From NCBI GenBank assembly GCA_951813565.1, contig OX638351.1, positions 3,456,001 to 3,520,000 of the forward strand: 64,000 nt of DNA, read 5' to 3'. Positions 1-64,000 of the stretch are shown one piece after another. The notes under the pieces were generated by a model, which worked only from the letters and a program-made list of their open reading frames with translations, was not told the origin of the DNA and made no database searches. The DNA comes from an uncultured Poribacteria bacterium. GTDB lineage: Bacteria > Poribacteria > WGA-4E > WGA-3G. Numbering within the stretch: the stretch's first letter is position 1; every line of letters begins with the position of its first letter. A program made the translations under genes and the position numbers.

Positions 1-1737
1 GATGAGTTCTCCTGTGTGTGCATCCCATACACGGATAGTACCATAGCCATAAGCAACTGTAACAGTCTGTCCATTAGAAGTGAAAGCAAAAGATTCCGTA
101 GATCCGTTATGTCCATTGATAGCATAGTCTTTCGGGTTACCTGTATGTGCATCCCAGAAGCGGATGAGACCATCGCCTCTTCCACTCGCAAGTGTTTTTC
201 CATCCGGACTAAATGCTAAACTGTAAAAGTCTGATTTGTGTTCTGTAAGTGTTAGTTTACCTTCACCTGTATGTGCGTCCCAAAGACGAATTTTATTTTC
301 TCCGTGTGAAGAACTCGCAAGGGTATTACCGTCAGGATTAAACGCTAAGCGTTTAACAGCCCCTGAATGTCCAGAGAGCTTAATCTTCAATTCGCCTGTA
401 TTTAAGTCGTTAATGTAAATACTATTGTCTTCCTCTGTTAAAGCATTGCTGACAGCAAATGTATTCCCAACAAGATTGCATGCAATTCTATGTTCATAAT
501 TAGTTGGCTCTGAAATTGTTTGCTTGTGTTTTCCTGTGATCACATTCCAGAGTGAGATTTCTGCGTCCATACTGCCACAATAAATAGTCTCTCCATCCAG
601 ACCGAATGCCAAGTCTTTGATTATTCCAGAATAATCTTTAGTGAGTGTATTCTTAAGTTCACCAGTGACTGCATCACAAATATGGATAGTATTTCGATAT
701 CCGCACGCAAGGGTTTTTCCATCTGGACTGAATGCCAGACCTGGTGCCCTAATTGTAAAAGAACTTAAGGTCTTATCCGTTGGCTCAATAACTTTTTTAT
801 AGGAACTTGTTCTTCTATCCCATAATAGAATTGTACCATCCATACTTCCACTGGCTATGGTGCATCCATCCGGACTGAATGCAACGCTGGAAACTTCACT
901 CTGATGCTCAGTTAGCAGAGAGATTTCTTTATGGGTTTTCACATCGTAGAGCCAAATACCGATACTACTTGCAACTGCCAGAATTGTACCATCGGGAGAA
1001 TACTGTAGCTCCTGTATCGTACCTTTTCCGAGACGTGCTTTAGCATCTTTAGGCAGGTTCCATTGCATAGAATCTTGTGTTAAGTTGTTTTCCATTGTTT
1101 TGATTCCTTTTGGTAAACCAAGGTCTTTGTTCCTATCAGAGATAGTACTACTTCTAATTTGATATAACAAATCAGGTATTGTTTCTATGTCAACAATAAT
1201 TCGTAGACGATTTCGAGCACGTTGAAGTCTACTTTTGACAGTGTTCGGAGACACACTCAAAAACTTTCCAATCGCTTCACAACTCATTTCTCCGAGGTAG
1301 TGGAGGATTATCACCGTGCGTTCGCTCTCCGATAGCATTTCCAGAAGATAATCTACTATTTCACGACGAAACTCAGCAGATGCTTCTTCACGCTGTTCTG
1401 CAATATAATTGGCAAAAGCGGTTTTTTCGAGTGCCTCTTCACTAATGGTTTCCAGTGATTGCATCGCCAGTTTCTTCTTTCGAAACCATGCTGTGCAACG
1501 TCGGTCAGCGATAACATAGAGCCATCCTATAAACTGACTTGGATTTTCCAGCGAAGCAAGTTTTTTGTGCGCTTGAACGAAAGTGTCTTGTGTAATTTCT
1601 TCAGCGATGTGGAAATCACCGATTTTCCGCCATGCAAAAGCATGGATACGTTTTTGGTGTTTTCTGAACAAATCGCTGAAAGCATCTTCGTCACCAGACA
1701 GTATATTTTGAATTAGTTCAATGTCGTCTCTTTCCAT
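1..1737 (-). CDS. ECF sigma-70 factor fused to WD40 repeats, without a TM segment (3' end runs off the window)
   Basis: Not in the ORF track. Manual translation from ATG 1737 gives MERDDIELIQNILSGDEDAFS...AWRKIGDFHIAEEITQDTF...SPNTVKSRLQRARNRL, continuing in frame into QDSMQWNLPKDAKARLGKG and SPDG/LWD repeats. GGAGG RBS upstream. Confidence 0.9.
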   Translation of the reverse strand, partial: MERDDIELIQNILSGDEDAFSDLFRKHQKRIHAFAWRKIGDFHIAEEITQDTFVQAHKKLASLENPSQFIGWLYVIADRRCTAWFRKKKLAMQSLETISEEALEKTAFANYIAEQREEASAEFRREIVDYLLEMLSESERTVIILHYLGEMSCEAIGKFLSVSPNTVKSRLQRARNRLRIIVDIETIPDLLYQIRSSTISDRNKDLGLPKGIKTMENNLTQDSMQWNLPKDAKARLGKGTIQELQYSPDGTILAVASSIGIWLYDVKTHKEISLLTEHQSEVSSVAFSPDGCTIASGSMDGTILLWDRRTSSYKKVIEPTDKTLSSFTIRAPGLAFSPDGKTLACGYRNTIHICDAVTGELKNTLTKDYSGIIKDLAFGLDGETIYCGSMDAEISLWNVITGKHKQTISEPTNYEHRIACNLVGNTFAVSNALTEEDNSIYINDLNTGELKIKLSGHSGAVKRLAFNPDGNTLASSSHGENKIRLWDAHTGEGKLTLTEHKSDFYSLAFSPDGKTLASGRGDGLIRFWDAHTGNPKDYAINGHNGSTESFAFTSNGQTVTVAYGYGTIRVWDAHTGELI

Positions 1738-1777
1738 CAGAAACCTCCATAATCAATTTATGCTTACAATAATAGGT

Positions 1778-1805
1778 GACGCGATTTTACTGTGGATGGG
1801 TTGCA
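1778..1805 (-). promoter_or_regulatory. Putative ECF-sigma promoter (TGCAACC-N17-CGTC)
   Basis: Minus strand reads tgcaacc catccacagtaaaatcg cgtc. The same boxes recur upstream of two paralogs while the spacer diverges. Fits the AAC/CGT ECF consensus. Confidence 0.7.
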
Positions 1806-1861
1806 AAAATGCAATAATTCAAAATATTGAATTCTTACACAAAATCATAAGAAAAGTTTTT

Positions 1862-1950
1862 TAGTAAAATCTATAATTACTTTTATACTTTGGTAGGTGC
1901 GGTTTCCCAACCGCACTTACCAGTGATGCGACATATTTTAGATTTTACTA
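1862..1950. mobile_element. MITE family A (TIR TAGTAAAATCTA) carrying a GTAG-type REP hairpin
   Basis: tagtaaaatcta...tagattttacta. Absent from the paralogous intergenic region at ~4830-4845, which serves as the empty site. Confidence 0.7.
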
Positions 1951-1999
1951 TAAGTTCTATGGATTGAAACAAACAGTGTTAACTGTGAGGTAAGTGATG

Positions 2000-4711
2000 T
2001 TAGGGATATATTTCCCAGATAAGCACAGAACCGTTATCACAACCGCTAACGAGGGTTTTTCCATCTGGACTAAAAGCGATACTATCGACCCGACCTATAT
2101 GACCCGTCAGTGTTTTCTTGTGTTCGTAGGTGTGAGCATCCCATAATTGAATCGTGCCGTCACCACAGCCACTTGCGAGGATTTTTCCATCCGGACTGAA
2201 CGCTAAGCACATCAAAAATGTATGCCCGTTAATTGTAATTTTGGTTTTCCACGTGTCTATATCCCATAGATGGATTATCCCGTCATTGCCTCCACTTGCG
2301 AGAGTTTTTCCATCAGGACTGAACGCTAAACCTTCCACCCAATCATTATGTTCGGTAAGTACCATTTTATTTCTACCAGTTGCAACATCCCAGAGACGAA
2401 TAGTTTCATCATTACTTCCGCTTGCGAGGATTTTTCCATCCGGACTGAAACCGATACTATTGATCAACTTTTTATGTCCAATAAGTGTCTTTTTATGTTC
2501 GCCAGTGTGTGCATCCCAGAGGTGGATAGTATCGCCATCTTCACTCGCAAGTATATTTCCGTCCGAACTGAGTGTTATATGCTTAACAAAACCGGTATGT
2601 CCAGTAAACATCAATTTGTGTTCGCCAGTGTGTGCATCCCAGAGGTGGATGTCATCATCAGTCCCACAAAAAAGAGTTTTTCCATTAGGACTGAACACTA
2701 TACTGTAAGCCGATTCTATCTGCCCATTTTTAGGCTCGTTAAATGTTCTTACGGGTTGCCTTGTATCCGCATCCCATAGACGAATAATTCCACTGGCGTC
2801 TCCACTTGCGATATAGTCCCCATTCGGATTGAACGCAACACTGCGGACCTCCTGCGAATGTCCAGTGAATATGTTTTTCGCGTCGCCGGTGTGGGTATCC
2901 CAAAAGCGGATAGTGCCATCGCCACCGCCACTCGCAATTGTTTTTCCATCCGGACTGAACACTAAGCCCCCGCGCCCGGCACTTCGCGGGTGTTCGGTGC
3001 GTATTCTCCTGTGTGTGCCAGTGTGTACATCCCATAGACAGATTGTTTCATCTTCATAAGACGTAGTAGCAAGTATTTTTCCATCCGGACTAAACGCTAA
3101 GTGGATAACGTGATCCTTATGCTCGGAGAGGATCATCTTGAGTTCGCCTGTGTTTAAGTCGTAGAGGTAGACAGTGCCATTTACACTACCAACAGCGACT
3201 GTTATTCCATTTGGACTGAACGCTGCACCTACAGCAGCGCAATCAGGGTGCATAGCGAAAGTTTTCTTGTGTTCACCTGTGTCTGAATTCCACAGACTGA
3301 TTTTGTTGTCCACAACCACAATGGTATCGTTGTCTGGCGTGAATGAAAAATTATGACCCGTAACATGCATGAGTGTATACTTCGCCTCTCCGGTGATGGC
3401 ATCCCATAATCGGATAGTGCCTTCCCGATTACTACTTATAAGTATTTTGCCATCCGGACTGAATGCTATGCATGTGATATATTCTCCATTATGCCCAATG
3501 AGCGTTTTTTGCTCACCTGTGATTCTATCATGCAGGGTAATAGTGCCATCGAGATTTCCACTCGCTAAGATGCGTCCATCTGGGCTGAAGGCAAGATAGT
3601 AGACGTCGCTCGTATCCGCATCCGCTGTGATTAGACTTGCTTCTTGATGTACTGTTACATCGTAAAGCCAAATACCGATGCCGCTCGCGACAGCCAGAAA
3701 CTTACCGTCAGGAGAATATTTTATATCGGCTATATACCCTTTACTAAGACGCGCTTTGGCATCTTCAGGCAGGTTCCATTGCATAGCATCTTGTGTTAGG
3801 TTGTTTTTCACTGTTTTTGTTCCTTTTGTTAGACCGTTGTTACTGTTTTTGCTGCGGTTAGTACCACCAACCCGGTTTTGCAATTCAGGTTTTGATTGGA
3901 GATTAAGGACAATAGGCGCGTCAACAATTTCAATTGTGGGTTCTGATTTCGCATTAAGGCTATATGGCTGCTGAAAATTAGTAATGATTTGATTGCTTGC
4001 ACCCATCAACAGAATGACTAAAATAGTAGATGAAACTAATGCAACCCACGGTAGCGGCTTGCCGCCTTGAGGAGATATATGTTTCACCTTATCAATCTGC
4101 TGCATGATGTTTTCAGTTAGATTTGGAGATAATGGAACACTGCCGAGAGTCTCCTGAATTATGGACTCTTCATTCTGTAAACGTTCTCGAGCGCGTTTAA
4201 GTCGGCTTTTAACAGTGTTCGGAGATACGCCTAAAAACTTGCTAATCGCTTCGCAGCTCATTTCTCCAAGGTAGTGAAGGACCATCACTGTGCGTTCACT
4301 TTCCGGTAGTTTTTCCAGCAGCTTTTGCACGATTTGACGACGGTGTTCAAGGGCTGCGTCCTCACGCTGTTCACAGATATAGTCTGAATATGCAGTTTTT
4401 TCGAGTGTTTCTTCAGCGGTGGCTTCAAGCGATTGTGTCCACAGTTTCTTTTTTCGGAACCATGCTTTGCAACGTCGATCAGCGATTACATAAAGCCAAC
4501 CTGCAAACTGACTCGGATTTTTCAACGAGGCAAGTTTTTTGTGTGCTTGGAGGAAAGTGTCTTGTGTAATTTCTTCAGCGATATGGAAATCACCGATTTT
4601 CCGCCACGCAAGCGCGTGAACGCTTTTTTGGTATTTTTTAACCAAAATGCTGAAAGCAACTTCGTCACCTGACAAAACACTATGGATTAGTTTAACGTCA
4701 TCTCTTTCCAT
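2000..4711 (-). CDS. ECF sigma-70 factor - TM helix - WD40 beta-propeller fusion
   Basis: Sigma r2 (AEEITQDTF, FAGWLYVIA) and r4 (PNTVKSRLKRAR), hydrophobic LPWVALVSSTILVILLMGA, then many GH...FSPDG...LWD repeats. Confidence 0.93.
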   Translation of the reverse strand: MERDDVKLIHSVLSGDEVAFSILVKKYQKSVHALAWRKIGDFHIAEEITQDTFLQAHKKLASLKNPSQFAGWLYVIADRRCKAWFRKKKLWTQSLEATAEETLEKTAYSDYICEQREDAALEHRRQIVQKLLEKLPESERTVMVLHYLGEMSCEAISKFLGVSPNTVKSRLKRARERLQNEESIIQETLGSVPLSPNLTENIMQQIDKVKHISPQGGKPLPWVALVSSTILVILLMGASNQIITNFQQPYSLNAKSEPTIEIVDAPIVLNLQSKPELQNRVGGTNRSKNSNNGLTKGTKTVKNNLTQDAMQWNLPEDAKARLSKGYIADIKYSPDGKFLAVASGIGIWLYDVTVHQEASLITADADTSDVYYLAFSPDGRILASGNLDGTITLHDRITGEQKTLIGHNGEYITCIAFSPDGKILISSNREGTIRLWDAITGEAKYTLMHVTGHNFSFTPDNDTIVVVDNKISLWNSDTGEHKKTFAMHPDCAAVGAAFSPNGITVAVGSVNGTVYLYDLNTGELKMILSEHKDHVIHLAFSPDGKILATTSYEDETICLWDVHTGTHRRIRTEHPRSAGRGGLVFSPDGKTIASGGGDGTIRFWDTHTGDAKNIFTGHSQEVRSVAFNPNGDYIASGDASGIIRLWDADTRQPVRTFNEPKNGQIESAYSIVFSPNGKTLFCGTDDDIHLWDAHTGEHKLMFTGHTGFVKHITLSSDGNILASEDGDTIHLWDAHTGEHKKTLIGHKKLINSIGFSPDGKILASGSNDETIRLWDVATGRNKMVLTEHNDWVEGLAFSPDGKTLASGGNDGIIHLWDIDTWKTKITINGHTFLMCLAFSPDGKILASGCGDGTIQLWDAHTYEHKKTLTGHIGRVDSIAFSPDGKTLVSGCDNGSVLIWEIYP

Positions 4712-4752
4712 CAGAGAACTCCCATAATCAATTTAGACTTGCAATAATAGGT

Positions 4753-4780
4753 GACGCGACTTTACAATGGATGGGTTGCA
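4753..4780 (-). promoter_or_regulatory. Putative ECF-sigma promoter
   Basis: tgcaacc catccattgtaaagtcg cgtc on the minus strand, upstream of the sigma-WD40 gene. Confidence 0.7.
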
Positions 4781-4884
4781 AAAATGTCATAATTCAAAAA
4801 ATACTGAATTCTTACACTAAATCATAAGTAAAGTTATAAGTTCTATGGATTGAAAAAATAACGTTTACTGTGGAGTAAGTATTG

Positions 4885-5901
4885 TTAGGGATTTATCTCC
4901 CAAACAAGCACAGAACTATCAAGACTACCACTCACGAGTATTCTTCCATCGGGGCTAAAAGCGATACTTCTGACTATATCTGTATGACCCGATAATGTTT
5001 TCTTTTCCTTTCCGGTATGTGCATCCCAGAGATAGATAATCTTGTTCCTGTCTCCACTTGCAAGGGTTTTACCATCTGGACTGAACGCTAACGCATAACT
5101 ATGCATCCAATTCGTTCTTTTGAGCATCATCTGGTTCTTGCCAGTATCAACATCCCAAAAGCGGATGGTAGTGTCGTCACTCCCACTTGTTAGGGTTTTA
5201 CCATCTGGACTGAACGCTAATGAGCTAACCCAATCTGTATGTCCTATAAGTATCTTGTTGTTACCAGTGTTGATATCCCAAAGGCGGACGGTACCCTTGT
5301 AACTTGCACTCGCAAGCGTTTTGCCATCTGGACCGAACGCTAAACAGCTCAAGTGATTTGTATGTCCTCTAAGAGTTTTCTTGCGTTCATCTGTGTGTAC
5401 ATCCCATAGGGATATAGTCTTCTCGTCATCAACGCCACTGGCTAATGTATTTCCATCTGGACTGAATGCTCTGAGTACTGGGTTATAGGGATCATTCATA
5501 TAAAATATTTTCTTGTGTTCACCTGTCTGTACATCCCATAGGCGAATGCCAGCGTCAGTCCCACAAGCAAGGATTTTATCATCGGGCGAGAATTGTATAC
5601 TGTGGACCATATCGTTAAACTTTTTAAACGTTTTGATGAGTTGCCCAGTGTCTGCATTCCACAAGCGAACAATTCCACCGCTACACCCACTTGCAATAAT
5701 GTCCCCATTCCGACTGAACGCTACACTCAAGACAGATTCCGAATGTCCAGTCAATGTATGTTTTACGGTACCTGTGTAGTCATTTTGGGAACGGATAGTA
5801 CCATCGCCACTTCCACTCGCCAGGGTTATTCCGTCAGGACTGAATGCCACCTCGTGAGTGGACAATATTTTGTGATTCAATTCAGTATCACTCTTCTTCA
5901 T
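4885..5901 (-). CDS. WD40 repeat protein, internal-deletion derivative of a sigma-WD40 fusion
   Basis: First ~20 aa (MKKSDTELNHKILSTHEVAFS) align to the sigma N-terminus (MERDDVKLIHSVLSGDEVAFS), then jump into WD40 repeats. Confidence 0.85.
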   Translation of the reverse strand: MKKSDTELNHKILSTHEVAFSPDGITLASGSGDGTIRSQNDYTGTVKHTLTGHSESVLSVAFSRNGDIIASGCSGGIVRLWNADTGQLIKTFKKFNDMVHSIQFSPDDKILACGTDAGIRLWDVQTGEHKKIFYMNDPYNPVLRAFSPDGNTLASGVDDEKTISLWDVHTDERKKTLRGHTNHLSCLAFGPDGKTLASASYKGTVRLWDINTGNNKILIGHTDWVSSLAFSPDGKTLTSGSDDTTIRFWDVDTGKNQMMLKRTNWMHSYALAFSPDGKTLASGDRNKIIYLWDAHTGKEKKTLSGHTDIVRSIAFSPDGRILVSGSLDSSVLVWEINP

Positions 5902-5941
5902 AAGAGACCTCCATCGTCAATTCATGCTTACAATAACAGAT

Positions 5942-5969
5942 GACGCGATTTTACACGCAACAGGTTGCA
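5942..5969 (-). promoter_or_regulatory. Putative ECF-sigma promoter
   Basis: tgcaacc tgttgcgtgtaaaatcg cgtc on the minus strand. Confidence 0.7.
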
Positions 5970-6012
5970 AAAATGTCATAATTCGGAAAGAATAGGATTC
6001 TTACATTAATAC

Positions 6013-6203
6013 TACAGTCTATCTCATAAATCGTTAAATACGTTTCCTTACACAGGTTCTACATTCATCGTAGGGGCGGGTCCCTGTGCCCGCCCATTGT
6101 TTCCACTTATGAGAGAGATGGCGAGGCACCAAATCAACGGTCCGAATGCCTTATGGCATTCCCCGGGACCTCGCCCTACAAATGATTTATGAGATACGCT
6201 CTA
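6013..6203. mobile_element. MITE family D containing a REP pair and a 35-bp hairpin unit (6130-6164)
   Basis: Imperfect 20-bp TIR tacagtctatctcataaatc / gatttatgagatacgctcta. Internal gtaggggcggg...ctcgccctac. Confidence 0.6.
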
Positions 6204-6328
6204 TTAGGATTTACGCACAAATTTGGAGCACACGGTAAATAAACGGACATCGCTAAAAAGCGTACAATAAATTGTGTTACTACAATAGCCGCTAAGACTG
6301 TATAAGTCTATAAAGTTTGTTCAATTGT

Positions 6329-8224
6329 TTAGCGATCAGAAACCAATTTTGTTAGATCCCATAAAAGGATAGTACCATCAGTACTACCACTTGCAACTGT
6401 TTCTCCATCAGGTGAATACACAACAGAATTGATCATAGTAGTGTGGCCCGTAAACGTGTTGATGTGGTCGCCAGTGCTCAAGTCCCAGAAGTATATCGCA
6501 TCACCACTACTACTGGTAAGCACATTACCATCTGGAGAAAAATCAACAGAAATACTATTCCGCGTATGACCTCTGAAGGTATTGAGGAGTTCATGTGTAT
6601 TGAAGTCCCATAAACAGACCTTTCCATCCCTGCTGGCACTTGCAAACGTATTACCATCCGGGGAAAAAACAACGGTATGTACAGCCCTCGTATGCTCCAC
6701 AAGTGTGTTAATGAGATTTCCAGTTTCAACATCCCACAACCGGATTGTATTGTCATCACTTGCACTCACAATTGTGTTACTATCTGGTGAAAACGTTACA
6801 TAATGCACATCATCTGTATGCCCTACAATTGTATCTAACCGTTCCCCTATGACATTTCGCTCACCGGATCGTATTTCCCACAAACCGATAGTATTGTCCT
6901 GACTTCCACTTGCAAGCATGCTACCGTCAGGTGAAAAAGCAACACTTCTGACAAGATTAGTATGCCCTTTGAATGAACCGAGAAATCGACCAGTTTCAAC
7001 ATCCCACAATCGAGCTAAGTTAAAATCGGCACTTGCGAGAATTTTACCATCCGCTGAGAAGGTAACGGAGCTGACACTTCCGATAGGTCCAACGAGTGTT
7101 TTTTGTAGTTCACCTGTCTTCGGATTCCAGAAACTTATTTTGGACATATTTCCTGTTACAAGGGAGCTGCCATCAGGTGCATAAGCGAGAGAAAAAACTT
7201 GAAAGGTAAAATCATCTATTGTTTTCTTAACTTTGTAAGTTTCTACATCCCAAAAATTAATCGTCCCTTCCTTGCCAACACTTATGAGTGTATTGCCATC
7301 TGGAGAATAGGTCAAAGAAGTGATCGGTTCTTCAGTATGGATAGTTTTCAACAAAAGTCCTGTGGAGACATCATTTATCAAGATAGCGTTGTTTTCAATC
7401 CCAGTTGCGAGGGTTTTTCCGTCTGGTGAAAACACAACTGCCCAGATTTCTCCTATACTTTCTTCTGCTTCACAGGTTATAAGGAGTTTACCGGTGCGTC
7501 CTTCCCATAAACAGATCTTTCCCCAACTACCTGTTGCGAAAATGCTGCCGTTGGGTAAACTTGCTACTGAATGTATATGCGCTATATCATCTTGATCACT
7601 GGTTATAGTGTTGATGCGTTCTCTCGTTCTCGGCTCCCAAAAACATAAGGTGTTCCCAACCCGATACGAGCCGCTTGCTATCACTGTTCCATCTGACGAA
7701 AACGATACCGAGTGAACGTTATTTGAATGTCCTTGAAGAGATGCTACCCATTCTCCTGTGTTGACATCCCATAGTCCAACCGTATTATCATCGCTTGCGG
7801 TAGCAAGTATCTTACCATCCCGACTGAATGATACCTCATTAATATCGTCCCGGTGTCCAATAAAACTTAATATGTGCTCACCTGTGTTTGCATCCCACAA
7901 CCAAGCAGTATTATCATCACATGCAGTGGCAAATGTTGTCCCATCCGGACTAAAAGCCAGAGACTTAATTGGACGTGTATGTCCTGTGAGTAAATCCAAT
8001 AATTCATCTGTCCGCAAATCGTATATCCAGACACCGATTGTCGTAGTAATAGCAAGACGATTTCCATCTGGAAAATATTTTACTTTATATGCTTTACCTT
8101 TTCCAATCCGTGCTTTGGCTGCCTCAGGTAAATCCCATAATTCTTTTCCTTGACTATAGCTATTTGGTAAACATAGAATAAAGATTAACGGTAAAGTTGT
8201 TAGTAACAATTTTAGCATTTTCAT
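6329..8224 (-). CDS. Secreted WD40 repeat protein
   Basis: Signal peptide, WDLPEAAKARIGKG motif, tandem WD40 repeats, AAGGAG RBS. Confidence 0.92.
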   Translation of the reverse strand: MKMLKLLLTTLPLIFILCLPNSYSQGKELWDLPEAAKARIGKGKAYKVKYFPDGNRLAITTTIGVWIYDLRTDELLDLLTGHTRPIKSLAFSPDGTTFATACDDNTAWLWDANTGEHILSFIGHRDDINEVSFSRDGKILATASDDNTVGLWDVNTGEWVASLQGHSNNVHSVSFSSDGTVIASGSYRVGNTLCFWEPRTRERINTITSDQDDIAHIHSVASLPNGSIFATGSWGKICLWEGRTGKLLITCEAEESIGEIWAVVFSPDGKTLATGIENNAILINDVSTGLLLKTIHTEEPITSLTYSPDGNTLISVGKEGTINFWDVETYKVKKTIDDFTFQVFSLAYAPDGSSLVTGNMSKISFWNPKTGELQKTLVGPIGSVSSVTFSADGKILASADFNLARLWDVETGRFLGSFKGHTNLVRSVAFSPDGSMLASGSQDNTIGLWEIRSGERNVIGERLDTIVGHTDDVHYVTFSPDSNTIVSASDDNTIRLWDVETGNLINTLVEHTRAVHTVVFSPDGNTFASASRDGKVCLWDFNTHELLNTFRGHTRNSISVDFSPDGNVLTSSSGDAIYFWDLSTGDHINTFTGHTTMINSVVYSPDGETVASGSTDGTILLWDLTKLVSDR

Positions 8225-8245
8225 TACATCTCTCCTTTGCTTTTA

Positions 8246-8374
8246 TAGTAAATTCGAAAATATGTGAATACTTTACGATAAATGTGGTTTTACAATGTTC
8301 AATTTTAGGTCTGGTAGGAGCGGTTTCCTAACCGTTTCCACCGGGGAGTGTCCACATTTTTTTAGATTTCACTA
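8246..8374. mobile_element. MITE family A copy
   Basis: TA|tagtaaattcgaaaa...tttagatttcacta|TA with internal ggtaggagcggtttcctaaccg REP. Confidence 0.6.
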
Positions 8375-8432
8375 TAATTAATTTGAATTTATAAGATGGA
8401 ATCCATCTCCTCTAATGTCTTTAGAGATTGGT

Positions 8433-9131
8433 TTATTTTGACGGAGGTAAGACATTTACCCAATGTCCGTCCATTCTGTCATCTTCAATAAATCCGACTT
8501 TTGACCACCAAGTATTTGCACCTGTTCTGGCGTGTCCGCGGTCAAAGTTAATCCCAATGTCAATCCGTTGAGTTGTCTCAGGATAATCCAACATGCCCCA
8601 TGGAATCTCCATCTCTACAATCCATCCATCCTCAACGATGTTGGCAGCCACGTTCCATAGTTCAGGCACATCCTCTATAGGAACATTGAGTGGCGGATGG
8701 CTGACAAACTTTACGCCTAAAGGGTTTGACATAAAAAATCTTCTGTCTCTGAATTGATGTGTATGAAAAAGATCAATTGTAAAGGATATCCAATCATCGC
8801 GCCATGGTCGAACCTGATCCTCGGTCTCAAAGGCAACCAATTGGTCCGGTTTTTCGTCGTACAGATACCACGCGACATAAATGGCTTTATCAGTATAAAT
8901 CAACCTGATAACGGATTGATCTTTAGCTGGGGCACCATCAGCATTTCTGTCAGTGAAATCAGTACCACGCGGCGCTTTTTTCCATGCAGCGTCGTCTAAC
9001 TTCCCATCAATTATAGGTGGCGAGGCAACCTTTACTCCGCGCAATTCCTTAGGGGGTTTATTAACGACAATTTTACAACCTGTGAGTATTAACATCACTG
9101 AGATTAATTTTATGAGAAATATGGTTTTCAT
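8433..9131 (-). CDS. CBM9/DOMON-like carbohydrate-binding lipoprotein
   Basis: Lipobox LILTGC. Motifs PIIDGKLDDAAW, YTDKAIYV, GWIVEMEIPW, IGINFDR. Confidence 0.8.
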   Translation of the reverse strand: MKTIFLIKLISVMLILTGCKIVVNKPPKELRGVKVASPPIIDGKLDDAAWKKAPRGTDFTDRNADGAPAKDQSVIRLIYTDKAIYVAWYLYDEKPDQLVAFETEDQVRPWRDDWISFTIDLFHTHQFRDRRFFMSNPLGVKFVSHPPLNVPIEDVPELWNVAANIVEDGWIVEMEIPWGMLDYPETTQRIDIGINFDRGHARTGANTWWSKVGFIEDDRMDGHWVNVLPPSK

Positions 9132-9312
9132 ATCTTCATTCTCCTTAGAATTGGAACGAACAGAGTATTAGTTCTTATCTTTGTAGATGTTAAGACATCA
9201 TTATCGCATTAATTCAATTTATTTTCGTATTCTTAAATTCGCTGTGTCCACCATATAAATACATCCATGGATGCACTTTTAGCGAGTTTTGCATGAAAAC
9301 AGATACCATGCT

Positions 9313-11217
9313 CTATTGATTAAAAACCACGGCTGTTAAATCCCATAACAGCACTGTGCCATCGTAGCTACTGCTTGCAAGCGTCTTACCATCAGGAGAA
9401 AACATAACGTCCGTGATCCTTGAAATATGCCCAACAAAGGTGTGTATTTTCTCTCCCGTTTTTGCATCCCATAGATAAACTACATCGTAGTAGCTTCCAC
9501 TTGCAAAAATACTTCCATCAGGGGAAAATGTGAGAGAAGTGACATCACCATGATGCGGAATTAGGGGTAAACGTAATTTGCCAGTTTCCACATCCCACAC
9601 ATGTATAATGTCATCTTCTCCGCCGCTTATAAGACTTGTGCCATCTGGCGAAAACACAATGTCATAAACATAGTCTGTGTGTCCAGTAAGTGTTTTTATG
9701 TGTTCGCCACTCTTGGAATCCCACAACATAACCGTGTTGTCCGAACTTCCGCTTGCGAGTTTGCTTCCATCCGGAGAAAACACAATGGAATTCACAGACC
9801 TTGCATGTGCCTCAAGCGTATTTAGCAGATCCCCGATAAGTGGTTGTTCACCAGTGCGAACCTCCCATAACCGGATGTTACCGTCGTGGTAGCCTGTAGC
9901 AAGTGTGTCACCATTTGGAGAATAGGCGATAGATTTCGCATTGGATCTACCATCACTGAAACTTCCCATGAACCTACCAGTTTGCACATCCCACAAGCGA
10001 ATTTTACTCACAGATGTGAGATTACGTCCGCTTACGATTGTATTCCCATCCGGAGAGAAAGCCGCAGCATAGAAAAAAGTGCGATAACCAGTAATGATTT
10101 TGAGAAGATCTCCTGTATGTAAATCCCACAATTGAAGTTTTACGCCGCCACCACTGGCAAGCATATTGCTATCTGGAGCATACGCAATTGAATGTAACTG
10201 ATACGTATGTCCAGTGATGGTTTTTGAAAGCGTCCAATCGTTACTGTTCCAGAACCGTACCGTGCCATCGTAACTTCCACTCGCAAGTATTGTGCCATCT
10301 GGTGAATATGTTAATGTTGAAACGAGTCTTTGGTGATATAGTGTTTTAAGTAGGTTGCCAGTGTTGATATCCCAAAGTCGAATTGTCTCATCACGGCTTG
10401 CCCCCGCGACCGTACGCCCATTGGGTGCAAAAACAACAGAATTGATAAATCCACCGTGCCCAGTGAGGGTTTTCAAGCGTTCTCTTGTAGCAACATGATA
10501 AATATATACCTTATTTGCTGCACATGCAACTATTTTGCCATCTGGGGAAAACGCCAAAGTTTTCACCGTAGTATCTGGGACATAGATAATATTCTGTTGT
10601 TCACCGGTATTTGCATCCCAAAATCGTAATGTCTGGTCTGCTGCCCCACTTGCAAGCATTTTGCCATCTGGAGAATATGCCACACAATACACTCCTCCTC
10701 CATGTCCCCAGAGCGTTTTTAGGAGTTCGCCAGTGTGTATCTCCCATAGCTGAATAGAATTGTCGTCACTACCACTCGCGAGAATCTGTGCTTTAGGACT
10801 AAATGCAACTGAACTCACGCCGCCGCCATGTCCTACAAGTGTCGCTTTATTCTGACCAGTGTGTGTATCCCATAACTCGATTCTGCCATCATTATTTCCC
10901 GTGGCAAATAGTTTGCCATCCGGACTAAAATCTACAGACCTGACGTATGTAGCATGTGCTGGTAGCAGATCAATTTCTTCTCCTGTCCGCACATCATATA
11001 TCCAAGTGCCAGCGGATGTTGCGACAGCGATTTTATTCCCATCTGGAAAATACTTAATGTTATATATTTTCCCTTTCCCGAAACGTGCTATAGCATCTGT
11101 CGGCAAACCCCAGCGTGTATATTCACCGGAGAAAGCGTTTTGCATAAAAATTGGATACATAACAGAAATTACAAGGAACACCGATCGAAACAGATTCATT
11201 TTACGCATGAAGGTCAA
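9313..11217 (-). CDS. Secreted WD40 repeat protein (start may be slightly downstream)
   Basis: Signal-like N-terminus, WGLPTDAIARFGKG motif, WD40 repeats. Confidence 0.92.
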   Translation of the reverse strand: MTFMRKMNLFRSVFLVISVMYPIFMQNAFSGEYTRWGLPTDAIARFGKGKIYNIKYFPDGNKIAVATSAGTWIYDVRTGEEIDLLPAHATYVRSVDFSPDGKLFATGNNDGRIELWDTHTGQNKATLVGHGGGVSSVAFSPKAQILASGSDDNSIQLWEIHTGELLKTLWGHGGGVYCVAYSPDGKMLASGAADQTLRFWDANTGEQQNIIYVPDTTVKTLAFSPDGKIVACAANKVYIYHVATRERLKTLTGHGGFINSVVFAPNGRTVAGASRDETIRLWDINTGNLLKTLYHQRLVSTLTYSPDGTILASGSYDGTVRFWNSNDWTLSKTITGHTYQLHSIAYAPDSNMLASGGGVKLQLWDLHTGDLLKIITGYRTFFYAAAFSPDGNTIVSGRNLTSVSKIRLWDVQTGRFMGSFSDGRSNAKSIAYSPNGDTLATGYHDGNIRLWEVRTGEQPLIGDLLNTLEAHARSVNSIVFSPDGSKLASGSSDNTVMLWDSKSGEHIKTLTGHTDYVYDIVFSPDGTSLISGGEDDIIHVWDVETGKLRLPLIPHHGDVTSLTFSPDGSIFASGSYYDVVYLWDAKTGEKIHTFVGHISRITDVMFSPDGKTLASSSYDGTVLLWDLTAVVFNQ

Positions 11218-11260
11218 CTCCTTTGAAACAAATCAATATCATCAATGTCTTAGAAAGCTA

Positions 11261-13231
11261 CTATGGATTAATTTCCCAAAAAATCATAGTGCTATCAGAA
11301 CTACCACTCATTAGCGTCTTACCATCAGGAGAAAAGACAACTGTGTTTATATAACCAGTATGTCCAGTAAATGTCTTCTTCAGTTTTCCTGTATTTATAT
11401 CCCATAGGTTGATCTCTCCTTGATCCCAAGGATTCGTCTCCCCGCGATGTGAACTGGCTAATGTCCGTCCATCAGGTGAAAACGCTACAGAAATAGTTGG
11501 CTTCTTTGGTCCGATAGATTTTATATGCTCACCGGTCTTTGTATCCCAGAAACGAATTATGTTATCATCGCTTGAACTTACAATCATATCTCCGGAAGGC
11601 GAGTATGCAACCTTGTTAATCCTATCGGCAAAATCTTCAATAGTCTTTAGGGTTTTACCGGTATTAACATCCCATATTCGGATTGTTCCATCACTCCCTG
11701 CACTCATAAGCGTATTTCCAGATGGAGAAAATGCCAGATCATGAATGTTTTGTTCATGACCTATGAACGAATTTATAAAATTCCCACTGTGGACACTCCA
11801 CAAACGAACTACTTTGTCATAACCGCAACTGGCGAGTATGCTTCCGTCAGAACTGAAAGCAACAGATGTAATTCTATCATCGTGTGCATTCATAATAATG
11901 TGATTTTGTTCTCCAGAGTCTACATCAAATATTGCCAAAGCACCTTCAGAATTTCCACAGGCGTATGTCATATTATCTGGTGAATAGGCAGTGCAAGTAA
12001 TTCTATTTAGCTCAGTGTCAACAGTTTTTTGTAGCGTAATTGTGTTTGTATCCCACAGTTGAAAATCACCTGGATATAATAAACATGCAAGAGTTCGCCC
12101 ATGCGATGCATACATTGCAAACCTGACTGATCCTACGGTGTGTCTATTAACAGTTTGTAGAAGATCCCCCGTAGCAATATCCCAAATACCTATAGTATTA
12201 TCAGAACCGTAGCTTACAAGCGTCCTGTCTTTAGGGTTGAATGTCACCGAATAGACTCTACGTCCATTTCCACTATGGGTGATTTTTATCTGCTTTTTGT
12301 TGACATCCCATACTCGAATCGTTCCATCATTACTTCCAGAAATTAGCATATTACTGTCCGGAAAAAATGCCATTGAATTGATACGTTCTTGATCGAGTTT
12401 GACACTTGGGTAGTTCGGTACAAGAGACATTAGGAATTCCCCCGTCTTTGTGTTCCACACATGTATTTTTTCATCGTAACCATAACTGGCAAGTTTTTCT
12501 CCATCAGGAGAAATCGTAACGCCAGAAACTCTGTCTACATGTCCAGCAATAGTTCGAATAGGTTCACCAGTCTGGACATCCCAAAACCGAATAAATTCAT
12601 CTCTGCTGCCACTTACCAGTGTGTTTCCATCAGGACTAAACGCTACAGAATAAACTCTATCGGTGTGGCCAGTTAACGTTGCCTTGATTTCACCTGTGTG
12701 TGAATTCCACAACCGAACAGTCTTGTCGTAACTACCGCTCGCAATTATGCTACCATCAGGACTGAATGCAATAGAATAAACACTTCCTGTATGACCGCTT
12801 AGTGTTGCCTTTGTTTCACCTGTATTGGAATCCCACAACCGAATAGTCTTGTCGTTACTACCGCTTGCAAGTTCACTTCCATCAGGGTTGAAACACAGTG
12901 AATAAACAGGACGCGTGTGGCCTGTGAGCAAATCAAGTTCTTTTCCTGTTTGTTTATCATAGATCCAAACACCTATTGAGCTCGCTACAGCAAGTTTAGT
13001 GTTGTCTGGAAAGAATGCGATATCATACACAAATCCCTTTCCAATACGGGCTTTTGCCCCTTCGGGTAAGTAATCTTTCATATATTCTTGCGCGAAAGCG
13101 TTTAGCAAACATGATACAGAAAAACTAAGAAACACAACAAGAAAAGTAAGCCTTGTTTTCATCAAACAAACCTCCATTTTTATACAAAAAGTTGCTATGT
13201 AAGCAGTGAATAACAACCCATACAGAATCAT
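11261..13231 (-). CDS. Secreted WD40 repeat protein (likely start ATG ~13162, MKTRLTFL)
   Basis: GGAGG RBS before MKTRL, LPEGAKARIGKG motif, WD40 repeats. Confidence 0.92.
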   Translation of the reverse strand: MILYGLLFTAYIATFCIKMEVCLMKTRLTFLVVFLSFSVSCLLNAFAQEYMKDYLPEGAKARIGKGFVYDIAFFPDNTKLAVASSIGVWIYDKQTGKELDLLTGHTRPVYSLCFNPDGSELASGSNDKTIRLWDSNTGETKATLSGHTGSVYSIAFSPDGSIIASGSYDKTVRLWNSHTGEIKATLTGHTDRVYSVAFSPDGNTLVSGSRDEFIRFWDVQTGEPIRTIAGHVDRVSGVTISPDGEKLASYGYDEKIHVWNTKTGEFLMSLVPNYPSVKLDQERINSMAFFPDSNMLISGSNDGTIRVWDVNKKQIKITHSGNGRRVYSVTFNPKDRTLVSYGSDNTIGIWDIATGDLLQTVNRHTVGSVRFAMYASHGRTLACLLYPGDFQLWDTNTITLQKTVDTELNRITCTAYSPDNMTYACGNSEGALAIFDVDSGEQNHIIMNAHDDRITSVAFSSDGSILASCGYDKVVRLWSVHSGNFINSFIGHEQNIHDLAFSPSGNTLMSAGSDGTIRIWDVNTGKTLKTIEDFADRINKVAYSPSGDMIVSSSDDNIIRFWDTKTGEHIKSIGPKKPTISVAFSPDGRTLASSHRGETNPWDQGEINLWDINTGKLKKTFTGHTGYINTVVFSPDGKTLMSGSSDSTMIFWEINP

Positions 13232-13712
13232 AGTACGACTGTATATTTCAAACGTCGTAGCGTCGAGATATTAGGTACTCAACCTATACGTTGACTTTGT
13301 TTTTTATAATATTGGTTCACTTGTGACTTAGCCAAGCCTCTATTGTAAACCGTTATACAGAATTTGTATGAATTACCGAATTTTGGTCTTGAAATTTCAA
13401 ATTTTAGATGGGATAGCTAAGAACAGATCTCAGCAAGATTATGAGGTAAACCCTTATCAAATACTATTTCAGTCTGTAGGTAGAACGAATTAAGTGGCAA
13501 CAATTATGATAGACACGAAGTAGACGCGCAAATACCTTAGCAAAAACACAACAAGAAATTGTAAATAGTGTGTAAGCTATTAAGAAATGTGAATGAATTT
13601 AGGATTTAAAGAAAATTGATAAAATCTGGCAGGCGCATTGGGAATTGACCTACCACAGTAAAAGAGTGGTTCATGATTTCTAAATGTATAACACAATTTA
13701 ATGTGTATAGAA

Positions 13713-13827
13713 GTAGGGTGGGATCAAATCAACACCGAACGTACGCATGACATTCGGCGAGAAATCAATCGTGATGCACAGACCTAATACAGCATCAGAT
13801 CCATGAATGTATTAAATGAACCACACC
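13713..13827 (+). repeat. REP palindrome interrupted by AATCAA-hairpin unit(s)
   Basis: gtagggtgggat [caaatcaacaccgaacgtacgcatgacattcggcg] agaaatcaatcgtgatgc...gaaccacacc. Confidence 0.55.
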
Positions 13828-13842
13828 GGTTAATTTGAATAT

Positions 13843-14010
13843 GTCATAGGTACCCACTACCTAAAGGTAGGGGCTTGTGCTTCCTTGCGACTGCGGTTTT
13901 CTCAGAGAGTTGACCGTCTTATTGTCGCTCCACTTTAGGCAGCCAAGCCTGCCCGTTTGATATTGATAGCAGCATTGGTGTCTCTGTCGTGGTGTGAACC
14001 ACATTCGGGA
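13843..14010 (-). ncRNA. Putative TnpB omegaRNA (reRNA) scaffold
   Basis: By established TnpB biology it spans the tnpB 3' end to the right-end hairpin. The 5' limit is approximate. Confidence 0.5.
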
Positions 14011-15047
14011 CATGTCCACTGTCTATCTGCGAGAGAGAGTTCTTTGTTATGGTATCCACAATCACTACAAGGTTTTGTTGTTGCTGTCCATTGAGAGATT
14101 TGGACAAGTTTTTTGCCGTGCTTCGCACACTTCTGTTCCAATATCTGAAGAAACTGGTAGAAAGAATGGTCAGAAACTTTACGCCCCCAAAGCCGTTTCA
14201 TACCGTCAAGGTTCAGCGTTTCAAAAATGAGTGTGTCAAACTCTACACAAAGTTTTGAGGCAAGTTTCCATTGCCAATCTTCTCTTTGTCGTGCCACCTT
14301 TCTGTGTTGCCTTGCCAAAGCACGACACGCACGATAATAGTTGTTAGAACCTTTGACTTTACGGCTCAGCGCTTTGCTCAAGGCTCGCAACTTTTTCAGT
14401 GATTGTTTGAAAAACTGCGGAGATTGTCCCTTGTTGCCTTCGTCGCTTGTGAGGAACGTTTTATTTCCATAATCAAATCCTGCGCTCTTACCCGTCTTGG
14501 GTTTGGGTTCGGAATCCTCAACATTCTCGCACGAAAAGCATATCCAATAGTCACCGCACCTGTCACATTTGATGGTGATCGTCTTGATTAGCCCTTTGAT
14601 CTCACGGTGTTTGTGAAAGGAAAACCATGTATCTATACAGTTGATCTTGATACGATTATCTTCAAGTTTGTAACCCGCTTGTGTAAACGTCATAGAGTTG
14701 TATTTGTGTCTCGGTTTGATTTTCGGTCTACCCACTTTACGGGTTGTCACCCCTGCTTTTCGGTCTTTTATATTCTGAAAAAAAGCGTCTCGAGATTTGC
14801 CGTAACGCAGGACAACGTCTTGAACAACTTGACTCGGCAAGTCCGCCCAATGCGGTTTAGTTGTCTTTTTAAGTTTTGTGACGTGTGCCTTCAAACGATA
14901 TATAGATATGTTTTTACCGAACATGCGATAATACCTACGTGCCAAACGCATGATATGCACATGGATTTCCCACATATCATCAAGCATATTACCAAGTTTG
15001 ATTCTGTTAGATTGGTGTTGAAGTTTGAACTTGTGAGATTTTCTCAT
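13935..15047 (-). CDS. tnpB: RNA-guided endonuclease TnpB
   Basis: RuvC motifs AGFDYG, FETLNL and HDRDTNAAINI, plus zinc ribbon CSDCG...CPECG. All appear intact. Confidence 0.93.
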   Translation of the reverse strand: MRKSHKFKLQHQSNRIKLGNMLDDMWEIHVHIMRLARRYYRMFGKNISIYRLKAHVTKLKKTTKPHWADLPSQVVQDVVLRYGKSRDAFFQNIKDRKAGVTTRKVGRPKIKPRHKYNSMTFTQAGYKLEDNRIKINCIDTWFSFHKHREIKGLIKTITIKCDRCGDYWICFSCENVEDSEPKPKTGKSAGFDYGNKTFLTSDEGNKGQSPQFFKQSLKKLRALSKALSRKVKGSNNYYRACRALARQHRKVARQREDWQWKLASKLCVEFDTLIFETLNLDGMKRLWGRKVSDHSFYQFLQILEQKCAKHGKKLVQISQWTATTKPCSDCGYHNKELSLADRQWTCPECGSHHDRDTNAAINIKRAGLAA

Positions 15048-15094
15048 TGACCACTTTGACCTTCAATATAGTCTTTTATCACTTCAAGAGCTAC
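15044..15094 (-). pseudogene. tnpA: C-terminal remnant of IS200-type TnpA
   Basis: Reads VALEVIKDYIEGQSGQ*, the catalytic-Tyr helix YIxxQ. Its TGA overlaps the tnpB ATG. Confidence 0.7.
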
Positions 15095-15277
15095 AATATA
15101 GTATGATATATTATACCACATTGTGATTAGATTGAAAAGTATATTTTAAATCAAAACTTTCGCCGTCTACATCCCCTACCTAAAGGCAGGGGGTTTGACG
15201 GGGAGTGCTAAATTTCCAACTGTTAATTATACTACATTTTTTATCTGATGGCAAATTTTTCCGAATATTTTTAACGC

Positions 15278-17218
15278 TCACTTATTTAGAACAGACGCTG
15301 ATAGGTCCCACAAAAGAATAGTACCATCATCACTCACACTCGCGAGTGTTTTTCCATCTGGTGAGAACACGACATGATTGACGCGCTGTATATGTCCGGT
15401 AAAGGTTTGCAGGTGTTGTCCTGTCTTTGCATCCCAGATATGGACAGCGTTGTTTTCCTCACTTCCGCTCGCGAGTTTGCTGCCATCACGGGAATATACC
15501 AGAGAAGTTACTTGTCCAGCTTCTTCTATTGCAGGAAGTAGTAGATCGCCAGTATGTGTGTTCCACAATCGGATTGTCCCATCCCCGCTTCCACTGGCAA
15601 GTGTGGTGCCATCTGGAGAATAAACAACAGCGGTAACGCCCTCTTCGTGTCCAGTGAGAGCTCTCAAATGTGCGCGCTTGTTTACGTTCCAAAATTGAAT
15701 CGTCTTGTCTTGACTTCCACCCGCAAGCACCTTTCCATCAGGAGAAAATACAACTGAAGTAACACTTTCCGGATGTTCAGTAAAAGCTGCCAACCGTTCG
15801 CCAATCAGGTACAGTTCACCCGTGCGAATTTCCCACAAATAGACCTGATTGTCAGTTCCACCTGTTGCAAGCATATTCCCATCGGGTGAAAAGGCAACTG
15901 AAGAAATTCTAACTTCATCAGACGCATGACGAAATTGGTGTTGATGTGCCCTAAAACTACCGAGAAACCGTCCTGTTTGCACATCCCATATACGTGCCTT
16001 CCTTGAAGTCCCTGCAGTAGAAAGTAATTTCCCATCTGGAGAATATGTTATAGAATAAACTTTTCGGTCCGGCACAGTAGAAGTTTTCAGCAATTCACTG
16101 GTCTGTGCATTCCATGTGTAAATTTTGTCTTCGCTGCCACAAGCAAGTGTATGACCATCAGGTGAATATGCTGCAGCGTAGATTTCAGAAGACATGTGTC
16201 CGGTGATGGTTTTTATGAGTTCCCCTGTGGCGGCATCCCAAAACTTAACCGTACCATCGTCACTTCCACTTGCGATTGTCTTTTCGTCCGGTGAATACAT
16301 CACAGAAGTCACTTCATCTTGATGTGTCATGCTTCTCAGGAGTTTTGCAGTGCTTACGTCCCAAACATCAACCTTATCCCAACGCCCCCCTGTGATCAGA
16401 GTGCGTCCATCACTTGAAAACTCCATTGATTTGAACTCTCCTACCCACTTTGTGTGGCTTCTTAAAAGTTTACCTGTCTGGACATCCCAAAATTGAAGTG
16501 GATCTTCCTTGCCACCAGCCAGTATCTTACAATCCGGTGAGAACACCGCAGCACTGAAATTTGTATTAATGAGAACATATTTTAAAAAATCACCTGTCTG
16601 TGCGTCCCAGAACTCAATATAGTCTTCGTGCCTATCGTCAAACCTAATTGTAAGGAGCATCTCACCGTCAGGAGAATATGCCATTGCATACATGTAATCG
16701 GCACCACATTCCGTAATAGTTTTTAAAGATTTACCTGTTTGCGCGTTCCAGAACCGAATCTTCCCGTCTTCGCTCGTACTTGCAAGCATCTTTCCAGTAG
16801 GACTAAACGTAATTAAATTTACATCATCTTCATGTCCAACACAGGTGGCTTTAAGTTTACTTGTGCTTGTGTCCCATAATTGGATTGTGTTGTCTTTGCT
16901 CTTGGATGCTAAAGTTTCGCCGTCTGGACTGAATGCTATTGACTTAACCGGTGATGTATGTCCCGTGAGCAGATCAAGTGCTTCTCCTGTTTGAACATCA
17001 TAAATCCAGATACCGATGGAGGTCGCGATAGCCAGGCGTTTTCCATCTGGAAAATACTTTACTTGATGTATTTTACCCTTTCCAAGACGCGCTTTGGCAC
17101 CGGCGGGTAACCCTAAACGAGTGTGATTTTGGGCGAAGCCAGTTGAAGACAAAAAAGCAAAGAGAAATAGCGTAGAAATCACTGGTAAAGCGGGTAATAA
17201 GAGGCAAATTATTTTCAT
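15278..17218 (-). CDS. Secreted WD40 repeat protein
   Basis: Start reassigned to ATG 17218 (AAGGAG RBS, signal peptide MKIICLLL). LGLPAGAKARLGKG motif and WD40 repeats. Confidence 0.92.
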   Translation of the reverse strand: MKIICLLLPALPVISTLFLFAFLSSTGFAQNHTRLGLPAGAKARLGKGKIHQVKYFPDGKRLAIATSIGIWIYDVQTGEALDLLTGHTSPVKSIAFSPDGETLASKSKDNTIQLWDTSTSKLKATCVGHEDDVNLITFSPTGKMLASTSEDGKIRFWNAQTGKSLKTITECGADYMYAMAYSPDGEMLLTIRFDDRHEDYIEFWDAQTGDFLKYVLINTNFSAAVFSPDCKILAGGKEDPLQFWDVQTGKLLRSHTKWVGEFKSMEFSSDGRTLITGGRWDKVDVWDVSTAKLLRSMTHQDEVTSVMYSPDEKTIASGSDDGTVKFWDAATGELIKTITGHMSSEIYAAAYSPDGHTLACGSEDKIYTWNAQTSELLKTSTVPDRKVYSITYSPDGKLLSTAGTSRKARIWDVQTGRFLGSFRAHQHQFRHASDEVRISSVAFSPDGNMLATGGTDNQVYLWEIRTGELYLIGERLAAFTEHPESVTSVVFSPDGKVLAGGSQDKTIQFWNVNKRAHLRALTGHEEGVTAVVYSPDGTTLASGSGDGTIRLWNTHTGDLLLPAIEEAGQVTSLVYSRDGSKLASGSEENNAVHIWDAKTGQHLQTFTGHIQRVNHVVFSPDGKTLASVSDDGTILLWDLSASVLNK

Positions 17219-17285
17219 TTGAATATGAACTCCTTTAAAGATTATGCAGCAGATGAAACTGTAGGCTATGCTAAAAAAATTATCA

Positions 17286-19181
17286 TTATTGCACATCCCA
17301 CAGCAGAATCGTACTATCCCATCCTGCTGTGGCAAGTGTCCGACCATCTGGGGAATATGACATTAACCAAACGTCCTGTATATGCCCACCGAAAGTTTGC
17401 CGTAATTCACCTGTGCGCGTATCCCAAATTCGAATTTTATCGTCCCTATGAATGCTGGCAAAGGTAAGACCATTTGGTGAGTAAGACAAATTTCTCGCCT
17501 TTGTCTCTGGTGTAATAATCTTATACGGTTCATCAGCATCCATATTCCAGAATTGAATTTTCCCATCCATATCTATATTTACAAAGGTTTCCAAACCATG
17601 TGAAAAAGAAACTGCGTGTCCAGAAATTGTTTTGACAGCCTCTCCAGTGTTAACATTCCAAAATTGGATTTCCGCATCGTTTGTGCTCACAAGTGTTTGT
17701 CCGTCCGGTAAAAATGCCAAAGTTCTGACATAATCCTCTTTCCATGTAAGTTCTTTTAGGTTTTCGCCAGTAGCGGCATCCCATATACGGATGGTCCCGC
17801 GCTTGTCTCCACTTGCCAGTGTTTTCCCATCAGGACTAAACGCAACTGATGAAATGCCGTCCTTATGTCCCACGAAAATCTGTCCGTGTTTATCTGTCTT
17901 TATATCCAGAAACCATATCGTATTATTTCTGCCATCTCCACAAGCGAGCGTCTTACCGTCCGGTGAATACGCAAAGCAATCCATCCTCTTTGGGACTGAA
18001 CAGACAGTTTTCATCAATTTTCTCGTTTGCGTATCCCATAAATGTAATCTATTGTCAGAACTTAGGATTGCAAGAATTTCACCGTTTGGGGAATACGCCA
18101 TTGAGCTTGTAAACATCTCGGAGTATCCTGTCCGAATTCGCTGTGGGGAACCAGTGGTAACATCCCAAAATCGAATTGTCCCGTCCCTATGTGCGTTTGC
18201 CAATGTGCTTCCATCTGGAGAGAAAACTATATGATCGGTAGTATTTGGCGAGCTTTCAATGGATTTGAGACGTTCACCTGAAGTAACATCCCAAAACTGT
18301 ATCACATCGTCTTCATAATTATTACTAACCAGTGTCTTTCCATTTGGATTGAAGACGACTGCATTAACACCCTCGGAATCAGTAGTTGCTGTGAACGTAG
18401 CCTTTAGCTGACCAGTATGAGTATTCCATAACCGGATTGTTCCATCATCACATCCACTTGCCAGTATGTCGCTGTCTGGAGAGAAAGTTATGGACGATAC
18501 ACCCCCAGTATATCCAATGAGAGAACATAGGAATTCTCCAGTGTGCGAATTCCACAGATGAATCATGTTATCTCTGCCATAACTTGCAAGCATTTCACCA
18601 TCTGGAGCATATTCTACTTCCAATACCCCGCCTGCATGTCCAGCAAAGGTGAAACGTAGTTCTCCAGTAGACACATCCCATAACCGAATTGTTTCATCGT
18701 CCCCACCGCTCACAAGAGTTTTTCCATCGGGGCTAAATGTAACCGATCTTACACCTTCAGAATGTCCTGTAAGAGTCGTTTTAAGTTTTTCGGTATGCGG
18801 ATCCCATAATAAAATTGTACCATTGTTACCATCATTTGCCAGAAGCTTATTATCAGGACTGAAAGCAACAGTTCCAGCTCCATCTATCCTTTCTGTGAGT
18901 AGTTTGAGTTCTTCACCAGTCTGCGCATCATATATCCAAATACCGATGGTGCCTCCTGCAGCAAATAAAGTGCCATCTGGGGAATACGTCATATCAAATA
19001 CGTAGCCTTTTCCCAAGCGCGCCTTGGCACCTTCCGGTAATTTCCACTTTGTAGAATCTTGAACAAGGTTATTTTGCATAGATGTTTTTCCTTTTGTTGA
19101 ACCATCGTTGCTGCTTTCTTGGTATAGTGTTGCTTCTAATCCCAATTTTATCAGAACAACCGACTTACAATTGGAGGGCAA
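17286..19181 (-). CDS. WD40 repeat protein with residual sigma-fusion linker (start uncertain, possibly 19079)
   Basis: SNDGSTKGKTSMQNNLVQDSTKWKLPEGAKARLGKG matches the post-TM linker of the sigma fusion. No signal peptide. Confidence 0.85.
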   Translation of the reverse strand: MPSNCKSVVLIKLGLEATLYQESSNDGSTKGKTSMQNNLVQDSTKWKLPEGAKARLGKGYVFDMTYSPDGTLFAAGGTIGIWIYDAQTGEELKLLTERIDGAGTVAFSPDNKLLANDGNNGTILLWDPHTEKLKTTLTGHSEGVRSVTFSPDGKTLVSGGDDETIRLWDVSTGELRFTFAGHAGGVLEVEYAPDGEMLASYGRDNMIHLWNSHTGEFLCSLIGYTGGVSSITFSPDSDILASGCDDGTIRLWNTHTGQLKATFTATTDSEGVNAVVFNPNGKTLVSNNYEDDVIQFWDVTSGERLKSIESSPNTTDHIVFSPDGSTLANAHRDGTIRFWDVTTGSPQRIRTGYSEMFTSSMAYSPNGEILAILSSDNRLHLWDTQTRKLMKTVCSVPKRMDCFAYSPDGKTLACGDGRNNTIWFLDIKTDKHGQIFVGHKDGISSVAFSPDGKTLASGDKRGTIRIWDAATGENLKELTWKEDYVRTLAFLPDGQTLVSTNDAEIQFWNVNTGEAVKTISGHAVSFSHGLETFVNIDMDGKIQFWNMDADEPYKIITPETKARNLSYSPNGLTFASIHRDDKIRIWDTRTGELRQTFGGHIQDVWLMSYSPDGRTLATAGWDSTILLWDVQ

Positions 19182-19199
19182 CTTGCGTCAAAGTAGCAT

Positions 19200-21230
19200 T
19201 TACTGCGGAACATCCCATAGTAGGACTGTGCTATCCCATCCTGCTGTGGCGAAAGTGTGTCCGTCAGGGGAATATTCAAAAAAATAGATGTTATCGAACC
19301 TATAACTTGACCAGTTACTATTTTTATGTCCAATGGCAGAAGTCCGAATAACCTCACAAGTATCTGCATCCCAAAACGATAATAATTCACCGTCCGAATC
19401 AATGCCCGCAATTGTGCGTCCATCTGGTGAATACGCCAGAAAATGTGTTTTTACTTCTGATGTGATGGTCTTGAACGGTTCATTACTGTCCATATTCCAA
19501 AACTGGATAATGCCATTTTTTTCCTTGATTACAAACTTCTCCCAATCAGGAGAATGAACAATAAGGTAGCCAGCGATGGTCTTGAACGGTTCATTACTGT
19601 CCATATTCCAAAACTGGGTAATGCCATTTTTTTCCTTGATTACAAACTTCTCCCAATCAGGAGAAAAAGCAATAGCGTAACCAGCGAAGGTTTTAATGGT
19701 ATCCCCAGTGGCAATGTCCCAAAAACGGATTCCCGCATCGTGTCCCGGATCGTGTGTACTCACAAGTGTTTGTCCGTCTGGTAAAAATGCCAAAGTTCTA
19801 ACATTCTCTTTCCATGTAAGTTCTTTTAGGCATTCGCCAGTAGCGACATCCCATATATTAATGCTACCGCTCTCGTCCCCACTTGCGAACGTTAATCCAT
19901 CAGGACTAAACGCCACTGTTGTAATAATATCCTTGTGCCCACTAAAAAAGCGTCCGTGCTCACCCGTTTCAGTATTCATAAGTCCAACTGCATAGTTTGC
20001 GTTTGTAACACCCCCATAGGCAAGAGTTATACCATCTGGCGAATAAGCAATATGATCGATGCTTCTTAGGGAATCTACAAAGAATGTCTTTTTCAACTTG
20101 CTGGTGTGAGTTTCCCATATCTGAATGATGGGACCAGCACTTACTGCCACAATTTTGTTTCCATCTGGGGAATACACAATATCACGAATCAGATCTGGGT
20201 ATCCTGTGAGGGTGCGTATCGGTGTAGTGGTCGCAACATCCCAAAAACGCATTGTACCACCTCCACCAGCACATACCATTGTACTTCCGTCTGGTGAAAA
20301 AACTATTTGATTGGGTGTATCTGGAGGATTTTTGATGGTTTTGAGACGTTCACCGGTAGCCACGTCCCAAAACCGAATCAAATCGTCTGCGTAATCGGTA
20401 CTGATCAAAGTTTTTCCATTCGGACTGAATACGACTGACCAGACACCTTTGGAATCTGTTGTATGTGTTAAGGTTGTCTTAGGGTTTCCGGTGTCGGTAT
20501 CCCATAATTGAATTGTCCCATCATCAATGCCACTTGCTAAAGTTGCACCATCAGGAGAATATGCAATGGAATTAATATCGGTTGTGTGTTCAGTGAGAGT
20601 CCGCAAGAATTCTCCGGTATGTGCATCCCACAAATAAATCATATCATCTCCGTCATGACTAACGAGAATTTTACCATCGGGTGAATACATCACATCGGAA
20701 ACGCCATCGGCATGTCCAGCAAAGGTAAGGCGAAGTTCACCTGTTGCTACATCCCACAACCGAATAGTTTCATCGTCGCTTCCGCTTGCAAGTGTTTTTC
20801 CATCGGGACCAAACGTTACAGAATTAACTTTGTCCTGATGTCCCGTAAGTGTCTTTCTATGTTCTCCGGTACGTGTATCCCATAATAGTATTGTGTTATT
20901 TTTTCCATTACTTGCCAGAAGTTTGCTATCTGGACTGAAAGCGACCGCCGAAACACTTTCCATGTGCTCTGTAAGCAAGTTGAGTTCTTCACCGGTGCGT
21001 CCATCATAAATCCAAATACCGATGGTGCCTCCTGCAGCAAATAAAGTGCCATCTGGGGAATATGCCATATCAAATATATGGCCTTTTCCCAAGCGCGCCT
21101 TAGCACCTTCAGGCAATTTCCACTTTGTAGAATCTTGAACAAGGTTATTTTGCATAGATGTTTTTCCTTTTGCTAATCCTTCGTTGCTACTTTTACCGTG
21201 GGCAGCATCCTGTCCAACACGATTTTTCAC
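19200..21230 (-). CDS. WD40 repeat protein, C-terminal part of a decayed sigma-WD40 fusion
   Basis: VKNRVGQDAAHGKSSNEGLAKGK linker is homologous to LQNRVGGTNRSKNSNNGLTKG. WD40 repeats follow. Confidence 0.88.
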   Translation of the reverse strand: MKNRVGQDAAHGKSSNEGLAKGKTSMQNNLVQDSTKWKLPEGAKARLGKGHIFDMAYSPDGTLFAAGGTIGIWIYDGRTGEELNLLTEHMESVSAVAFSPDSKLLASNGKNNTILLWDTRTGEHRKTLTGHQDKVNSVTFGPDGKTLASGSDDETIRLWDVATGELRLTFAGHADGVSDVMYSPDGKILVSHDGDDMIYLWDAHTGEFLRTLTEHTTDINSIAYSPDGATLASGIDDGTIQLWDTDTGNPKTTLTHTTDSKGVWSVVFSPNGKTLISTDYADDLIRFWDVATGERLKTIKNPPDTPNQIVFSPDGSTMVCAGGGGTMRFWDVATTTPIRTLTGYPDLIRDIVYSPDGNKIVAVSAGPIIQIWETHTSKLKKTFFVDSLRSIDHIAYSPDGITLAYGGVTNANYAVGLMNTETGEHGRFFSGHKDIITTVAFSPDGLTFASGDESGSINIWDVATGECLKELTWKENVRTLAFLPDGQTLVSTHDPGHDAGIRFWDIATGDTIKTFAGYAIAFSPDWEKFVIKEKNGITQFWNMDSNEPFKTIAGYLIVHSPDWEKFVIKEKNGIIQFWNMDSNEPFKTITSEVKTHFLAYSPDGRTIAGIDSDGELLSFWDADTCEVIRTSAIGHKNSNWSSYRFDNIYFFEYSPDGHTFATAGWDSTVLLWDVPQ
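19464..19665 (-). repeat. Near-identical 111-bp (37-aa) intragenic tandem duplication
   Basis: SPDWEKFVIKEKNGI.QFWNMDSNEPFKTI occurs twice, at 19464 and 19575. Confidence 0.9.
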
Positions 21231-21475
21231 GTCAGATTTTGAACAATTTCGCGGCGGCGCTCAACTTCCGCCTCTTCACGTTGTTCTGAAATATAACACG
21301 TATAAGCGGTTTCTTCTAATGTTTCCTGGCTTGTGGCTTCAAGCGATTGCGCTGCCTGTTTTTTCTTTCGCAGCAATGCAATGCATCGTCTATCAGCGAT
21401 CACATACAGCCACCCGGCAAATTGATTCGGTTTTTTTGGGTTTGCAGTTTTTTGTATACATGTAGGAAGGTTGCA
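21227..21475 (-). pseudogene. ECF sigma factor fragment with orphan -35 box
   Basis: KKPNQFAGWLYVIADRRC...EQREEAEVERRREIVQNL. TGCAACC remains at 21469-21475 but the -10 box and 5' coding part are gone. Out of frame with the downstream WD40 ORF. Confidence 0.85.
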
Positions 21476-21572
21476 TGATTGCCACAATTGAAACAAATTT
21501 GAGTTTTTTCAGAAAAATCCGTTTTATTTTCTTATGTGTATCCCTACAACTTTTTTCATGAACCTTAATCGC

Positions 21573-23621
21573 CTATATATAAGGTGTGAGATCCCAAAGG
21601 AGGATAGTACCATCATAACTTGTACTGGCTAAAAGTTTGTTGTCTGGAGAGAAGGCGAGTGCATGTACATCTGTTGGGTGTCCCCAAAAGGTAACAATGT
21701 GCTTTCCTGTCTCAACTTCCCACAAACAGATTCGCATCTTCTGCATGCCTTCTTTCCACCATGCCCCTGCGGCAAAATAGTTCTCACACGAAGAAAATGT
21801 CTTAGCATGCATACCTTCGTATTTTCGTGGAAGCGACAACCTTGCTCCAATTTCATCCACTGTTAAGTCATAGAAGATTTTTTTATCCTTGCAGAGTTTA
21901 CGGTGGGTGATGTCCCAAATTAGAATTTCTTCTATTCCAAAGCAAACAAGGTACTGTCCACACGGTGAAAATCTGAATCCTGTGACACTATCACTTGGAA
22001 ACGTATCTATTTCTTCACCAAGTTCCATGTCCCACAGTCGGACATTTCGATATTTTGATTCACTTGCGAGTAATTTTCCATTATAACTGAATTCCAACTC
22101 TCTAATTGAGTCACCATCATCTTCATCATCGTCGTCATCACTTAGCTCAAGGGGATGTGTCAATTCATAAAGTTTCTTTCCATTCTGTACATCCCACACT
22201 TGTATGTTGCCATCTGCACCAGCATAAGCAAATAGTGTGCCTGTCGGTGTCAAGGTAGGAAAAGCACTCCAGTATTCACGTCCAGTCCCTTCAATAAGAG
22301 GGATACCATTCCCATCAGCTTCCCAAAGTGCGACGTTGTTTTCTTTGATACTGGCAACATAGAGTTTTCCGCTCTCGGTTTTATATACGAACTGATTTTT
22401 GCCTGCCGATGCCTCTTTAATTGCTGGACGCGAATGTTTACTTTCAATATCCCACAACACAACACCCTCATGATGATGCTGAACAGCTAACGTTTTTCCA
22501 TCCTGCGAGAATACAGCCGATGTCGGAAATGAGATAGGCGAATGTGTGAACTGACGTTTGATAGGATTATCAGCAGTCCATACGTTGATGAATTCATGTC
22601 TGCATTCATAAGCAAGTTGCGAACCGTTTGAAAATACGACGGTGTTGCCCCAATCACCTACACCAGAGAATTGGACAGTATTGCCCCAAAATTGATCGTT
22701 ATAAAGTTGCTCCCCACTTTCAAGGTCACGGACAGAGATTGTGGCGGGACCGGTATCGTCATAATGGACTATCGCTGCGCGTAGAATTCCATCTGGTGTC
22801 CAAGAAGGCATAATGCGATATACATCACCATAATCTGTATATGTCTGAGTTTTTTGCCACGTATTAACATCCCAGACGTATACGGTGCCATCTTCGTCGC
22901 CGGAGACAAGGAACTTCCCACACGGTGAAAAGCAAAGAGTAGTTACCCAACGGGTATGTGCTGATAGACACGAAATTTGTTCACCACTTTGCATATCCCA
23001 TACGACCACCGACTTCGCATCGTTAGCATCAGTGGGAATACCTGTAGACGCTATCAGTTGAGTATCAGGTGAAAAACTGATAGGGCGGTAGAAACCTGCT
23101 TTTTCAATGTCTGAAGTGAATTTTGACAACGGTTCGCAGGTTTCCGCATACCAGATTTCAACGGTAGAAGAATTTGCATAGGCAGCTGCAATATATTGAT
23201 TATCAGGTGAAAAAGTCAACCCTAAAATATAATCATCTATTTCTACTTGTGTTAAGCACGCGCCATTTTGGATGTCCAATACCTTTAGAATTTTGTCTGA
23301 ATTGCTGGCTGCAATGCATTTTCCGTTAGGTGAAATGGCAACGTGAAATACCATACCGCGTTCCGTCTCCCATAGCGCGATAGGAGATAGCGTCTCCAAG
23401 TCATATACCCAAAGACCTAATGAGTTCCCTATTGAGATATATTGCCCATCTGGTGAGAAAGCAATATCCGGTTCACGTCCGCGCCCTAATCTTGCGATAG
23501 CACCTTCGGGGAGTGTCCAAGTCGCAACGTCGCTGCTATCTACAGCATCGCGCCCAGAAATCAAATGAGTTCTGTTTTCCATTATAAATTCTCGCTTGTA
23601 ATGAGTAGCGTCTGAGAGCAT
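21573..23621 (-). CDS. Cytoplasmic WD40 repeat protein, divergent subfamily (likely start ~23582)
   Basis: WTLPEGAIARLGRG motif, FSPCG-type repeats, acidic loop DDDDDEDDGD. Confidence 0.9.
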   Translation of the reverse strand: MLSDATHYKREFIMENRTHLISGRDAVDSSDVATWTLPEGAIARLGRGREPDIAFSPDGQYISIGNSLGLWVYDLETLSPIALWETERGMVFHVAISPNGKCIAASNSDKILKVLDIQNGACLTQVEIDDYILGLTFSPDNQYIAAAYANSSTVEIWYAETCEPLSKFTSDIEKAGFYRPISFSPDTQLIASTGIPTDANDAKSVVVWDMQSGEQISCLSAHTRWVTTLCFSPCGKFLVSGDEDGTVYVWDVNTWQKTQTYTDYGDVYRIMPSWTPDGILRAAIVHYDDTGPATISVRDLESGEQLYNDQFWGNTVQFSGVGDWGNTVVFSNGSQLAYECRHEFINVWTADNPIKRQFTHSPISFPTSAVFSQDGKTLAVQHHHEGVVLWDIESKHSRPAIKEASAGKNQFVYKTESGKLYVASIKENNVALWEADGNGIPLIEGTGREYWSAFPTLTPTGTLFAYAGADGNIQVWDVQNGKKLYELTHPLELSDDDDDEDDGDSIRELEFSYNGKLLASESKYRNVRLWDMELGEEIDTFPSDSVTGFRFSPCGQYLVCFGIEEILIWDITHRKLCKDKKIFYDLTVDEIGARLSLPRKYEGMHAKTFSSCENYFAAGAWWKEGMQKMRICLWEVETGKHIVTFWGHPTDVHALAFSPDNKLLASTSYDGTILLWDLTPYI

Positions 23622-23723
23622 ATTTTAGGAAGTACGCGCTAACACAGCTTTGTATATGAAGTTATACCATCTCTAATAGATTATATTGCATTATTTCGTA
23701 GGTTGGGTTTCGCACGCTCTATC

Positions 23724-23941
23724 CATAGGTGTCAATTTAAGCACATAATTACCAGATTGTCTCTTGTGGGAGTGAATCAACGCCAAATGCGCTTTTTGGC
23801 AGCATGCCATACGGGGAATGCCAAAGGGCATTCATACCCGGTTAATGACTAAATGTCATTCATACCGTTGATTTCTTGATTTGGCGCATGCTGCGTTGAT
23901 TCACTCCTACAAGAAAATCTATCCTTAAGTTGACGCCTATG
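23724..23941. mobile_element. MITE family C (18-bp TIR CATAGGYGTCAAYTTAAG) inserted in a REP and loaded with nested hairpin units
   Basis: TIRs match at 16/18. Flanked by degenerate 18-bp direct repeats. A lone matching end lies at ~62647-62664. Confidence 0.75.
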
Positions 23942-24009
23942 GGTGTAGCACGCTCTACCCGACCTACAAGTTATTATGATACTTTGTCAATTAGATATGG
24001 TATTAGTTC

Positions 24010-24035
24010 GCGCGCATATAAGGGAATATGCGCGC
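24010..24035. terminator. Hairpin downstream of the glycan cluster
   Basis: gcgcgcatat-aaggga-atatgcgcgc perfect stem. Confidence 0.4.
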
Positions 24036-24121
24036 TTATATAAAACAATGAAAGTTTAGGAAATACAAGCGCCTGCTGGTAAATAGGCGCACATAGTAAG
24101 AATCAAAATTGAATCAGGCAC

Positions 24122-25135
24122 TCAGGCATGTGCCGGAATCTGCTTATTGGATGAAGAAACAGGTTCGTCTAAGCGCTGCTCACCACCGATTAACTCGCGA
24201 CAAACATCAGCAATATGACGCGCAGCACAACCGTTTTGCACAGGTGTCAATTGCCTAAGTTCATCCATATCCAGCACAGAATAGACCTCTTTGCCAAGTG
24301 CTAATCCGACGTAGATTGTTGATGAATAACTCGTAATCAACGCCTCAGAATTCGCTATCATTTCTTCAGCACTGCCGGAGGTGTAGACGAGGGCATCAGG
24401 CGCCAATTTTTTGATTTCGGCGGTGCGCCGTTCAAACTTTTCGTTAGGATGTAGTTTGAAAATCAATTGCCGTCTGTTGGCAATTTCAAGCGCTTTTTTG
24501 ATGAACTTTTTCCGATTTTCGTAACGGAATTTTTCGCGAAGATCAGAGGTACAAACCAGAACATACCCTTTATGTGGAAAATCGTTATCGCAGTATTTTT
24601 GACAATTGTCAAAATTTGGTATACCGGTTACACGAATTTTTTCGGGTTTAACACCTTTACGGATGAACAACTCGCGATAACCTTCGCCAGCAACGCAGTA
24701 ATAGTCAAAGTTGTTGCTTATACCATTGGCTGAAGTACCAGCAAACCATTTTGGAAGGAATTTGAATGTTTTTACAAGATGGAAGGCAAATTTTTCTGGA
24801 TCTGTGATGCCTTCTTGCACAACAATACGTTTTTTGTCTTTTATATTTTTTTGCACTACGAGATCGCTACAGGTAACAATCAAATCATAATCACGCTGCG
24901 TGCCGCCGTAGTCAATAGGAAGTTTTTGTGCCTCAAGGTAACGGTGGCATTCCCCAGCACGTTTTTCACCGATAATTGTAAATTCTACAAGTTTTAGCTT
25001 ATTAAGAAATTTGATGAATCCGTCTGCATAAAACGGCGTGAAAAACTTTTCATATTCAGGTAACTCTTGAGCGATTTGTTGCATCTGCGTTGTAATATTC
25101 ATAGAACCGCATATAAACAGAATCTTCTTTTTCAT
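24122..25135 (-). CDS. Putative GT-B fold glycosyltransferase (candidate nonulosonate transferase)
   Basis: VQEG, VTGIPNFD, FKLHPNE and YSSTIYVGLALGK motifs. Lies next to the neu cluster. Confidence 0.55.
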   Translation of the reverse strand: MKKKILFICGSMNITTQMQQIAQELPEYEKFFTPFYADGFIKFLNKLKLVEFTIIGEKRAGECHRYLEAQKLPIDYGGTQRDYDLIVTCSDLVVQKNIKDKKRIVVQEGITDPEKFAFHLVKTFKFLPKWFAGTSANGISNNFDYYCVAGEGYRELFIRKGVKPEKIRVTGIPNFDNCQKYCDNDFPHKGYVLVCTSDLREKFRYENRKKFIKKALEIANRRQLIFKLHPNEKFERRTAEIKKLAPDALVYTSGSAEEMIANSEALITSYSSTIYVGLALGKEVYSVLDMDELRQLTPVQNGCAARHIADVCRELIGGEQRLDEPVSSSNKQIPAHA

Positions 25136-25482
25136 CAGAAATCACCTTTTCATGTTATTGCAGTAGAATTAATTTCATTATTAAGGAAAACCTGCAGAAT
25201 CAAGACATCAATTACAAATTGATATTATCAAGAAATGTTTGCAGGCATATTCTAAAAATGCGCGCTCGTTTTAAGACACATTATACCAAATTAACAAAAA
25301 ATTGCTATAGGTTTTTCTTATATTTTTTGTTTCAATTTATCTGCACAGAGATGTGCGAGGAATTCAATGACCGTATGTATTTACGAATAGATAATATGAT
25401 ATAAAGTTCCAATATATTTAGTATTGGAACGCAAAAATGGGGAGAAAGTTAACGCGAAATTCTTTACAAATAAATTATTACA

Positions 25483-26025
25483 CTACATAGCGACGAACCA
25501 AATTCCTATCTCAGCTGTGCAAATTCCAAGCAATGCACCTGCAAGAACATCAGTAGGATAGTGTACTCCAAGATATACACGTGCTACACCGACCATCGCC
25601 GCCCACACAAACGTTCCAATTTGTAATGCGGGAATATGAAAGAAACTTGATAGCAGTGTCATCACAAGAAACGCTGAGGCCGTGTGTCCAGATGGAAAAC
25701 TAAACTTATCCGGGGGTCGAACACGAAAGTGAACATCATCAATTTTCTCAAAGGGGCGGTCCCGTTTCATTGACTGTTTAAGAAAATGATAAAGTATCCT
25801 TTCTATTGGGAATGCAACAGCCGCTGACAAAAAAAAAGGGTTGCTAAATGTCCCATCAAAGGCACGAAAAACGTAAATCGCAATAAATGGATAAAGATAC
25901 CCGTTAGCACTCCAAGAAATAAAACGGAAGGAACGGTTGAGAAACCGCCTATCGCCCCAGCCAAAGATGCGGTGGAATAATAAAGTATCCCATCGGGTTA
26001 CATTATTGGTAATTTCTCTTAGCAT
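25483..26025 (-). CDS. PAP2-family membrane phosphatase
   Basis: K...RDRP, SFPSGH and ARVYLGVHYPTD motifs. Confidence 0.92.
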   Translation of the reverse strand: MLREITNNVTRWDTLLFHRIFGWGDRRFLNRSFRFISWSANGYLYPFIAIYVFRAFDGTFSNPFFLSAAVAFPIERILYHFLKQSMKRDRPFEKIDDVHFRVRPPDKFSFPSGHTASAFLVMTLLSSFFHIPALQIGTFVWAAMVGVARVYLGVHYPTDVLAGALLGICTAEIGIWFVAM

Positions 26026-26097
26026 AAGTAAATTAATTGGTATATGCGCAGATAAGAACGCATATTACATTTCAATCCTTTCAACCGACAAATATCG

Positions 26098-26982
26098 TTA
26101 GGACGTTAATGTATCTTTCCTTCTTAATCTTTCCATTGCGGTTTTTTCACCCGGATAAACCCGTTTGACACCGTCACCAAGAGAGGATTCAACGGTACGG
26201 ATGTATTTGACTAATCTATCAAAGCCTTGGGGTTCAACTGATGCAGCTTGATCACTACCCCACATTGCCCGATCCAATGTGATGTGGCGTTCAACAAAAC
26301 ACGCGTTTAGTGTTACCGCTGCAATAGTAGTTGGCAGACCTACTTCATGCCCTGAATAACCTATTGGACAGTCGAACATATTAGAAAGGGTGGTAATTGT
26401 ACGTAAATTTAATTGGTCTGGGGGGCATGGGTATGTGCCGTTGCAATGCAAGAGAATTAGGTCAGCCTCTCCAATAAGTTCAACTGCTGCTTTGATTTGG
26501 TCAAGCGTAGACATCCCTGTAGACAAAATCAGTAGACGGTCCGTTGCGCGATGATATTTCAACAATTCAGCATCTGTCAACGCCGCCGATGGTATTTTAT
26601 AGCAAGGTGGGTTGAATTGCTCAATAAAATCAACAGAAGGTTCGTCCCAACAAGAAGCGAACCACGTTATGCCTTTGGAACGGCAATAGTCATCAATCTC
26701 AGTAAATTCATCAATACCAAATTCTACTTTGTAGCGGTACTCCATATAACTGATATATCCCCACGGAGTCCTACGCATTTGATCCCGTTGTTCTGCAGGC
26801 ACACATATCTCTGGTGTCCGTTTTTGAAACTTGACCGCATCACACCCCGACTTGATAGCAGCATCTATTAAGGACTTTGCAATATCAATGTCCCCATTGT
26901 GATTGATTCCAATTTCGGCTACAATATAAACAGGTTGTCTTGTTCCGGCAAGTTTTTCTCCGATCTGAACAACTTTTGGCAT
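26098..26982 (-). CDS. neuB: NeuB-family nonulosonate synthase, short form without the C-terminal AFP-like domain
   Basis: AEIGINHNGD, DAVKFQKR, GYSGHE, VERHITLDR. ATG 26982 has an AAGGAG RBS. Confidence 0.9.
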   Translation of the reverse strand: MPKVVQIGEKLAGTRQPVYIVAEIGINHNGDIDIAKSLIDAAIKSGCDAVKFQKRTPEICVPAEQRDQMRRTPWGYISYMEYRYKVEFGIDEFTEIDDYCRSKGITWFASCWDEPSVDFIEQFNPPCYKIPSAALTDAELLKYHRATDRLLILSTGMSTLDQIKAAVELIGEADLILLHCNGTYPCPPDQLNLRTITTLSNMFDCPIGYSGHEVGLPTTIAAVTLNACFVERHITLDRAMWGSDQAASVEPQGFDRLVKYIRTVESSLGDGVKRVYPGEKTAMERLRRKDTLTS

Positions 26983-27038
26983 TTTTCTCCTTTTCCTGTT
27001 TCTCTTATTTCTGGTGCGTTTCAAGAAACCGTGGACAG

Positions 27039-28313
27039 TTACACAGCTTTTAACACGTGATCACAAAATTCTCGAACCGCTCCATGACCACCGCGATGGG
27101 TAAGAACGATATCTGCTGCATCAAGCACAGACGGATGTGCATCGGCAACTGCGATACCACACCCAACCATACAGATACATTCCAAGTCATTCACATCGTT
27201 GCCGATGTAAACAACATCACCCATATCTGCACCATATTGTTTTGTCAGCCTCAATAGTGCAGAACGTTTATCGTCAATACCTTGATCACACGGAAGATTA
27301 AGTTTTTTACAACGTGCAGCAACAACAGGGTTTCGTTCAGTGGAAAGGACAATAACCTGTACACCGGACTTTCGTAGCATAGATAATCCCATTCCATCAC
27401 TTCTATTACAAGCAACAGATTCTTCACCTGATTCTGATACCCAAACTCGATTGTCGGTTAACACACCGTCAAAATCCAGCACAACTAAGGCTGGTTTAGA
27501 CGGAATTGTGTTTTTTAGATTGTTTGTTATATGTTTGTTTCGGACATCTTTTTTTGGGATGTCTATATCAAGATTGTCGCGCGATAATTTCCACTCTGCG
27601 TGTTCCCAGTCTTCAAGGGTATCAATATCGGTGCAGTATTTCGGTTCAATTATTAACGGTAGCACGCGTTCACCTGTGAGCGAGTTTTTTTGAATAATAG
27701 TTTCGTGGCGAATCACGTCAAGATGTCCAGTCTGCCAAAAGGTTTTTGGTAATTTCTGGCGCGGCATGTTGTATGGTTCGGGAAATTCATCGCCTAATAG
27801 TGGAATGAGATATTTTTCACCTGTCCGCCACATTTTGTAGGGATTCTGCTGAGACGGTATTACAGTCCGAACACAATCAGCTTGATTGTCCTCCGAAAGC
27901 AATTTAACCGCCGCATCAATCGAACCTTTCGGGCGCAGCGGGGATGTAGGACGCAGTTGAACAATCATTTGTGGCACATAGTTTTCATTACTTTTAAGCC
28001 ATGTGAGCGCATGTTCAAAGAGCGGAAAATCTTGCGCGTCGTCAGTTGCCAACTCATCAGGACGCATAAACGGGACTTCTGCTCCATAGACTCGCGCAAC
28101 TTCAGCGATTTCCTCGTCATCAGTAGAAATAATAAGCCGTGTGACTGATGCAGAGGCAAGTGCAGAAGCGATGCTATAAGCGATCAACGGGTGTCCGCCA
28201 AGGTTTCGTATGTTTTTGCCCGGAATACCTTTTGAACCACCTCGCGCTTGAACAACCGCTAAGGCCTCCAACTTTTTAGAATTCGCAGATGGGTTTGGCT
28301 TTTGATCTACCAT
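27039..28313 (-). CDS. neuA: CMP-nonulosonate synthetase fused to a KdsC-like HAD phosphatase
   Basis: ARGGSKGIPGKN, LRPTSPLR and DIDT in the N-terminal domain. LDFDGVLTD and GNDVND in the C-terminal domain. Confidence 0.9.
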   Translation of the reverse strand: MVDQKPNPSANSKKLEALAVVQARGGSKGIPGKNIRNLGGHPLIAYSIASALASASVTRLIISTDDEEIAEVARVYGAEVPFMRPDELATDDAQDFPLFEHALTWLKSNENYVPQMIVQLRPTSPLRPKGSIDAAVKLLSEDNQADCVRTVIPSQQNPYKMWRTGEKYLIPLLGDEFPEPYNMPRQKLPKTFWQTGHLDVIRHETIIQKNSLTGERVLPLIIEPKYCTDIDTLEDWEHAEWKLSRDNLDIDIPKKDVRNKHITNNLKNTIPSKPALVVLDFDGVLTDNRVWVSESGEESVACNRSDGMGLSMLRKSGVQVIVLSTERNPVVAARCKKLNLPCDQGIDDKRSALLRLTKQYGADMGDVVYIGNDVNDLECICMVGCGIAVADAHPSVLDAADIVLTHRGGHGAVREFCDHVLKAV

Positions 28314-29131
28314 GCTGTCCAACCCCCATCAACCACGAGATTTGCGCCTGTCATATACGACGCTGCGTCAGAAGCAACAAATAAGAGCGCACCGCAGTAT
28401 TCCGATTTTTCTGCCATACGTCCCAACGGCGTGCGGTAACTATACCGTCTTACAAATTCGTCATCGTGTTCATTAAATACACCGCCAAGTGTCAAGGCGT
28501 TGACTCGTATGTTTTTGCCTGCCCAGTACGTTGCGAGATAGCGTGTTAAACCGAGCACAGCACTCTTTGTAACCGAGTAAGTTATAGGTTTATAAGTCCG
28601 CTGTTGTGTCGGATCATCTTTCTCATAGAGCCTCTGATCGGGCCCAACCACTCCATAAGTTGAGCAGATATTGATAATAACACCGCTTTTCTGTTCAAGC
28701 ATCGGTCGAGCAACAGCCTGCGAGCAGAGGAACATACCTGTCAAATCAACTGCTACGCTTTCATTCCAGAGTTCTAATGGATAATCTTCAAACGTATTTG
28801 TATGTTCAGACGCATGTTCGGTATCAAATTTTGGATCAAGCGCAGCATTGTTAACAAGGATATCAATTCTGCCAAATTCGTCAAGGGTTCGAGTAACCAT
28901 TGCTTGAACAGACATCTTATCGGTGACATCAGTTTCAACGCCGATTGCCTTTGGGTGTTTTTTACTACTGATTTGGTGTGCGTAATCCTTCGCAGCACCG
29001 CCCCGCAAATCTGCAACCACTACATGGACAGAGGCTTCAGCAAAGGCACGGCAATATTCTTTCCCCAGCATACCAGCACCACCTGTTACGATAGCCACCT
29101 TTCCAGCTAAATCAAACAAATCTTCCTTCAT
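28307..29131 (-). CDS. SDR-family oxidoreductase
   Basis: TGGAGMLG, NNAA, YSVTK, DGG motifs. Confidence 0.92.
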   Translation of the reverse strand: MKEDLFDLAGKVAIVTGGAGMLGKEYCRAFAEASVHVVVADLRGGAAKDYAHQISSKKHPKAIGVETDVTDKMSVQAMVTRTLDEFGRIDILVNNAALDPKFDTEHASEHTNTFEDYPLELWNESVAVDLTGMFLCSQAVARPMLEQKSGVIINICSTYGVVGPDQRLYEKDDPTQQRTYKPITYSVTKSAVLGLTRYLATYWAGKNIRVNALTLGGVFNEHDDEFVRRYSYRTPLGRMAEKSEYCGALLFVASDAASYMTGANLVVDGGWTAW

Positions 29132-29162
29132 CCGAAAACCCTTGTATAGTCGAATACCATCA

Positions 29163-30155
29163 CTATGAAATTATTATCTCTTTTCCTTCTCTATTCGACT
29201 CTTTGGCTGCGAGCACAATCTTTTGAGCAGCAATTCCATCGTCAAGGTTAACACACGGTTCTGTCCCATTTTCAATACAACTGAGGAGGTGTTTTACCTC
29301 CTCAATAAAAAGTGTATTTCGCTCAAAGTCTGAATCCATTTCTACTGTTTCCGATGTTGCCGTATCGGTCCGATAATACTGGACCGCGCCATGAGCATTA
29401 TCCCAAAGAATATGTCCGCGCTGCCCTGTAATTTGTAATACATGTGAAGGTAGTCGCTGAACATAATCAAGATGAACAGTTCCGAGGGCACCATTAGCAA
29501 ATCGTAGCATCACATTTGCCGTGTCTTCAACCTCAATATCTAATCCACCCGCTTGTGCCGTCATCGCTGATACTGTGTCAACCTCTCCAATAAGCCATCG
29601 TAAGTAATCAAAAGGGTGACACAGCGTAAGCAAAACACCACCACCAAGGTCGCTGCGTGCTGCATATCCAATACGGTAGTCTTCCCAAGGATGCCACGCA
29701 GGAAGATATTCTCCCCAATGTACGTGAACAGATGTAACAGGACCGATCACATCACTGTCAAGTAACTCTTTAATGTGCTGCAAACCAGGGTGAAACCGAA
29801 ATTGAAACCCTACAAGCACTTTCACATCTTGCTGCTTCACAATGTCTGCTAAGGTTGATACCCTATCCATTGTATGAGAAATAGGTTTTTCTAATAAAAG
29901 ATGGCAGCCTGCTTCGGCAGCAGGGATTGCAATATCAAGATGTAATGAAGTCGGATTTGAAACAACAACAATATCGGGAGAATGATTTTTTAGTGCCTCC
30001 ATTATATTTTGTTCTGTTGGCAAATCGCCCAATTCATCGTCCGGAAGAGTCGCGCGACGTGAGCGTAACAGCACAAATTCACGAGCATTCAACGTTTGAA
30101 AATTCCGCAAGTGTCGCCTACCAATGGAGCCTAAGCCTGCAATCAGAATTTTCAT
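29163..30155 (-). CDS. Gfo/Idh/MocA oxidoreductase
   Basis: GLGSIG, EKP, GGGVLL motifs. Confidence 0.92.
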   Translation of the reverse strand: MKILIAGLGSIGRRHLRNFQTLNAREFVLLRSRRATLPDDELGDLPTEQNIMEALKNHSPDIVVVSNPTSLHLDIAIPAAEAGCHLLLEKPISHTMDRVSTLADIVKQQDVKVLVGFQFRFHPGLQHIKELLDSDVIGPVTSVHVHWGEYLPAWHPWEDYRIGYAARSDLGGGVLLTLCHPFDYLRWLIGEVDTVSAMTAQAGGLDIEVEDTANVMLRFANGALGTVHLDYVQRLPSHVLQITGQRGHILWDNAHGAVQYYRTDTATSETVEMDSDFERNTLFIEEVKHLLSCIENGTEPCVNLDDGIAAQKIVLAAKESNREGKEIIIS

Positions 30156-30497
30156 TGTAATACAATCATCTCCTATTATCCGACAAAATCCAATTTATTT
30201 TTTATAAGACAAAAAATGCTTAATAAGTATACAATATAAATTGACATATTTGCAAGCGTATTTCACGACCAAGTCAGTGGTATTTAGCTTCAAGTTTTTA
30301 GCGGTTTCAGCAAGAAAATCGCGAACAAAAATTCACTTCTGCTGAAAATTGTGAATATCAGTCATCTAATTGCCATCAAATTAAAACGTATATTCTTTAT
30401 GTCTGTTTACAGCATAAAACTTTTGACACGGTTATCTGTGTTTAATATAAATTCACATTAGCACAATATCCTGCCGTTTAAGTCCGTTAAATTAAAT

Positions 30498-30758
30498 GAG
30501 GGGTGTGCATAAATATTTGGCGCATCAACACAGACAGGGACAGACGCCAGGTGCCGCTTTATTTATAGAAATGCGTTTGTAGTCGCGCAATTCATTGCCA
30601 AATCAACGCAGCATGCGCCAAATCAACGGTCCGAATGCCTTATGGCATTCCCCGTGTGGCATGCTGCGCCTCTTTGAACTTGTGGACGGAAACCCACGGC
30701 GTGTGCCTATTACCTTTAAGCGCATATTTAACATCGGAATTATTTATGCACACCACTC
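30498..30758. mobile_element. MITE family B (IS256-like ends), 261 bp, 8-bp TSD AATTAAAT
   Basis: TIR gaggggtgtgcataaata / tatttatgcacaccactc. aattaaat at 30490-30497 and 30759-30766. Family assignment is inferred from the ends and TSD length. Confidence 0.85.
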
Positions 30759-30883
30759 AATTAAATGGAGTACAATTTCAATCTAATTATAGTTGAAAAA
30801 TGTTGCATAAATATAACTTTAATTTGAAAAAAACGGATAAAACGCGATAACGTGTGTTGGGAGTGCGCTATTCAAATTCCCAC

Positions 30884-31615
30884 TTATTTTGGGTAAATAT
30901 ATTTGGGGAGGTCTCGGAGTGCGATGACGGTATAGCGATTTTCAGCAAGATACACCATATAGGATTCAAAAACTTTTGGATCTGTGTGAACCCACGGATG
31001 TTCCAGATCAGGTGCACCGTGAAACGTTAGAACAGCTATATTTTCATCTGTTGCTTGTTCAAGTGCCCACGTAAAATCGTCAAAGTTCCAATTCGGTCCA
31101 GATGCACCTGTGGTTGGAATAAGGAGAGGATGGTGAACTGTCGGGTTATACGCGGGACCTCTACCGCCTTCTGAGTCGTAAGGAAACTCCGGTGCAACAC
31201 CCCGTCGCGCAAAATGGAAACCGTGTTCTGCTACGGTTTTAACTGCCGCCTCGTTATGACTGTAACCCGGATAGCAGAAGGTTGTTGGACGTGAGATGCC
31301 GTATGTCTCACAACGCGCATCAATATGCTGCAAATCGCTCTTCAACTCTTGATCGGATTGTTGCGTAACATTTCGGTGATGACGCGTATGGTTGCCGATT
31401 TCAAAACCTGTTTCATGCAAACTACGCACCTCTTCCCATGTCATATAGGCTTCTTTATTCTTCAGAAAACCGAGTCCTTCAGTAATATAAAATGTTGCCC
31501 CGAAGCCGTATTGTGTGAGAATCGGCGCCACAAAAGTCGCCTGTGATTTACATCCATCATCAAATGTAAGAACAACAAGTTTTTCAGGAATAGATTTGGA
31601 TATAGTCTTTTTCAT
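30884..31615 (-). CDS. Polysaccharide deacetylase (NodB/CE4 family)
   Basis: LTFDDG, EIGNHTRHH, FCYPG, LTFH motifs. Confidence 0.9.
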   Translation of the reverse strand: MKKTISKSIPEKLVVLTFDDGCKSQATFVAPILTQYGFGATFYITEGLGFLKNKEAYMTWEEVRSLHETGFEIGNHTRHHRNVTQQSDQELKSDLQHIDARCETYGISRPTTFCYPGYSHNEAAVKTVAEHGFHFARRGVAPEFPYDSEGGRGPAYNPTVHHPLLIPTTGASGPNWNFDDFTWALEQATDENIAVLTFHGAPDLEHPWVHTDPKVFESYMVYLAENRYTVIALRDLPKYIYPK

Positions 31616-31666
31616 GTTTGTAATATTATTTATTTTTTAACTTGAGGATGTTGATGTTATGTCAAA

Positions 31667-31843
31667 TAGGAAACCTAACCCACTGAATATCATAGGTCTA
31701 TTCGGCGTTGATTCACAGTGTATCAATAATTATTGTTTTCACCATAGATCGAAAATATCGCGCTTACAAAGCGCTCCCACAAGAGAACCAATTAAACCCA
31801 ACAAAGCGATATCTTTTCTTGTGGGAGGGGTTTGTAACCCCGA
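31667..31843. repeat. Partial MITE A end plus inverted REP pair
   Basis: 31667-31746 is repeated at 31931-32045, where it carries one extra unit. gcgctcccacaaga / tcttgtgggagggg are inverted. Confidence 0.65.
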
Positions 31844-31847
31844 TTTA

Positions 31848-32043
31848 TAGTAAAACCTAAAAATATTGGAACATTTCCCGGTAGATGCGGTTTCCCAATC
31901 GCATCGGAGACTCAATAAGCACGGTTCGGTTAGGAAACCTAACCCGCTGAATATCATAGGTGTATTCAGCATTGATTTGGACGAATGCCAAAAAGCGCAT
32001 TCGGCGTTGATTCACAGTGTATCAATAATTATTGTTTTCACCA
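31848..32043. mobile_element. MITE family A copy with two tandem hairpin units
   Basis: TA|tagtaaaacctaaaaata...attgttttcacca|TA. Left half is nearly identical to 59830-59882. Confidence 0.65.
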
Positions 32044-32078
32044 TAAATTATATTTTTTGATAAAATTCAAAAAAGTTG

Positions 32079-32108
32079 TTGCATAAAAAATGCAAAAAGT
32101 TTTATAAT
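32079..32108 (+). promoter_or_regulatory. Putative sigma-70 promoter (TTGCAT-N18-TATAAT)
   Basis: Near-consensus boxes in an AT-rich tract upstream of the orphan operon. Confidence 0.45.
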
Positions 32109-32119
32109 ACCTCGTAGAC

Positions 32120-32260
32120 GTTAAAAAAATCCGCCTCGCGTGGATTACGTCGGAGGTGCTTATTAGATGCACCGACAGTGTACCAACCACTGCCGATGCA
32201 AAGCACTGCCAGAATAAGCCTGACAGCGCTGGTGTCTATTTTAACAGAGACCTTCTGAAG
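32120..32260 (+). ncRNA. Putative structured 5' leader or sRNA
   Basis: Consecutive stems aatccgc/gtggatt, gtc-ggtgc/gcaccgac and cagtg/cactg directly after the promoter. GC-richer than the flanks. Confidence 0.35.
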
Positions 32261-32461
32261 TGTCAATGTAGTTTAGAGACCAGCGACCTCTACAGGGATA
32301 GATAAAACCTTATAGATACCTAATCAACGGTATGAATCATGGCGAATCATGTAGAATACCAAAAGCGTATTCTACCAAGCGCATTCGTCTTTAGGCATTC
32401 CCCGCCTATTTCTGTAGTCTGTCAAAACAATTAACCTACTCAAATAATGAGGAGGAACAAG

Positions 32462-32713
32462 ATGAGACGAGACTACATTCTCACAACGCTTATTATTCCT
32501 ATATTGATTTTAGCCTTCGGTCTGCTGCTGTTCGGCACGCTTGATGCGACACAAATAGATGCGTCCGATTGTGTACGTGAACGAAGCATCCGATCGGAAT
32601 GTTTACAGCGAGGACAAAAACCGATTTGTCCAAACCCAAATCCAACGTCCCCTTGCACGCTGGACACAACGAATAGCAGGGATAACAACAAACTTGGACA
32701 GGAGGATCGTTAG
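32462..32713 (+). CDS. Small membrane-anchored or secreted protein with 4 Cys
   Basis: GAGGAGG RBS before ATG 32462, hydrophobic N-terminus, abuts the next gene. Confidence 0.55.
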   Translation: MRRDYILTTLIIPILILAFGLLLFGTLDATQIDASDCVRERSIRSECLQRGQKPICPNPNPTSPCTLDTTNSRDNNKLGQEDR

Positions 32714-33490
32714 ATGAATAGACAAATGTATTGGGGCATCGCAGCCCTCATTATAATCCTGATTGCTGCAGGTGGTTTTATGTATTGGCAGTGGTCACAG
32801 GTGCAGCAGCTCAAAGAACAGCTTGCACAAGACAAGAAAATGCTTGAAGACAAGAATAAGCCGGTCGCAGAAAATGAACTCCCGTCTGCCGAACCGGGCA
32901 AAAAGTGGGTGCCACATGATGACCATTTTCATCAGGTGCCACTCTCCGCACCTAATGTGTGGCAAGATGCGCCTATAACGCAACCCACGCAAGCGCCAAA
33001 AACGTATGACGGGCCGCTAACATTTCACAAGGAACTACTTGAAACAAACCCGGTAGAAGCTCTGCGGCAGCAAACGATAGAACGCGGACATTGGAGTGCA
33101 GAATGGATACCGCCATTCCCACCAGATGATCAAGAAGCCGCAAGGGTAGCCCGTAATGAGTATCTCATCACATACTATCAAAGTATCGGAGATACAGATA
33201 ACCCCGTGTATAGAGAGGCGTATCAGGACCTTCAGTTTTATTCCTCTATCTACGCCAAAAGATACCGGAGCGTATTGGAGCCATATCTCGATGAATCGGG
33301 TTTGCTTGATAAGTCACTTGACATCGCCACCAAACAGAAATTATTCCAACGATCCTATGAAGTACGCACGCGACGTGGCGATATATTTCAGCTACAGTGG
33401 GGAAACTTGTCACCCGATGATGTAGGCGATCTCTCAACGTATGGGAGTCCTTTAGATCCCGCTGCACCTCCAATAAGGGATGATAGATAA
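32714..33490 (+). CDS. Membrane-anchored protein with coiled coil and His-triad motif
   Basis: GGAGG RBS, N-terminal TM, QVQQLKEQLAQDKK coiled coil, WVPHDDHFH (HxxHxH). Confidence 0.8.
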   Translation: MNRQMYWGIAALIIILIAAGGFMYWQWSQVQQLKEQLAQDKKMLEDKNKPVAENELPSAEPGKKWVPHDDHFHQVPLSAPNVWQDAPITQPTQAPKTYDGPLTFHKELLETNPVEALRQQTIERGHWSAEWIPPFPPDDQEAARVARNEYLITYYQSIGDTDNPVYREAYQDLQFYSSIYAKRYRSVLEPYLDESGLLDKSLDIATKQKLFQRSYEVRTRRGDIFQLQWGNLSPDDVGDLSTYGSPLDPAAPPIRDDR

Positions 33491-33503
33491 AGGAGAACCT
33501 CTT

Positions 33504-35063
33504 ATGCGAAGAAAAATTTCACAACAGATGATCACAGTCTTAATGCTGTTGCTTATGGTATATAGTAGCATGTATCTCTCTCAAGCAGATGATCCATATC
33601 CAAACGATGCAAACAGGAGCATAAATGGGGCTGGTAAACGCTTGAATGGCAAATATCAAACAGCCGATAATCTACGAGATAATCTGATTATTGCACGTGG
33701 TATAATGGACATTCTGGTGGGTAAATGGGAGGCCAATAAAGCTGCAATAAGCAACGGTGCAACCATGACAGTTGCGAGTGCATTTGGAATTGCTGTTGGC
33801 GCCTACATATCTGCTGGTACTTTAGCAGCGGCTGCGGTGGCATCCCTCGTGGTGAATGCAGAAAAATTAGGTTTAGCCATTTACGACAATTCGGATCTCG
33901 TAACATCTATGGAGGCTGCTATCAATAAAGTTAGTGAACTAACGAGTCAGGCAAATATAGCGGTTAATGCTTACCACAAAGAGTATGACAGATATATCCA
34001 AATTATGGCTGCACATCTCGGTTATGATGCAGCATGGCTTGAGGCTGATGTCAAAGCGAGTTTGACAGATGATGATGTGTATGAGCATCCCACTGATCCC
34101 CATAGTAGTGGTAGTAGAAGGTCGCACTTTGTCTATACACGGCAGGATATTACCATTCCAAGTTTACCTGATAATTATGAATGTGAAGGTCCCTGTACGA
34201 ATACATTCAACTCACCCTATAAGGCATTTGACAGTCACCGCGAGAAATGCGGCACTGCAAAAAGTGTAGATAGAGAGTTCGAGAGTAGCAGCAACGTATA
34301 TTATGTCCCTGGAACTTATGGTAATCCAGAACGCCGTTATAGATCAAGCAAATCAGAGATTCTTAGAAACCGCAACCTCTTAGAGGGTTGTGGTCGCCAC
34401 TACTATGACTGCCCCGATTTTCCCGATACCGAACATCAAGTGTTTTCCTGCAACAGAACTAAGACCAACCAATACGGAACCAGTGTCCGCTGTGGCACGC
34501 AATTCAGACCGTGCATGGGGCATAAAGAAGATCATGATTTATCTGATTTGATTACGTTGGAAGGTAAGCATTCTATTACACCTGATAGCAGTTCTGGCGA
34601 AGAAGGTAGCACGGAACATCAAACCATTGCGCCGGATCCAGCACCTACACCAACGCCGTCCTACCACACGTGCGGTGTTCATGAGACGTGGCAATCGGGG
34701 GATCATTCTGCTGCGGGTTGTGACACTTCTGGTCACTATGTATGTGATGGTTCAGATCATTCTTACACTTACTGCTATGTAACCGATGCAAACGGAAATA
34801 CTTGTACCGTTGGTAACTACTATGCGTGTGATGGACATACGCACCAGTATCCCGAACCTCAGTCGCAGTATATGACGTGTGCGTATGGGCATACCTATGA
34901 TACCACTGTGCAATCGCAGGTGGATTTTCACCGAACTAAGACATGCAAATGGTGTGGTGGGACGTGGAAAGATTGCGGGGACGTCACACCTTATTGTCCA
35001 ACATGGACGACCGCCCACCACAAATGTAGTGAACCTTCACATACGTGTGATCTTTGTGACTAA
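33504..35063 (+). CDS. Secreted protein with helical N-domain and Cys/His-rich C-domain
   Basis: AAGGAG RBS before ATG 33504, signal peptide, internal hydrophobic stretch, 22 Cys all after ~aa 230. Confidence 0.8.
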   Translation: MRRKISQQMITVLMLLLMVYSSMYLSQADDPYPNDANRSINGAGKRLNGKYQTADNLRDNLIIARGIMDILVGKWEANKAAISNGATMTVASAFGIAVGAYISAGTLAAAAVASLVVNAEKLGLAIYDNSDLVTSMEAAINKVSELTSQANIAVNAYHKEYDRYIQIMAAHLGYDAAWLEADVKASLTDDDVYEHPTDPHSSGSRRSHFVYTRQDITIPSLPDNYECEGPCTNTFNSPYKAFDSHREKCGTAKSVDREFESSSNVYYVPGTYGNPERRYRSSKSEILRNRNLLEGCGRHYYDCPDFPDTEHQVFSCNRTKTNQYGTSVRCGTQFRPCMGHKEDHDLSDLITLEGKHSITPDSSSGEEGSTEHQTIAPDPAPTPTPSYHTCGVHETWQSGDHSAAGCDTSGHYVCDGSDHSYTYCYVTDANGNTCTVGNYYACDGHTHQYPEPQSQYMTCAYGHTYDTTVQSQVDFHRTKTCKWCGGTWKDCGDVTPYCPTWTTAHHKCSEPSHTCDLCD

Positions 35064-35081
35064 ATACCGACAACTTCTACC

Positions 35082-35120
35082 GGCAGGTATCCTTTATTTT
35101 GGACATCTGCCTTTTCTTTT
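35082..35120 (+). terminator. Rho-independent terminator
   Basis: ggcaggtatcc-loop-ggacatctgcc followed by ttttctttt. Confidence 0.75.
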
Positions 35121-35243
35121 ATCAAATCCCACTACATTGGCATAAATCATAGGAACTGCTGAAGAATTGAATGGCTCCGGTCAAAACAAATTTTCTTGAC
35201 AAAATTGTGGTACACTTGTAAGATGAAATTGGAGGTAAAAACT

Positions 35244-36239
35244 ATGATTGATCGACGTGCATTTCTAAAGTCATTGGCAGGATTAACCACAGGTATTCTC
35301 CTATCTTCAGCAAATGCAGAAGGTCAGGACGCTACGAAACCTTCAAGTGATCGTTTAGGCACGCTACTACCGATGCGAAAGTTCGGCAGAACAGGTGAAG
35401 CCGTCACAATACTCGGAGTCGGTGGTTGGCACATAGGGGAGATGAAAGAAGCAGAAGCACAAAAAACTATTGAGACAGCACTTGAAGGCGGTGTTCGTTT
35501 CTTCGACTCTGCGGAATCTTATCAAGCGGGTGGAAGTGAACGACGCTTAGGTAAACTGCTCATTCCAAAATATCGTGATGACGTCTTTCTCATGACCAAG
35601 ACAACAGCACGAGACGCTGCAACCGCAAAAAAACACCTTGAAGATTCGCTCAAACGTCTCAATACTGAGCAGCTTGATCTCTGGCAAGTTCACGCTGTTC
35701 GAAATCCTGAAGATGTAGATGCAAGGATTAATAACGGCATTTTTGATGTGATGGCAGAAGCAAAAGAATCCGGAAAAACACGTTTTGTCGGGTTTACAGG
35801 ACACACGAGTCCATCTGCACATCAACGCGTCTTAGAGAAATCCGATATTTTTGACGCTTGTCAATTACCTATAAATCTGACTGATGTTAGTTACGAAAGT
35901 TTTATTGAAGGTATTGTTCCAACACTCGTTGAGCGGAACATTGGCGTAATTGGAATGAAATCCTTAGCAAATGGTGGTTTCTTCGGCGGTTCTAAACATG
36001 GCAAACACGGCCCAAACCCAAGAGTCGTTCCGAATCGTGTGAGTATTTCAGAAGCTATCCGTTTCGTCTGGGCATTTCCTGTGAGTACGCTTGTCACAGG
36101 ACCCGATAATGCAGCGCAACTGCAAGAGAAAATTGACATCGCTAAGGCTTTCTCTGGCATGGGCGAAACAGAACGGAAAAAACTGGTAGAGAAAGTAGCA
36201 GACATGGCAGGTACAACAGTAGAATTTTACAAGGCATAA
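35244..36239 (+). CDS. Aldo/keto reductase with Tat signal
   Basis: GGAGG RBS, MIDRRAFLK, FFDSAESY, LMTK, SLKRLNTEQLDLWQVH. Confidence 0.9.
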   Translation: MIDRRAFLKSLAGLTTGILLSSANAEGQDATKPSSDRLGTLLPMRKFGRTGEAVTILGVGGWHIGEMKEAEAQKTIETALEGGVRFFDSAESYQAGGSERRLGKLLIPKYRDDVFLMTKTTARDAATAKKHLEDSLKRLNTEQLDLWQVHAVRNPEDVDARINNGIFDVMAEAKESGKTRFVGFTGHTSPSAHQRVLEKSDIFDACQLPINLTDVSYESFIEGIVPTLVERNIGVIGMKSLANGGFFGGSKHGKHGPNPRVVPNRVSISEAIRFVWAFPVSTLVTGPDNAAQLQEKIDIAKAFSGMGETERKKLVEKVADMAGTTVEFYKA

Positions 36240-36272
36240 CTAAACGTGAATTCGAAATAGGAATCTAAGCTG

Positions 36273-36306
36273 AGGTTGGGTTTCGCTTGCGCTCTACCCA
36301 ACCTAC
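36273..36306. repeat. REP-like palindrome, possibly also a terminator between convergent genes
   Basis: aggttggg...cccaacctac (GTAG on the minus strand). Uninterrupted equivalent of the REP split at 23698-23967. Confidence 0.7.
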
Positions 36307-36356
36307 AGGCAAAACGTGAGTTAGAATTGGATTAATATGTGTTGGCTCTTTGTGCG

Positions 36357-37712
36357 TCACTCACCGAAATGACTTGCAACAATCGTCAAATCTAATATAT
36401 TCACTTTGCCATCCCCGTTGACATCTGCTGCGGGAGGCGCATCTTCTTTCCCAAAGTATGATGCCACAAAAGTTAAATCCAATATATTTACCCTTCCATC
36501 TTTGTTAACATCCCACGGTCTTGTTGGAGGTGGCTCAAGAATTTCGGCATTTTCAATTATAACAGGAAAAGTAACCCCACCAAACCCTCCAATTATAACA
36601 TCAGATAAAGTTAATGTTGATGCTTTGGCATTGAGAACTTCAAAAGTTATTGTAACGAGAGTTCCGTCTGCTGTGCTTGCCGGAGTTCCAATAGCGATTT
36701 GGGCAAAAGTGATTTGATTTTCTTCAACTTCTGTAGCTATAGGCAACACTTGACCAGAAAGATAGGAGCCATGCGCTAAGGAAACAAATCGGAGTGCTGT
36801 TGGGTCAAACTGTACCTTTCCCTCATATCCGCTAACACCTTCACCATCAGCGATGTCAACAGTAATAACAAGTTGTTCACCGACCTGTGGGGATTCAACT
36901 GATGCTGGAACAATTCTAACAATGACAGGCGGTTTTATATTTAGTAACACTGCAAGTTCATCAATTGCTGCTGGATCCTGCAGCAAGGCTTGGACATCGG
37001 GATCATTAATCAGTACTTTAACCTCAGTGTCCTCTTTGAGAAGTGTAATAAATTCATCGCTTATTTGCGGCAACACTTCCTTTAGATGGTCAGGATTTTC
37101 AGCCACAAGTGTTAGAGTATTTGGTTGCAGAAGTGCTTGATTTTCTGGGTTCTTGAATACCGCAAGGACTCCAGGAAGAATCTGTATAATATCTTCTCGT
37201 TGAAAAAAAACTTGATATCTTTCAAAAATTCGTTCTACAAGAGGGAGTTCATACATCTCAATCAGTGCTGCGAGTTCATCAATTGCCTCTGGATTCTGAA
37301 GTAAAGCCTGGACATCGATATCCCTAAGAAATGTCTGTATTTCCTGATCTTCTTTTAATAACGTGATGAATTCATCGTCTATATCAGGGACAAATGTTTT
37401 CAATAAATCTGGCCTATCAACAACTAAATTAATAGTTGCTGGTGCTAATAATTTTTGATTTTCTGGTTTTTTGATTTCTTCAAGGATTGTTGGTAGTAGT
37501 TCTTGTATATCATCTCGTAATAGCAACGACTGATACTTCTCAAAAACCCTTTGAGCAAGCGAAGGTTCCGCATCAACTTGAGAGGTTTCCTGGCTAAGTG
37601 CGTTTGTGGTAAAAATAAAACATATACCTATAACACATAAAAAAGACAAATGTTTTAAGAAAATATTTTGATTCATTTTAGGAAAATTTTGGGTTTTATT
37701 ACATAAAAACAT
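36357..37712 (-). CDS. Secreted protein: two helical repeats + cohesin + dockerin
   Basis: Signal peptide, two ~105-aa repeats, cohesin-like VQFDPTALRFV...DGTLVTITFEV, dockerin DVNKDGRVNILDL and DVNGDGKVNILDL. Confidence 0.85.
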   Translation of the reverse strand: MFLCNKTQNFPKMNQNIFLKHLSFLCVIGICFIFTTNALSQETSQVDAEPSLAQRVFEKYQSLLLRDDIQELLPTILEEIKKPENQKLLAPATINLVVDRPDLLKTFVPDIDDEFITLLKEDQEIQTFLRDIDVQALLQNPEAIDELAALIEMYELPLVERIFERYQVFFQREDIIQILPGVLAVFKNPENQALLQPNTLTLVAENPDHLKEVLPQISDEFITLLKEDTEVKVLINDPDVQALLQDPAAIDELAVLLNIKPPVIVRIVPASVESPQVGEQLVITVDIADGEGVSGYEGKVQFDPTALRFVSLAHGSYLSGQVLPIATEVEENQITFAQIAIGTPASTADGTLVTITFEVLNAKASTLTLSDVIIGGFGGVTFPVIIENAEILEPPPTRPWDVNKDGRVNILDLTFVASYFGKEDAPPAADVNGDGKVNILDLTIVASHFGE

Positions 37713-37893
37713 CTATATCCCTCCTTTCAGCACCAAATTCACTTTTCTAATAGGAGATTTAGTTTCCAAGACCATTAATTGCATTGGCACTGGTAGATTT
37801 AGGGTTAATTTGAGAGCGATTAGCCCTCATGTTAAAACATAGTTCTACGTTAAAATACTGAAGTAACAAATTGATATTTCAGAATAAATTCTA

Positions 37894-38676
37894 TTATGCG
37901 AGTATGTCGCCTGCAGAAGGATTGACTTTGAAACCACCAGCCATGATGTTATTGTATGGTTCTTTGGGATCTCGACCAATAGGACGCATCTCCGGTGTGT
38001 GGTATCCAAATCGTACTGCTTTTCGCCACTGATCTGTCCGATTGACTTCAGACCAATGGATGAGGCAATAACTGAAGAAAATTACATCTCCAGCTTTTGC
38101 TGGAATCGGGATAGAATCAATAAAATCAGGATGAAATTTATCTGTCGGAAGATGTGGCGCAGTTCCCTCGCCAGTGATGTGTTCTCGTGGTCCCTCTTTA
38201 TGGCTACCGGGAACAACTCTTAACGCACCGCTTTCAAAGGGTGCATCGTCAAGATGGACGAGGCAATCAACGAAATCAAGACCATCGTGTGGATAAAACG
38301 GATAGTCCTGATGCATCGGGAATGGCGTACCTTTTTCTGGTGGCTTGGCATGCAGCACAGTGTGATGCCACTGAACAGTATCCCCGATGAGTGAACGGAC
38401 AGCACCTGTCAAACGCTCGTGGAAAATCACTCTACCCCATGTAGCAGAATAGAAGTGTGGATTGTGCATAAAAACTGCCTTCGTGGTCTGTTGGTCTTCC
38501 TCTTTGAGGTATTTGGTTCGCCAGGGTCCAGGCCAGCCAATAGTTTCTTGGCCCCAATTGTTTATAATCTGCACCATTTCAGATGCAAGTTCTTCGGTTT
38601 CCTCTGTTGTGAAAAGCTGCTCTACTTTGAGATAGCCGTTCTCACTGTAAAAATCTACCTGATCTTGGGTAAGCAT
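37894..38676 (-). CDS. Phytanoyl-CoA dioxygenase family (Fe/2OG) protein
   Basis: FYSENGYL, HQD, GALRVVPGSH, AGDVIFF...HWS motifs. Confidence 0.92.
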   Translation of the reverse strand: MLTQDQVDFYSENGYLKVEQLFTTEETEELASEMVQIINNWGQETIGWPGPWRTKYLKEEDQQTTKAVFMHNPHFYSATWGRVIFHERLTGAVRSLIGDTVQWHHTVLHAKPPEKGTPFPMHQDYPFYPHDGLDFVDCLVHLDDAPFESGALRVVPGSHKEGPREHITGEGTAPHLPTDKFHPDFIDSIPIPAKAGDVIFFSYCLIHWSEVNRTDQWRKAVRFGYHTPEMRPIGRDPKEPYNNIMAGGFKVNPSAGDILA

Positions 38677-38771
38677 GTTAAACTCCTTATTCTTAAATGC
38701 CTTCTACGTTATTGATTATAACGGAATTTTACGCAAAAACGACACATTTTGTCAACACTTTTATTTAGTTT

Positions 38772-38954
38772 GAGGGTGTGCATAAATATTTGGCGCATCA
38801 ACACAGACAGGGAAGACGCCAGGTGCCGCTTGGTTTATAGAAATGCGTTTGTAGTCGCGCAATTCTTTGCCAAATCAACGCAGCATGCGCGTATGGCATG
38901 CTGCGCCTCTTTGAACTTATGGACGGAAACCCACGGCGTGTGCCTACTACCTTT
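38772..38954. mobile_element. MITE family B, right end missing
   Basis: Near-identical to 30498-30716 but lacks the 35-bp nested unit and the right TIR. Confidence 0.85.
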
Positions 38955-39256
38955 TGTGCCCATAGGGTGATTATTTTGTTCTCGCTATCAAAGAAATCAA
39001 GGATAACACCTTTGCGCTTCCCTGCGTCTTTAGAAGGATCAAATTGTCGAAATGAACGGTCTTTCAGTTCAGATTTAACCCGTTCTTCCTCTTCACTATC
39101 TACTGGTTCTAATGGATTGCCACAAGACATATAAACGAAAGAGATTAAAATGAGAATTGCTGAGAATAAAAAAGCATCGATGTCTTTTATGTTAACTTTC
39201 TGGTATATTTGGTGCAAAATGTTTGGTCTTTGCATCTCTTTTCCTTCTATTTTCAT
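38955..39256 (-). pseudogene. Putative lipoprotein truncated at the MITE
   Basis: Hydrophobic segment ending YMSCGNP. The ORF runs into MITE sequence after ITLWAQ. Confidence 0.6.
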
Positions 39257-39420
39257 TATGTGTATTTTATGAAATGAATTTTAACATTGCAAAAGATGAT
39301 TTGTCAAGAACATGTTGAATTTCTAAATCGCAAACCACTTTATTACATCAGAAAATGTGCTTGATTCATTAGTTTCCCTCTGCTACAATGACAACTAATT
39401 CATTTTCGCGAGAAGGTCTT

Positions 39421-40449
39421 ATGCAAGAAATTGTAGTTGATGCATCAAAGTTGCACGATTTCGCTCGGTCACTATGTGAGAAGGCTGGTTTGTCATCAGA
39501 ACATGCAGCGCAAATGGCTAAGCTTCAGGTACAAACCGATCTGCGCGGGGTGCATTCACACGGAACGCGTGCGCTGCCCGGTTATCTCAACCAAGTCCTT
39601 GATGGGAATTTAAACCCAAAACCAGACCTCCGTATTGTATCAGAGGGACCGAGTTTCGCTGTCGTAGATGGTGACAACGGGATGGGACATCTGGCAAGTA
39701 CACTCGCTATGGAGACAGCGATAGCAAAGGCAAAAATAACCGGTGTTGCTGCGGTAGGTGTGCATAATGCAGGACATTTCGGTGCAGCAGCATGCTATTC
39801 AATTATGGCTGTGGAAAATCGGATGATCGGGTTTTCAACAACGAATACAGGTAGACCCTCTATTGTGGCACCTGGTGGTGCAGAAGCAGTGGTCGGAAAC
39901 AGCGCTATGAGTTATGCTTTGCCAACTGGCAATGGACATCCGATAGTATTAGATATGGCGTGTGGCGTTTCCTCATGGGGTAAGATTGGAACGTTACGAA
40001 TGTACGGCAAACCGATCCCTGAAGGATGGCTTTTGGACGATTCAGGGCAACCGAGTAGCGACCCAAATCAAGGAGGTTTAATGGCACCCGCTGCAGGACC
40101 GAGAGGCTACGGATTGGCACTCATTATGGGAATTTTGGCTGGTCCTCTGACTGGTGGTATGATGCCTTGCAATAAGAATAGCACATCATCTGAGCATTTC
40201 TTCATTGCAATAAACATTGAAAGTTTCACAGATTATGATGCCTATATCTCTGATGTAAAGCAAGGAATCGGCAAGATTCACGGTGCGAAAACGGCAGAAG
40301 GGTTTACGCAAGTCTACCTACCCGGTGAAATTGAGTGGAACAACTACGATAAATGGATAGAGAGCGGCATTCCTATTCACGTAGATCACTTACGAAACCT
40401 TGAAAGCATCGCTGAGAAATTAGATATAAACATATTTTGGGAGTGGTAA
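39421..40449 (+). CDS. Ldh_2-family oxidoreductase (malate/lactate/ureidoglycolate dehydrogenase type)
   Basis: DLRGVHSHG, VDGDNGMG, HFGAA, LDMA, YLPGE motifs. Confidence 0.92.
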   Translation: MQEIVVDASKLHDFARSLCEKAGLSSEHAAQMAKLQVQTDLRGVHSHGTRALPGYLNQVLDGNLNPKPDLRIVSEGPSFAVVDGDNGMGHLASTLAMETAIAKAKITGVAAVGVHNAGHFGAAACYSIMAVENRMIGFSTTNTGRPSIVAPGGAEAVVGNSAMSYALPTGNGHPIVLDMACGVSSWGKIGTLRMYGKPIPEGWLLDDSGQPSSDPNQGGLMAPAAGPRGYGLALIMGILAGPLTGGMMPCNKNSTSSEHFFIAINIESFTDYDAYISDVKQGIGKIHGAKTAEGFTQVYLPGEIEWNNYDKWIESGIPIHVDHLRNLESIAEKLDINIFWEW

Positions 40450-40452
40450 TAT

Positions 40453-42000
40453 ATGGCAGAAGCGAATGAACGTGTTGACGGCGGTACACTTCCCGATTGG
40501 GAAGTTGCAGAACTACCAGCACCGCCACGTTATAAACTTAGTCTTGCGTTTGCAGGTATACTCGGACCTGGAATTATTGCCTTAGGCGCTTCCATAGGCA
40601 GTGGCGAATGGTTGTTAGGTCCTGCAATTACAGCACAATATGGAGGTACGCTGCTCTGGATTGCGACTATTGCAATCGTACTTCAGTCAATTCTAAACAC
40701 AGAAGCGATCCGTTATACGCTTTATACCGGTGAACCAATGTTGAGTGGTTACATGCGGTGTAAGCCAGGACCACGGTTCTGGGCAATTTTCTATTCTGGT
40801 GTTGATTTTTTCGGAATTTGGCCCGGATGGGCAATGACTGCTGCAACCGCATTGGCTGCGGCATGGCTGGGTTATATGCCCCAGGACGCTGATCAAAACA
40901 CTGTCCGAGTCTTCGCATACCTAATATTTTTTGGTTGTTTAGGAATAGTAATGTTCGGCGGTAAGATTTACAACGCGCTTGAAAAAGTCCTACTTTTTAT
41001 GGTTGTATGGATTATCGGATATTTGGTTATTGTTGACCTATTTCTTGTTCCGCCCAGAGTATGGTGGACCGTTATAAAAGGTTTCTTTAGTTTTGGTGCG
41101 TTACCTCCTGAGGTAAAAAGCGGTGGGTTTGACTGGTTGTTGCTCGGTGCGTTCGCAGCCTACGCTGGAAGTGGTGGCTTGGGAAACATCACAATATCCA
41201 ATTACGTCCGCGATAAAGGATGGGGGATGAGTAGTTTGGTAGGTGCGATTCCATCAATCATAGGTGGACAAAATGTTAAACTATCACATTTGGGAAAAGT
41301 TTTTCGTATCACACCTGAAAGTCTTGAACGGTTCCGGGAATGGTGGAAATATGTCCGCTTTGAACAGTATTATATCTGGCTTATAGGTTGTTTTATCGGT
41401 TTAGCATTACCCGCCATGCTCACAATAGAATATGTCCCTTCAGGTCAGGAAATCGATCAATGGTCAGCGGCAGCATTTCAAGCGGATGGACTCGCATCAA
41501 AAGGTGGTGAAGTTATAGAGTCAACATTTAGAGCTCCCGGAATTGCCAAAATTGGTGGTAGAGTCATGTGGTACCTGACACTGCTGTGTGGATTTTGGGT
41601 GCTGTTTTCAACGCAACTTGGCGGTGTTGATGGGGTTCCGCGCCGTTATACTGATATAATTTGGACAGGTTTTAGAAGCGCACGAAAAATGGGGGAACAT
41701 AACGCTAAGTGGATCTACTATCCAATTCTGGTTGTCTATATTCTGTGGGGCGTCATCGCTATGTATCTGGCGAAACCCTTTTTTATGATTATAGTATCTG
41801 CAACCGTGGGCGGTTATCAACTCGTGATTTGTTCACTCCATACATTATATGTTAACCGAAAATTATTACCGAAAGAGATACAACCACCGATATGGAAACA
41901 GATAGGATTAGTATTGTGCGCGGGATTCTATTCAATTTTCGGAACAATCACAGTTATTCAAAAGATAATTGTTCCTTATATTCTGCCGATTTTTCAGTAA
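40453..42000 (+). CDS. Nramp-like (APC fold) transporter
   Basis: GPGII...IGSGE motif, RYTLYTGE, many TM helices. Confidence 0.8.
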   Translation: MAEANERVDGGTLPDWEVAELPAPPRYKLSLAFAGILGPGIIALGASIGSGEWLLGPAITAQYGGTLLWIATIAIVLQSILNTEAIRYTLYTGEPMLSGYMRCKPGPRFWAIFYSGVDFFGIWPGWAMTAATALAAAWLGYMPQDADQNTVRVFAYLIFFGCLGIVMFGGKIYNALEKVLLFMVVWIIGYLVIVDLFLVPPRVWWTVIKGFFSFGALPPEVKSGGFDWLLLGAFAAYAGSGGLGNITISNYVRDKGWGMSSLVGAIPSIIGGQNVKLSHLGKVFRITPESLERFREWWKYVRFEQYYIWLIGCFIGLALPAMLTIEYVPSGQEIDQWSAAAFQADGLASKGGEVIESTFRAPGIAKIGGRVMWYLTLLCGFWVLFSTQLGGVDGVPRRYTDIIWTGFRSARKMGEHNAKWIYYPILVVYILWGVIAMYLAKPFFMIIVSATVGGYQLVICSLHTLYVNRKLLPKEIQPPIWKQIGLVLCAGFYSIFGTITVIQKIIVPYILPIFQ

Positions 42001-42081
42001 TGACAATTTGTTGAAAAATAGTTTTACCCATATAAGAGCACGAATTACGTTACCAATCACTATTGCAAAGGGAAACATGTT

Positions 42082-43896
42082 ATGAATAACAAGCGTAACC
42101 TTTTATATTTGGTGATGGTATGTCTTCTCTCAATTCTCATTGCTTGTGAACCGCAGCGCGATGTGCTTGAGGGAATGGCACTTATTCCCGCAGGTGAATT
42201 CCGAATGGGAAGCATTGGTGCGGAAGCAGATGGAGACGAGCAGCCCTTGCACCGCGTGTATGTAGATGCGTTTTACATTGACAAATACGAGATAACGGTA
42301 GGCGAATATAAGCAATTCATTAAGAAAACTGGGCATGATGCACCTGATTGGGATGCGATTGCAAAATATTCGCCTACTGATGAACATCCCATAGCTAACG
42401 TGACATGGTACGATGCAGTGGCTTACGCAGAATGGGCAGGTAAACGGCTACCAACTGAGGCAGAATGGGAAAAGGCAGCACGTGGAGGCTTGGTCGGTAA
42501 AAAGTATTCGTGGGGCGATACTACTCCTAATGGAACTCAAGCTAATTTGAATGGGACGGAAGATGGCTATGAATTCACAGCTCCTGTCGGTAGTTTTCCA
42601 GCAAATGGCTACGGTTTGCATGATATGGCAGGGAATGTACAAGAATGGTGCCTTGATGCATATCAGGTCACTTTCTACGAGAATTCTCCAAAAGACAACC
42701 CAATCGCGGGCGAAGTTTATATGACTGACGGAACACTTTCCGCGAATATCATGATTTCACGTGTCTTGCGAGGTGGTTCTTACCTCAATATGTCCAATAA
42801 AAGCGGACGGGTTGCTGGGCGGTCAGGCAGTGAATTTGCCGCTATCGGAACAAATCTCACAGGGTTCCGCTGTGTGAAACCGATAAATCTGGACGAAGAA
42901 AAAGTTGAACCTGATACAGTCAAGTTTGTTTCTGTGAATCCACCAAGCGGAATCACAATACAGTCGGACGCAATACTCTCCATTACATTTGATGGTCCAC
43001 CGGGTGAAATCAAAGCAAACCGTGGTCGTATTACATCTTCTGCGAATAATACTGTTACGATTACTGGCCCCTTCAGATCAAAGGATCTCATATTAAAAAT
43101 AGATTGGATGACAGGGACACATACATTAACTTATACTGTCAAAAAACCTGAAGGAGCAATTGCGGAACTCCAACCAGAAGACATGGTTCTAATTCCTGCA
43201 GGTGAATTTCAAATGGGAAGCAAAGATGCTGAAGCAGATAATAGCGAGCAACCGATGCACCCCGTCTATGTTGATGCGTTTTACATCGATAAACACGAGG
43301 TGACTATTGGACAGTATCGCCGGTTTATTCGCGAAACGGGGCATCATCCACTTGATTGGGATAATGTTTTCACATATTCACCTACCGATGATCACCCTGT
43401 TGTCGGTGTAAGTTGGCACGATGCCATGGCTTATGCGGCGTGGATAGGCAAGCGGTTGCCGACTGAAGCGGAATGGGAAAAGGCAACGCGCGGCGGAAAT
43501 TTAATCAGTAAGAAGTACGTCTGGGGAAACACAGCTCCGGATGCTGAAAAATGTAATTTTGGTGGTTCAGCAGACGGTTATGAATACGCTGCACCTGTCG
43601 GTAGTTTTCCAGCAAATGGATACGGTTTGCACGATATGGCTGGAAATGTGTGGGAGTGGTGCCTTGATGAATTTCAGAGTAACGCATATTCGAATCCACC
43701 ACGTAAAAATCCAGTTGTTGGTGAAAGTATAACATATCTGATAAGTAATTCTATGGACATTAAAACGGAGCGGGTGTTGCGTGGTGGTTCTTGGTTTAGT
43801 ACTTCACATGACGTGCAAGTCGCTACGCGTTTCAAAGGTTCTCCATCTTTTCGCGGCAGCTTTGTCGGGTTCCGTTGTGTGAAAGATGTTGAATAG
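42082..43896 (+). CDS. Lipoprotein with two FGE/SUMF1-fold domains
   Basis: Lipobox LIAC. Two copies of RLPTEAEWEKA, NGYGLHDMAGNV and RGGS...GFRC, separated by an Ig-like linker. Confidence 0.92.
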   Translation: MNNKRNLLYLVMVCLLSILIACEPQRDVLEGMALIPAGEFRMGSIGAEADGDEQPLHRVYVDAFYIDKYEITVGEYKQFIKKTGHDAPDWDAIAKYSPTDEHPIANVTWYDAVAYAEWAGKRLPTEAEWEKAARGGLVGKKYSWGDTTPNGTQANLNGTEDGYEFTAPVGSFPANGYGLHDMAGNVQEWCLDAYQVTFYENSPKDNPIAGEVYMTDGTLSANIMISRVLRGGSYLNMSNKSGRVAGRSGSEFAAIGTNLTGFRCVKPINLDEEKVEPDTVKFVSVNPPSGITIQSDAILSITFDGPPGEIKANRGRITSSANNTVTITGPFRSKDLILKIDWMTGTHTLTYTVKKPEGAIAELQPEDMVLIPAGEFQMGSKDAEADNSEQPMHPVYVDAFYIDKHEVTIGQYRRFIRETGHHPLDWDNVFTYSPTDDHPVVGVSWHDAMAYAAWIGKRLPTEAEWEKATRGGNLISKKYVWGNTAPDAEKCNFGGSADGYEYAAPVGSFPANGYGLHDMAGNVWEWCLDEFQSNAYSNPPRKNPVVGESITYLISNSMDIKTERVLRGGSWFSTSHDVQVATRFKGSPSFRGSFVGFRCVKDVE

Positions 43897-46267
43897 TAGC
43901 ATGGATGTCTATATAATGAGAATACGCACAATCCTTTTTTTCGCATCAATATTTATCTTCGTCTCAACACTGGGGCCACAAACCGGATTCGCCCAAGACT
44001 ACACGCAATGGAAGTTACCTGAAGATGCTATAGCACGTCTCGGCAAAGGCAAATTGCAGGACATTCAATATTCGCCGGATGGCAGTCGCCTTGCGGTAGC
44101 GAGTTCTATCGGCATTTGGATTTATGACGCGGAGACAGGTAAAGAACTGGACCTAATCACTGGACAACGAGATGAAGTTCTGTGTGTGGCATACAGTCCT
44201 GATGGACAGATAATTGCTGGTGGTAGCTTAGGAGAGGTTCGCTTGTGGGATGCCAACACGGGACAACTCAAAAGAGTATTCCAAGAACCTTTGAGCACTG
44301 TTTCAAGCGTTGTGTTCAGTCCTGATGGGCGGATAATCGCTTGTGGTAGTGCCAATGGAAGCATTGCTGGTTTAGTATATTTATGGGATTCCGCTTCGGG
44401 AAAACTAAAAAAAGTTCTTACAGAACATACAGTGGAAGTTACAAGTCTCGCGTTCAGCCCTGATGGCAAAATCCTTGCAAGTGGTGCTGGAGGATTTCAT
44501 GAAGATGCTACGATCTGTTTATGGGATGTTGCCACAACAAAACTGGAGAAAACACTTGAAGGACATCCACCAAGTGGCATCACCAGTCTATCCTTTAGTC
44601 CAAATGGAAAAACATTAGCAAGTACAGGAGGATTCACCGGTTCACCATATCCTGAAGTCCGTCTTTGGGATGTTGGCACTGGCAAACTCAAAAAAACACT
44701 CGTAGGACATAAGCGCCGCAATGCCAATTGCGTAGCATTCAGTCCAGACGGAAAAATACTTGTTAGTGCAGTTGGATATTCAAATCGTGCTAGCACTAGC
44801 AATCGTTCTGGGGATTCTACTTTACACTTGTGGGATGTTGCAACAGGTCACCACAAACAAACACTCACTGGACATACCAGCAGTGTTGAAAGTGTAGTTT
44901 TCAGCCGAGATGGCAAAACGATCACATCTGGCAGTGCTGATGGAACGGTACGCCTATGGAATGTATCCACGGGAAATCTCAAAAAAATACTCATGTCAGG
45001 ACATACAGAAAGTATCACGAGTCTATCTTTTAGTCCAGATGAAAAAACACTTGTTAGCTCTCGGGAAGACCATTTTGTGAGCTTATGGGACCCGCTTACC
45101 CATACACTAAAACACACACTCACAGGACACCATCTCAATGTTAAATGTGTGGGTTTCAGTCCAGACGGTTCAACAATTGTGAGTGGGGATGAATCTAACA
45201 AGATTTACCTTTGGAATGCAATAACAGGAAATCTGAAAAAGATACTTACAGTTGGCGAATACGGTTATATCAATTGTGTATTGTTTAGTTCCGATGGCAA
45301 CACAATTGCAAGTGGAAGTAGAGATGACTGTATACTATGGGATACTGCTACAGGACAACTTAACAATGTGTTGAAAGGGCATACACGTACTGTGATGAGT
45401 GTATCGTTTAGTCCTGATAACCTTATGCTTGCAAGCGGCGGTAATGATGGTTCTGTACGTATATGGGACGTTACAACGGGTGAACTCAAAAAAACGCTTT
45501 TAGGAAATATTGGGTATTGGACAAGAAGTGTTTCTTTCAGTCCGGATGGAAAAACTCTCGCTGCCAGCTATGGAGGTGTGGTGTATTTATGGCATCCATC
45601 TACCTGGCAACTCAAAAAAACACTTACAGGACATGCAAGAATTGATAGAGGCATGTCTTTTAGTCCTGATGGTAAAACCCTCGCGGTTGGTGATGTGCAC
45701 GGTGCGATTCGTTTGTGGAACGCCTCTACAGGAAGACACAAAAAGACACTTTTGGCAGGAGACCCACACTATATTACAAGTTTATCTTTCTCTCCAAATG
45801 GTAAAATCCTTGCGAGCGGTAGTTGGGACGGGACAGTATTGTTGTGGAAACTCCCGCCGCCTACCAATGCAGAAGCAACGGTACGTATCGCCCCAGATGT
45901 CGTTCATTCACCTGATATTGGAAAACAGTTCACATTAACACTTGATATTGTTGATGGAGTTTCTGTGTCAGGTTTTCGTGCCACCGTTACGTATGATGAC
46001 ACTGCCCTCCGCTACATTAAGAGTGACATCGGCGACTATCTGTCTACTGGTTCAATTGCAGCCAAACCAGTTGTAACAGCAAATACTGTGAAGTTATCAG
46101 CAAAGTCCAGTGTGGGTAGTAGTAAGGGAAATGGCACGCTTGCAACGCTTACTTTTGAAGTGATTGTAGTCAAAGCTTCAAACTTACGGTTATCCAATGT
46201 CAGTCTGGTAGATACGGATGGGTTTCTATTAAGTCCGAGAATTAAAGGTGCTCAAGTAGGAAGATAA
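43886..46267 (+). CDS. Secreted WD40 repeat protein with C-terminal cohesin domain (likely start ~43917)
   Basis: WKLPEDAIARLGKG motif, WD40 repeats, YDDTALRY...GNGTLATLTFEV. Confidence 0.9.
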   Translation: MLNSSMDVYIMRIRTILFFASIFIFVSTLGPQTGFAQDYTQWKLPEDAIARLGKGKLQDIQYSPDGSRLAVASSIGIWIYDAETGKELDLITGQRDEVLCVAYSPDGQIIAGGSLGEVRLWDANTGQLKRVFQEPLSTVSSVVFSPDGRIIACGSANGSIAGLVYLWDSASGKLKKVLTEHTVEVTSLAFSPDGKILASGAGGFHEDATICLWDVATTKLEKTLEGHPPSGITSLSFSPNGKTLASTGGFTGSPYPEVRLWDVGTGKLKKTLVGHKRRNANCVAFSPDGKILVSAVGYSNRASTSNRSGDSTLHLWDVATGHHKQTLTGHTSSVESVVFSRDGKTITSGSADGTVRLWNVSTGNLKKILMSGHTESITSLSFSPDEKTLVSSREDHFVSLWDPLTHTLKHTLTGHHLNVKCVGFSPDGSTIVSGDESNKIYLWNAITGNLKKILTVGEYGYINCVLFSSDGNTIASGSRDDCILWDTATGQLNNVLKGHTRTVMSVSFSPDNLMLASGGNDGSVRIWDVTTGELKKTLLGNIGYWTRSVSFSPDGKTLAASYGGVVYLWHPSTWQLKKTLTGHARIDRGMSFSPDGKTLAVGDVHGAIRLWNASTGRHKKTLLAGDPHYITSLSFSPNGKILASGSWDGTVLLWKLPPPTNAEATVRIAPDVVHSPDIGKQFTLTLDIVDGVSVSGFRATVTYDDTALRYIKSDIGDYLSTGSIAAKPVVTANTVKLSAKSSVGSSKGNGTLATLTFEVIVVKASNLRLSNVSLVDTDGFLLSPRIKGAQVGR

Positions 46268-46300
46268 ACTTTCTTTGGACAAGACAGATATTACCTATTC

Positions 46301-47824
46301 CTATTCCGATAGATTTGAATATTCTGCAATAATTGCTTCTGTTAGGCTCTCTATGGTTGCCTCCTTCGCTACCACATCAACGCGCGCACCGTGTTCCGTC
46401 GCAGTTGCTGCTGTTGTTGGACCGATCACTGCCACACGAACATTTGCCAACAAATCCTTAGCTGTGTGCGATGGAAACATCTCAAGAAAGTTGGTAACGG
46501 TTGAAGAACTTGTAAACGTAACAAAGTCAATTCTACCTTCTAAAAGGTCTTTTTTAATAGTATCTCGGTTTTCACTTGCTACTTTGACGGTATCGTAAAG
46601 TGGAACATCGTCAACGTGTGCAGCTCTCTCGCGCAAGATGTCAGGAAGGTCCGTGGTGGCGATTTTCGCACGCGGTAGCAGGATTTTCTTTCCTTGCACG
46701 ACTTCTATCTCTGTTGCGACAACTCGTCCGCTGGCATGTGATGGCACGAAATCGGGATAAATACCGATGCTGTTTAGTGCTTCTACCGTTTTCGGTCCAA
46801 CTGCACAGATGCTGCACCCACCGAAAACTCTCGTATCCTTCCCTTTTTCTCGTAAGTGCGCATAGTATATCTCAACAGCATTGACACTTGTAAAAATAAT
46901 CCAATCATATTTCTCTGGCGTGGGAATGTCCGCACTATCAATTTCAAGTGGACGAATCTCTATGGTGGGAAATTGAATGACTTCTGCGCCGTTTGCTTCC
47001 AGAAAGTCAGCAAATTCGCTTGTCTGTGAGCGGGCACGTGTAACAAGTATACGTTTTCCGAAAAGAGGTTTCGTGTCAAACCATCGGAGTTGTTCCCGCA
47101 GTCGGTTCACCTCTCCTACAACGATAATCGCAGGACTTTTCAGTTGGGCTGCTTCTACTTTTTCTACAATATCTGCAAGCGTGCCTTGGGCAACAAATTG
47201 TTGGGGAGTCGTTCCGACACGTACCAAACTCACAGGAGTGTGCTGATCTCTGCCGTGCAGTATCAATCGTTCCACAATCTGTGGGAGATGTGCTACTCCC
47301 ATGTAGACCACAAGTGTATCTACCGCAGTAGCAAGTTGTTCCCAATTAATATTTGAATCGGGATGCAATGCAGCGGAATGACCTGTCACAAAAGCAACCG
47401 ATGAGGCATAATCACGATGCGTAACCGGAATTCCGGCGTAGGCAGAAGCAGCAATAGCAGAGGTAACACCGGGGACAACTTCAAACGGAATTCCTGCTTC
47501 AACAAGTGCCATCGCTTCCTCGCCTCCTCGCCCGAAGATATAAGGATCACCGCCTTTAAGACGCACAACAATTTTACCGGCTATAGCATGCTGGACAAGC
47601 AATTGATTAAGTTCGGTTTGACGGTTAGTACGTATTCTCGGATCGGGCGCTCGGATTTTTTCGGTATGTGCGGGGCAATGTTCTAACAACCCATCGTTCA
47701 GCAGCAGATCGTAAATGACAACATCGGCTTGCTGAAGGCATTCCACGCCCCTTAGGGTAATAAGTTTTTTATCGCCAGGACCTGCGCCTACGATGTAAAC
47801 AATCCCGTTATGTATTGTTTTCAT
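46301..47824 (-). CDS. cobA-hemD: Uroporphyrinogen-III C-methyltransferase / uroporphyrinogen-III synthase fusion
   Basis: VGAGPGD, RLKGGDPYIFGRGGEE, then ILVTRA, FTSVNAV, FTSSSTV. Confidence 0.95.
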   Translation of the reverse strand: MKTIHNGIVYIVGAGPGDKKLITLRGVECLQQADVVIYDLLLNDGLLEHCPAHTEKIRAPDPRIRTNRQTELNQLLVQHAIAGKIVVRLKGGDPYIFGRGGEEAMALVEAGIPFEVVPGVTSAIAASAYAGIPVTHRDYASSVAFVTGHSAALHPDSNINWEQLATAVDTLVVYMGVAHLPQIVERLILHGRDQHTPVSLVRVGTTPQQFVAQGTLADIVEKVEAAQLKSPAIIVVGEVNRLREQLRWFDTKPLFGKRILVTRARSQTSEFADFLEANGAEVIQFPTIEIRPLEIDSADIPTPEKYDWIIFTSVNAVEIYYAHLREKGKDTRVFGGCSICAVGPKTVEALNSIGIYPDFVPSHASGRVVATEIEVVQGKKILLPRAKIATTDLPDILRERAAHVDDVPLYDTVKVASENRDTIKKDLLEGRIDFVTFTSSSTVTNFLEMFPSHTAKDLLANVRVAVIGPTTAATATEHGARVDVVAKEATIESLTEAIIAEYSNLSE

Positions 47825-47832
47825 AGATAAAT

Positions 47833-48759
47833 TTATCCGACATCTAATTGTGCCTTCAATAGTTCATTTGCGCCACTGTTACGCAATTCTTCGGCAACGA
47901 TTTTTCCTAAGTGCTGGGCATCATCTAACATTCCTGTGGCTCTTTCCACAATACGCACCCATCCTTCAGGATGACACACAGTGCCAATAAGTGAGAGTTC
48001 ACCATCAACATGCTCAGCATAAGCACCTATCGGGAGCTGACATCCGCCACCAAGGCTTTCCAACACAGTTCTTTCAGCTGTAATCTCGGCTACTGTCGTA
48101 AAGTCATTCAGAGGCGCGAGCAGATTTTCAATGTCCCTATCTCCCTCACGCGCTTCAATTGCCAATGCACCCTGTCCAACCGCTGGAACCATCTCCTCTA
48201 TTTCAAAAAATTGTGTTATCACCTCTTCTTTTAGGAGACGTTTAATTCCCGCTGCAGCCAAGATAATTCCATCAAGGTCGGTCTCTTCAAGTTTACGGAT
48301 CCGAGTATCAACGTTGCCTCGGACATCAACGACTTGTAAATCTGGACGTATATGGAGGAGTTGTGCCTTTCGCCGTGGACTCGTGGTGCCAATTTTCGCA
48401 CCGCTGAGCAGATCTTCTAAAGGGAATTCTGTAGACGTAATAAGAACATCACGCGGGTCTTCCCGCTTCGGGATGGCGGCTATGCAAAGTCCTTCGGGTA
48501 ATTCTGTCGGGAGGTCTTTGAGACTATGAACAGCGATGTCAATTTCACCATTTAACAACGCGATTTCTATCTCTTTGGTAAAAACGCCTTTGCCTAATCC
48601 TAACAAAGAGCGATTTTGGATAGTGTCACCGGTGGTTTTAATGATTTTGAGATTAACTTCAACATCAGGGAAATGGTGTGCTAATTGCTGCTTGACGAAG
48701 GATGCTTGCCAAAGGGCGAGTTGGCTGCCACGCGTGCCAATTGTAACCGAGCTGCTCAT
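47833..48759 (-). CDS. hemC: Hydroxymethylbilane synthase
   Basis: GTRGSQLALWQ, VHSLKD, RGNVDTR, LGGGCQLPIG. Confidence 0.97.
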   Translation of the reverse strand: MSSSVTIGTRGSQLALWQASFVKQQLAHHFPDVEVNLKIIKTTGDTIQNRSLLGLGKGVFTKEIEIALLNGEIDIAVHSLKDLPTELPEGLCIAAIPKREDPRDVLITSTEFPLEDLLSGAKIGTTSPRRKAQLLHIRPDLQVVDVRGNVDTRIRKLEETDLDGIILAAAGIKRLLKEEVITQFFEIEEMVPAVGQGALAIEAREGDRDIENLLAPLNDFTTVAEITAERTVLESLGGGCQLPIGAYAEHVDGELSLIGTVCHPEGWVRIVERATGMLDDAQHLGKIVAEELRNSGANELLKAQLDVG

Positions 48760-50057
48760 TCCTGTTCCTTATCGTTCTGATTATCTAAAGCGAACAGTTC
48801 TTGAAGTGCCTGAACATACTGCCCATGATCAGCATTGCCATCGTTGACAGCGTGGCGCAAATTTTCTACTGGATGATGTAGAAGTTTTTTGACTATTGCC
48901 TGTGTCATAGATGTAACAGCTGTCTCTTGTGTGTCCGACAATGCGGTGCAATCGAAGCAGACTTGAAGTTCGGTTTCGACGATCTGCTGAAACTGCTGAT
49001 GAAGTGCCTTAATGGTGGGATTGACTTCCAGGATTTGCAATTGGTCATGAAACTGTTTCGCCTCTTCAGAGACAATTTGTTCCGCGCGAACCGCCTCCTG
49101 CTGACGATCTTTGAGATTAGAGGCAACAACAGCTTCTAAATCATCAATGTTATACAGAAAAGCGTGGTTAATTTTACTGACGTCCGGTTCAATATCGCGT
49201 GGAACAGCAATGTCAATAAGAAACATATACCGATGCTTCCGTTTTCTCATGATCTCAGCGAGAGGTTTACGTTCAATGAGATAATGGGGGGCGTCTGTGG
49301 AACTGATGACGATATCAGCATCAATGAGAAAATTCAGGTCTTCCTCATAACCGACTGGAATACCTTTAAATTTTTCGGCAATTTTAACAGCACGTTCATA
49401 GGTGCGATTAGCGACTATCACTCTGGAGACACCATTCGCTACGAGATGCTTTGCTGTCAGTTCGCTCATCTCCCCCGCGCCAATAATCGCTACAGTTTTG
49501 TCTTCTAAAGTATTGAAAATCTTTTTAGCAAGTTCAACCGCCGCATAACTAATTGAGACTGCTCCCGTAGCAATCGTGGTCTCTGAACGTATACGTTTGC
49601 CAACGCTGAATGCCTTCGCGAAAAGACGGTTCAGGATTACGCCAGCACCCCCTGCCGAACGTGAAAAATCAAATGCTTCTTTGACTTGACTTAAAATTTG
49701 GGATTCACCCACGACCATTGAGTCAAGACTGGATGTAACCCGGAAAAGATGTAGAATGGTATCAAGGTTATGGTGGCGATAACTCCATTTTTTGAGTGTA
49801 TCCACACTAATTCGATGGTAGTCAGATAAAAAATCAAGTAGGACTTTGATAGGTGATTCGGCTGTTCGCTCGGAATTGGCGACACCATAAACCTCTACGC
49901 GGTTACAGGTAGAAAGAATTACTGCCTCATCAACCTGATATGATTCACGAAGGTGATGGATAGATTCAATGAGTTGTTCTTCGGAAAAAGCCAGTTTTTC
50001 TCTAAATTCAACGGGGGCTATATGATGGCTTGTTCCGATAGATACAATCTGATTCAT
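48756..50057 (-). CDS. hemA: Glutamyl-tRNA reductase
   Basis: STCNRVE, LDSMVVGESQIL, GAGEM, DIAVPRD. Confidence 0.97.
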   Translation of the reverse strand: MNQIVSIGTSHHIAPVEFREKLAFSEEQLIESIHHLRESYQVDEAVILSTCNRVEVYGVANSERTAESPIKVLLDFLSDYHRISVDTLKKWSYRHHNLDTILHLFRVTSSLDSMVVGESQILSQVKEAFDFSRSAGGAGVILNRLFAKAFSVGKRIRSETTIATGAVSISYAAVELAKKIFNTLEDKTVAIIGAGEMSELTAKHLVANGVSRVIVANRTYERAVKIAEKFKGIPVGYEEDLNFLIDADIVISSTDAPHYLIERKPLAEIMRKRKHRYMFLIDIAVPRDIEPDVSKINHAFLYNIDDLEAVVASNLKDRQQEAVRAEQIVSEEAKQFHDQLQILEVNPTIKALHQQFQQIVETELQVCFDCTALSDTQETAVTSMTQAIVKKLLHHPVENLRHAVNDGNADHGQYVQALQELFALDNQNDKEQE

Positions 50058-50105
50058 GGTTTGACTCTACGGAAACTAATACTCACGACGTCCGAAAGTT
50101 AATAA

Positions 50106-50135
50106 ATTATATCACAATTTAGGATGAAATGTCAA
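50106..50135 (-). promoter_or_regulatory. Sigma-70 promoter for hemA-hemC-cobA
   Basis: TTGACA-N18-TATAAT with extended -10 TG on the minus strand. Confidence 0.65.
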
Positions 50136-50251
50136 ATTTTGCATTCGTTATACAAGACTATTTAGTTTTAGGCATTTTATCTGTTTTAGCTGAAAAGTCG
50201 CGACCAAGAGGTTGAAGTGCTACCGTTTATTCAGACCAAAATTTAGCAAAG

Positions 50252-51091
50252 TTAAGACAAGTTTTTTTGCTCAAATTCCACAGGTGTCAAATACCCTAAC
50301 GCTGAATGAGGGCGTTTGTGATTATACACTTGCGTAATAAAATGCCCAATGCGGGCTCTCGCTTCGTGGATGTTCTCATAGGCGTTGAGATGAACTTCTT
50401 CTTCCTTGAGCGTGCGGATAAGTCTTTCAGCATATCCGTTCTCCCAAGGACACCCTCTTCGGGCGACTGAAATCTCTATCCCATGATACCTAAGCAGTGA
50501 GATATACGCATCTGAAAGATACTGAACGCCTTGATCAGAATGATGGATCTCTGGAACACTTTGACATAATGCTGTCTCTAAGGGTTTCAACGCCAGAGAT
50601 TGCGTCAAGTGTCGACTGATATGCCACCCCCTGATCATGCGAGTGAAGACATCCATGAGCAGACAAACATAGATGAAGTGTCCTTTGAGACGGACGTAGG
50701 TAATATCGCCTACCCAGACCTGATCACATCGGGAGACATCAAGGTTTTCAAGGCGATTACCCCAGGGACGCACACCCGCAACGGATGTCGTGGTTTGACA
50801 GACACGTTTGACAGAAACCGAGAGGTTGGCGGATTTCATCAATCGGGCAACACGCTTATACCCGATGGTGTATCCGCCACGCACTAACAACTGTGTGATA
50901 CGTCTATATCCGTATGTTGGATATAGCAAAGATAACTTCTCTATTTCATCCCGGAGGCCCGCTTCACACGGGTCCTGCTTGGGGTGATAATAGAGATTGC
51001 TTCGGTTGAAACCGAGCGTCTCACATATCTGCCGAACCGAAAAGTCTATCCGTAATGCTTCAACCATTTCTCGCTGCTCCATCGGGGTCAA
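50252..51091 (-). CDS. IS3 transposase OrfB (DDE integrase core)
   Basis: YGYRR, WVGDITY, HSDQGVQY, ENGYAER, RPHSALGY. Confidence 0.95.
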   Translation of the reverse strand: MTPMEQREMVEALRIDFSVRQICETLGFNRSNLYYHPKQDPCEAGLRDEIEKLSLLYPTYGYRRITQLLVRGGYTIGYKRVARLMKSANLSVSVKRVCQTTTSVAGVRPWGNRLENLDVSRCDQVWVGDITYVRLKGHFIYVCLLMDVFTRMIRGWHISRHLTQSLALKPLETALCQSVPEIHHSDQGVQYLSDAYISLLRYHGIEISVARRGCPWENGYAERLIRTLKEEEVHLNAYENIHEARARIGHFITQVYNHKRPHSALGYLTPVEFEQKNLS

Positions 51092-51378
51092 CTCAAGTAA
51101 GTTGAGGCTTTTTTTTGGATGTCAAGTGCCAGGGTCAACCGCCCAACGAGTTGCTCAAGTTGGGCGATCCGATCCGCAGAGGCATCAGACTGTTTATCAG
51201 CGGGTTCAAAGAGGGTCGCCGCATTTTCAAGAAGCTGTCGCTTCCACTTTGAAAGTTGTTCATCGCTGAGGCTATGTCGCCGACACACTTCTGCTTGGGA
51301 ACTTTGACCGCTCAGTGCCTCAAGAACAACTTCGGCTTTAAACTCGGGAGTGAAGTTTCTTCGTTTTCGTTTCGCCAT
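51088..51378 (-). CDS. IS3 transposase OrfA, with A8G slippery site at 51108-51116 for -1 frameshift
   Basis: RNFTPEFKAEVV HTH and leucine zipper. Confidence 0.92.
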   Translation of the reverse strand: MAKRKRRNFTPEFKAEVVLEALSGQSSQAEVCRRHSLSDEQLSKWKRQLLENAATLFEPADKQSDASADRIAQLEQLVGRLTLALDIQKKASTYLS

Positions 51379-51551
51379 CGGATACTCCTTTCAAGTAGAT
51401 GGATATTATACCATAATCTTGTCTTAGAGAGTGGCCCGAATTTCCGGTGGCAGTACAGGTCGCTCCTACAGAAGAGGACCAGAACAAATTAACGTAAATA
51501 TAGAAAACTAAATAGCTCTGTTCATTACACCGTTGTGTTTACTACCTTATA

Positions 51552-52391
51552 TTATCGGAATGTGTGCACGCTGTCTAAAAATAGATTCACACCAATATAC
51601 GTACAGAGGACTGCAACAAAACCAATGATTTCCGAATATGCTGCTTTCCTGCCACGCCATCCCCACAACTGACGGATACTAATTTGCACAACATAGATAA
51701 CCCATGTCACGACGGTGAAAAAGACCTTTGCGTCAAGCCATCTCCAAGTTAACTCATTGATATACTGAGTCCATAGCGCACCGACAATTACACCGATTGT
51801 TAGCAAAATCACACCAAGGATAGCACATCGGTGACCGAGTTCGTCTGAAGCACCGAGAGACGGAAGAAGGTTATGGAAAAGTGCACTTGTCTTCTGACGG
51901 ATCCTTTTCTCTGCCATAAGGTACAGCAGCCCAAACCCAAAGGCTGTAATAAATGCAGCATAGGCAAGAAGAATGAGCGTAACGTGAGGAACTAACCAAT
52001 AGGTTTTCAAATTTTCTGGTAACGGTGATGTATTTCGAGAAAAACTATAAGAAATTAGGATTGTAATGAATGCAAGGGGCATCACAAAACTACCGATAGC
52101 ACGTAATTGCGTCATTCGAACTACAATCAGGTAGATCAATGTGATTGCCCATGCAAAAAAAGCTGTTGAGTCTGTCCAGTGCGTCATCGGGAAATGTCCT
52201 TGACGTGACCACCAGAGGATAATAAAAAGTGTTAGCAAGGCAAATCCAAGCACCGTTCCCCAGAATGCGATGAGGCCGATCTTTGGGCGTAGAGTCGGCG
52301 TTTCAGTTCTTTCCCCTATAGCAAGGTAGAGTGCCTGAAAAATACTGGCTGCTAAATAGACTAAAACGGTTATAAGAAATAGAAAATCCAT
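51552..52391 (-). CDS. ccsA: Cytochrome c biogenesis protein CcsA / HemX-like
   Basis: Multi-TM protein with conserved His (LVPHV) and GALW...WRWLDAK. Confidence 0.85.
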   Translation of the reverse strand: MDFLFLITVLVYLAASIFQALYLAIGERTETPTLRPKIGLIAFWGTVLGFALLTLFIILWWSRQGHFPMTHWTDSTAFFAWAITLIYLIVVRMTQLRAIGSFVMPLAFITILISYSFSRNTSPLPENLKTYWLVPHVTLILLAYAAFITAFGFGLLYLMAEKRIRQKTSALFHNLLPSLGASDELGHRCAILGVILLTIGVIVGALWTQYINELTWRWLDAKVFFTVVTWVIYVVQISIRQLWGWRGRKAAYSEIIGFVAVLCTYIGVNLFLDSVHTFR

Positions 52392-52408
52392 GGTTTTGCT
52401 TACATTAG

Positions 52409-53530
52409 TTATAAGTTTGCACGCTGTGCGCTTAAAAGGTCTGATATAAAATCGTTCGCCTGTTCAATTTTACCTTGTCGCACCCAATTGAAAAGGCATT
52501 CAGCAGAACATTCAGCGTCTGTCAGTCTTAGACAACATGTTTGTGGACTGCCTGCGACGTGTCCAATGAGTTCCTCAAAAAAGTCGCCGCGCATTTTTGA
52601 CGTAGGAAAAGCATTAAGAACTTCCGCTCGGCGCGTGCCAAGAAGATCAATAAAAGCACCGTAGCCGTTGTTTTCAAACTTATGTGTTAGTCGCTCATGT
52701 AGCTGTTTTACTTTGCTAACATCTGTGCCATTCTTAGCGGATATGCTTATGATAAGGTTATTATCTATAATCAAATTCGGTGTAGAGAAGTTTCCAGAAT
52801 CTGGTTTCTCAAGGCACTCTCGTAATAAGGCATCAGAAGTATCACGTATAGACGCATCGGATATCACAAGGAATGCGTCTTCAAAGTCAGTAGAATTATA
52901 CATCACTGTAGCACCGCATTGTTGTAAAAGCGAGACTCGGCGCTTAATTTCCGATGTTTCCTGCTCACATAGGACCACACACTTACGATCTTCCAATAAA
53001 AGATAAACAGGATAGGGCAGCCCTTGATTTTCAATAGGCACTGGTTTTCCATTTTCGTATCCAAGTGTATATAAAGATGACGTATTCAATGTCTCTTCAA
53101 AATGTTCTCGGATGCGTCTACTTGTCGCTGGACTCATTCCACTGGTGGAGATACTAATCATGAGTTCGCCATCTGTTACAACAGAGGCAGCGGCAAAGGC
53201 ACATTGCGGAATTACATCTACAACATTGACTAAGCGAATTTTGTTTTTTTCATGTGCTTCAACGTATACTGCCGTATTTATAGCTGTAAAATCGGTTGCG
53301 GCACACACAAGAAAATAGTCTGTTGTATCTCCAGCCTTTAGTTGTCGTTTATGCCAACGTATTGTACCGAGTTCTGCGAGGAACATCAATAATTCGGTTG
53401 CGTTGGGACTAATCAGAGTCACGTCCCCTCCACTAATGAGCATGGAGACAACTTTACGTTCAGCAACAGTGCCGCCGCCCACAACAAGACATTTTCTGTT
53501 TTGAAGATTTATATGTGCTGGATAAAACAT
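52409..53530 (-). CDS. sirC: Precorrin-2 dehydrogenase / sirohydrochlorin ferrochelatase (SirC/CysG-N) with an internally duplicated domain
   Basis: CLVVGGGTVAERK, VNVVD, ISISTSGMSP, followed by a second degenerate copy YPVYLLLEDRKCVV...IISIS. Confidence 0.85.
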   Translation of the reverse strand: MFYPAHINLQNRKCLVVGGGTVAERKVVSMLISGGDVTLISPNATELLMFLAELGTIRWHKRQLKAGDTTDYFLVCAATDFTAINTAVYVEAHEKNKIRLVNVVDVIPQCAFAAASVVTDGELMISISTSGMSPATSRRIREHFEETLNTSSLYTLGYENGKPVPIENQGLPYPVYLLLEDRKCVVLCEQETSEIKRRVSLLQQCGATVMYNSTDFEDAFLVISDASIRDTSDALLRECLEKPDSGNFSTPNLIIDNNLIISISAKNGTDVSKVKQLHERLTHKFENNGYGAFIDLLGTRRAEVLNAFPTSKMRGDFFEELIGHVAGSPQTCCLRLTDAECSAECLFNWVRQGKIEQANDFISDLLSAQRANL

Positions 53531-53607
53531 TGCGATTCTTGAATAAGTTAGCGTATAGACCGGCGCCTTTTATAAAATACAAAGGGAAACGCCTGGGTTC
53601 TTCTCAC

Positions 53608-54588
53608 CTATGAATCCCGTGAAACGACGTAATCTGCAAGGTCTTGTAAGGCTGTACGAGCATCTGATTGTGGTATTTTTGCCAACGCCGCTTTTGCCCG
53701 ATCTGCATAACCTTGAGCAACCTTCAGGCAATGGGGTTCAACACCATATTTTTGGAACAGCGATTCAACAAAGGTGATAGCTTCGGTTTCATCAGTGTTA
53801 GGGCTTAACACTTTTTCAAGGGTCTGTTTCTCATCAGCATTACACACTTTTCGTGTATGTATGATAGGAAAAGTAAGTTTTCCTTCCCGAAGGTCACCGA
53901 AAGCGTTTTTTCCCAACTTTTCAGGGTCTTCCACAAAATCGAGCAGATCATCTACGATTTGGAATGCGGTTCCAATTTGCTGACCGTAGGTAGTGATCGC
54001 ATTAATCTGTTGCTCATCATTTGTGCCGAGGTGTGCACCGAGTGTACAAGAAGCAGCGATTAACTTACCGGTTTTAAAACTAATTATTTTCAGGTACTCT
54101 TCTTCAGAAATATCAAAATCTCCGCTTTTGTAAGCATGTATTACCTCACCTTCGCACATTGCCTGCGTGGTATCTGCAAGTATTGTCATCGCGGGGTCAT
54201 CTGCGCGGCGGGAAACCAACATTGAGAGAACACGCGCATGCAAGTAATCCCCAACGAGCACTGCAACCTTATTTCCCCATTTTGTCTGTAGTGTTTCACG
54301 ACCACGGCGGATAGCAGCTTCATCAAGCACATCATCATGGACAAGGGATGCGACATGGATCAGTTCAACAACTGATGCGAGTGTGTGTGCATCAGCACCT
54401 TCATACCCACACGCTTTTGCAGATAGCACAACAAGAATAGGACGCAGACGTTTACCACCACTTTCTACAACATGTTGAACTGCCATATCTACAAAACTAT
54501 ATTCGCTCGCTGTGTTTTCAGTCAGTTTCGCCTCTATAGCACTGAGATCGTCAGCAATTATTTTAACTATACCATCAAAACTTGACAT
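53608..54588 (-). CDS. Polyprenyl diphosphate synthase
   Basis: GGKRLRP, LVHDDVLD, RRG, FQIVDDLLD. Confidence 0.95.
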   Translation of the reverse strand: MSSFDGIVKIIADDLSAIEAKLTENTASEYSFVDMAVQHVVESGGKRLRPILVVLSAKACGYEGADAHTLASVVELIHVASLVHDDVLDEAAIRRGRETLQTKWGNKVAVLVGDYLHARVLSMLVSRRADDPAMTILADTTQAMCEGEVIHAYKSGDFDISEEEYLKIISFKTGKLIAASCTLGAHLGTNDEQQINAITTYGQQIGTAFQIVDDLLDFVEDPEKLGKNAFGDLREGKLTFPIIHTRKVCNADEKQTLEKVLSPNTDETEAITFVESLFQKYGVEPHCLKVAQGYADRAKAALAKIPQSDARTALQDLADYVVSRDS

Positions 54589-54607
54589 TCAATTCCTTTA
54601 CCATTCT

Positions 54608-55891
54608 TTAGAGATTTGCTATTACCTCAGTTGCGGCTTGAACGGTCGTGTTGATATCTGCTTCAGAATGAACTAAGGAGACAAATCCTGCTTCAAATTG
54701 GGAAGGGGCAACATACACGCCACGTTCAAGGAGACCCCAAAAGTACTGACGAAAACGTTCTGTATCAGCAGTTCGTGCACCATCCGCATCAGTAACAACT
54801 TCCGATGTGAAGTAAAGCATCAACATTGAACCGACGCGGCTATGCCATGCGTTAATTCCATGTTTTTGGGTTGCCTCAGCGAGTCCATCCGCAAGTACAG
54901 ACGCACGGTTTTCAAGCTGCTCATAAACCCCGGGTTCCGCCAACTTTTTCAAAGTTGTTATACCGGCAGTGACTGCCAACGGATTACCAGACAAAGTGCC
55001 TGCCTGATAGACATCGCCTTCAGGCGCAACGCAACGCATAATTTCACTTTTTCCGCCGTAAGCACCGACAGGCAAACCACCACCGATTATCTTTCCAAGA
55101 CAGGTCATATCAGGCGTAACGTTGTAGTATGACTGTGCACCGCCATAAGCAACCCTAAAACCAGTAATTACTTCATCAAAAATAAGCACGATTCCATGCT
55201 GTTCAGTTATTTCACGAAGTTCATTGAGATAACCTTCACGGGGCGGGATAATACCCATGTTCCCCATGATAGGCTCAAGAATGAGACAGGCGATTTCATC
55301 AGCATTCGCTTCGATTGTTACTTTCACTGCTTCAGGATCGTTAAATGGGACAGTAAGGGAATTGCGTGCAAAATCTTCTGGAACACCACCACTATCTGAA
55401 AGACCGAAAGTTGCAACGCCAGACCCAGCTTTTGCTAAGAGATAGTCTACATGTCCGTGATAGCATCCGTCTATCTTGATGATTTTATTTCGTCCAGTAT
55501 AACCGCGTGCGACACGAATTGCACTCATTGTCGCTTCCGTACCTGAGTTGACAAGCCGAACCTGATCAATAGAGGGTACTGCGTTGACGATGATTTCAGC
55601 AAGTTCTGTCTCTAAAGTCGTGGGTGCGCCAAAACTTGTTCCGCGTGCGGATGCAGCGTTGATAGCTTCGACTACATCTGGATGCACATGCCCCAAAACT
55701 AACGGACCCCATGAAGCGACATAATCAATATACGCGTTTCCGTCTATGTCGTAAATTTTAGACCCGGTACCATAATCAATAAAGCGAGGATGCTCACCAA
55801 CCTTACTGAAATTACGGACAGGACTGTTAACACCACCAGGGATAAATTGTTGTGATTTTTGCCACGCTGATAAGGATTTGCTGCTCTCCAA
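54608..55891 (-). CDS. hemL: Glutamate-1-semialdehyde 2,1-aminomutase
   Basis: [33 protein letters not shown]. Confidence 0.97.
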
Positions 55892-55989
55892 TTCGTTCCT
55901 CCTATTTCAGTTTTAATTTGTTAAGTTAAGGTTTGAAATCATTCCTACCAAGAAATCGTTCCTACAGAAGAGTCTACTGCTAACCACAG

Positions 55990-56967
55990 CTAATTATTTA
56001 GCCACTCTACAACCGATTTTGCAAAGTACGTCAAAATTATATCTGCTCCTGCACGTTTGATACTTGTTAATGCCTCCAACGCAACCCGCTTTTCGTCAAT
56101 CCATCCGTTTTGTGCTGCTGCCTTTATCATAGCGTATTCGCCGCTGACGTTATACGCTGCAACAGGCATCTGAAATTCCGTCTTCACTTGATGGATAACA
56201 TCAAGATATGATAGAGCAGGTTTCACCATCACAATGTCCGCGCCCTCCTCAATATCTAATGCTACTTCTCGTAGTGCTTCTTCAGAATTTGCTGGGTCCA
56301 TCTGATATGAGCGGCGATCACCGAATTGTGGTGCTGATTCTGCCGCTTCACGAAAGGGTCCATAAAAAGCAGATGCATATTTTGCTGAATACGCCATTAT
56401 AGGGATGTTTTCGTATCCCTCATCGTCTAATGCGTCGCGAATTGCACTGACACGACCATCCATCATATCCGATGGTGCAATTACATCTGCCCCCGCCTGC
56501 GCGTGCGATACACTCTCTTTAACAAGTAAATCAAGCGTTGGGTCGTTCTGCACCTCGCCATCTTCAATGATACCACAATGACCGTGATCGGTATATTCAC
56601 ACAGACAGACATCTGTAATCACAAGTAGATCAGGGACAGCGTCCTTAATCGCACGCACTGCCTGCTGAATAATACCATCTTCTGCATAGGCTTCAGACCC
56701 AATCTGATCCTTCGTTTCTGGTATTCCAAAGAGGATTGTCCCGGGAATACCAAGAGATGTAAGTTCTTTCGCGGCATCTATGAGTCTATCTACTGAGTAT
56801 TGGTAGCACCCCGGCATAGAAGAGATTTCATGTGCCGTGTTTTGTCCATGCACAACAAACATCGGATAAATGAGATCATCCACAGACAGATGAGTTTCGC
56901 GGACGAGGCGACGTAAGTTTTCATTTGCGCGTAGGCGTCTTGGACGATAGATAGGAAAAACGCTCAT
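55990..56967 (-). CDS. hemB: Porphobilinogen synthase (Zn type)
   Basis: [31 protein letters not shown]. Confidence 0.97.
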
Positions 56968-57896
56968 TCAACCTCCGCCGTATCCATTTTGATTTCGTAT
57001 TTCTTTAATTCAAGTGTTTTTTCCTTTGGATCAGCGGGCATTGGTATTCCCGCTTCCGCAGGTAACATATCTAATAATAGGTAACCTGATTTTTGCTTAA
57101 CTTTTACAATTCCGACGTTAGGCGCATACCATACAGTTGTAACAGTTTCTCCTGGTGGATTTACCTGTCCAGGTGGAGGGTCTGAGGTAATAATTGCAGT
57201 TGTTTCTGTGCGATATTCAACTTTCAAACAGTCTTCAAATGTGCCAGCTTCCGTTTCAACAGTTTCTGTGCCGAGGATTTTTCCCGTTTCGAGGATAGTA
57301 AAATCAAGCGTGATTTCTGGCAGTTCTGGTGCCCCCTGAAAATCAGGTAAACCTTGTATATTATATTGCATGGTGATTTTGGCACTAATTTGTATTGCAT
57401 CCCATTCTTCATCTGAAACCATTTGGACAGGGAGAAAATTGAATCGGTTCTCAGCTTCTACCTCTACATCATAGTTGAGGTTAACAGTAAGGTCGAACTC
57501 GGAAGGTGAGTTATTCTCTAAAGAATTCTTTGCCAATTTGGAAAATATTTCCATCTCTTTGGTGAGCCGTGCTTTTACAGCTTTCTCAACCTCATCACCG
57601 ACAACAAGTGTGATCCCAGCATCACCGAATTGATATAGAAATGGATGGATAAAAGGGATATAATCCGCCCAATCCTCTAACTCAGGTTCATATTCAAACG
57701 CGTGATATGTTTCACCCGCAATTTCTTCACCTTCAATCGCGCGGCGAGTTAACTCGTTTCCATCTTGGTCTTCATAAACCCAATAACTTCCAAGTATGCT
57801 GGGAAAATATTTTTGCGCAGACTCATTTCCAAGCAGCGCTGCACTGAAACTAAAAACGAATAATAGCGTTGAAACAGCACTAAATCTTTTTAACAT
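56964..57896 (-). CDS. Secreted acidic protein, paralog 1 of 4 (DUF3108/TapB-like beta fold inferred)
   Basis: Signal peptide, YFP...[36 protein letters not shown]. Stop overlaps the hemB start. Confidence 0.8.
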
Positions 57897-57939
57897 AACA
57901 TTCCCTAATTGCGTGTGTGATTTATAGGCGCACCATCAT

Positions 57940-58857
57940 TTAATCGCTGCTACCACTCTCCGATCCAGCAGTTTTGATTTCAAATCTCTTTAATTCCAGT
58001 GTCCTCTCCTGATGAGGCGGAAGAGCACCAGGAAAACCTGCATCATCTGGTATCATGTCTAAGAACATGTGTCCCGATTTTTGATGTAATTTTACTATTC
58101 CGACGTTGGGGGCAAACCATACTGTCGTTACAGTTTCTCCAGGAGAAGCTATGTCTTCAGGTGAAGGGTTAGGTGTCATTACTGCTGTTGTTTCAGTGCG
58201 ATACTCAACTTTCAGACAGTCTTCAAACGTGCCAGCTATCGTTTCAACAGTTTCTGTACCCTGGACAATTCCTGTTTCGACGATGGTGAAATCGATCAAC
58301 AATTCTTCACCTTCCGGAGCACCAGCTCCCAGAGGAATCAACTTGGCGTTAACTTCGACCTCGTTTACGTCCCACTCTTCATCAACAGCAATAGTATCAG
58401 GAAGTAAAAACAGATTTTCTTCTGCCTCTACCTCCACGTCAACTCCCATATCAAAAACAGAAGTATCAATTCCTGGTGGTGCCTGCCCTTTTATTATTTC
58501 TACAAAAGTTTCTATTTCATTTTTAAAGCGCGCTTTGACTGTGTTTTCTACCTCTTCACCAACAACAAGCGTGATCCCCACATCATTAATTTGATATAAA
58601 AAGGGGTGGATAAAAGGGCTATAATTTACCCAATCCTCTAACTCAGGATCATAACTGAAGGCGGGGTACGTTTCACCTGCAATCTCTTCACCTTCAATTG
58701 AATGACGGGTCAACTCATTCCCATCCTGGTCTTCATACACCCAAAAACTATCTAAAGTGCCAGGAAAATATAGCTGCGCTGACTCAATCCCTAACAAAGT
58801 TATGCTAAAACTAAAGACTAATATAAAAAACAGTGCCACAGAAAATTTTTTCAACAC
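57940..58857 (-). CDS. Secreted acidic protein, paralog 2
   Basis: Same motifs as paralog 1. GGAGG RBS. Confidence 0.8.
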   Translation of the reverse strand: MLKKFSVALFFILVFSFSITLLGIESAQLYFPGTLDSFWVYEDQDGNELTRHSIEGEEIAGETYPAFSYDPELEDWVNYSPFIHPFLYQINDVGITLVVGEEVENTVKARFKNEIETFVEIIKGQAPPGIDTSVFDMGVDVEVEAEENLFLLPDTIAVDEEWDVNEVEVNAKLIPLGAGAPEGEELLIDFTIVETGIVQGTETVETIAGTFEDCLKVEYRTETTAVMTPNPSPEDIASPGETVTTVWFAPNVGIVKLHQKSGHMFLDMIPDDAGFPGALPPHQERTLELKRFEIKTAGSESGSSD

Positions 58858-58904
58858 GAGGATTCCTCCATTTATTTCTTGGTTGGTATAAGTCTAACGG
58901 TAAC

Positions 58905-59801
58905 CTATTTATTGTTGGCATCGTCTTGCGATAGATCAGATGCTATTTCGTATTTCTTTAATTCAAGTGTCTCGACCGAGGGAGCAGTGATCTCAGCTGC
59001 TTCTTCATCAGACAGTGTTGCATCAACAACATCTCTTTCTGATATCATCTTGAGAAAAATCTTATCAGATTGTTGGTGAAATTTAACAATTCCCACATTG
59101 GGTGCAAACCATAGGGTTGTGATTGATTCTCCTGGTGAGTCTGCTATTGCCGTTGGTCCGGATGCGGTCATTTCTGTTTCCGTTCTATATTCGATCTTCA
59201 AACAATCTTCAAACGTCCCCGCGGCCACTACAACAGTTTCTTTGCCGAGGATTTTTCCCGTTTCGAGGATAGTAAAATCAAGCGTGACTTCAGGCATGTC
59301 AGCAGCATTCTGAAAATCTGGTAGACCCTGTATGTCAAACTTCATTGTAACTTTGGCATTAATTTGTGTTGTATCCCATTCTTCATCAGGAGCTGCTTGG
59401 ATTGGGAGAAAATTGAATCGGTCTTCTGCCTCTACAACTACATTATAGTTAAGGTCAACAGTCAGGTCCAATTCAGGTGGGGAGTTGTTCTCTAAAGAGT
59501 TTTTCGCTAAATTAGAGAATATTTCCATCTCTTTGGTAAGACGCGCCTTCACGGCTTTTTTTATTTCATCTTCAACAAGATACGTTATCCACTCCTCTCC
59601 TACGTTTAACAGAGAAAGATGCATGTAACGATTAAAACCTGTCCAGTCTTCTAATATAGGTTCGTAACTGAAGCCGTAATATGTTTTACCCGCAATTTCT
59701 TCTCCTTCAATCGCACGGCGTGTCAATTCGTTTCCTATTAGATTCGTACTGAAATAAAAAGATAAAAAAAATATCCAGAGAGGACACAGTTTTTTCAACA
59801 T
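58905..59801 (-). CDS. Secreted acidic protein, paralog 3, with a 23-aa in-frame deletion
   Basis: Same C-terminal motifs. LIGNE joins directly to LTRR. Confidence 0.75.
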   Translation of the reverse strand: MLKKLCPLWIFFLSFYFSTNLIGNELTRRAIEGEEIAGKTYYGFSYEPILEDWTGFNRYMHLSLLNVGEEWITYLVEDEIKKAVKARLTKEMEIFSNLAKNSLENNSPPELDLTVDLNYNVVVEAEDRFNFLPIQAAPDEEWDTTQINAKVTMKFDIQGLPDFQNAADMPEVTLDFTILETGKILGKETVVVAAGTFEDCLKIEYRTETEMTASGPTAIADSPGESITTLWFAPNVGIVKFHQQSDKIFLKMISERDVVDATLSDEEAAEITAPSVETLELKKYEIASDLSQDDANNK

Positions 59802-59829
59802 GCGAAGTGTTTCCTTCAAAGAGATATTA

Positions 59830-59958
59830 TAGTGAAACCTAAAAATATGTGCACACTCCCCGGTAGATGCGGTTTCCTAACCAATGCAGAATCATGTAGA
59901 ATGCCATGCGCGCATTTGGCGTTGATTTGTAGTGTGTAAATAATTATGGTTTTTACTA
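59830..59958. mobile_element. MITE family A copy with hairpin-unit fragments
   Basis: TA|tagtgaaaccta...ggtttttacta|TA, with internal catgtagaatgcc...ggcgttgatttg. Confidence 0.7.
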
Positions 59959-59994
59959 TAATCCGAGTACAGCAGTACAAGCACATTTTGCAGA

Positions 59995-60888
59995 TTATTT
60001 ACTATCCCCGTTTTCCGACTCATCAGATTTGATTTCGTAACTTTTTAATTCAAGGGTCTTCACATCATCCGAATCCTCTTGTTCATTTTTGAATTTGACA
60101 ATTCCAACATTTGGTGCTAACCACAGTGTCGTAACTGATTTGCTCGGTTGTTGTTCCGACAGTAATTGTTTGAACTCAGGAGGGAGTGTTGTATTTGTGG
60201 TTGTTTTGGATTTATACTCAATTTTTAAACAGTCTTCAAACGTTCCAGCTTCAGTTTCAACAGTTTCCTTTCCAATAACATTACCTGTTTCAACAAGATT
60301 AGTCGTAGAGGAGATAGTTTTAACTTCATCCGGAATTTCAGCGGGGGCACCCTGAATGTCCATCGTCATTTTTACTTTTACGTCCAGCTGCATAGCAATC
60401 CATTCTTCATTATATGTGACAGGCATTGGACAGAGATAAAAATAATCCTGTGCTTTTGGTTCAATAGTATAGTCAAAATCAATTGTAATGCCGGGAGGGA
60501 GTTGCCCGGCGGCTAACTGCCGGAGCGCCACAAGTATTTCATCAAGTTTTTTAGTTAAGATTGACTTCTTGGCGTTTTCAATATCATTGCCAACATAAAA
60601 AGCAACCCATTCTTCACCAACTTGATAAAGAAAGGGGTGCACTGCATACATATATTTTTCCCAATCATCTATTTCTGGTTCATAGTCAAAGGCACGAAAT
60701 GTTTTTCCTTCAACATCTTTTTTCTCTACAGCATAGCGAGTTAATTCATCTCCGTCTTGATCTTCGTAAACCCAAAAGCTGCCAACGTTGTCTGGAAAGT
60801 ATAATTTTTCCCATTCGTTAGCGAGTAGGGTTACACCTAATCCAAATATAAGCAGTGAAACGAAAATTGACCGAAAAAATTTCAACAC
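59995..60888 (-). CDS. Secreted acidic protein, paralog 4
   Basis: Same motifs as paralogs 1-3. GAGGGAG RBS. Confidence 0.8.
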   Translation of the reverse strand: MLKFFRSIFVSLLIFGLGVTLLANEWEKLYFPDNVGSFWVYEDQDGDELTRYAVEKKDVEGKTFRAFDYEPEIDDWEKYMYAVHPFLYQVGEEWVAFYVGNDIENAKKSILTKKLDEILVALRQLAAGQLPPGITIDFDYTIEPKAQDYFYLCPMPVTYNEEWIAMQLDVKVKMTMDIQGAPAEIPDEVKTISSTTNLVETGNVIGKETVETEAGTFEDCLKIEYKSKTTTNTTLPPEFKQLLSEQQPSKSVTTLWLAPNVGIVKFKNEQEDSDDVKTLELKSYEIKSDESENGDSK

Positions 60889-60916
60889 TTTTTCTCCCTC
60901 TAAATTATATTTATCT

Positions 60917-61259
60917 AAGGGTGTGCATAAATAATTGGCGCATCAACACAGACAAGGACAGACGCCAGGTACCGCTTGATTTATAGAAATGCGTTTGTAG
61001 TCGCGCAATTCATTGCCAAATCAACGCAGCATGCGCCAAATCAAGAAATCAGCGGTATGAATCATGGCGAATCATGTAGAATACCAAAAGCGTATTCTAC
61101 CAAGCGCATTCGTCTTTAGTCATTCACCGGGTCCGAATGCCTTATGGCATTCCCCGTGTAGCATGCTGCGCCTCTTTGAACTTGTGGACGGAAACCCACG
61201 GCGTGTGCGGACTACCTTTAAGCGCATATTTAACATCGGAATTATTTATGCACACCCTC
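60917..61259. mobile_element. MITE family B, 343 bp, 8-bp TSD ATTTATCT, most deeply nested copy
   Basis: TIRs as at 30498. atttatct at 60909-60916 and 61260-61267. 82 bp longer than the 30498 copy because of nested inserts. Confidence 0.88.
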
Positions 61260-61354
61260 ATTTATCTACTTCTTAAGTATATCCTAATATAATGCTCATA
61301 ACAAGCAAAAACTGCCAGACAGCAGTATGGAATGGGAACATTTTCGCTCTACTT

Positions 61355-62431
61355 TTAGTAATCAAATGGAAAGGGTACAGGTGCACCGTTATTTGCACAT
61401 GAGCGCCCCATAGCAACATCAATTTCTCGATCTTTGCGCCCGTTGTATGCGCCATACTCTGGTTCAGTATCGTTTCGGACAGCATTTGCGATGCTCATTA
61501 ATTCCGATGCGACAGTAATTTCACTATCACTGAGTGAGTAATTCTGCAACGGGTTTTCCCAAACAACTTCCGGGTTGGTGTCAGTAACAAGGGCAGCGAG
61601 CGTTTCGTAACCGTCAACGTTATTCGTTTTGCGTGTAATTGTTACGGGTCGTTGTGCGTCCGCATCATCATTTAAGATTACAGCATCATCACGGAAACAC
61701 ATCCCGCGCTCTGCATAGAATTTTGTTCCCTTAAATCCACGGAGTGGAGAACCGTAAGAAAGACTGGTGAAGTTGAAAATCCCTACAGCGCCGTCAGCAA
61801 ACTCAATGACTGCATGTAGCCAATCCTCTTTCTTACGCCGAGGTTGTCCTTTTCGCCACACATGATCCTGCACGCTAAACGATTTATTAAAACCGTAAAC
61901 CTGCACCGGTTCATTGTCAAACCCGACATAACTCCTTATTAGACCAATACCGTGATAACCGTGTCCGTGGAAATCGTTGTAAGCCAAGTTCACCTTGCCG
62001 AATATACCTTCCAGAATCATTGCACGTTTGATGCGTTCAGATGGACGTCGATAATAGTTTTCGTTGACCTCCAACTTTGTACCGTGTTCTTTAGCTGCTT
62101 CAATCATCATATCTGCGCGTTTGAGGTCAGTGTTTATTGGTGTTTCTGTGCAATAACTCACGCCATGTTGTGAACAGAGAAGTCCGGGGACATGGTTGTT
62201 GCTCGGTGTGATAACAATAGAGCAGATATCTGGTTTTTCTTTCTCCAACATCTGCTCGGTTTCTGTGTAGGCAGGTATGTGATACTTTTCTCCCTGCTCC
62301 GTAACCCTTTTGTCGTGTACATCACACACTGCAACGAGTTCTAAGTCATCATTCAATTTGGCAATGAGTGGAAGGTACGTATTAGTTCCACGGTTACCTG
62401 TCCCGATATGTGCGATTTTTAGTTTATCCAT
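61355..62431 (-). CDS. Gfo/Idh/MocA oxidoreductase
   Basis: HIGTGNRG, VAVCD, ETP variant of the EKP motif. Confidence 0.88.
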   Translation of the reverse strand: MDKLKIAHIGTGNRGTNTYLPLIAKLNDDLELVAVCDVHDKRVTEQGEKYHIPAYTETEQMLEKEKPDICSIVITPSNNHVPGLLCSQHGVSYCTETPINTDLKRADMMIEAAKEHGTKLEVNENYYRRPSERIKRAMILEGIFGKVNLAYNDFHGHGYHGIGLIRSYVGFDNEPVQVYGFNKSFSVQDHVWRKGQPRRKKEDWLHAVIEFADGAVGIFNFTSLSYGSPLRGFKGTKFYAERGMCFRDDAVILNDDADAQRPVTITRKTNNVDGYETLAALVTDTNPEVVWENPLQNYSLSDSEITVASELMSIANAVRNDTEPEYGAYNGRKDREIDVAMGRSCANNGAPVPFPFDY

Positions 62432-62865
62432 TGATGTTCTCCTTCAAGCGACATCATACTTTCATCCCTGGTTATTGTGTATCTGATACACCTTTCGCCC
62501 CTCTGGGGTTTGGTAAACACAGATATCAGCTGCTATACACCTATCGCCTCTCCGAGGCTTTAGTAGATCACATGTTAGCGCCAGCGATGCGGAAGGTGTC
62601 CAGCATCATAATATTGGGATTACAAATCTTCAACAAAAAACATGTTCTTAAATTGACGCCTATGGGTGTCGCAAATGCTCTACCCGACGGACAGATAGTT
62701 TATAGAAATGTGAAAAAATATTAGAGAAAAACCGAAAACTAATAATCCTGACTTTCATCAAAAACATATAGACATAGACCTTATATGCTGCTAATATATG
62801 GTTTGGCTTCATTTTAGCACGTGTGCACCAGAAAAGCAACTTTTAAGAAGATAAGGAATAAACAC

Positions 62866-64000
62866 ATGGCAGGGCCATTGGCAGGAATAAAAGTATTAGA
62901 TTTAACGCGAGTGCTTGCGGGGCCTTATACAACAATGATCTTAAGCGACCTCGGTGCTGAAGTGATAAAAATTGAACAACCGGGAATAGGGGATGAATCA
63001 CGAAACTTTGGACCGTTTAAGAATGGTTTTAGTCTCTACTTTATGAGTGTAAATCGTGGCAAACGGAGTGTAACACTCAATCTCAAAACTGAACGTGGAA
63101 AAACTATATTCAAACAACTCGTTAAACAGAGCGACATTTTAGTAGAAAATTTCCGTCCAGGGACGATGAAAAAATTCGGTTTAGATTATGAGGCACTTGC
63201 AGCGGAACATCCATCGCTCATTTATGCTGCATGTTCTGGCTTTGGACAGACGGGTCCTTTTGCACAACAAGGTGCCTATGATATGATTATTCAAGGGATG
63301 GGAGGTATCATCAGTATCACTGGGGAACCGGATGGACCACCCGTACGGGTTGGCACATCTATCAGCGACATCACCGCTGCGCTCTTTACAACAATCGGTA
63401 TCCTGTCCGCGCTACACCATCGCAATAATACAGGAAAAGGTCAGTTGGTAGATGTGGCAATGTTGGATAGCCTCGTCGCAGTATTAGAGAATGCAATCGT
63501 TCGCTATTTTGCAACAGATGAAATACCAAAACCGCTTGGAAGCCGGCACCCAGCAATCACACCATTTGAAGCGTTTGAATCAGCAGACGGACATGTTATC
63601 ATTGCAATCGGAAACGATGTGCTGTGGGCAAAATTCTGTGAGCATGTGGATCGGAAAAATCTAATCTCTGATCCACGGTTTAGTTCTAATGCAGAACGAA
63701 CAGCAAATCATAGCGAATTGTTTCCTATTCTTTCTGAGATTATGCGGCAACGTACAACTGATGAATGGATTGACGCGCTTGAAAAAATTGGTGTGCCGTG
63801 CGGTCCTATCAATACGATTGACAAGGTTGTTAGTCATCCGCAGGTTCAAGCACGGGAGATGATAACACAAGTCGTGCATCAAGTTACGGGTGCTGTAGAG
63901 GTACCGGGTGTGCCGATTAAACTCTCTGATACGCCTGGAGATGTAGACGCTCCCGCACCAGGTCTTGGCGAACATACGGATGAGATATTGACTGATATGT
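62866..64000 (+). CDS. Family III CoA-transferase (CaiB/BaiF), 3' end runs off the window
   Basis: Manual translation gives MAGPLAGIKVLDLTRVLAGPY...DLGAEVIKIE, NRGKRS, ENFRPG, YDMIIQG, APGLGEHT. Confidence 0.95.
   Translation, partial: MAGPLAGIKVLDLTRVLAGPYTTMILSDLGAEVIKIEQPGIGDESRNFGPFKNGFSLYFMSVNRGKRSVTLNLKTERGKTIFKQLVKQSDILVENFRPGTMKKFGLDYEALAAEHPSLIYAACSGFGQTGPFAQQGAYDMIIQGMGGIISITGEPDGPPVRVGTSISDITAALFTTIGILSALHHRNNTGKGQLVDVAMLDSLVAVLENAIVRYFATDEIPKPLGSRHPAITPFEAFESADGHVIIAIGNDVLWAKFCEHVDRKNLISDPRFSSNAERTANHSELFPILSEIMRQRTTDEWIDALEKIGVPCGPINTIDKVVSHPQVQAREMITQVVHQVTGAVEVPGVPIKLSDTPGDVDAPAPGLGEHTDEILTDM

Follow-up and report, generated by a model that had tools for sequence, protein, structure and literature searches.

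A family of non-coding units of 33-35 nt, each consisting of two variable nucleotides, the leader AATCAAC and a 9-bp stem with a 7-8-nt loop, is dispersed through the genome of an uncultured Poribacteria bacterium that lives as a sponge symbiont. Judged from its sequence record, the unit appears to be a micro-element that inserts independently and nests within itself, and it would be among the smallest mobile DNAs seen. It has a fixed core and a covarying stem, occupies many independent hosts for which empty sites exist, leaves no target duplication, joins its hosts in two junction classes, and has an invariant Y|CA at its tandem junctions. The best explanation is that it moves as a single-stranded nucleic acid into hairpin-forming repeats, after which most copies multiply passively with their REP and MITE hosts. 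Our leading, still tentative, reading is that the unit is a non-autonomous ssDNA parasite of the resident REP transposases (RAYT), joined at the 3'-OH of a C, with one end sometimes repaired imprecisely.

With copies defined by PWM and regular expressions, the source genome holds 612 PWM copies of the core unit (null 0-2), together with about 150 bulged-stem units and 97 short-headed (type II) units as sister forms. An earlier reading of the sequence alone had described a fixed head. AATCAAC is indeed invariant, but the two bases preceding it vary among six pairs (CA, TG, CG, GG, TA and AG), and five different 2-nt heads are found on one identical core. In the window, the 64,000-nt stretch of DNA analyzed here, AAATCAAC occurs 13 times against 5.1 expected, a number reached in 0 of 100 shuffles; eight of the 13 occurrences head a unit and five lie within ORFs with no unit. 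Genome-wide, a hairpin of -4 kcal/mol or lower follows AATCAAC at 766 of 2358 sites (32.5%), compared with 4.5-7.1% of sites for 14 control heptamers. The stem had been said to vary while pairing is kept, and this is confirmed by 92.6% paired cells with 49 compensatory cells (0 of 500 shuffles; slid controls 23-43%). The unit is an intergenic, many-copy stem-loop of the 20-40 nt size class, with 599 of the 612 core copies outside long ORFs. Its ends are asymmetric, with neither MITE-type terminal inverted repeats nor target duplication. No match to Rfam was obtained at gathering score within the window.

The units named by the sequence-only reading are present at their positions in the window. 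A bulged-stem unit of 35 nt with a CA head (6130..6164, plus strand) interrupts the second arm of an inverted GTAG REP pair (6070..6179; arms 6070-6095 and 6120-6179), of which empty relatives exist. Its junction is lossy, with one host A missing relative to the empty copies. The 35-mer is identical to that at 30619-30653, as had been claimed, and has 16 copies in the genome. The second copy (30619..30653, plus strand) is a bulged unit nested in the loop of a core unit (30599..30667, plus strand), which lies at C|G of a host palindrome and whose own loop is interrupted at C|G. This nested pair is carried by a MITE with terminal inverted repeats (30492..30764). An intact core unit of 34 nt (38871..38904, plus strand; 10-bp stem counting the following G, z -3.6) has inserted cleanly at C|G of a MITE palindrome. 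Another MITE with terminal inverted repeats (60918..61258) hosts a nested stack (61017..61169, plus strand), in which the loop of a core unit holds a bulged unit, the head of the latter holds another bulged unit, and type II units lie inside. The composite at 23773..23903 has TG-headed units of opposite orientation at its two ends, each within a REP half, and minus-strand bulged units nested two deep. The minus strand also carries a degenerate TG-headed core unit of the lossy class (31682..31715) and a tandem pair of core units (31946..32014), with a TG head followed by a C|CA junction. A bulged unit in which two short-headed (type II) units are nested (32320..32403, plus strand) lies in a multi-copy gene leader. 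Two of the named examples are real but imperfect: 59896..59929 (minus strand) is a chimera of a core-unit 5' arm with a type II 3' arm and tail, and its stem is weak (z -0.2), while 13725..13758 (plus strand) is a degenerate core unit (PWM 27 bits, z -0.5) for which no empty relative was found. The hosts seen are a TIR MITE, several GTAG REPs, other palindromes, the multi-copy gene leader and the units themselves.

Independent insertion into many hosts and into the unit itself, as proposed earlier, is borne out. The doubts raised along with that proposal (confinement to one parent repeat, lack of empty sites, lack of covariation, assembly artefacts) are answered by the many hosts, the empty sites, the covarying stem and the presence of units in many other genomes. 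At least 28 unrelated host families have empty relatives. Orthologous comparison of 170 events yielded only two alignable pairs, one filled and one empty, the latter giving an orthologous empty/filled pair of the clean class at T|G with a CA head. Insertions at C|G occur in both orientations. The absence of target duplication also stands, since none of 3 nt or more is present in any of the 109 CA-headed contexts. The left flanks of insertions differ, and no tetranucleotide is common to the targets. Four sequencing runs were examined; their contigs break at repeats, and the joints seen in them may stem from other copies.

The insertions fall into two classes, whose families were hand-picked after the tables had been seen. 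In the clean class, CA-headed inserts of 34/35 nt stand at C|G with no duplication and nothing lost; the exact empty site is present in 11 of 12 hand-picked host families, and that of the twelfth was found in a separate comparison. The C|G junction emphasized by the sequence-only reading describes this class but not the lossy one, to which its own first example, at 6130, belongs. Lossy inserts are mostly G-headed, stand before GG, bring in an additional G and remove 1-4 host bases. Losses of 1-4 nt were seen in 15 host families, and bases are missing at one junction in about half of the families. Derivation of lossy sites from rare G-bearing host variants was rejected, because the empty form with the G, a clean precursor, was found in 0 of 16 picked families with 490 empty relatives, a set that includes three families with at most two empty relatives and one head-less clean insertion. 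The base lost beside GG is A in 11 of 15 lossy families (analyst's tally; background 36%, p 0.004), which corresponds to C|T on the other strand; part of this match to C|T/C|A is built in, because the class is partly defined by lacking G there. Tandem unit junctions read Y|CA in 113 of 113 cases. Both classes have, on one of the two strands, a C 5' of the join.

In the reading that we favor, a HUH Y1 enzyme of the RAYT type, resident in the genome, would move the unit in trans by nicking single-stranded DNA 3' of a C. The clean class would arise when a CA-headed strand of 34 nt, probably circular with its closure at C|CA, is joined at target C|G by two strand transfers. The guide could be the base of the unit's own hairpin, through C-G pairing with the C|G junction. 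For the lossy class, the nick is placed in a GTAG REP and would lie on the opposite strand, at C|T or C|A, which the head strand reads as A|GG or T|GG. The join at that nick would be exact and would bring the unit's terminal G, whereas the second end would be finished by repair or template switching, with 1-4 host bases lost and a G head left behind. The available text on TnpA-REP describes cleavage at C|T, and in one homolog also at C|A, as well as the requirement for a 3' C on the attacking strand, whose 3'-OH may prime synthesis (PMC8266576). Clean junctions read C|C and C|G, not these known C|T/C|A sites. A more specific version, possible but doubtful, makes the unit a 34-nt single-hairpin parasite of domesticated REP transposases and the smallest peel-and-paste substrate, with the hairpin base as its own guide; the unit would also be captured at RAYT nicks in REPs, where the half-reaction is finished by repair.

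A HUH/Y1 mover, as suggested from the sequence alone, is plausible in view of the REP-type hairpin hosts, the C 5' of the join and a copy-number link to a RAYT clade, but no enzyme is tied to the unit. Intact RAYT genes are present in the source genome, one of them at C1:242008-242496, and a class 1.2 Y1 protein is encoded at 3097971-3098471. Within the genus, the median copy number is 45 with one RAYT clade and 16.5 without it (p 0.0007), in a comparison among related genomes in which this clade was one of three genes tested. The link is also seen after ranking on REP count (p 0.005) and in the 20 assemblies of 30 or fewer contigs (50 vs 10, p 0.01). It may reflect only the spreading of the hosts by RAYT. 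The same clade (E<1e-40) occurs in two families without units, in 7 of 11 genomes of one and in 17 of 29 of the other; G062 has 185 units without this clade, and G016 has the clade and 439 REPs, yet three headed units. No Y1 match was found in G023, a single contig estimated as 92% complete with 46 units. A HUH/RAYT gene flanked by units, which the sequence-only reading had suggested looking for, did not appear: among 49 Y1 loci in 10 genomes, none has units on both sides and six have them on one side only. Class 1.2 Y1 proteins are found in 21 of 39 genus relatives and in 10 of 11 genomes of a unit-free family, and show no copy-number link. The replication-strand split of the units (156 vs 136) is uninformative, because there are no clear replichores and the IS605 control (7 vs 13, p 0.26) gave no signal.

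Movement with no HUH enzyme is rather unlikely. A polymerase or RT, stalled or nicked at a host hairpin, would take up a short single-stranded unit copy as its new template via 1-3 nt of microhomology, copy it and return, deleting 0-4 bases. The lossy junctions fit such a switch, as does the dependence of the head on the host base: CA stands after C in 63 of 69 contexts, and TG stands after G in 34 of 46. The right flank begins with GG or the host ends in CG, both of which match the unit's own 3' context, again in line with this route. Slippage and fold-back derivatives of units are common, and A-C mismatches exceed G-T mismatches on the head strand (86 vs 48), hinting that the folding strand is the other strand; both also agree with this route. 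However, RT (PF00078) has no match in the unit-rich genomes G006 (374 copies), G012, G017, G005 and G023. It is present in 17 of 39 genus relatives and shows no relation to copy number (p 0.6). NHEJ was likewise rejected, with Ku in 0 of 121 genomes. General repair would leave unexplained the 7-nt head and loop, which are conserved across 64 of 72 family genomes, and the uniform Y|CA of the tandem junctions.

RT, Cas1, Ku, IS110 and the integron integrase were each considered, and none tracks the units. Cas1 has a match in two of five unit-rich relatives, and no repeat-length duplication flanks the units. RT and Cas1 were rejected despite a local RT-Cas1 locus, because there are unit-rich relatives without matches. 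Besides this type III RT-Cas1 locus, the source genome has a Drt4 RT. IS110 gave no PF02371 match. The search for IS91 (PF04986) gave none either, but its control had no match anywhere as well. The only integron-related candidate was one Xer-like tyrosine recombinase far below the IntI cut-offs, and no integron integrase was found.

It is unlikely that a dedicated, still unrecognised protein of this Poribacteria family binds the head and hairpin and moves the unit. The distribution suits such a protein: units are present in all 39 genus relatives and in 64 of 72 family genomes, against one of 48 outside the family, and every known candidate tested is wider or patchier. Yet no candidate emerges among the 23 ORFs flanked on both sides by units no more than 400 bp away; judged by their N-termini, they are housekeeping-like proteins, ordinary transposases, cas1, one unknown 93-aa ORF and some unannotated ones. 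Ten loci from low-copy genomes also share no neighbor.

In its strict form, the IS200/IS605 idea of the sequence-only reading, namely a minimal derivative moved by TnpA peel-and-paste with TTGAT as the target motif, is very improbable. The lack of target duplication, the hairpin with a short fixed foot and five IS605 TnpA matches in the genome agree with it, and the clean class and the tandem junction fit a circle. PATE-like elements are described, in the available text, as having paired left and right ends and a fixed target motif, and peel-and-paste as precise (bioRxiv 10.1101/2023.03.14.532601). The unit resembles IS200/IS605 PATEs in being non-coding, with a hairpin, no target duplication and a possible single-stranded circle. 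In contrast to them, it has one hairpin instead of two ends, no common target tetranucleotide, and lossy junctions at which host bases disappear. Both TnpA peel-and-paste and TTGAT fail because the lossy class exists and the local IS605 left ends follow TTAG or TTAA, with TTGAT lying inside the unit and not at the target.

Hardly credible is the notion that units never moved alone and spread only as parts of larger REPs or MITEs, which the empty/filled pairs refute as the sole process, along with the unrelated host families, the orthologous empty site, both orientations at C|G, the self-nesting and 10 arrays in unique DNA. Most of the copy number is nevertheless passive, because 430 of 499 unit arrays have repeat DNA on both flanks and single host families yield 18-61 unit copies each.

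The closest known elements are the cyanobacterial small dispersed repeats (SDRs) and REPs. Elhai et al. (2008) reportedly defined SDR1-8 of Nostocaceae. Some SDRs have a shared secondary structure and are self-nesting. SDR5 (21 nt) is described as inserting precisely within the palindrome HIP1, and in the portions of these sources available, SDRs are reported in Nostocaceae only, with function not known (PMC4390886, PMC13756078, PMC5861425). Compared by description, the unit is likewise very small and apparently mobile with precise empty/filled sites in palindromes, but it belongs to another phylum and is longer than SDR5. The host of SDR5 is one octamer, whereas the unit has many hosts, a fixed 7-nt leader and two junction classes. 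REPs, BIMEs and REPINs, associated with RAYT/TnpA-REP, are GTAG/CGTC-tagged (PMC3733652, PMC6006769, PMC8266576, PMC3116915). As these elements are described in the available text, the unit shares with them a 20-40-nt intergenic hairpin, one end of which carries an unpaired tag, as well as hundreds of copies, clustering and lineage limitation. Its foot is AATCAAC, however, and not GT[AG]G or CGTC. Single units insert into REPs and one another, tandem units run head-to-tail instead of forming inverted doublets, no RAYT gene is flanked by units, and clean-class junctions are not C|T. The G paired with the final C of the head directly precedes the unit's right junction. The attC crossover position resembles this junction. 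The unit differs from integron cassettes in that there is no integron integrase, the host continues with GG in most contexts, and there is no cassette body.

How REPs and other repeats of less than 50 nt move is still an open question. The available text reports TnpA-REP cleavage in vitro and calls REP dissemination poorly understood (PMC8266576). For the unit, there are dozens of empty/filled junctions that are independent of each other, a putative circle junction that is fixed, and candidate enzymes that can be named, so that a short oligo assay can address the question. In the lossy class, the genome gives direct evidence that insertion can proceed by a single exact join plus repair. If the unit is a RAYT parasite, it would count both as a hyperparasite of REPs and as a minimal programmable insertion tag. 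Nested intergenic structure also arises from this family, with no phenotype implied. No match to the unit was found in viral contigs that would indicate phage carriage. In a sequence scan of genome contigs, 79 of 80 among the matches listed were Poribacteria, and the unit family can serve as a lineage marker for one Poribacteria family.

The repeated unit, an AATCAAC head followed by a hairpin, is a real, independently inserting element of 33-35 nt of the very-small-mobile-repeat kind, a further variety of these repeats, although its mover is only putative. The window occupies positions 3,456,001-3,520,000 of a single-contig genome of 5.43 Mb. All units named by the sequence-only reading were found there, AAATCAAC occurs 13 times against 5.1 expected, and an Rfam search of the window gave 0 matches. 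Genes adjoining the units, among 15 window ORFs scanned, encode WD40 proteins, oxidoreductases, PhyH dioxygenase and the like, with no transposase for the unit among them. Genome-wide, a stable hairpin lies 3' of AATCAAC at 766 of 2358 sites, compared with 4.5-7.1% for 14 control heptamers. A PWM for the core unit (two variable nucleotides, AATCAAC and a 9-bp stem), trained on 135 distinct cores, found 612 copies, and 0-2 in the reversed genome. These copies group into 499 arrays, of which 79 are tandem, and 599 of the 612 lie outside long ORFs. All 39 genus relatives carry the headed pattern, with between 1 and 374 copies each, as do 64 of 72 family genomes, versus 1 of 48 outside the family. 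Scanning the species collection for the pattern gave at least 80 matches; of those listed, 79 bear the title Candidatus Poribacteria and the remaining one that of an uncultured bacterium.

Core, bulged and type II units share the inner stem and loop. The bulged form has 150 copies, 22 of which overlap the PWM set, and includes the units at window positions 6130 and 30619. The type II form (97 copies) has a short head and a reversed loop. Further forms exist in relatives, and in one genome of another genus (G064) a head-less hairpin sits inside a REP loop in 11 copies (L171-L181). The proposal that stem sequences vary while pairing is kept was borne out: 92.6% of stem cells were paired with 49 compensatory cells, a level attained by 0 of 500 shuffles, in a set of 46 distinct, related units, mostly from other genomes, whose search pattern fixed some stem letters. 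Slid controls were 23-43% paired, and two of the five covariation measures were no better than shuffles.

The unit inserts independently, most copies being passengers of host repeats. Of the 499 arrays, 430 lie between stretches of repeat DNA and 10 have unique flanks, and single host families account for 18-61 copies each. Independent mobility follows because empty relatives exist for 249 of the 499 arrays in many unrelated hosts, and because one orthologous intergenic site is empty in this genome and filled in a relative (one of two alignable pairs among 170 events). Units at C|G also occur in both orientations, and units nest in one another at the loop, the head or the 3' junction.

From junction tables, 28 host families were grouped by hand and then recounted as 12 clean and 16 lossy. 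Among the latter, one proves to be a clean insertion that lacks a head, and three have no more than two empty relatives. Clean insertions read host base, two nucleotides (mostly CA), core and host G. An exact empty site was found for 11 of the 12 clean families in the recount and for the twelfth in a separate empty-relative table. The proposed C|G junction holds for 11 of these picked families (G|G in the other) but not for the lossy class, to which the unit at 6130, listed first among the examples of the sequence-only reading, belongs. As had been noted, there is no clear target duplication: none of 3 nt or more occurs in 109 CA-headed contexts. Tandem junctions are C|CA in 112 of 113 cases and T|CA in one, irrespective of the head of the first unit. 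In lossy insertions, a head that is usually a single G is followed by the core, a G and the host GG, and the 1-4 host bases preceding GG are missing. The G-bearing empty form that a clean insertion at lossy sites needs was found in 0 of 490 empty relatives; therefore, only the right of the two joins is exact, and the 3' G of the unit can travel along. The head is not inherited with the stem, as one identical core bears TA, CA, TG, GG and CG. It follows the host base instead, with CA after C in 63 of 69 contexts.

We tentatively favor RAYT-dependent movement with optional repair. According to excerpts of PMC8266576, TnpA-REP cleaves single-stranded DNA at C|T, and one homolog cuts C|A as well; the attacking strand must carry a 3' C, sites are probably chosen via pairing with the foot, and the 3'-OH freed by cleavage may act as a primer for synthesis. 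The clean class has C on the 5' side at all joins on one strand, and its C|G junction pairs with the CG at the foot of the stem. An invariant C|CA junction is what would be expected of a 34-nt circle. In the lossy class, which excludes G by definition, 11 of 15 families, as tallied here, show C|T at the exact join when the opposite strand is read (background 36%, p 0.004).

By motif, with class names after an excerpt of PMC6006769, the Y1 genes of the genome comprise three RAYT-type loci, one of them carrying a stop, plus two of class 1.2 type and five IS605 TnpA matches. The median unit number per genus genome is 45 with this RAYT clade and 16.5 without (p 0.0007), in a comparison of kindred genomes in which three genes were tried. 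The link persists when REP count is taken into account by ranking (p 0.005), and also in well-assembled genomes (50 versus 10 units, p 0.01). Against RAYT, however, the clade is common in two unit-free families (7 of 11 and 17 of 29 genomes), G023 bears units with no Y1 match, G062 is rich in units without the clade, and G016 has the clade but few units. The anticipated HUH/RAYT gene flanked by units did not appear, 0 of 49 Y1 loci being flanked on both sides. Downstream of the intact RAYT, at G000:C1:242497-242900 (L010), a REP-derived sequence of roughly 37 nt is repeated in tandem about eight times.

Template switching by DNA polymerase or a reverse transcriptase (RT) is a somewhat unlikely mover; RT searches gave no match in five unit-bearing genomes, including one with 374 copies, and neither RT nor class 1.2 genes show a copy-number link to units within the genus. 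Movement by a dedicated, still unrecognised protein is unlikely. Among other candidates, IS110 was not found in this genome, Ku was found in 0 of 121 genomes, and Cas1 is present in two of five unit-rich genomes. Within the proposed HUH/Y1 class, RAYT chemistry fits better than IS200/IS605 TnpA, whose strict peel-and-paste, precise and motif-directed (excerpts of bioRxiv 10.1101/2023.03.14.532601), is contradicted by the single hairpin, the lossy joins, the lack of a common target word and the bases that precede the left ends of local IS605 elements, TTAG or TTAA instead of TTGAT, the target motif that had been suggested. An integron reading was rejected, as no integron integrase was found in this genome. 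A TnpB-only IS605-type element occupies window 13860-15200, and the genome holds 29 ORFs related to it; this group, too, has TTAG or TTAA in front of its left ends.

The original study of the small dispersed repeats (SDRs) of Nostocaceae reportedly described self-nesting and shared structure among them, and may already include junctions like those of the unit. SDRs are its closest kind, judging from excerpts of PMC4390886, PMC5861425, PMC13756078 and PMC2884548. The unit resembles a REP-type hairpin substrate and works as one, yet it is no REP: its tag is wrong, a cognate gene is absent, and it inserts into REPs (compared with excerpts of PMC3733652 and PMC3116915). No published description of the family was found in the partial texts searched, most subscription papers lying outside that literature.

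Several other loci were observed. A type III-like CRISPR locus with a long array (G000:C1:3988991-4002548; L011, L013) has a stand-alone group II-like RT immediately 5' of cas1, and units happen to flank cas1 on both sides. A Drt4 antiviral RT scores over the NCBIfam cut-off at G000:C1:811749-813284 (L012). Genus relatives G062 (L026, L029), G015, G016 and G031 have many RT matches in long frames that lie on small contigs or in clusters, and these may represent host or foreign DNA that entered the assemblies. A PF00589 search found no full XerC/XerD in G000; the sole tyrosine recombinase match in the 5.4-Mb genome, a protein of 207 aa, consists of the catalytic domain alone (G000:C1:4771354-4771977; L170). 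Window 32040-33490 holds a multi-copy structured leader and the first part of an ORF for which Pfam gave no match; its paralogs lie at G000 2483345, 4797156 and 3448653 and in many relatives. At window 23742-23925, one contig from run X7 aligns on either side of the 185-bp composite, but in its place has about 1.4 kb of other sequence.
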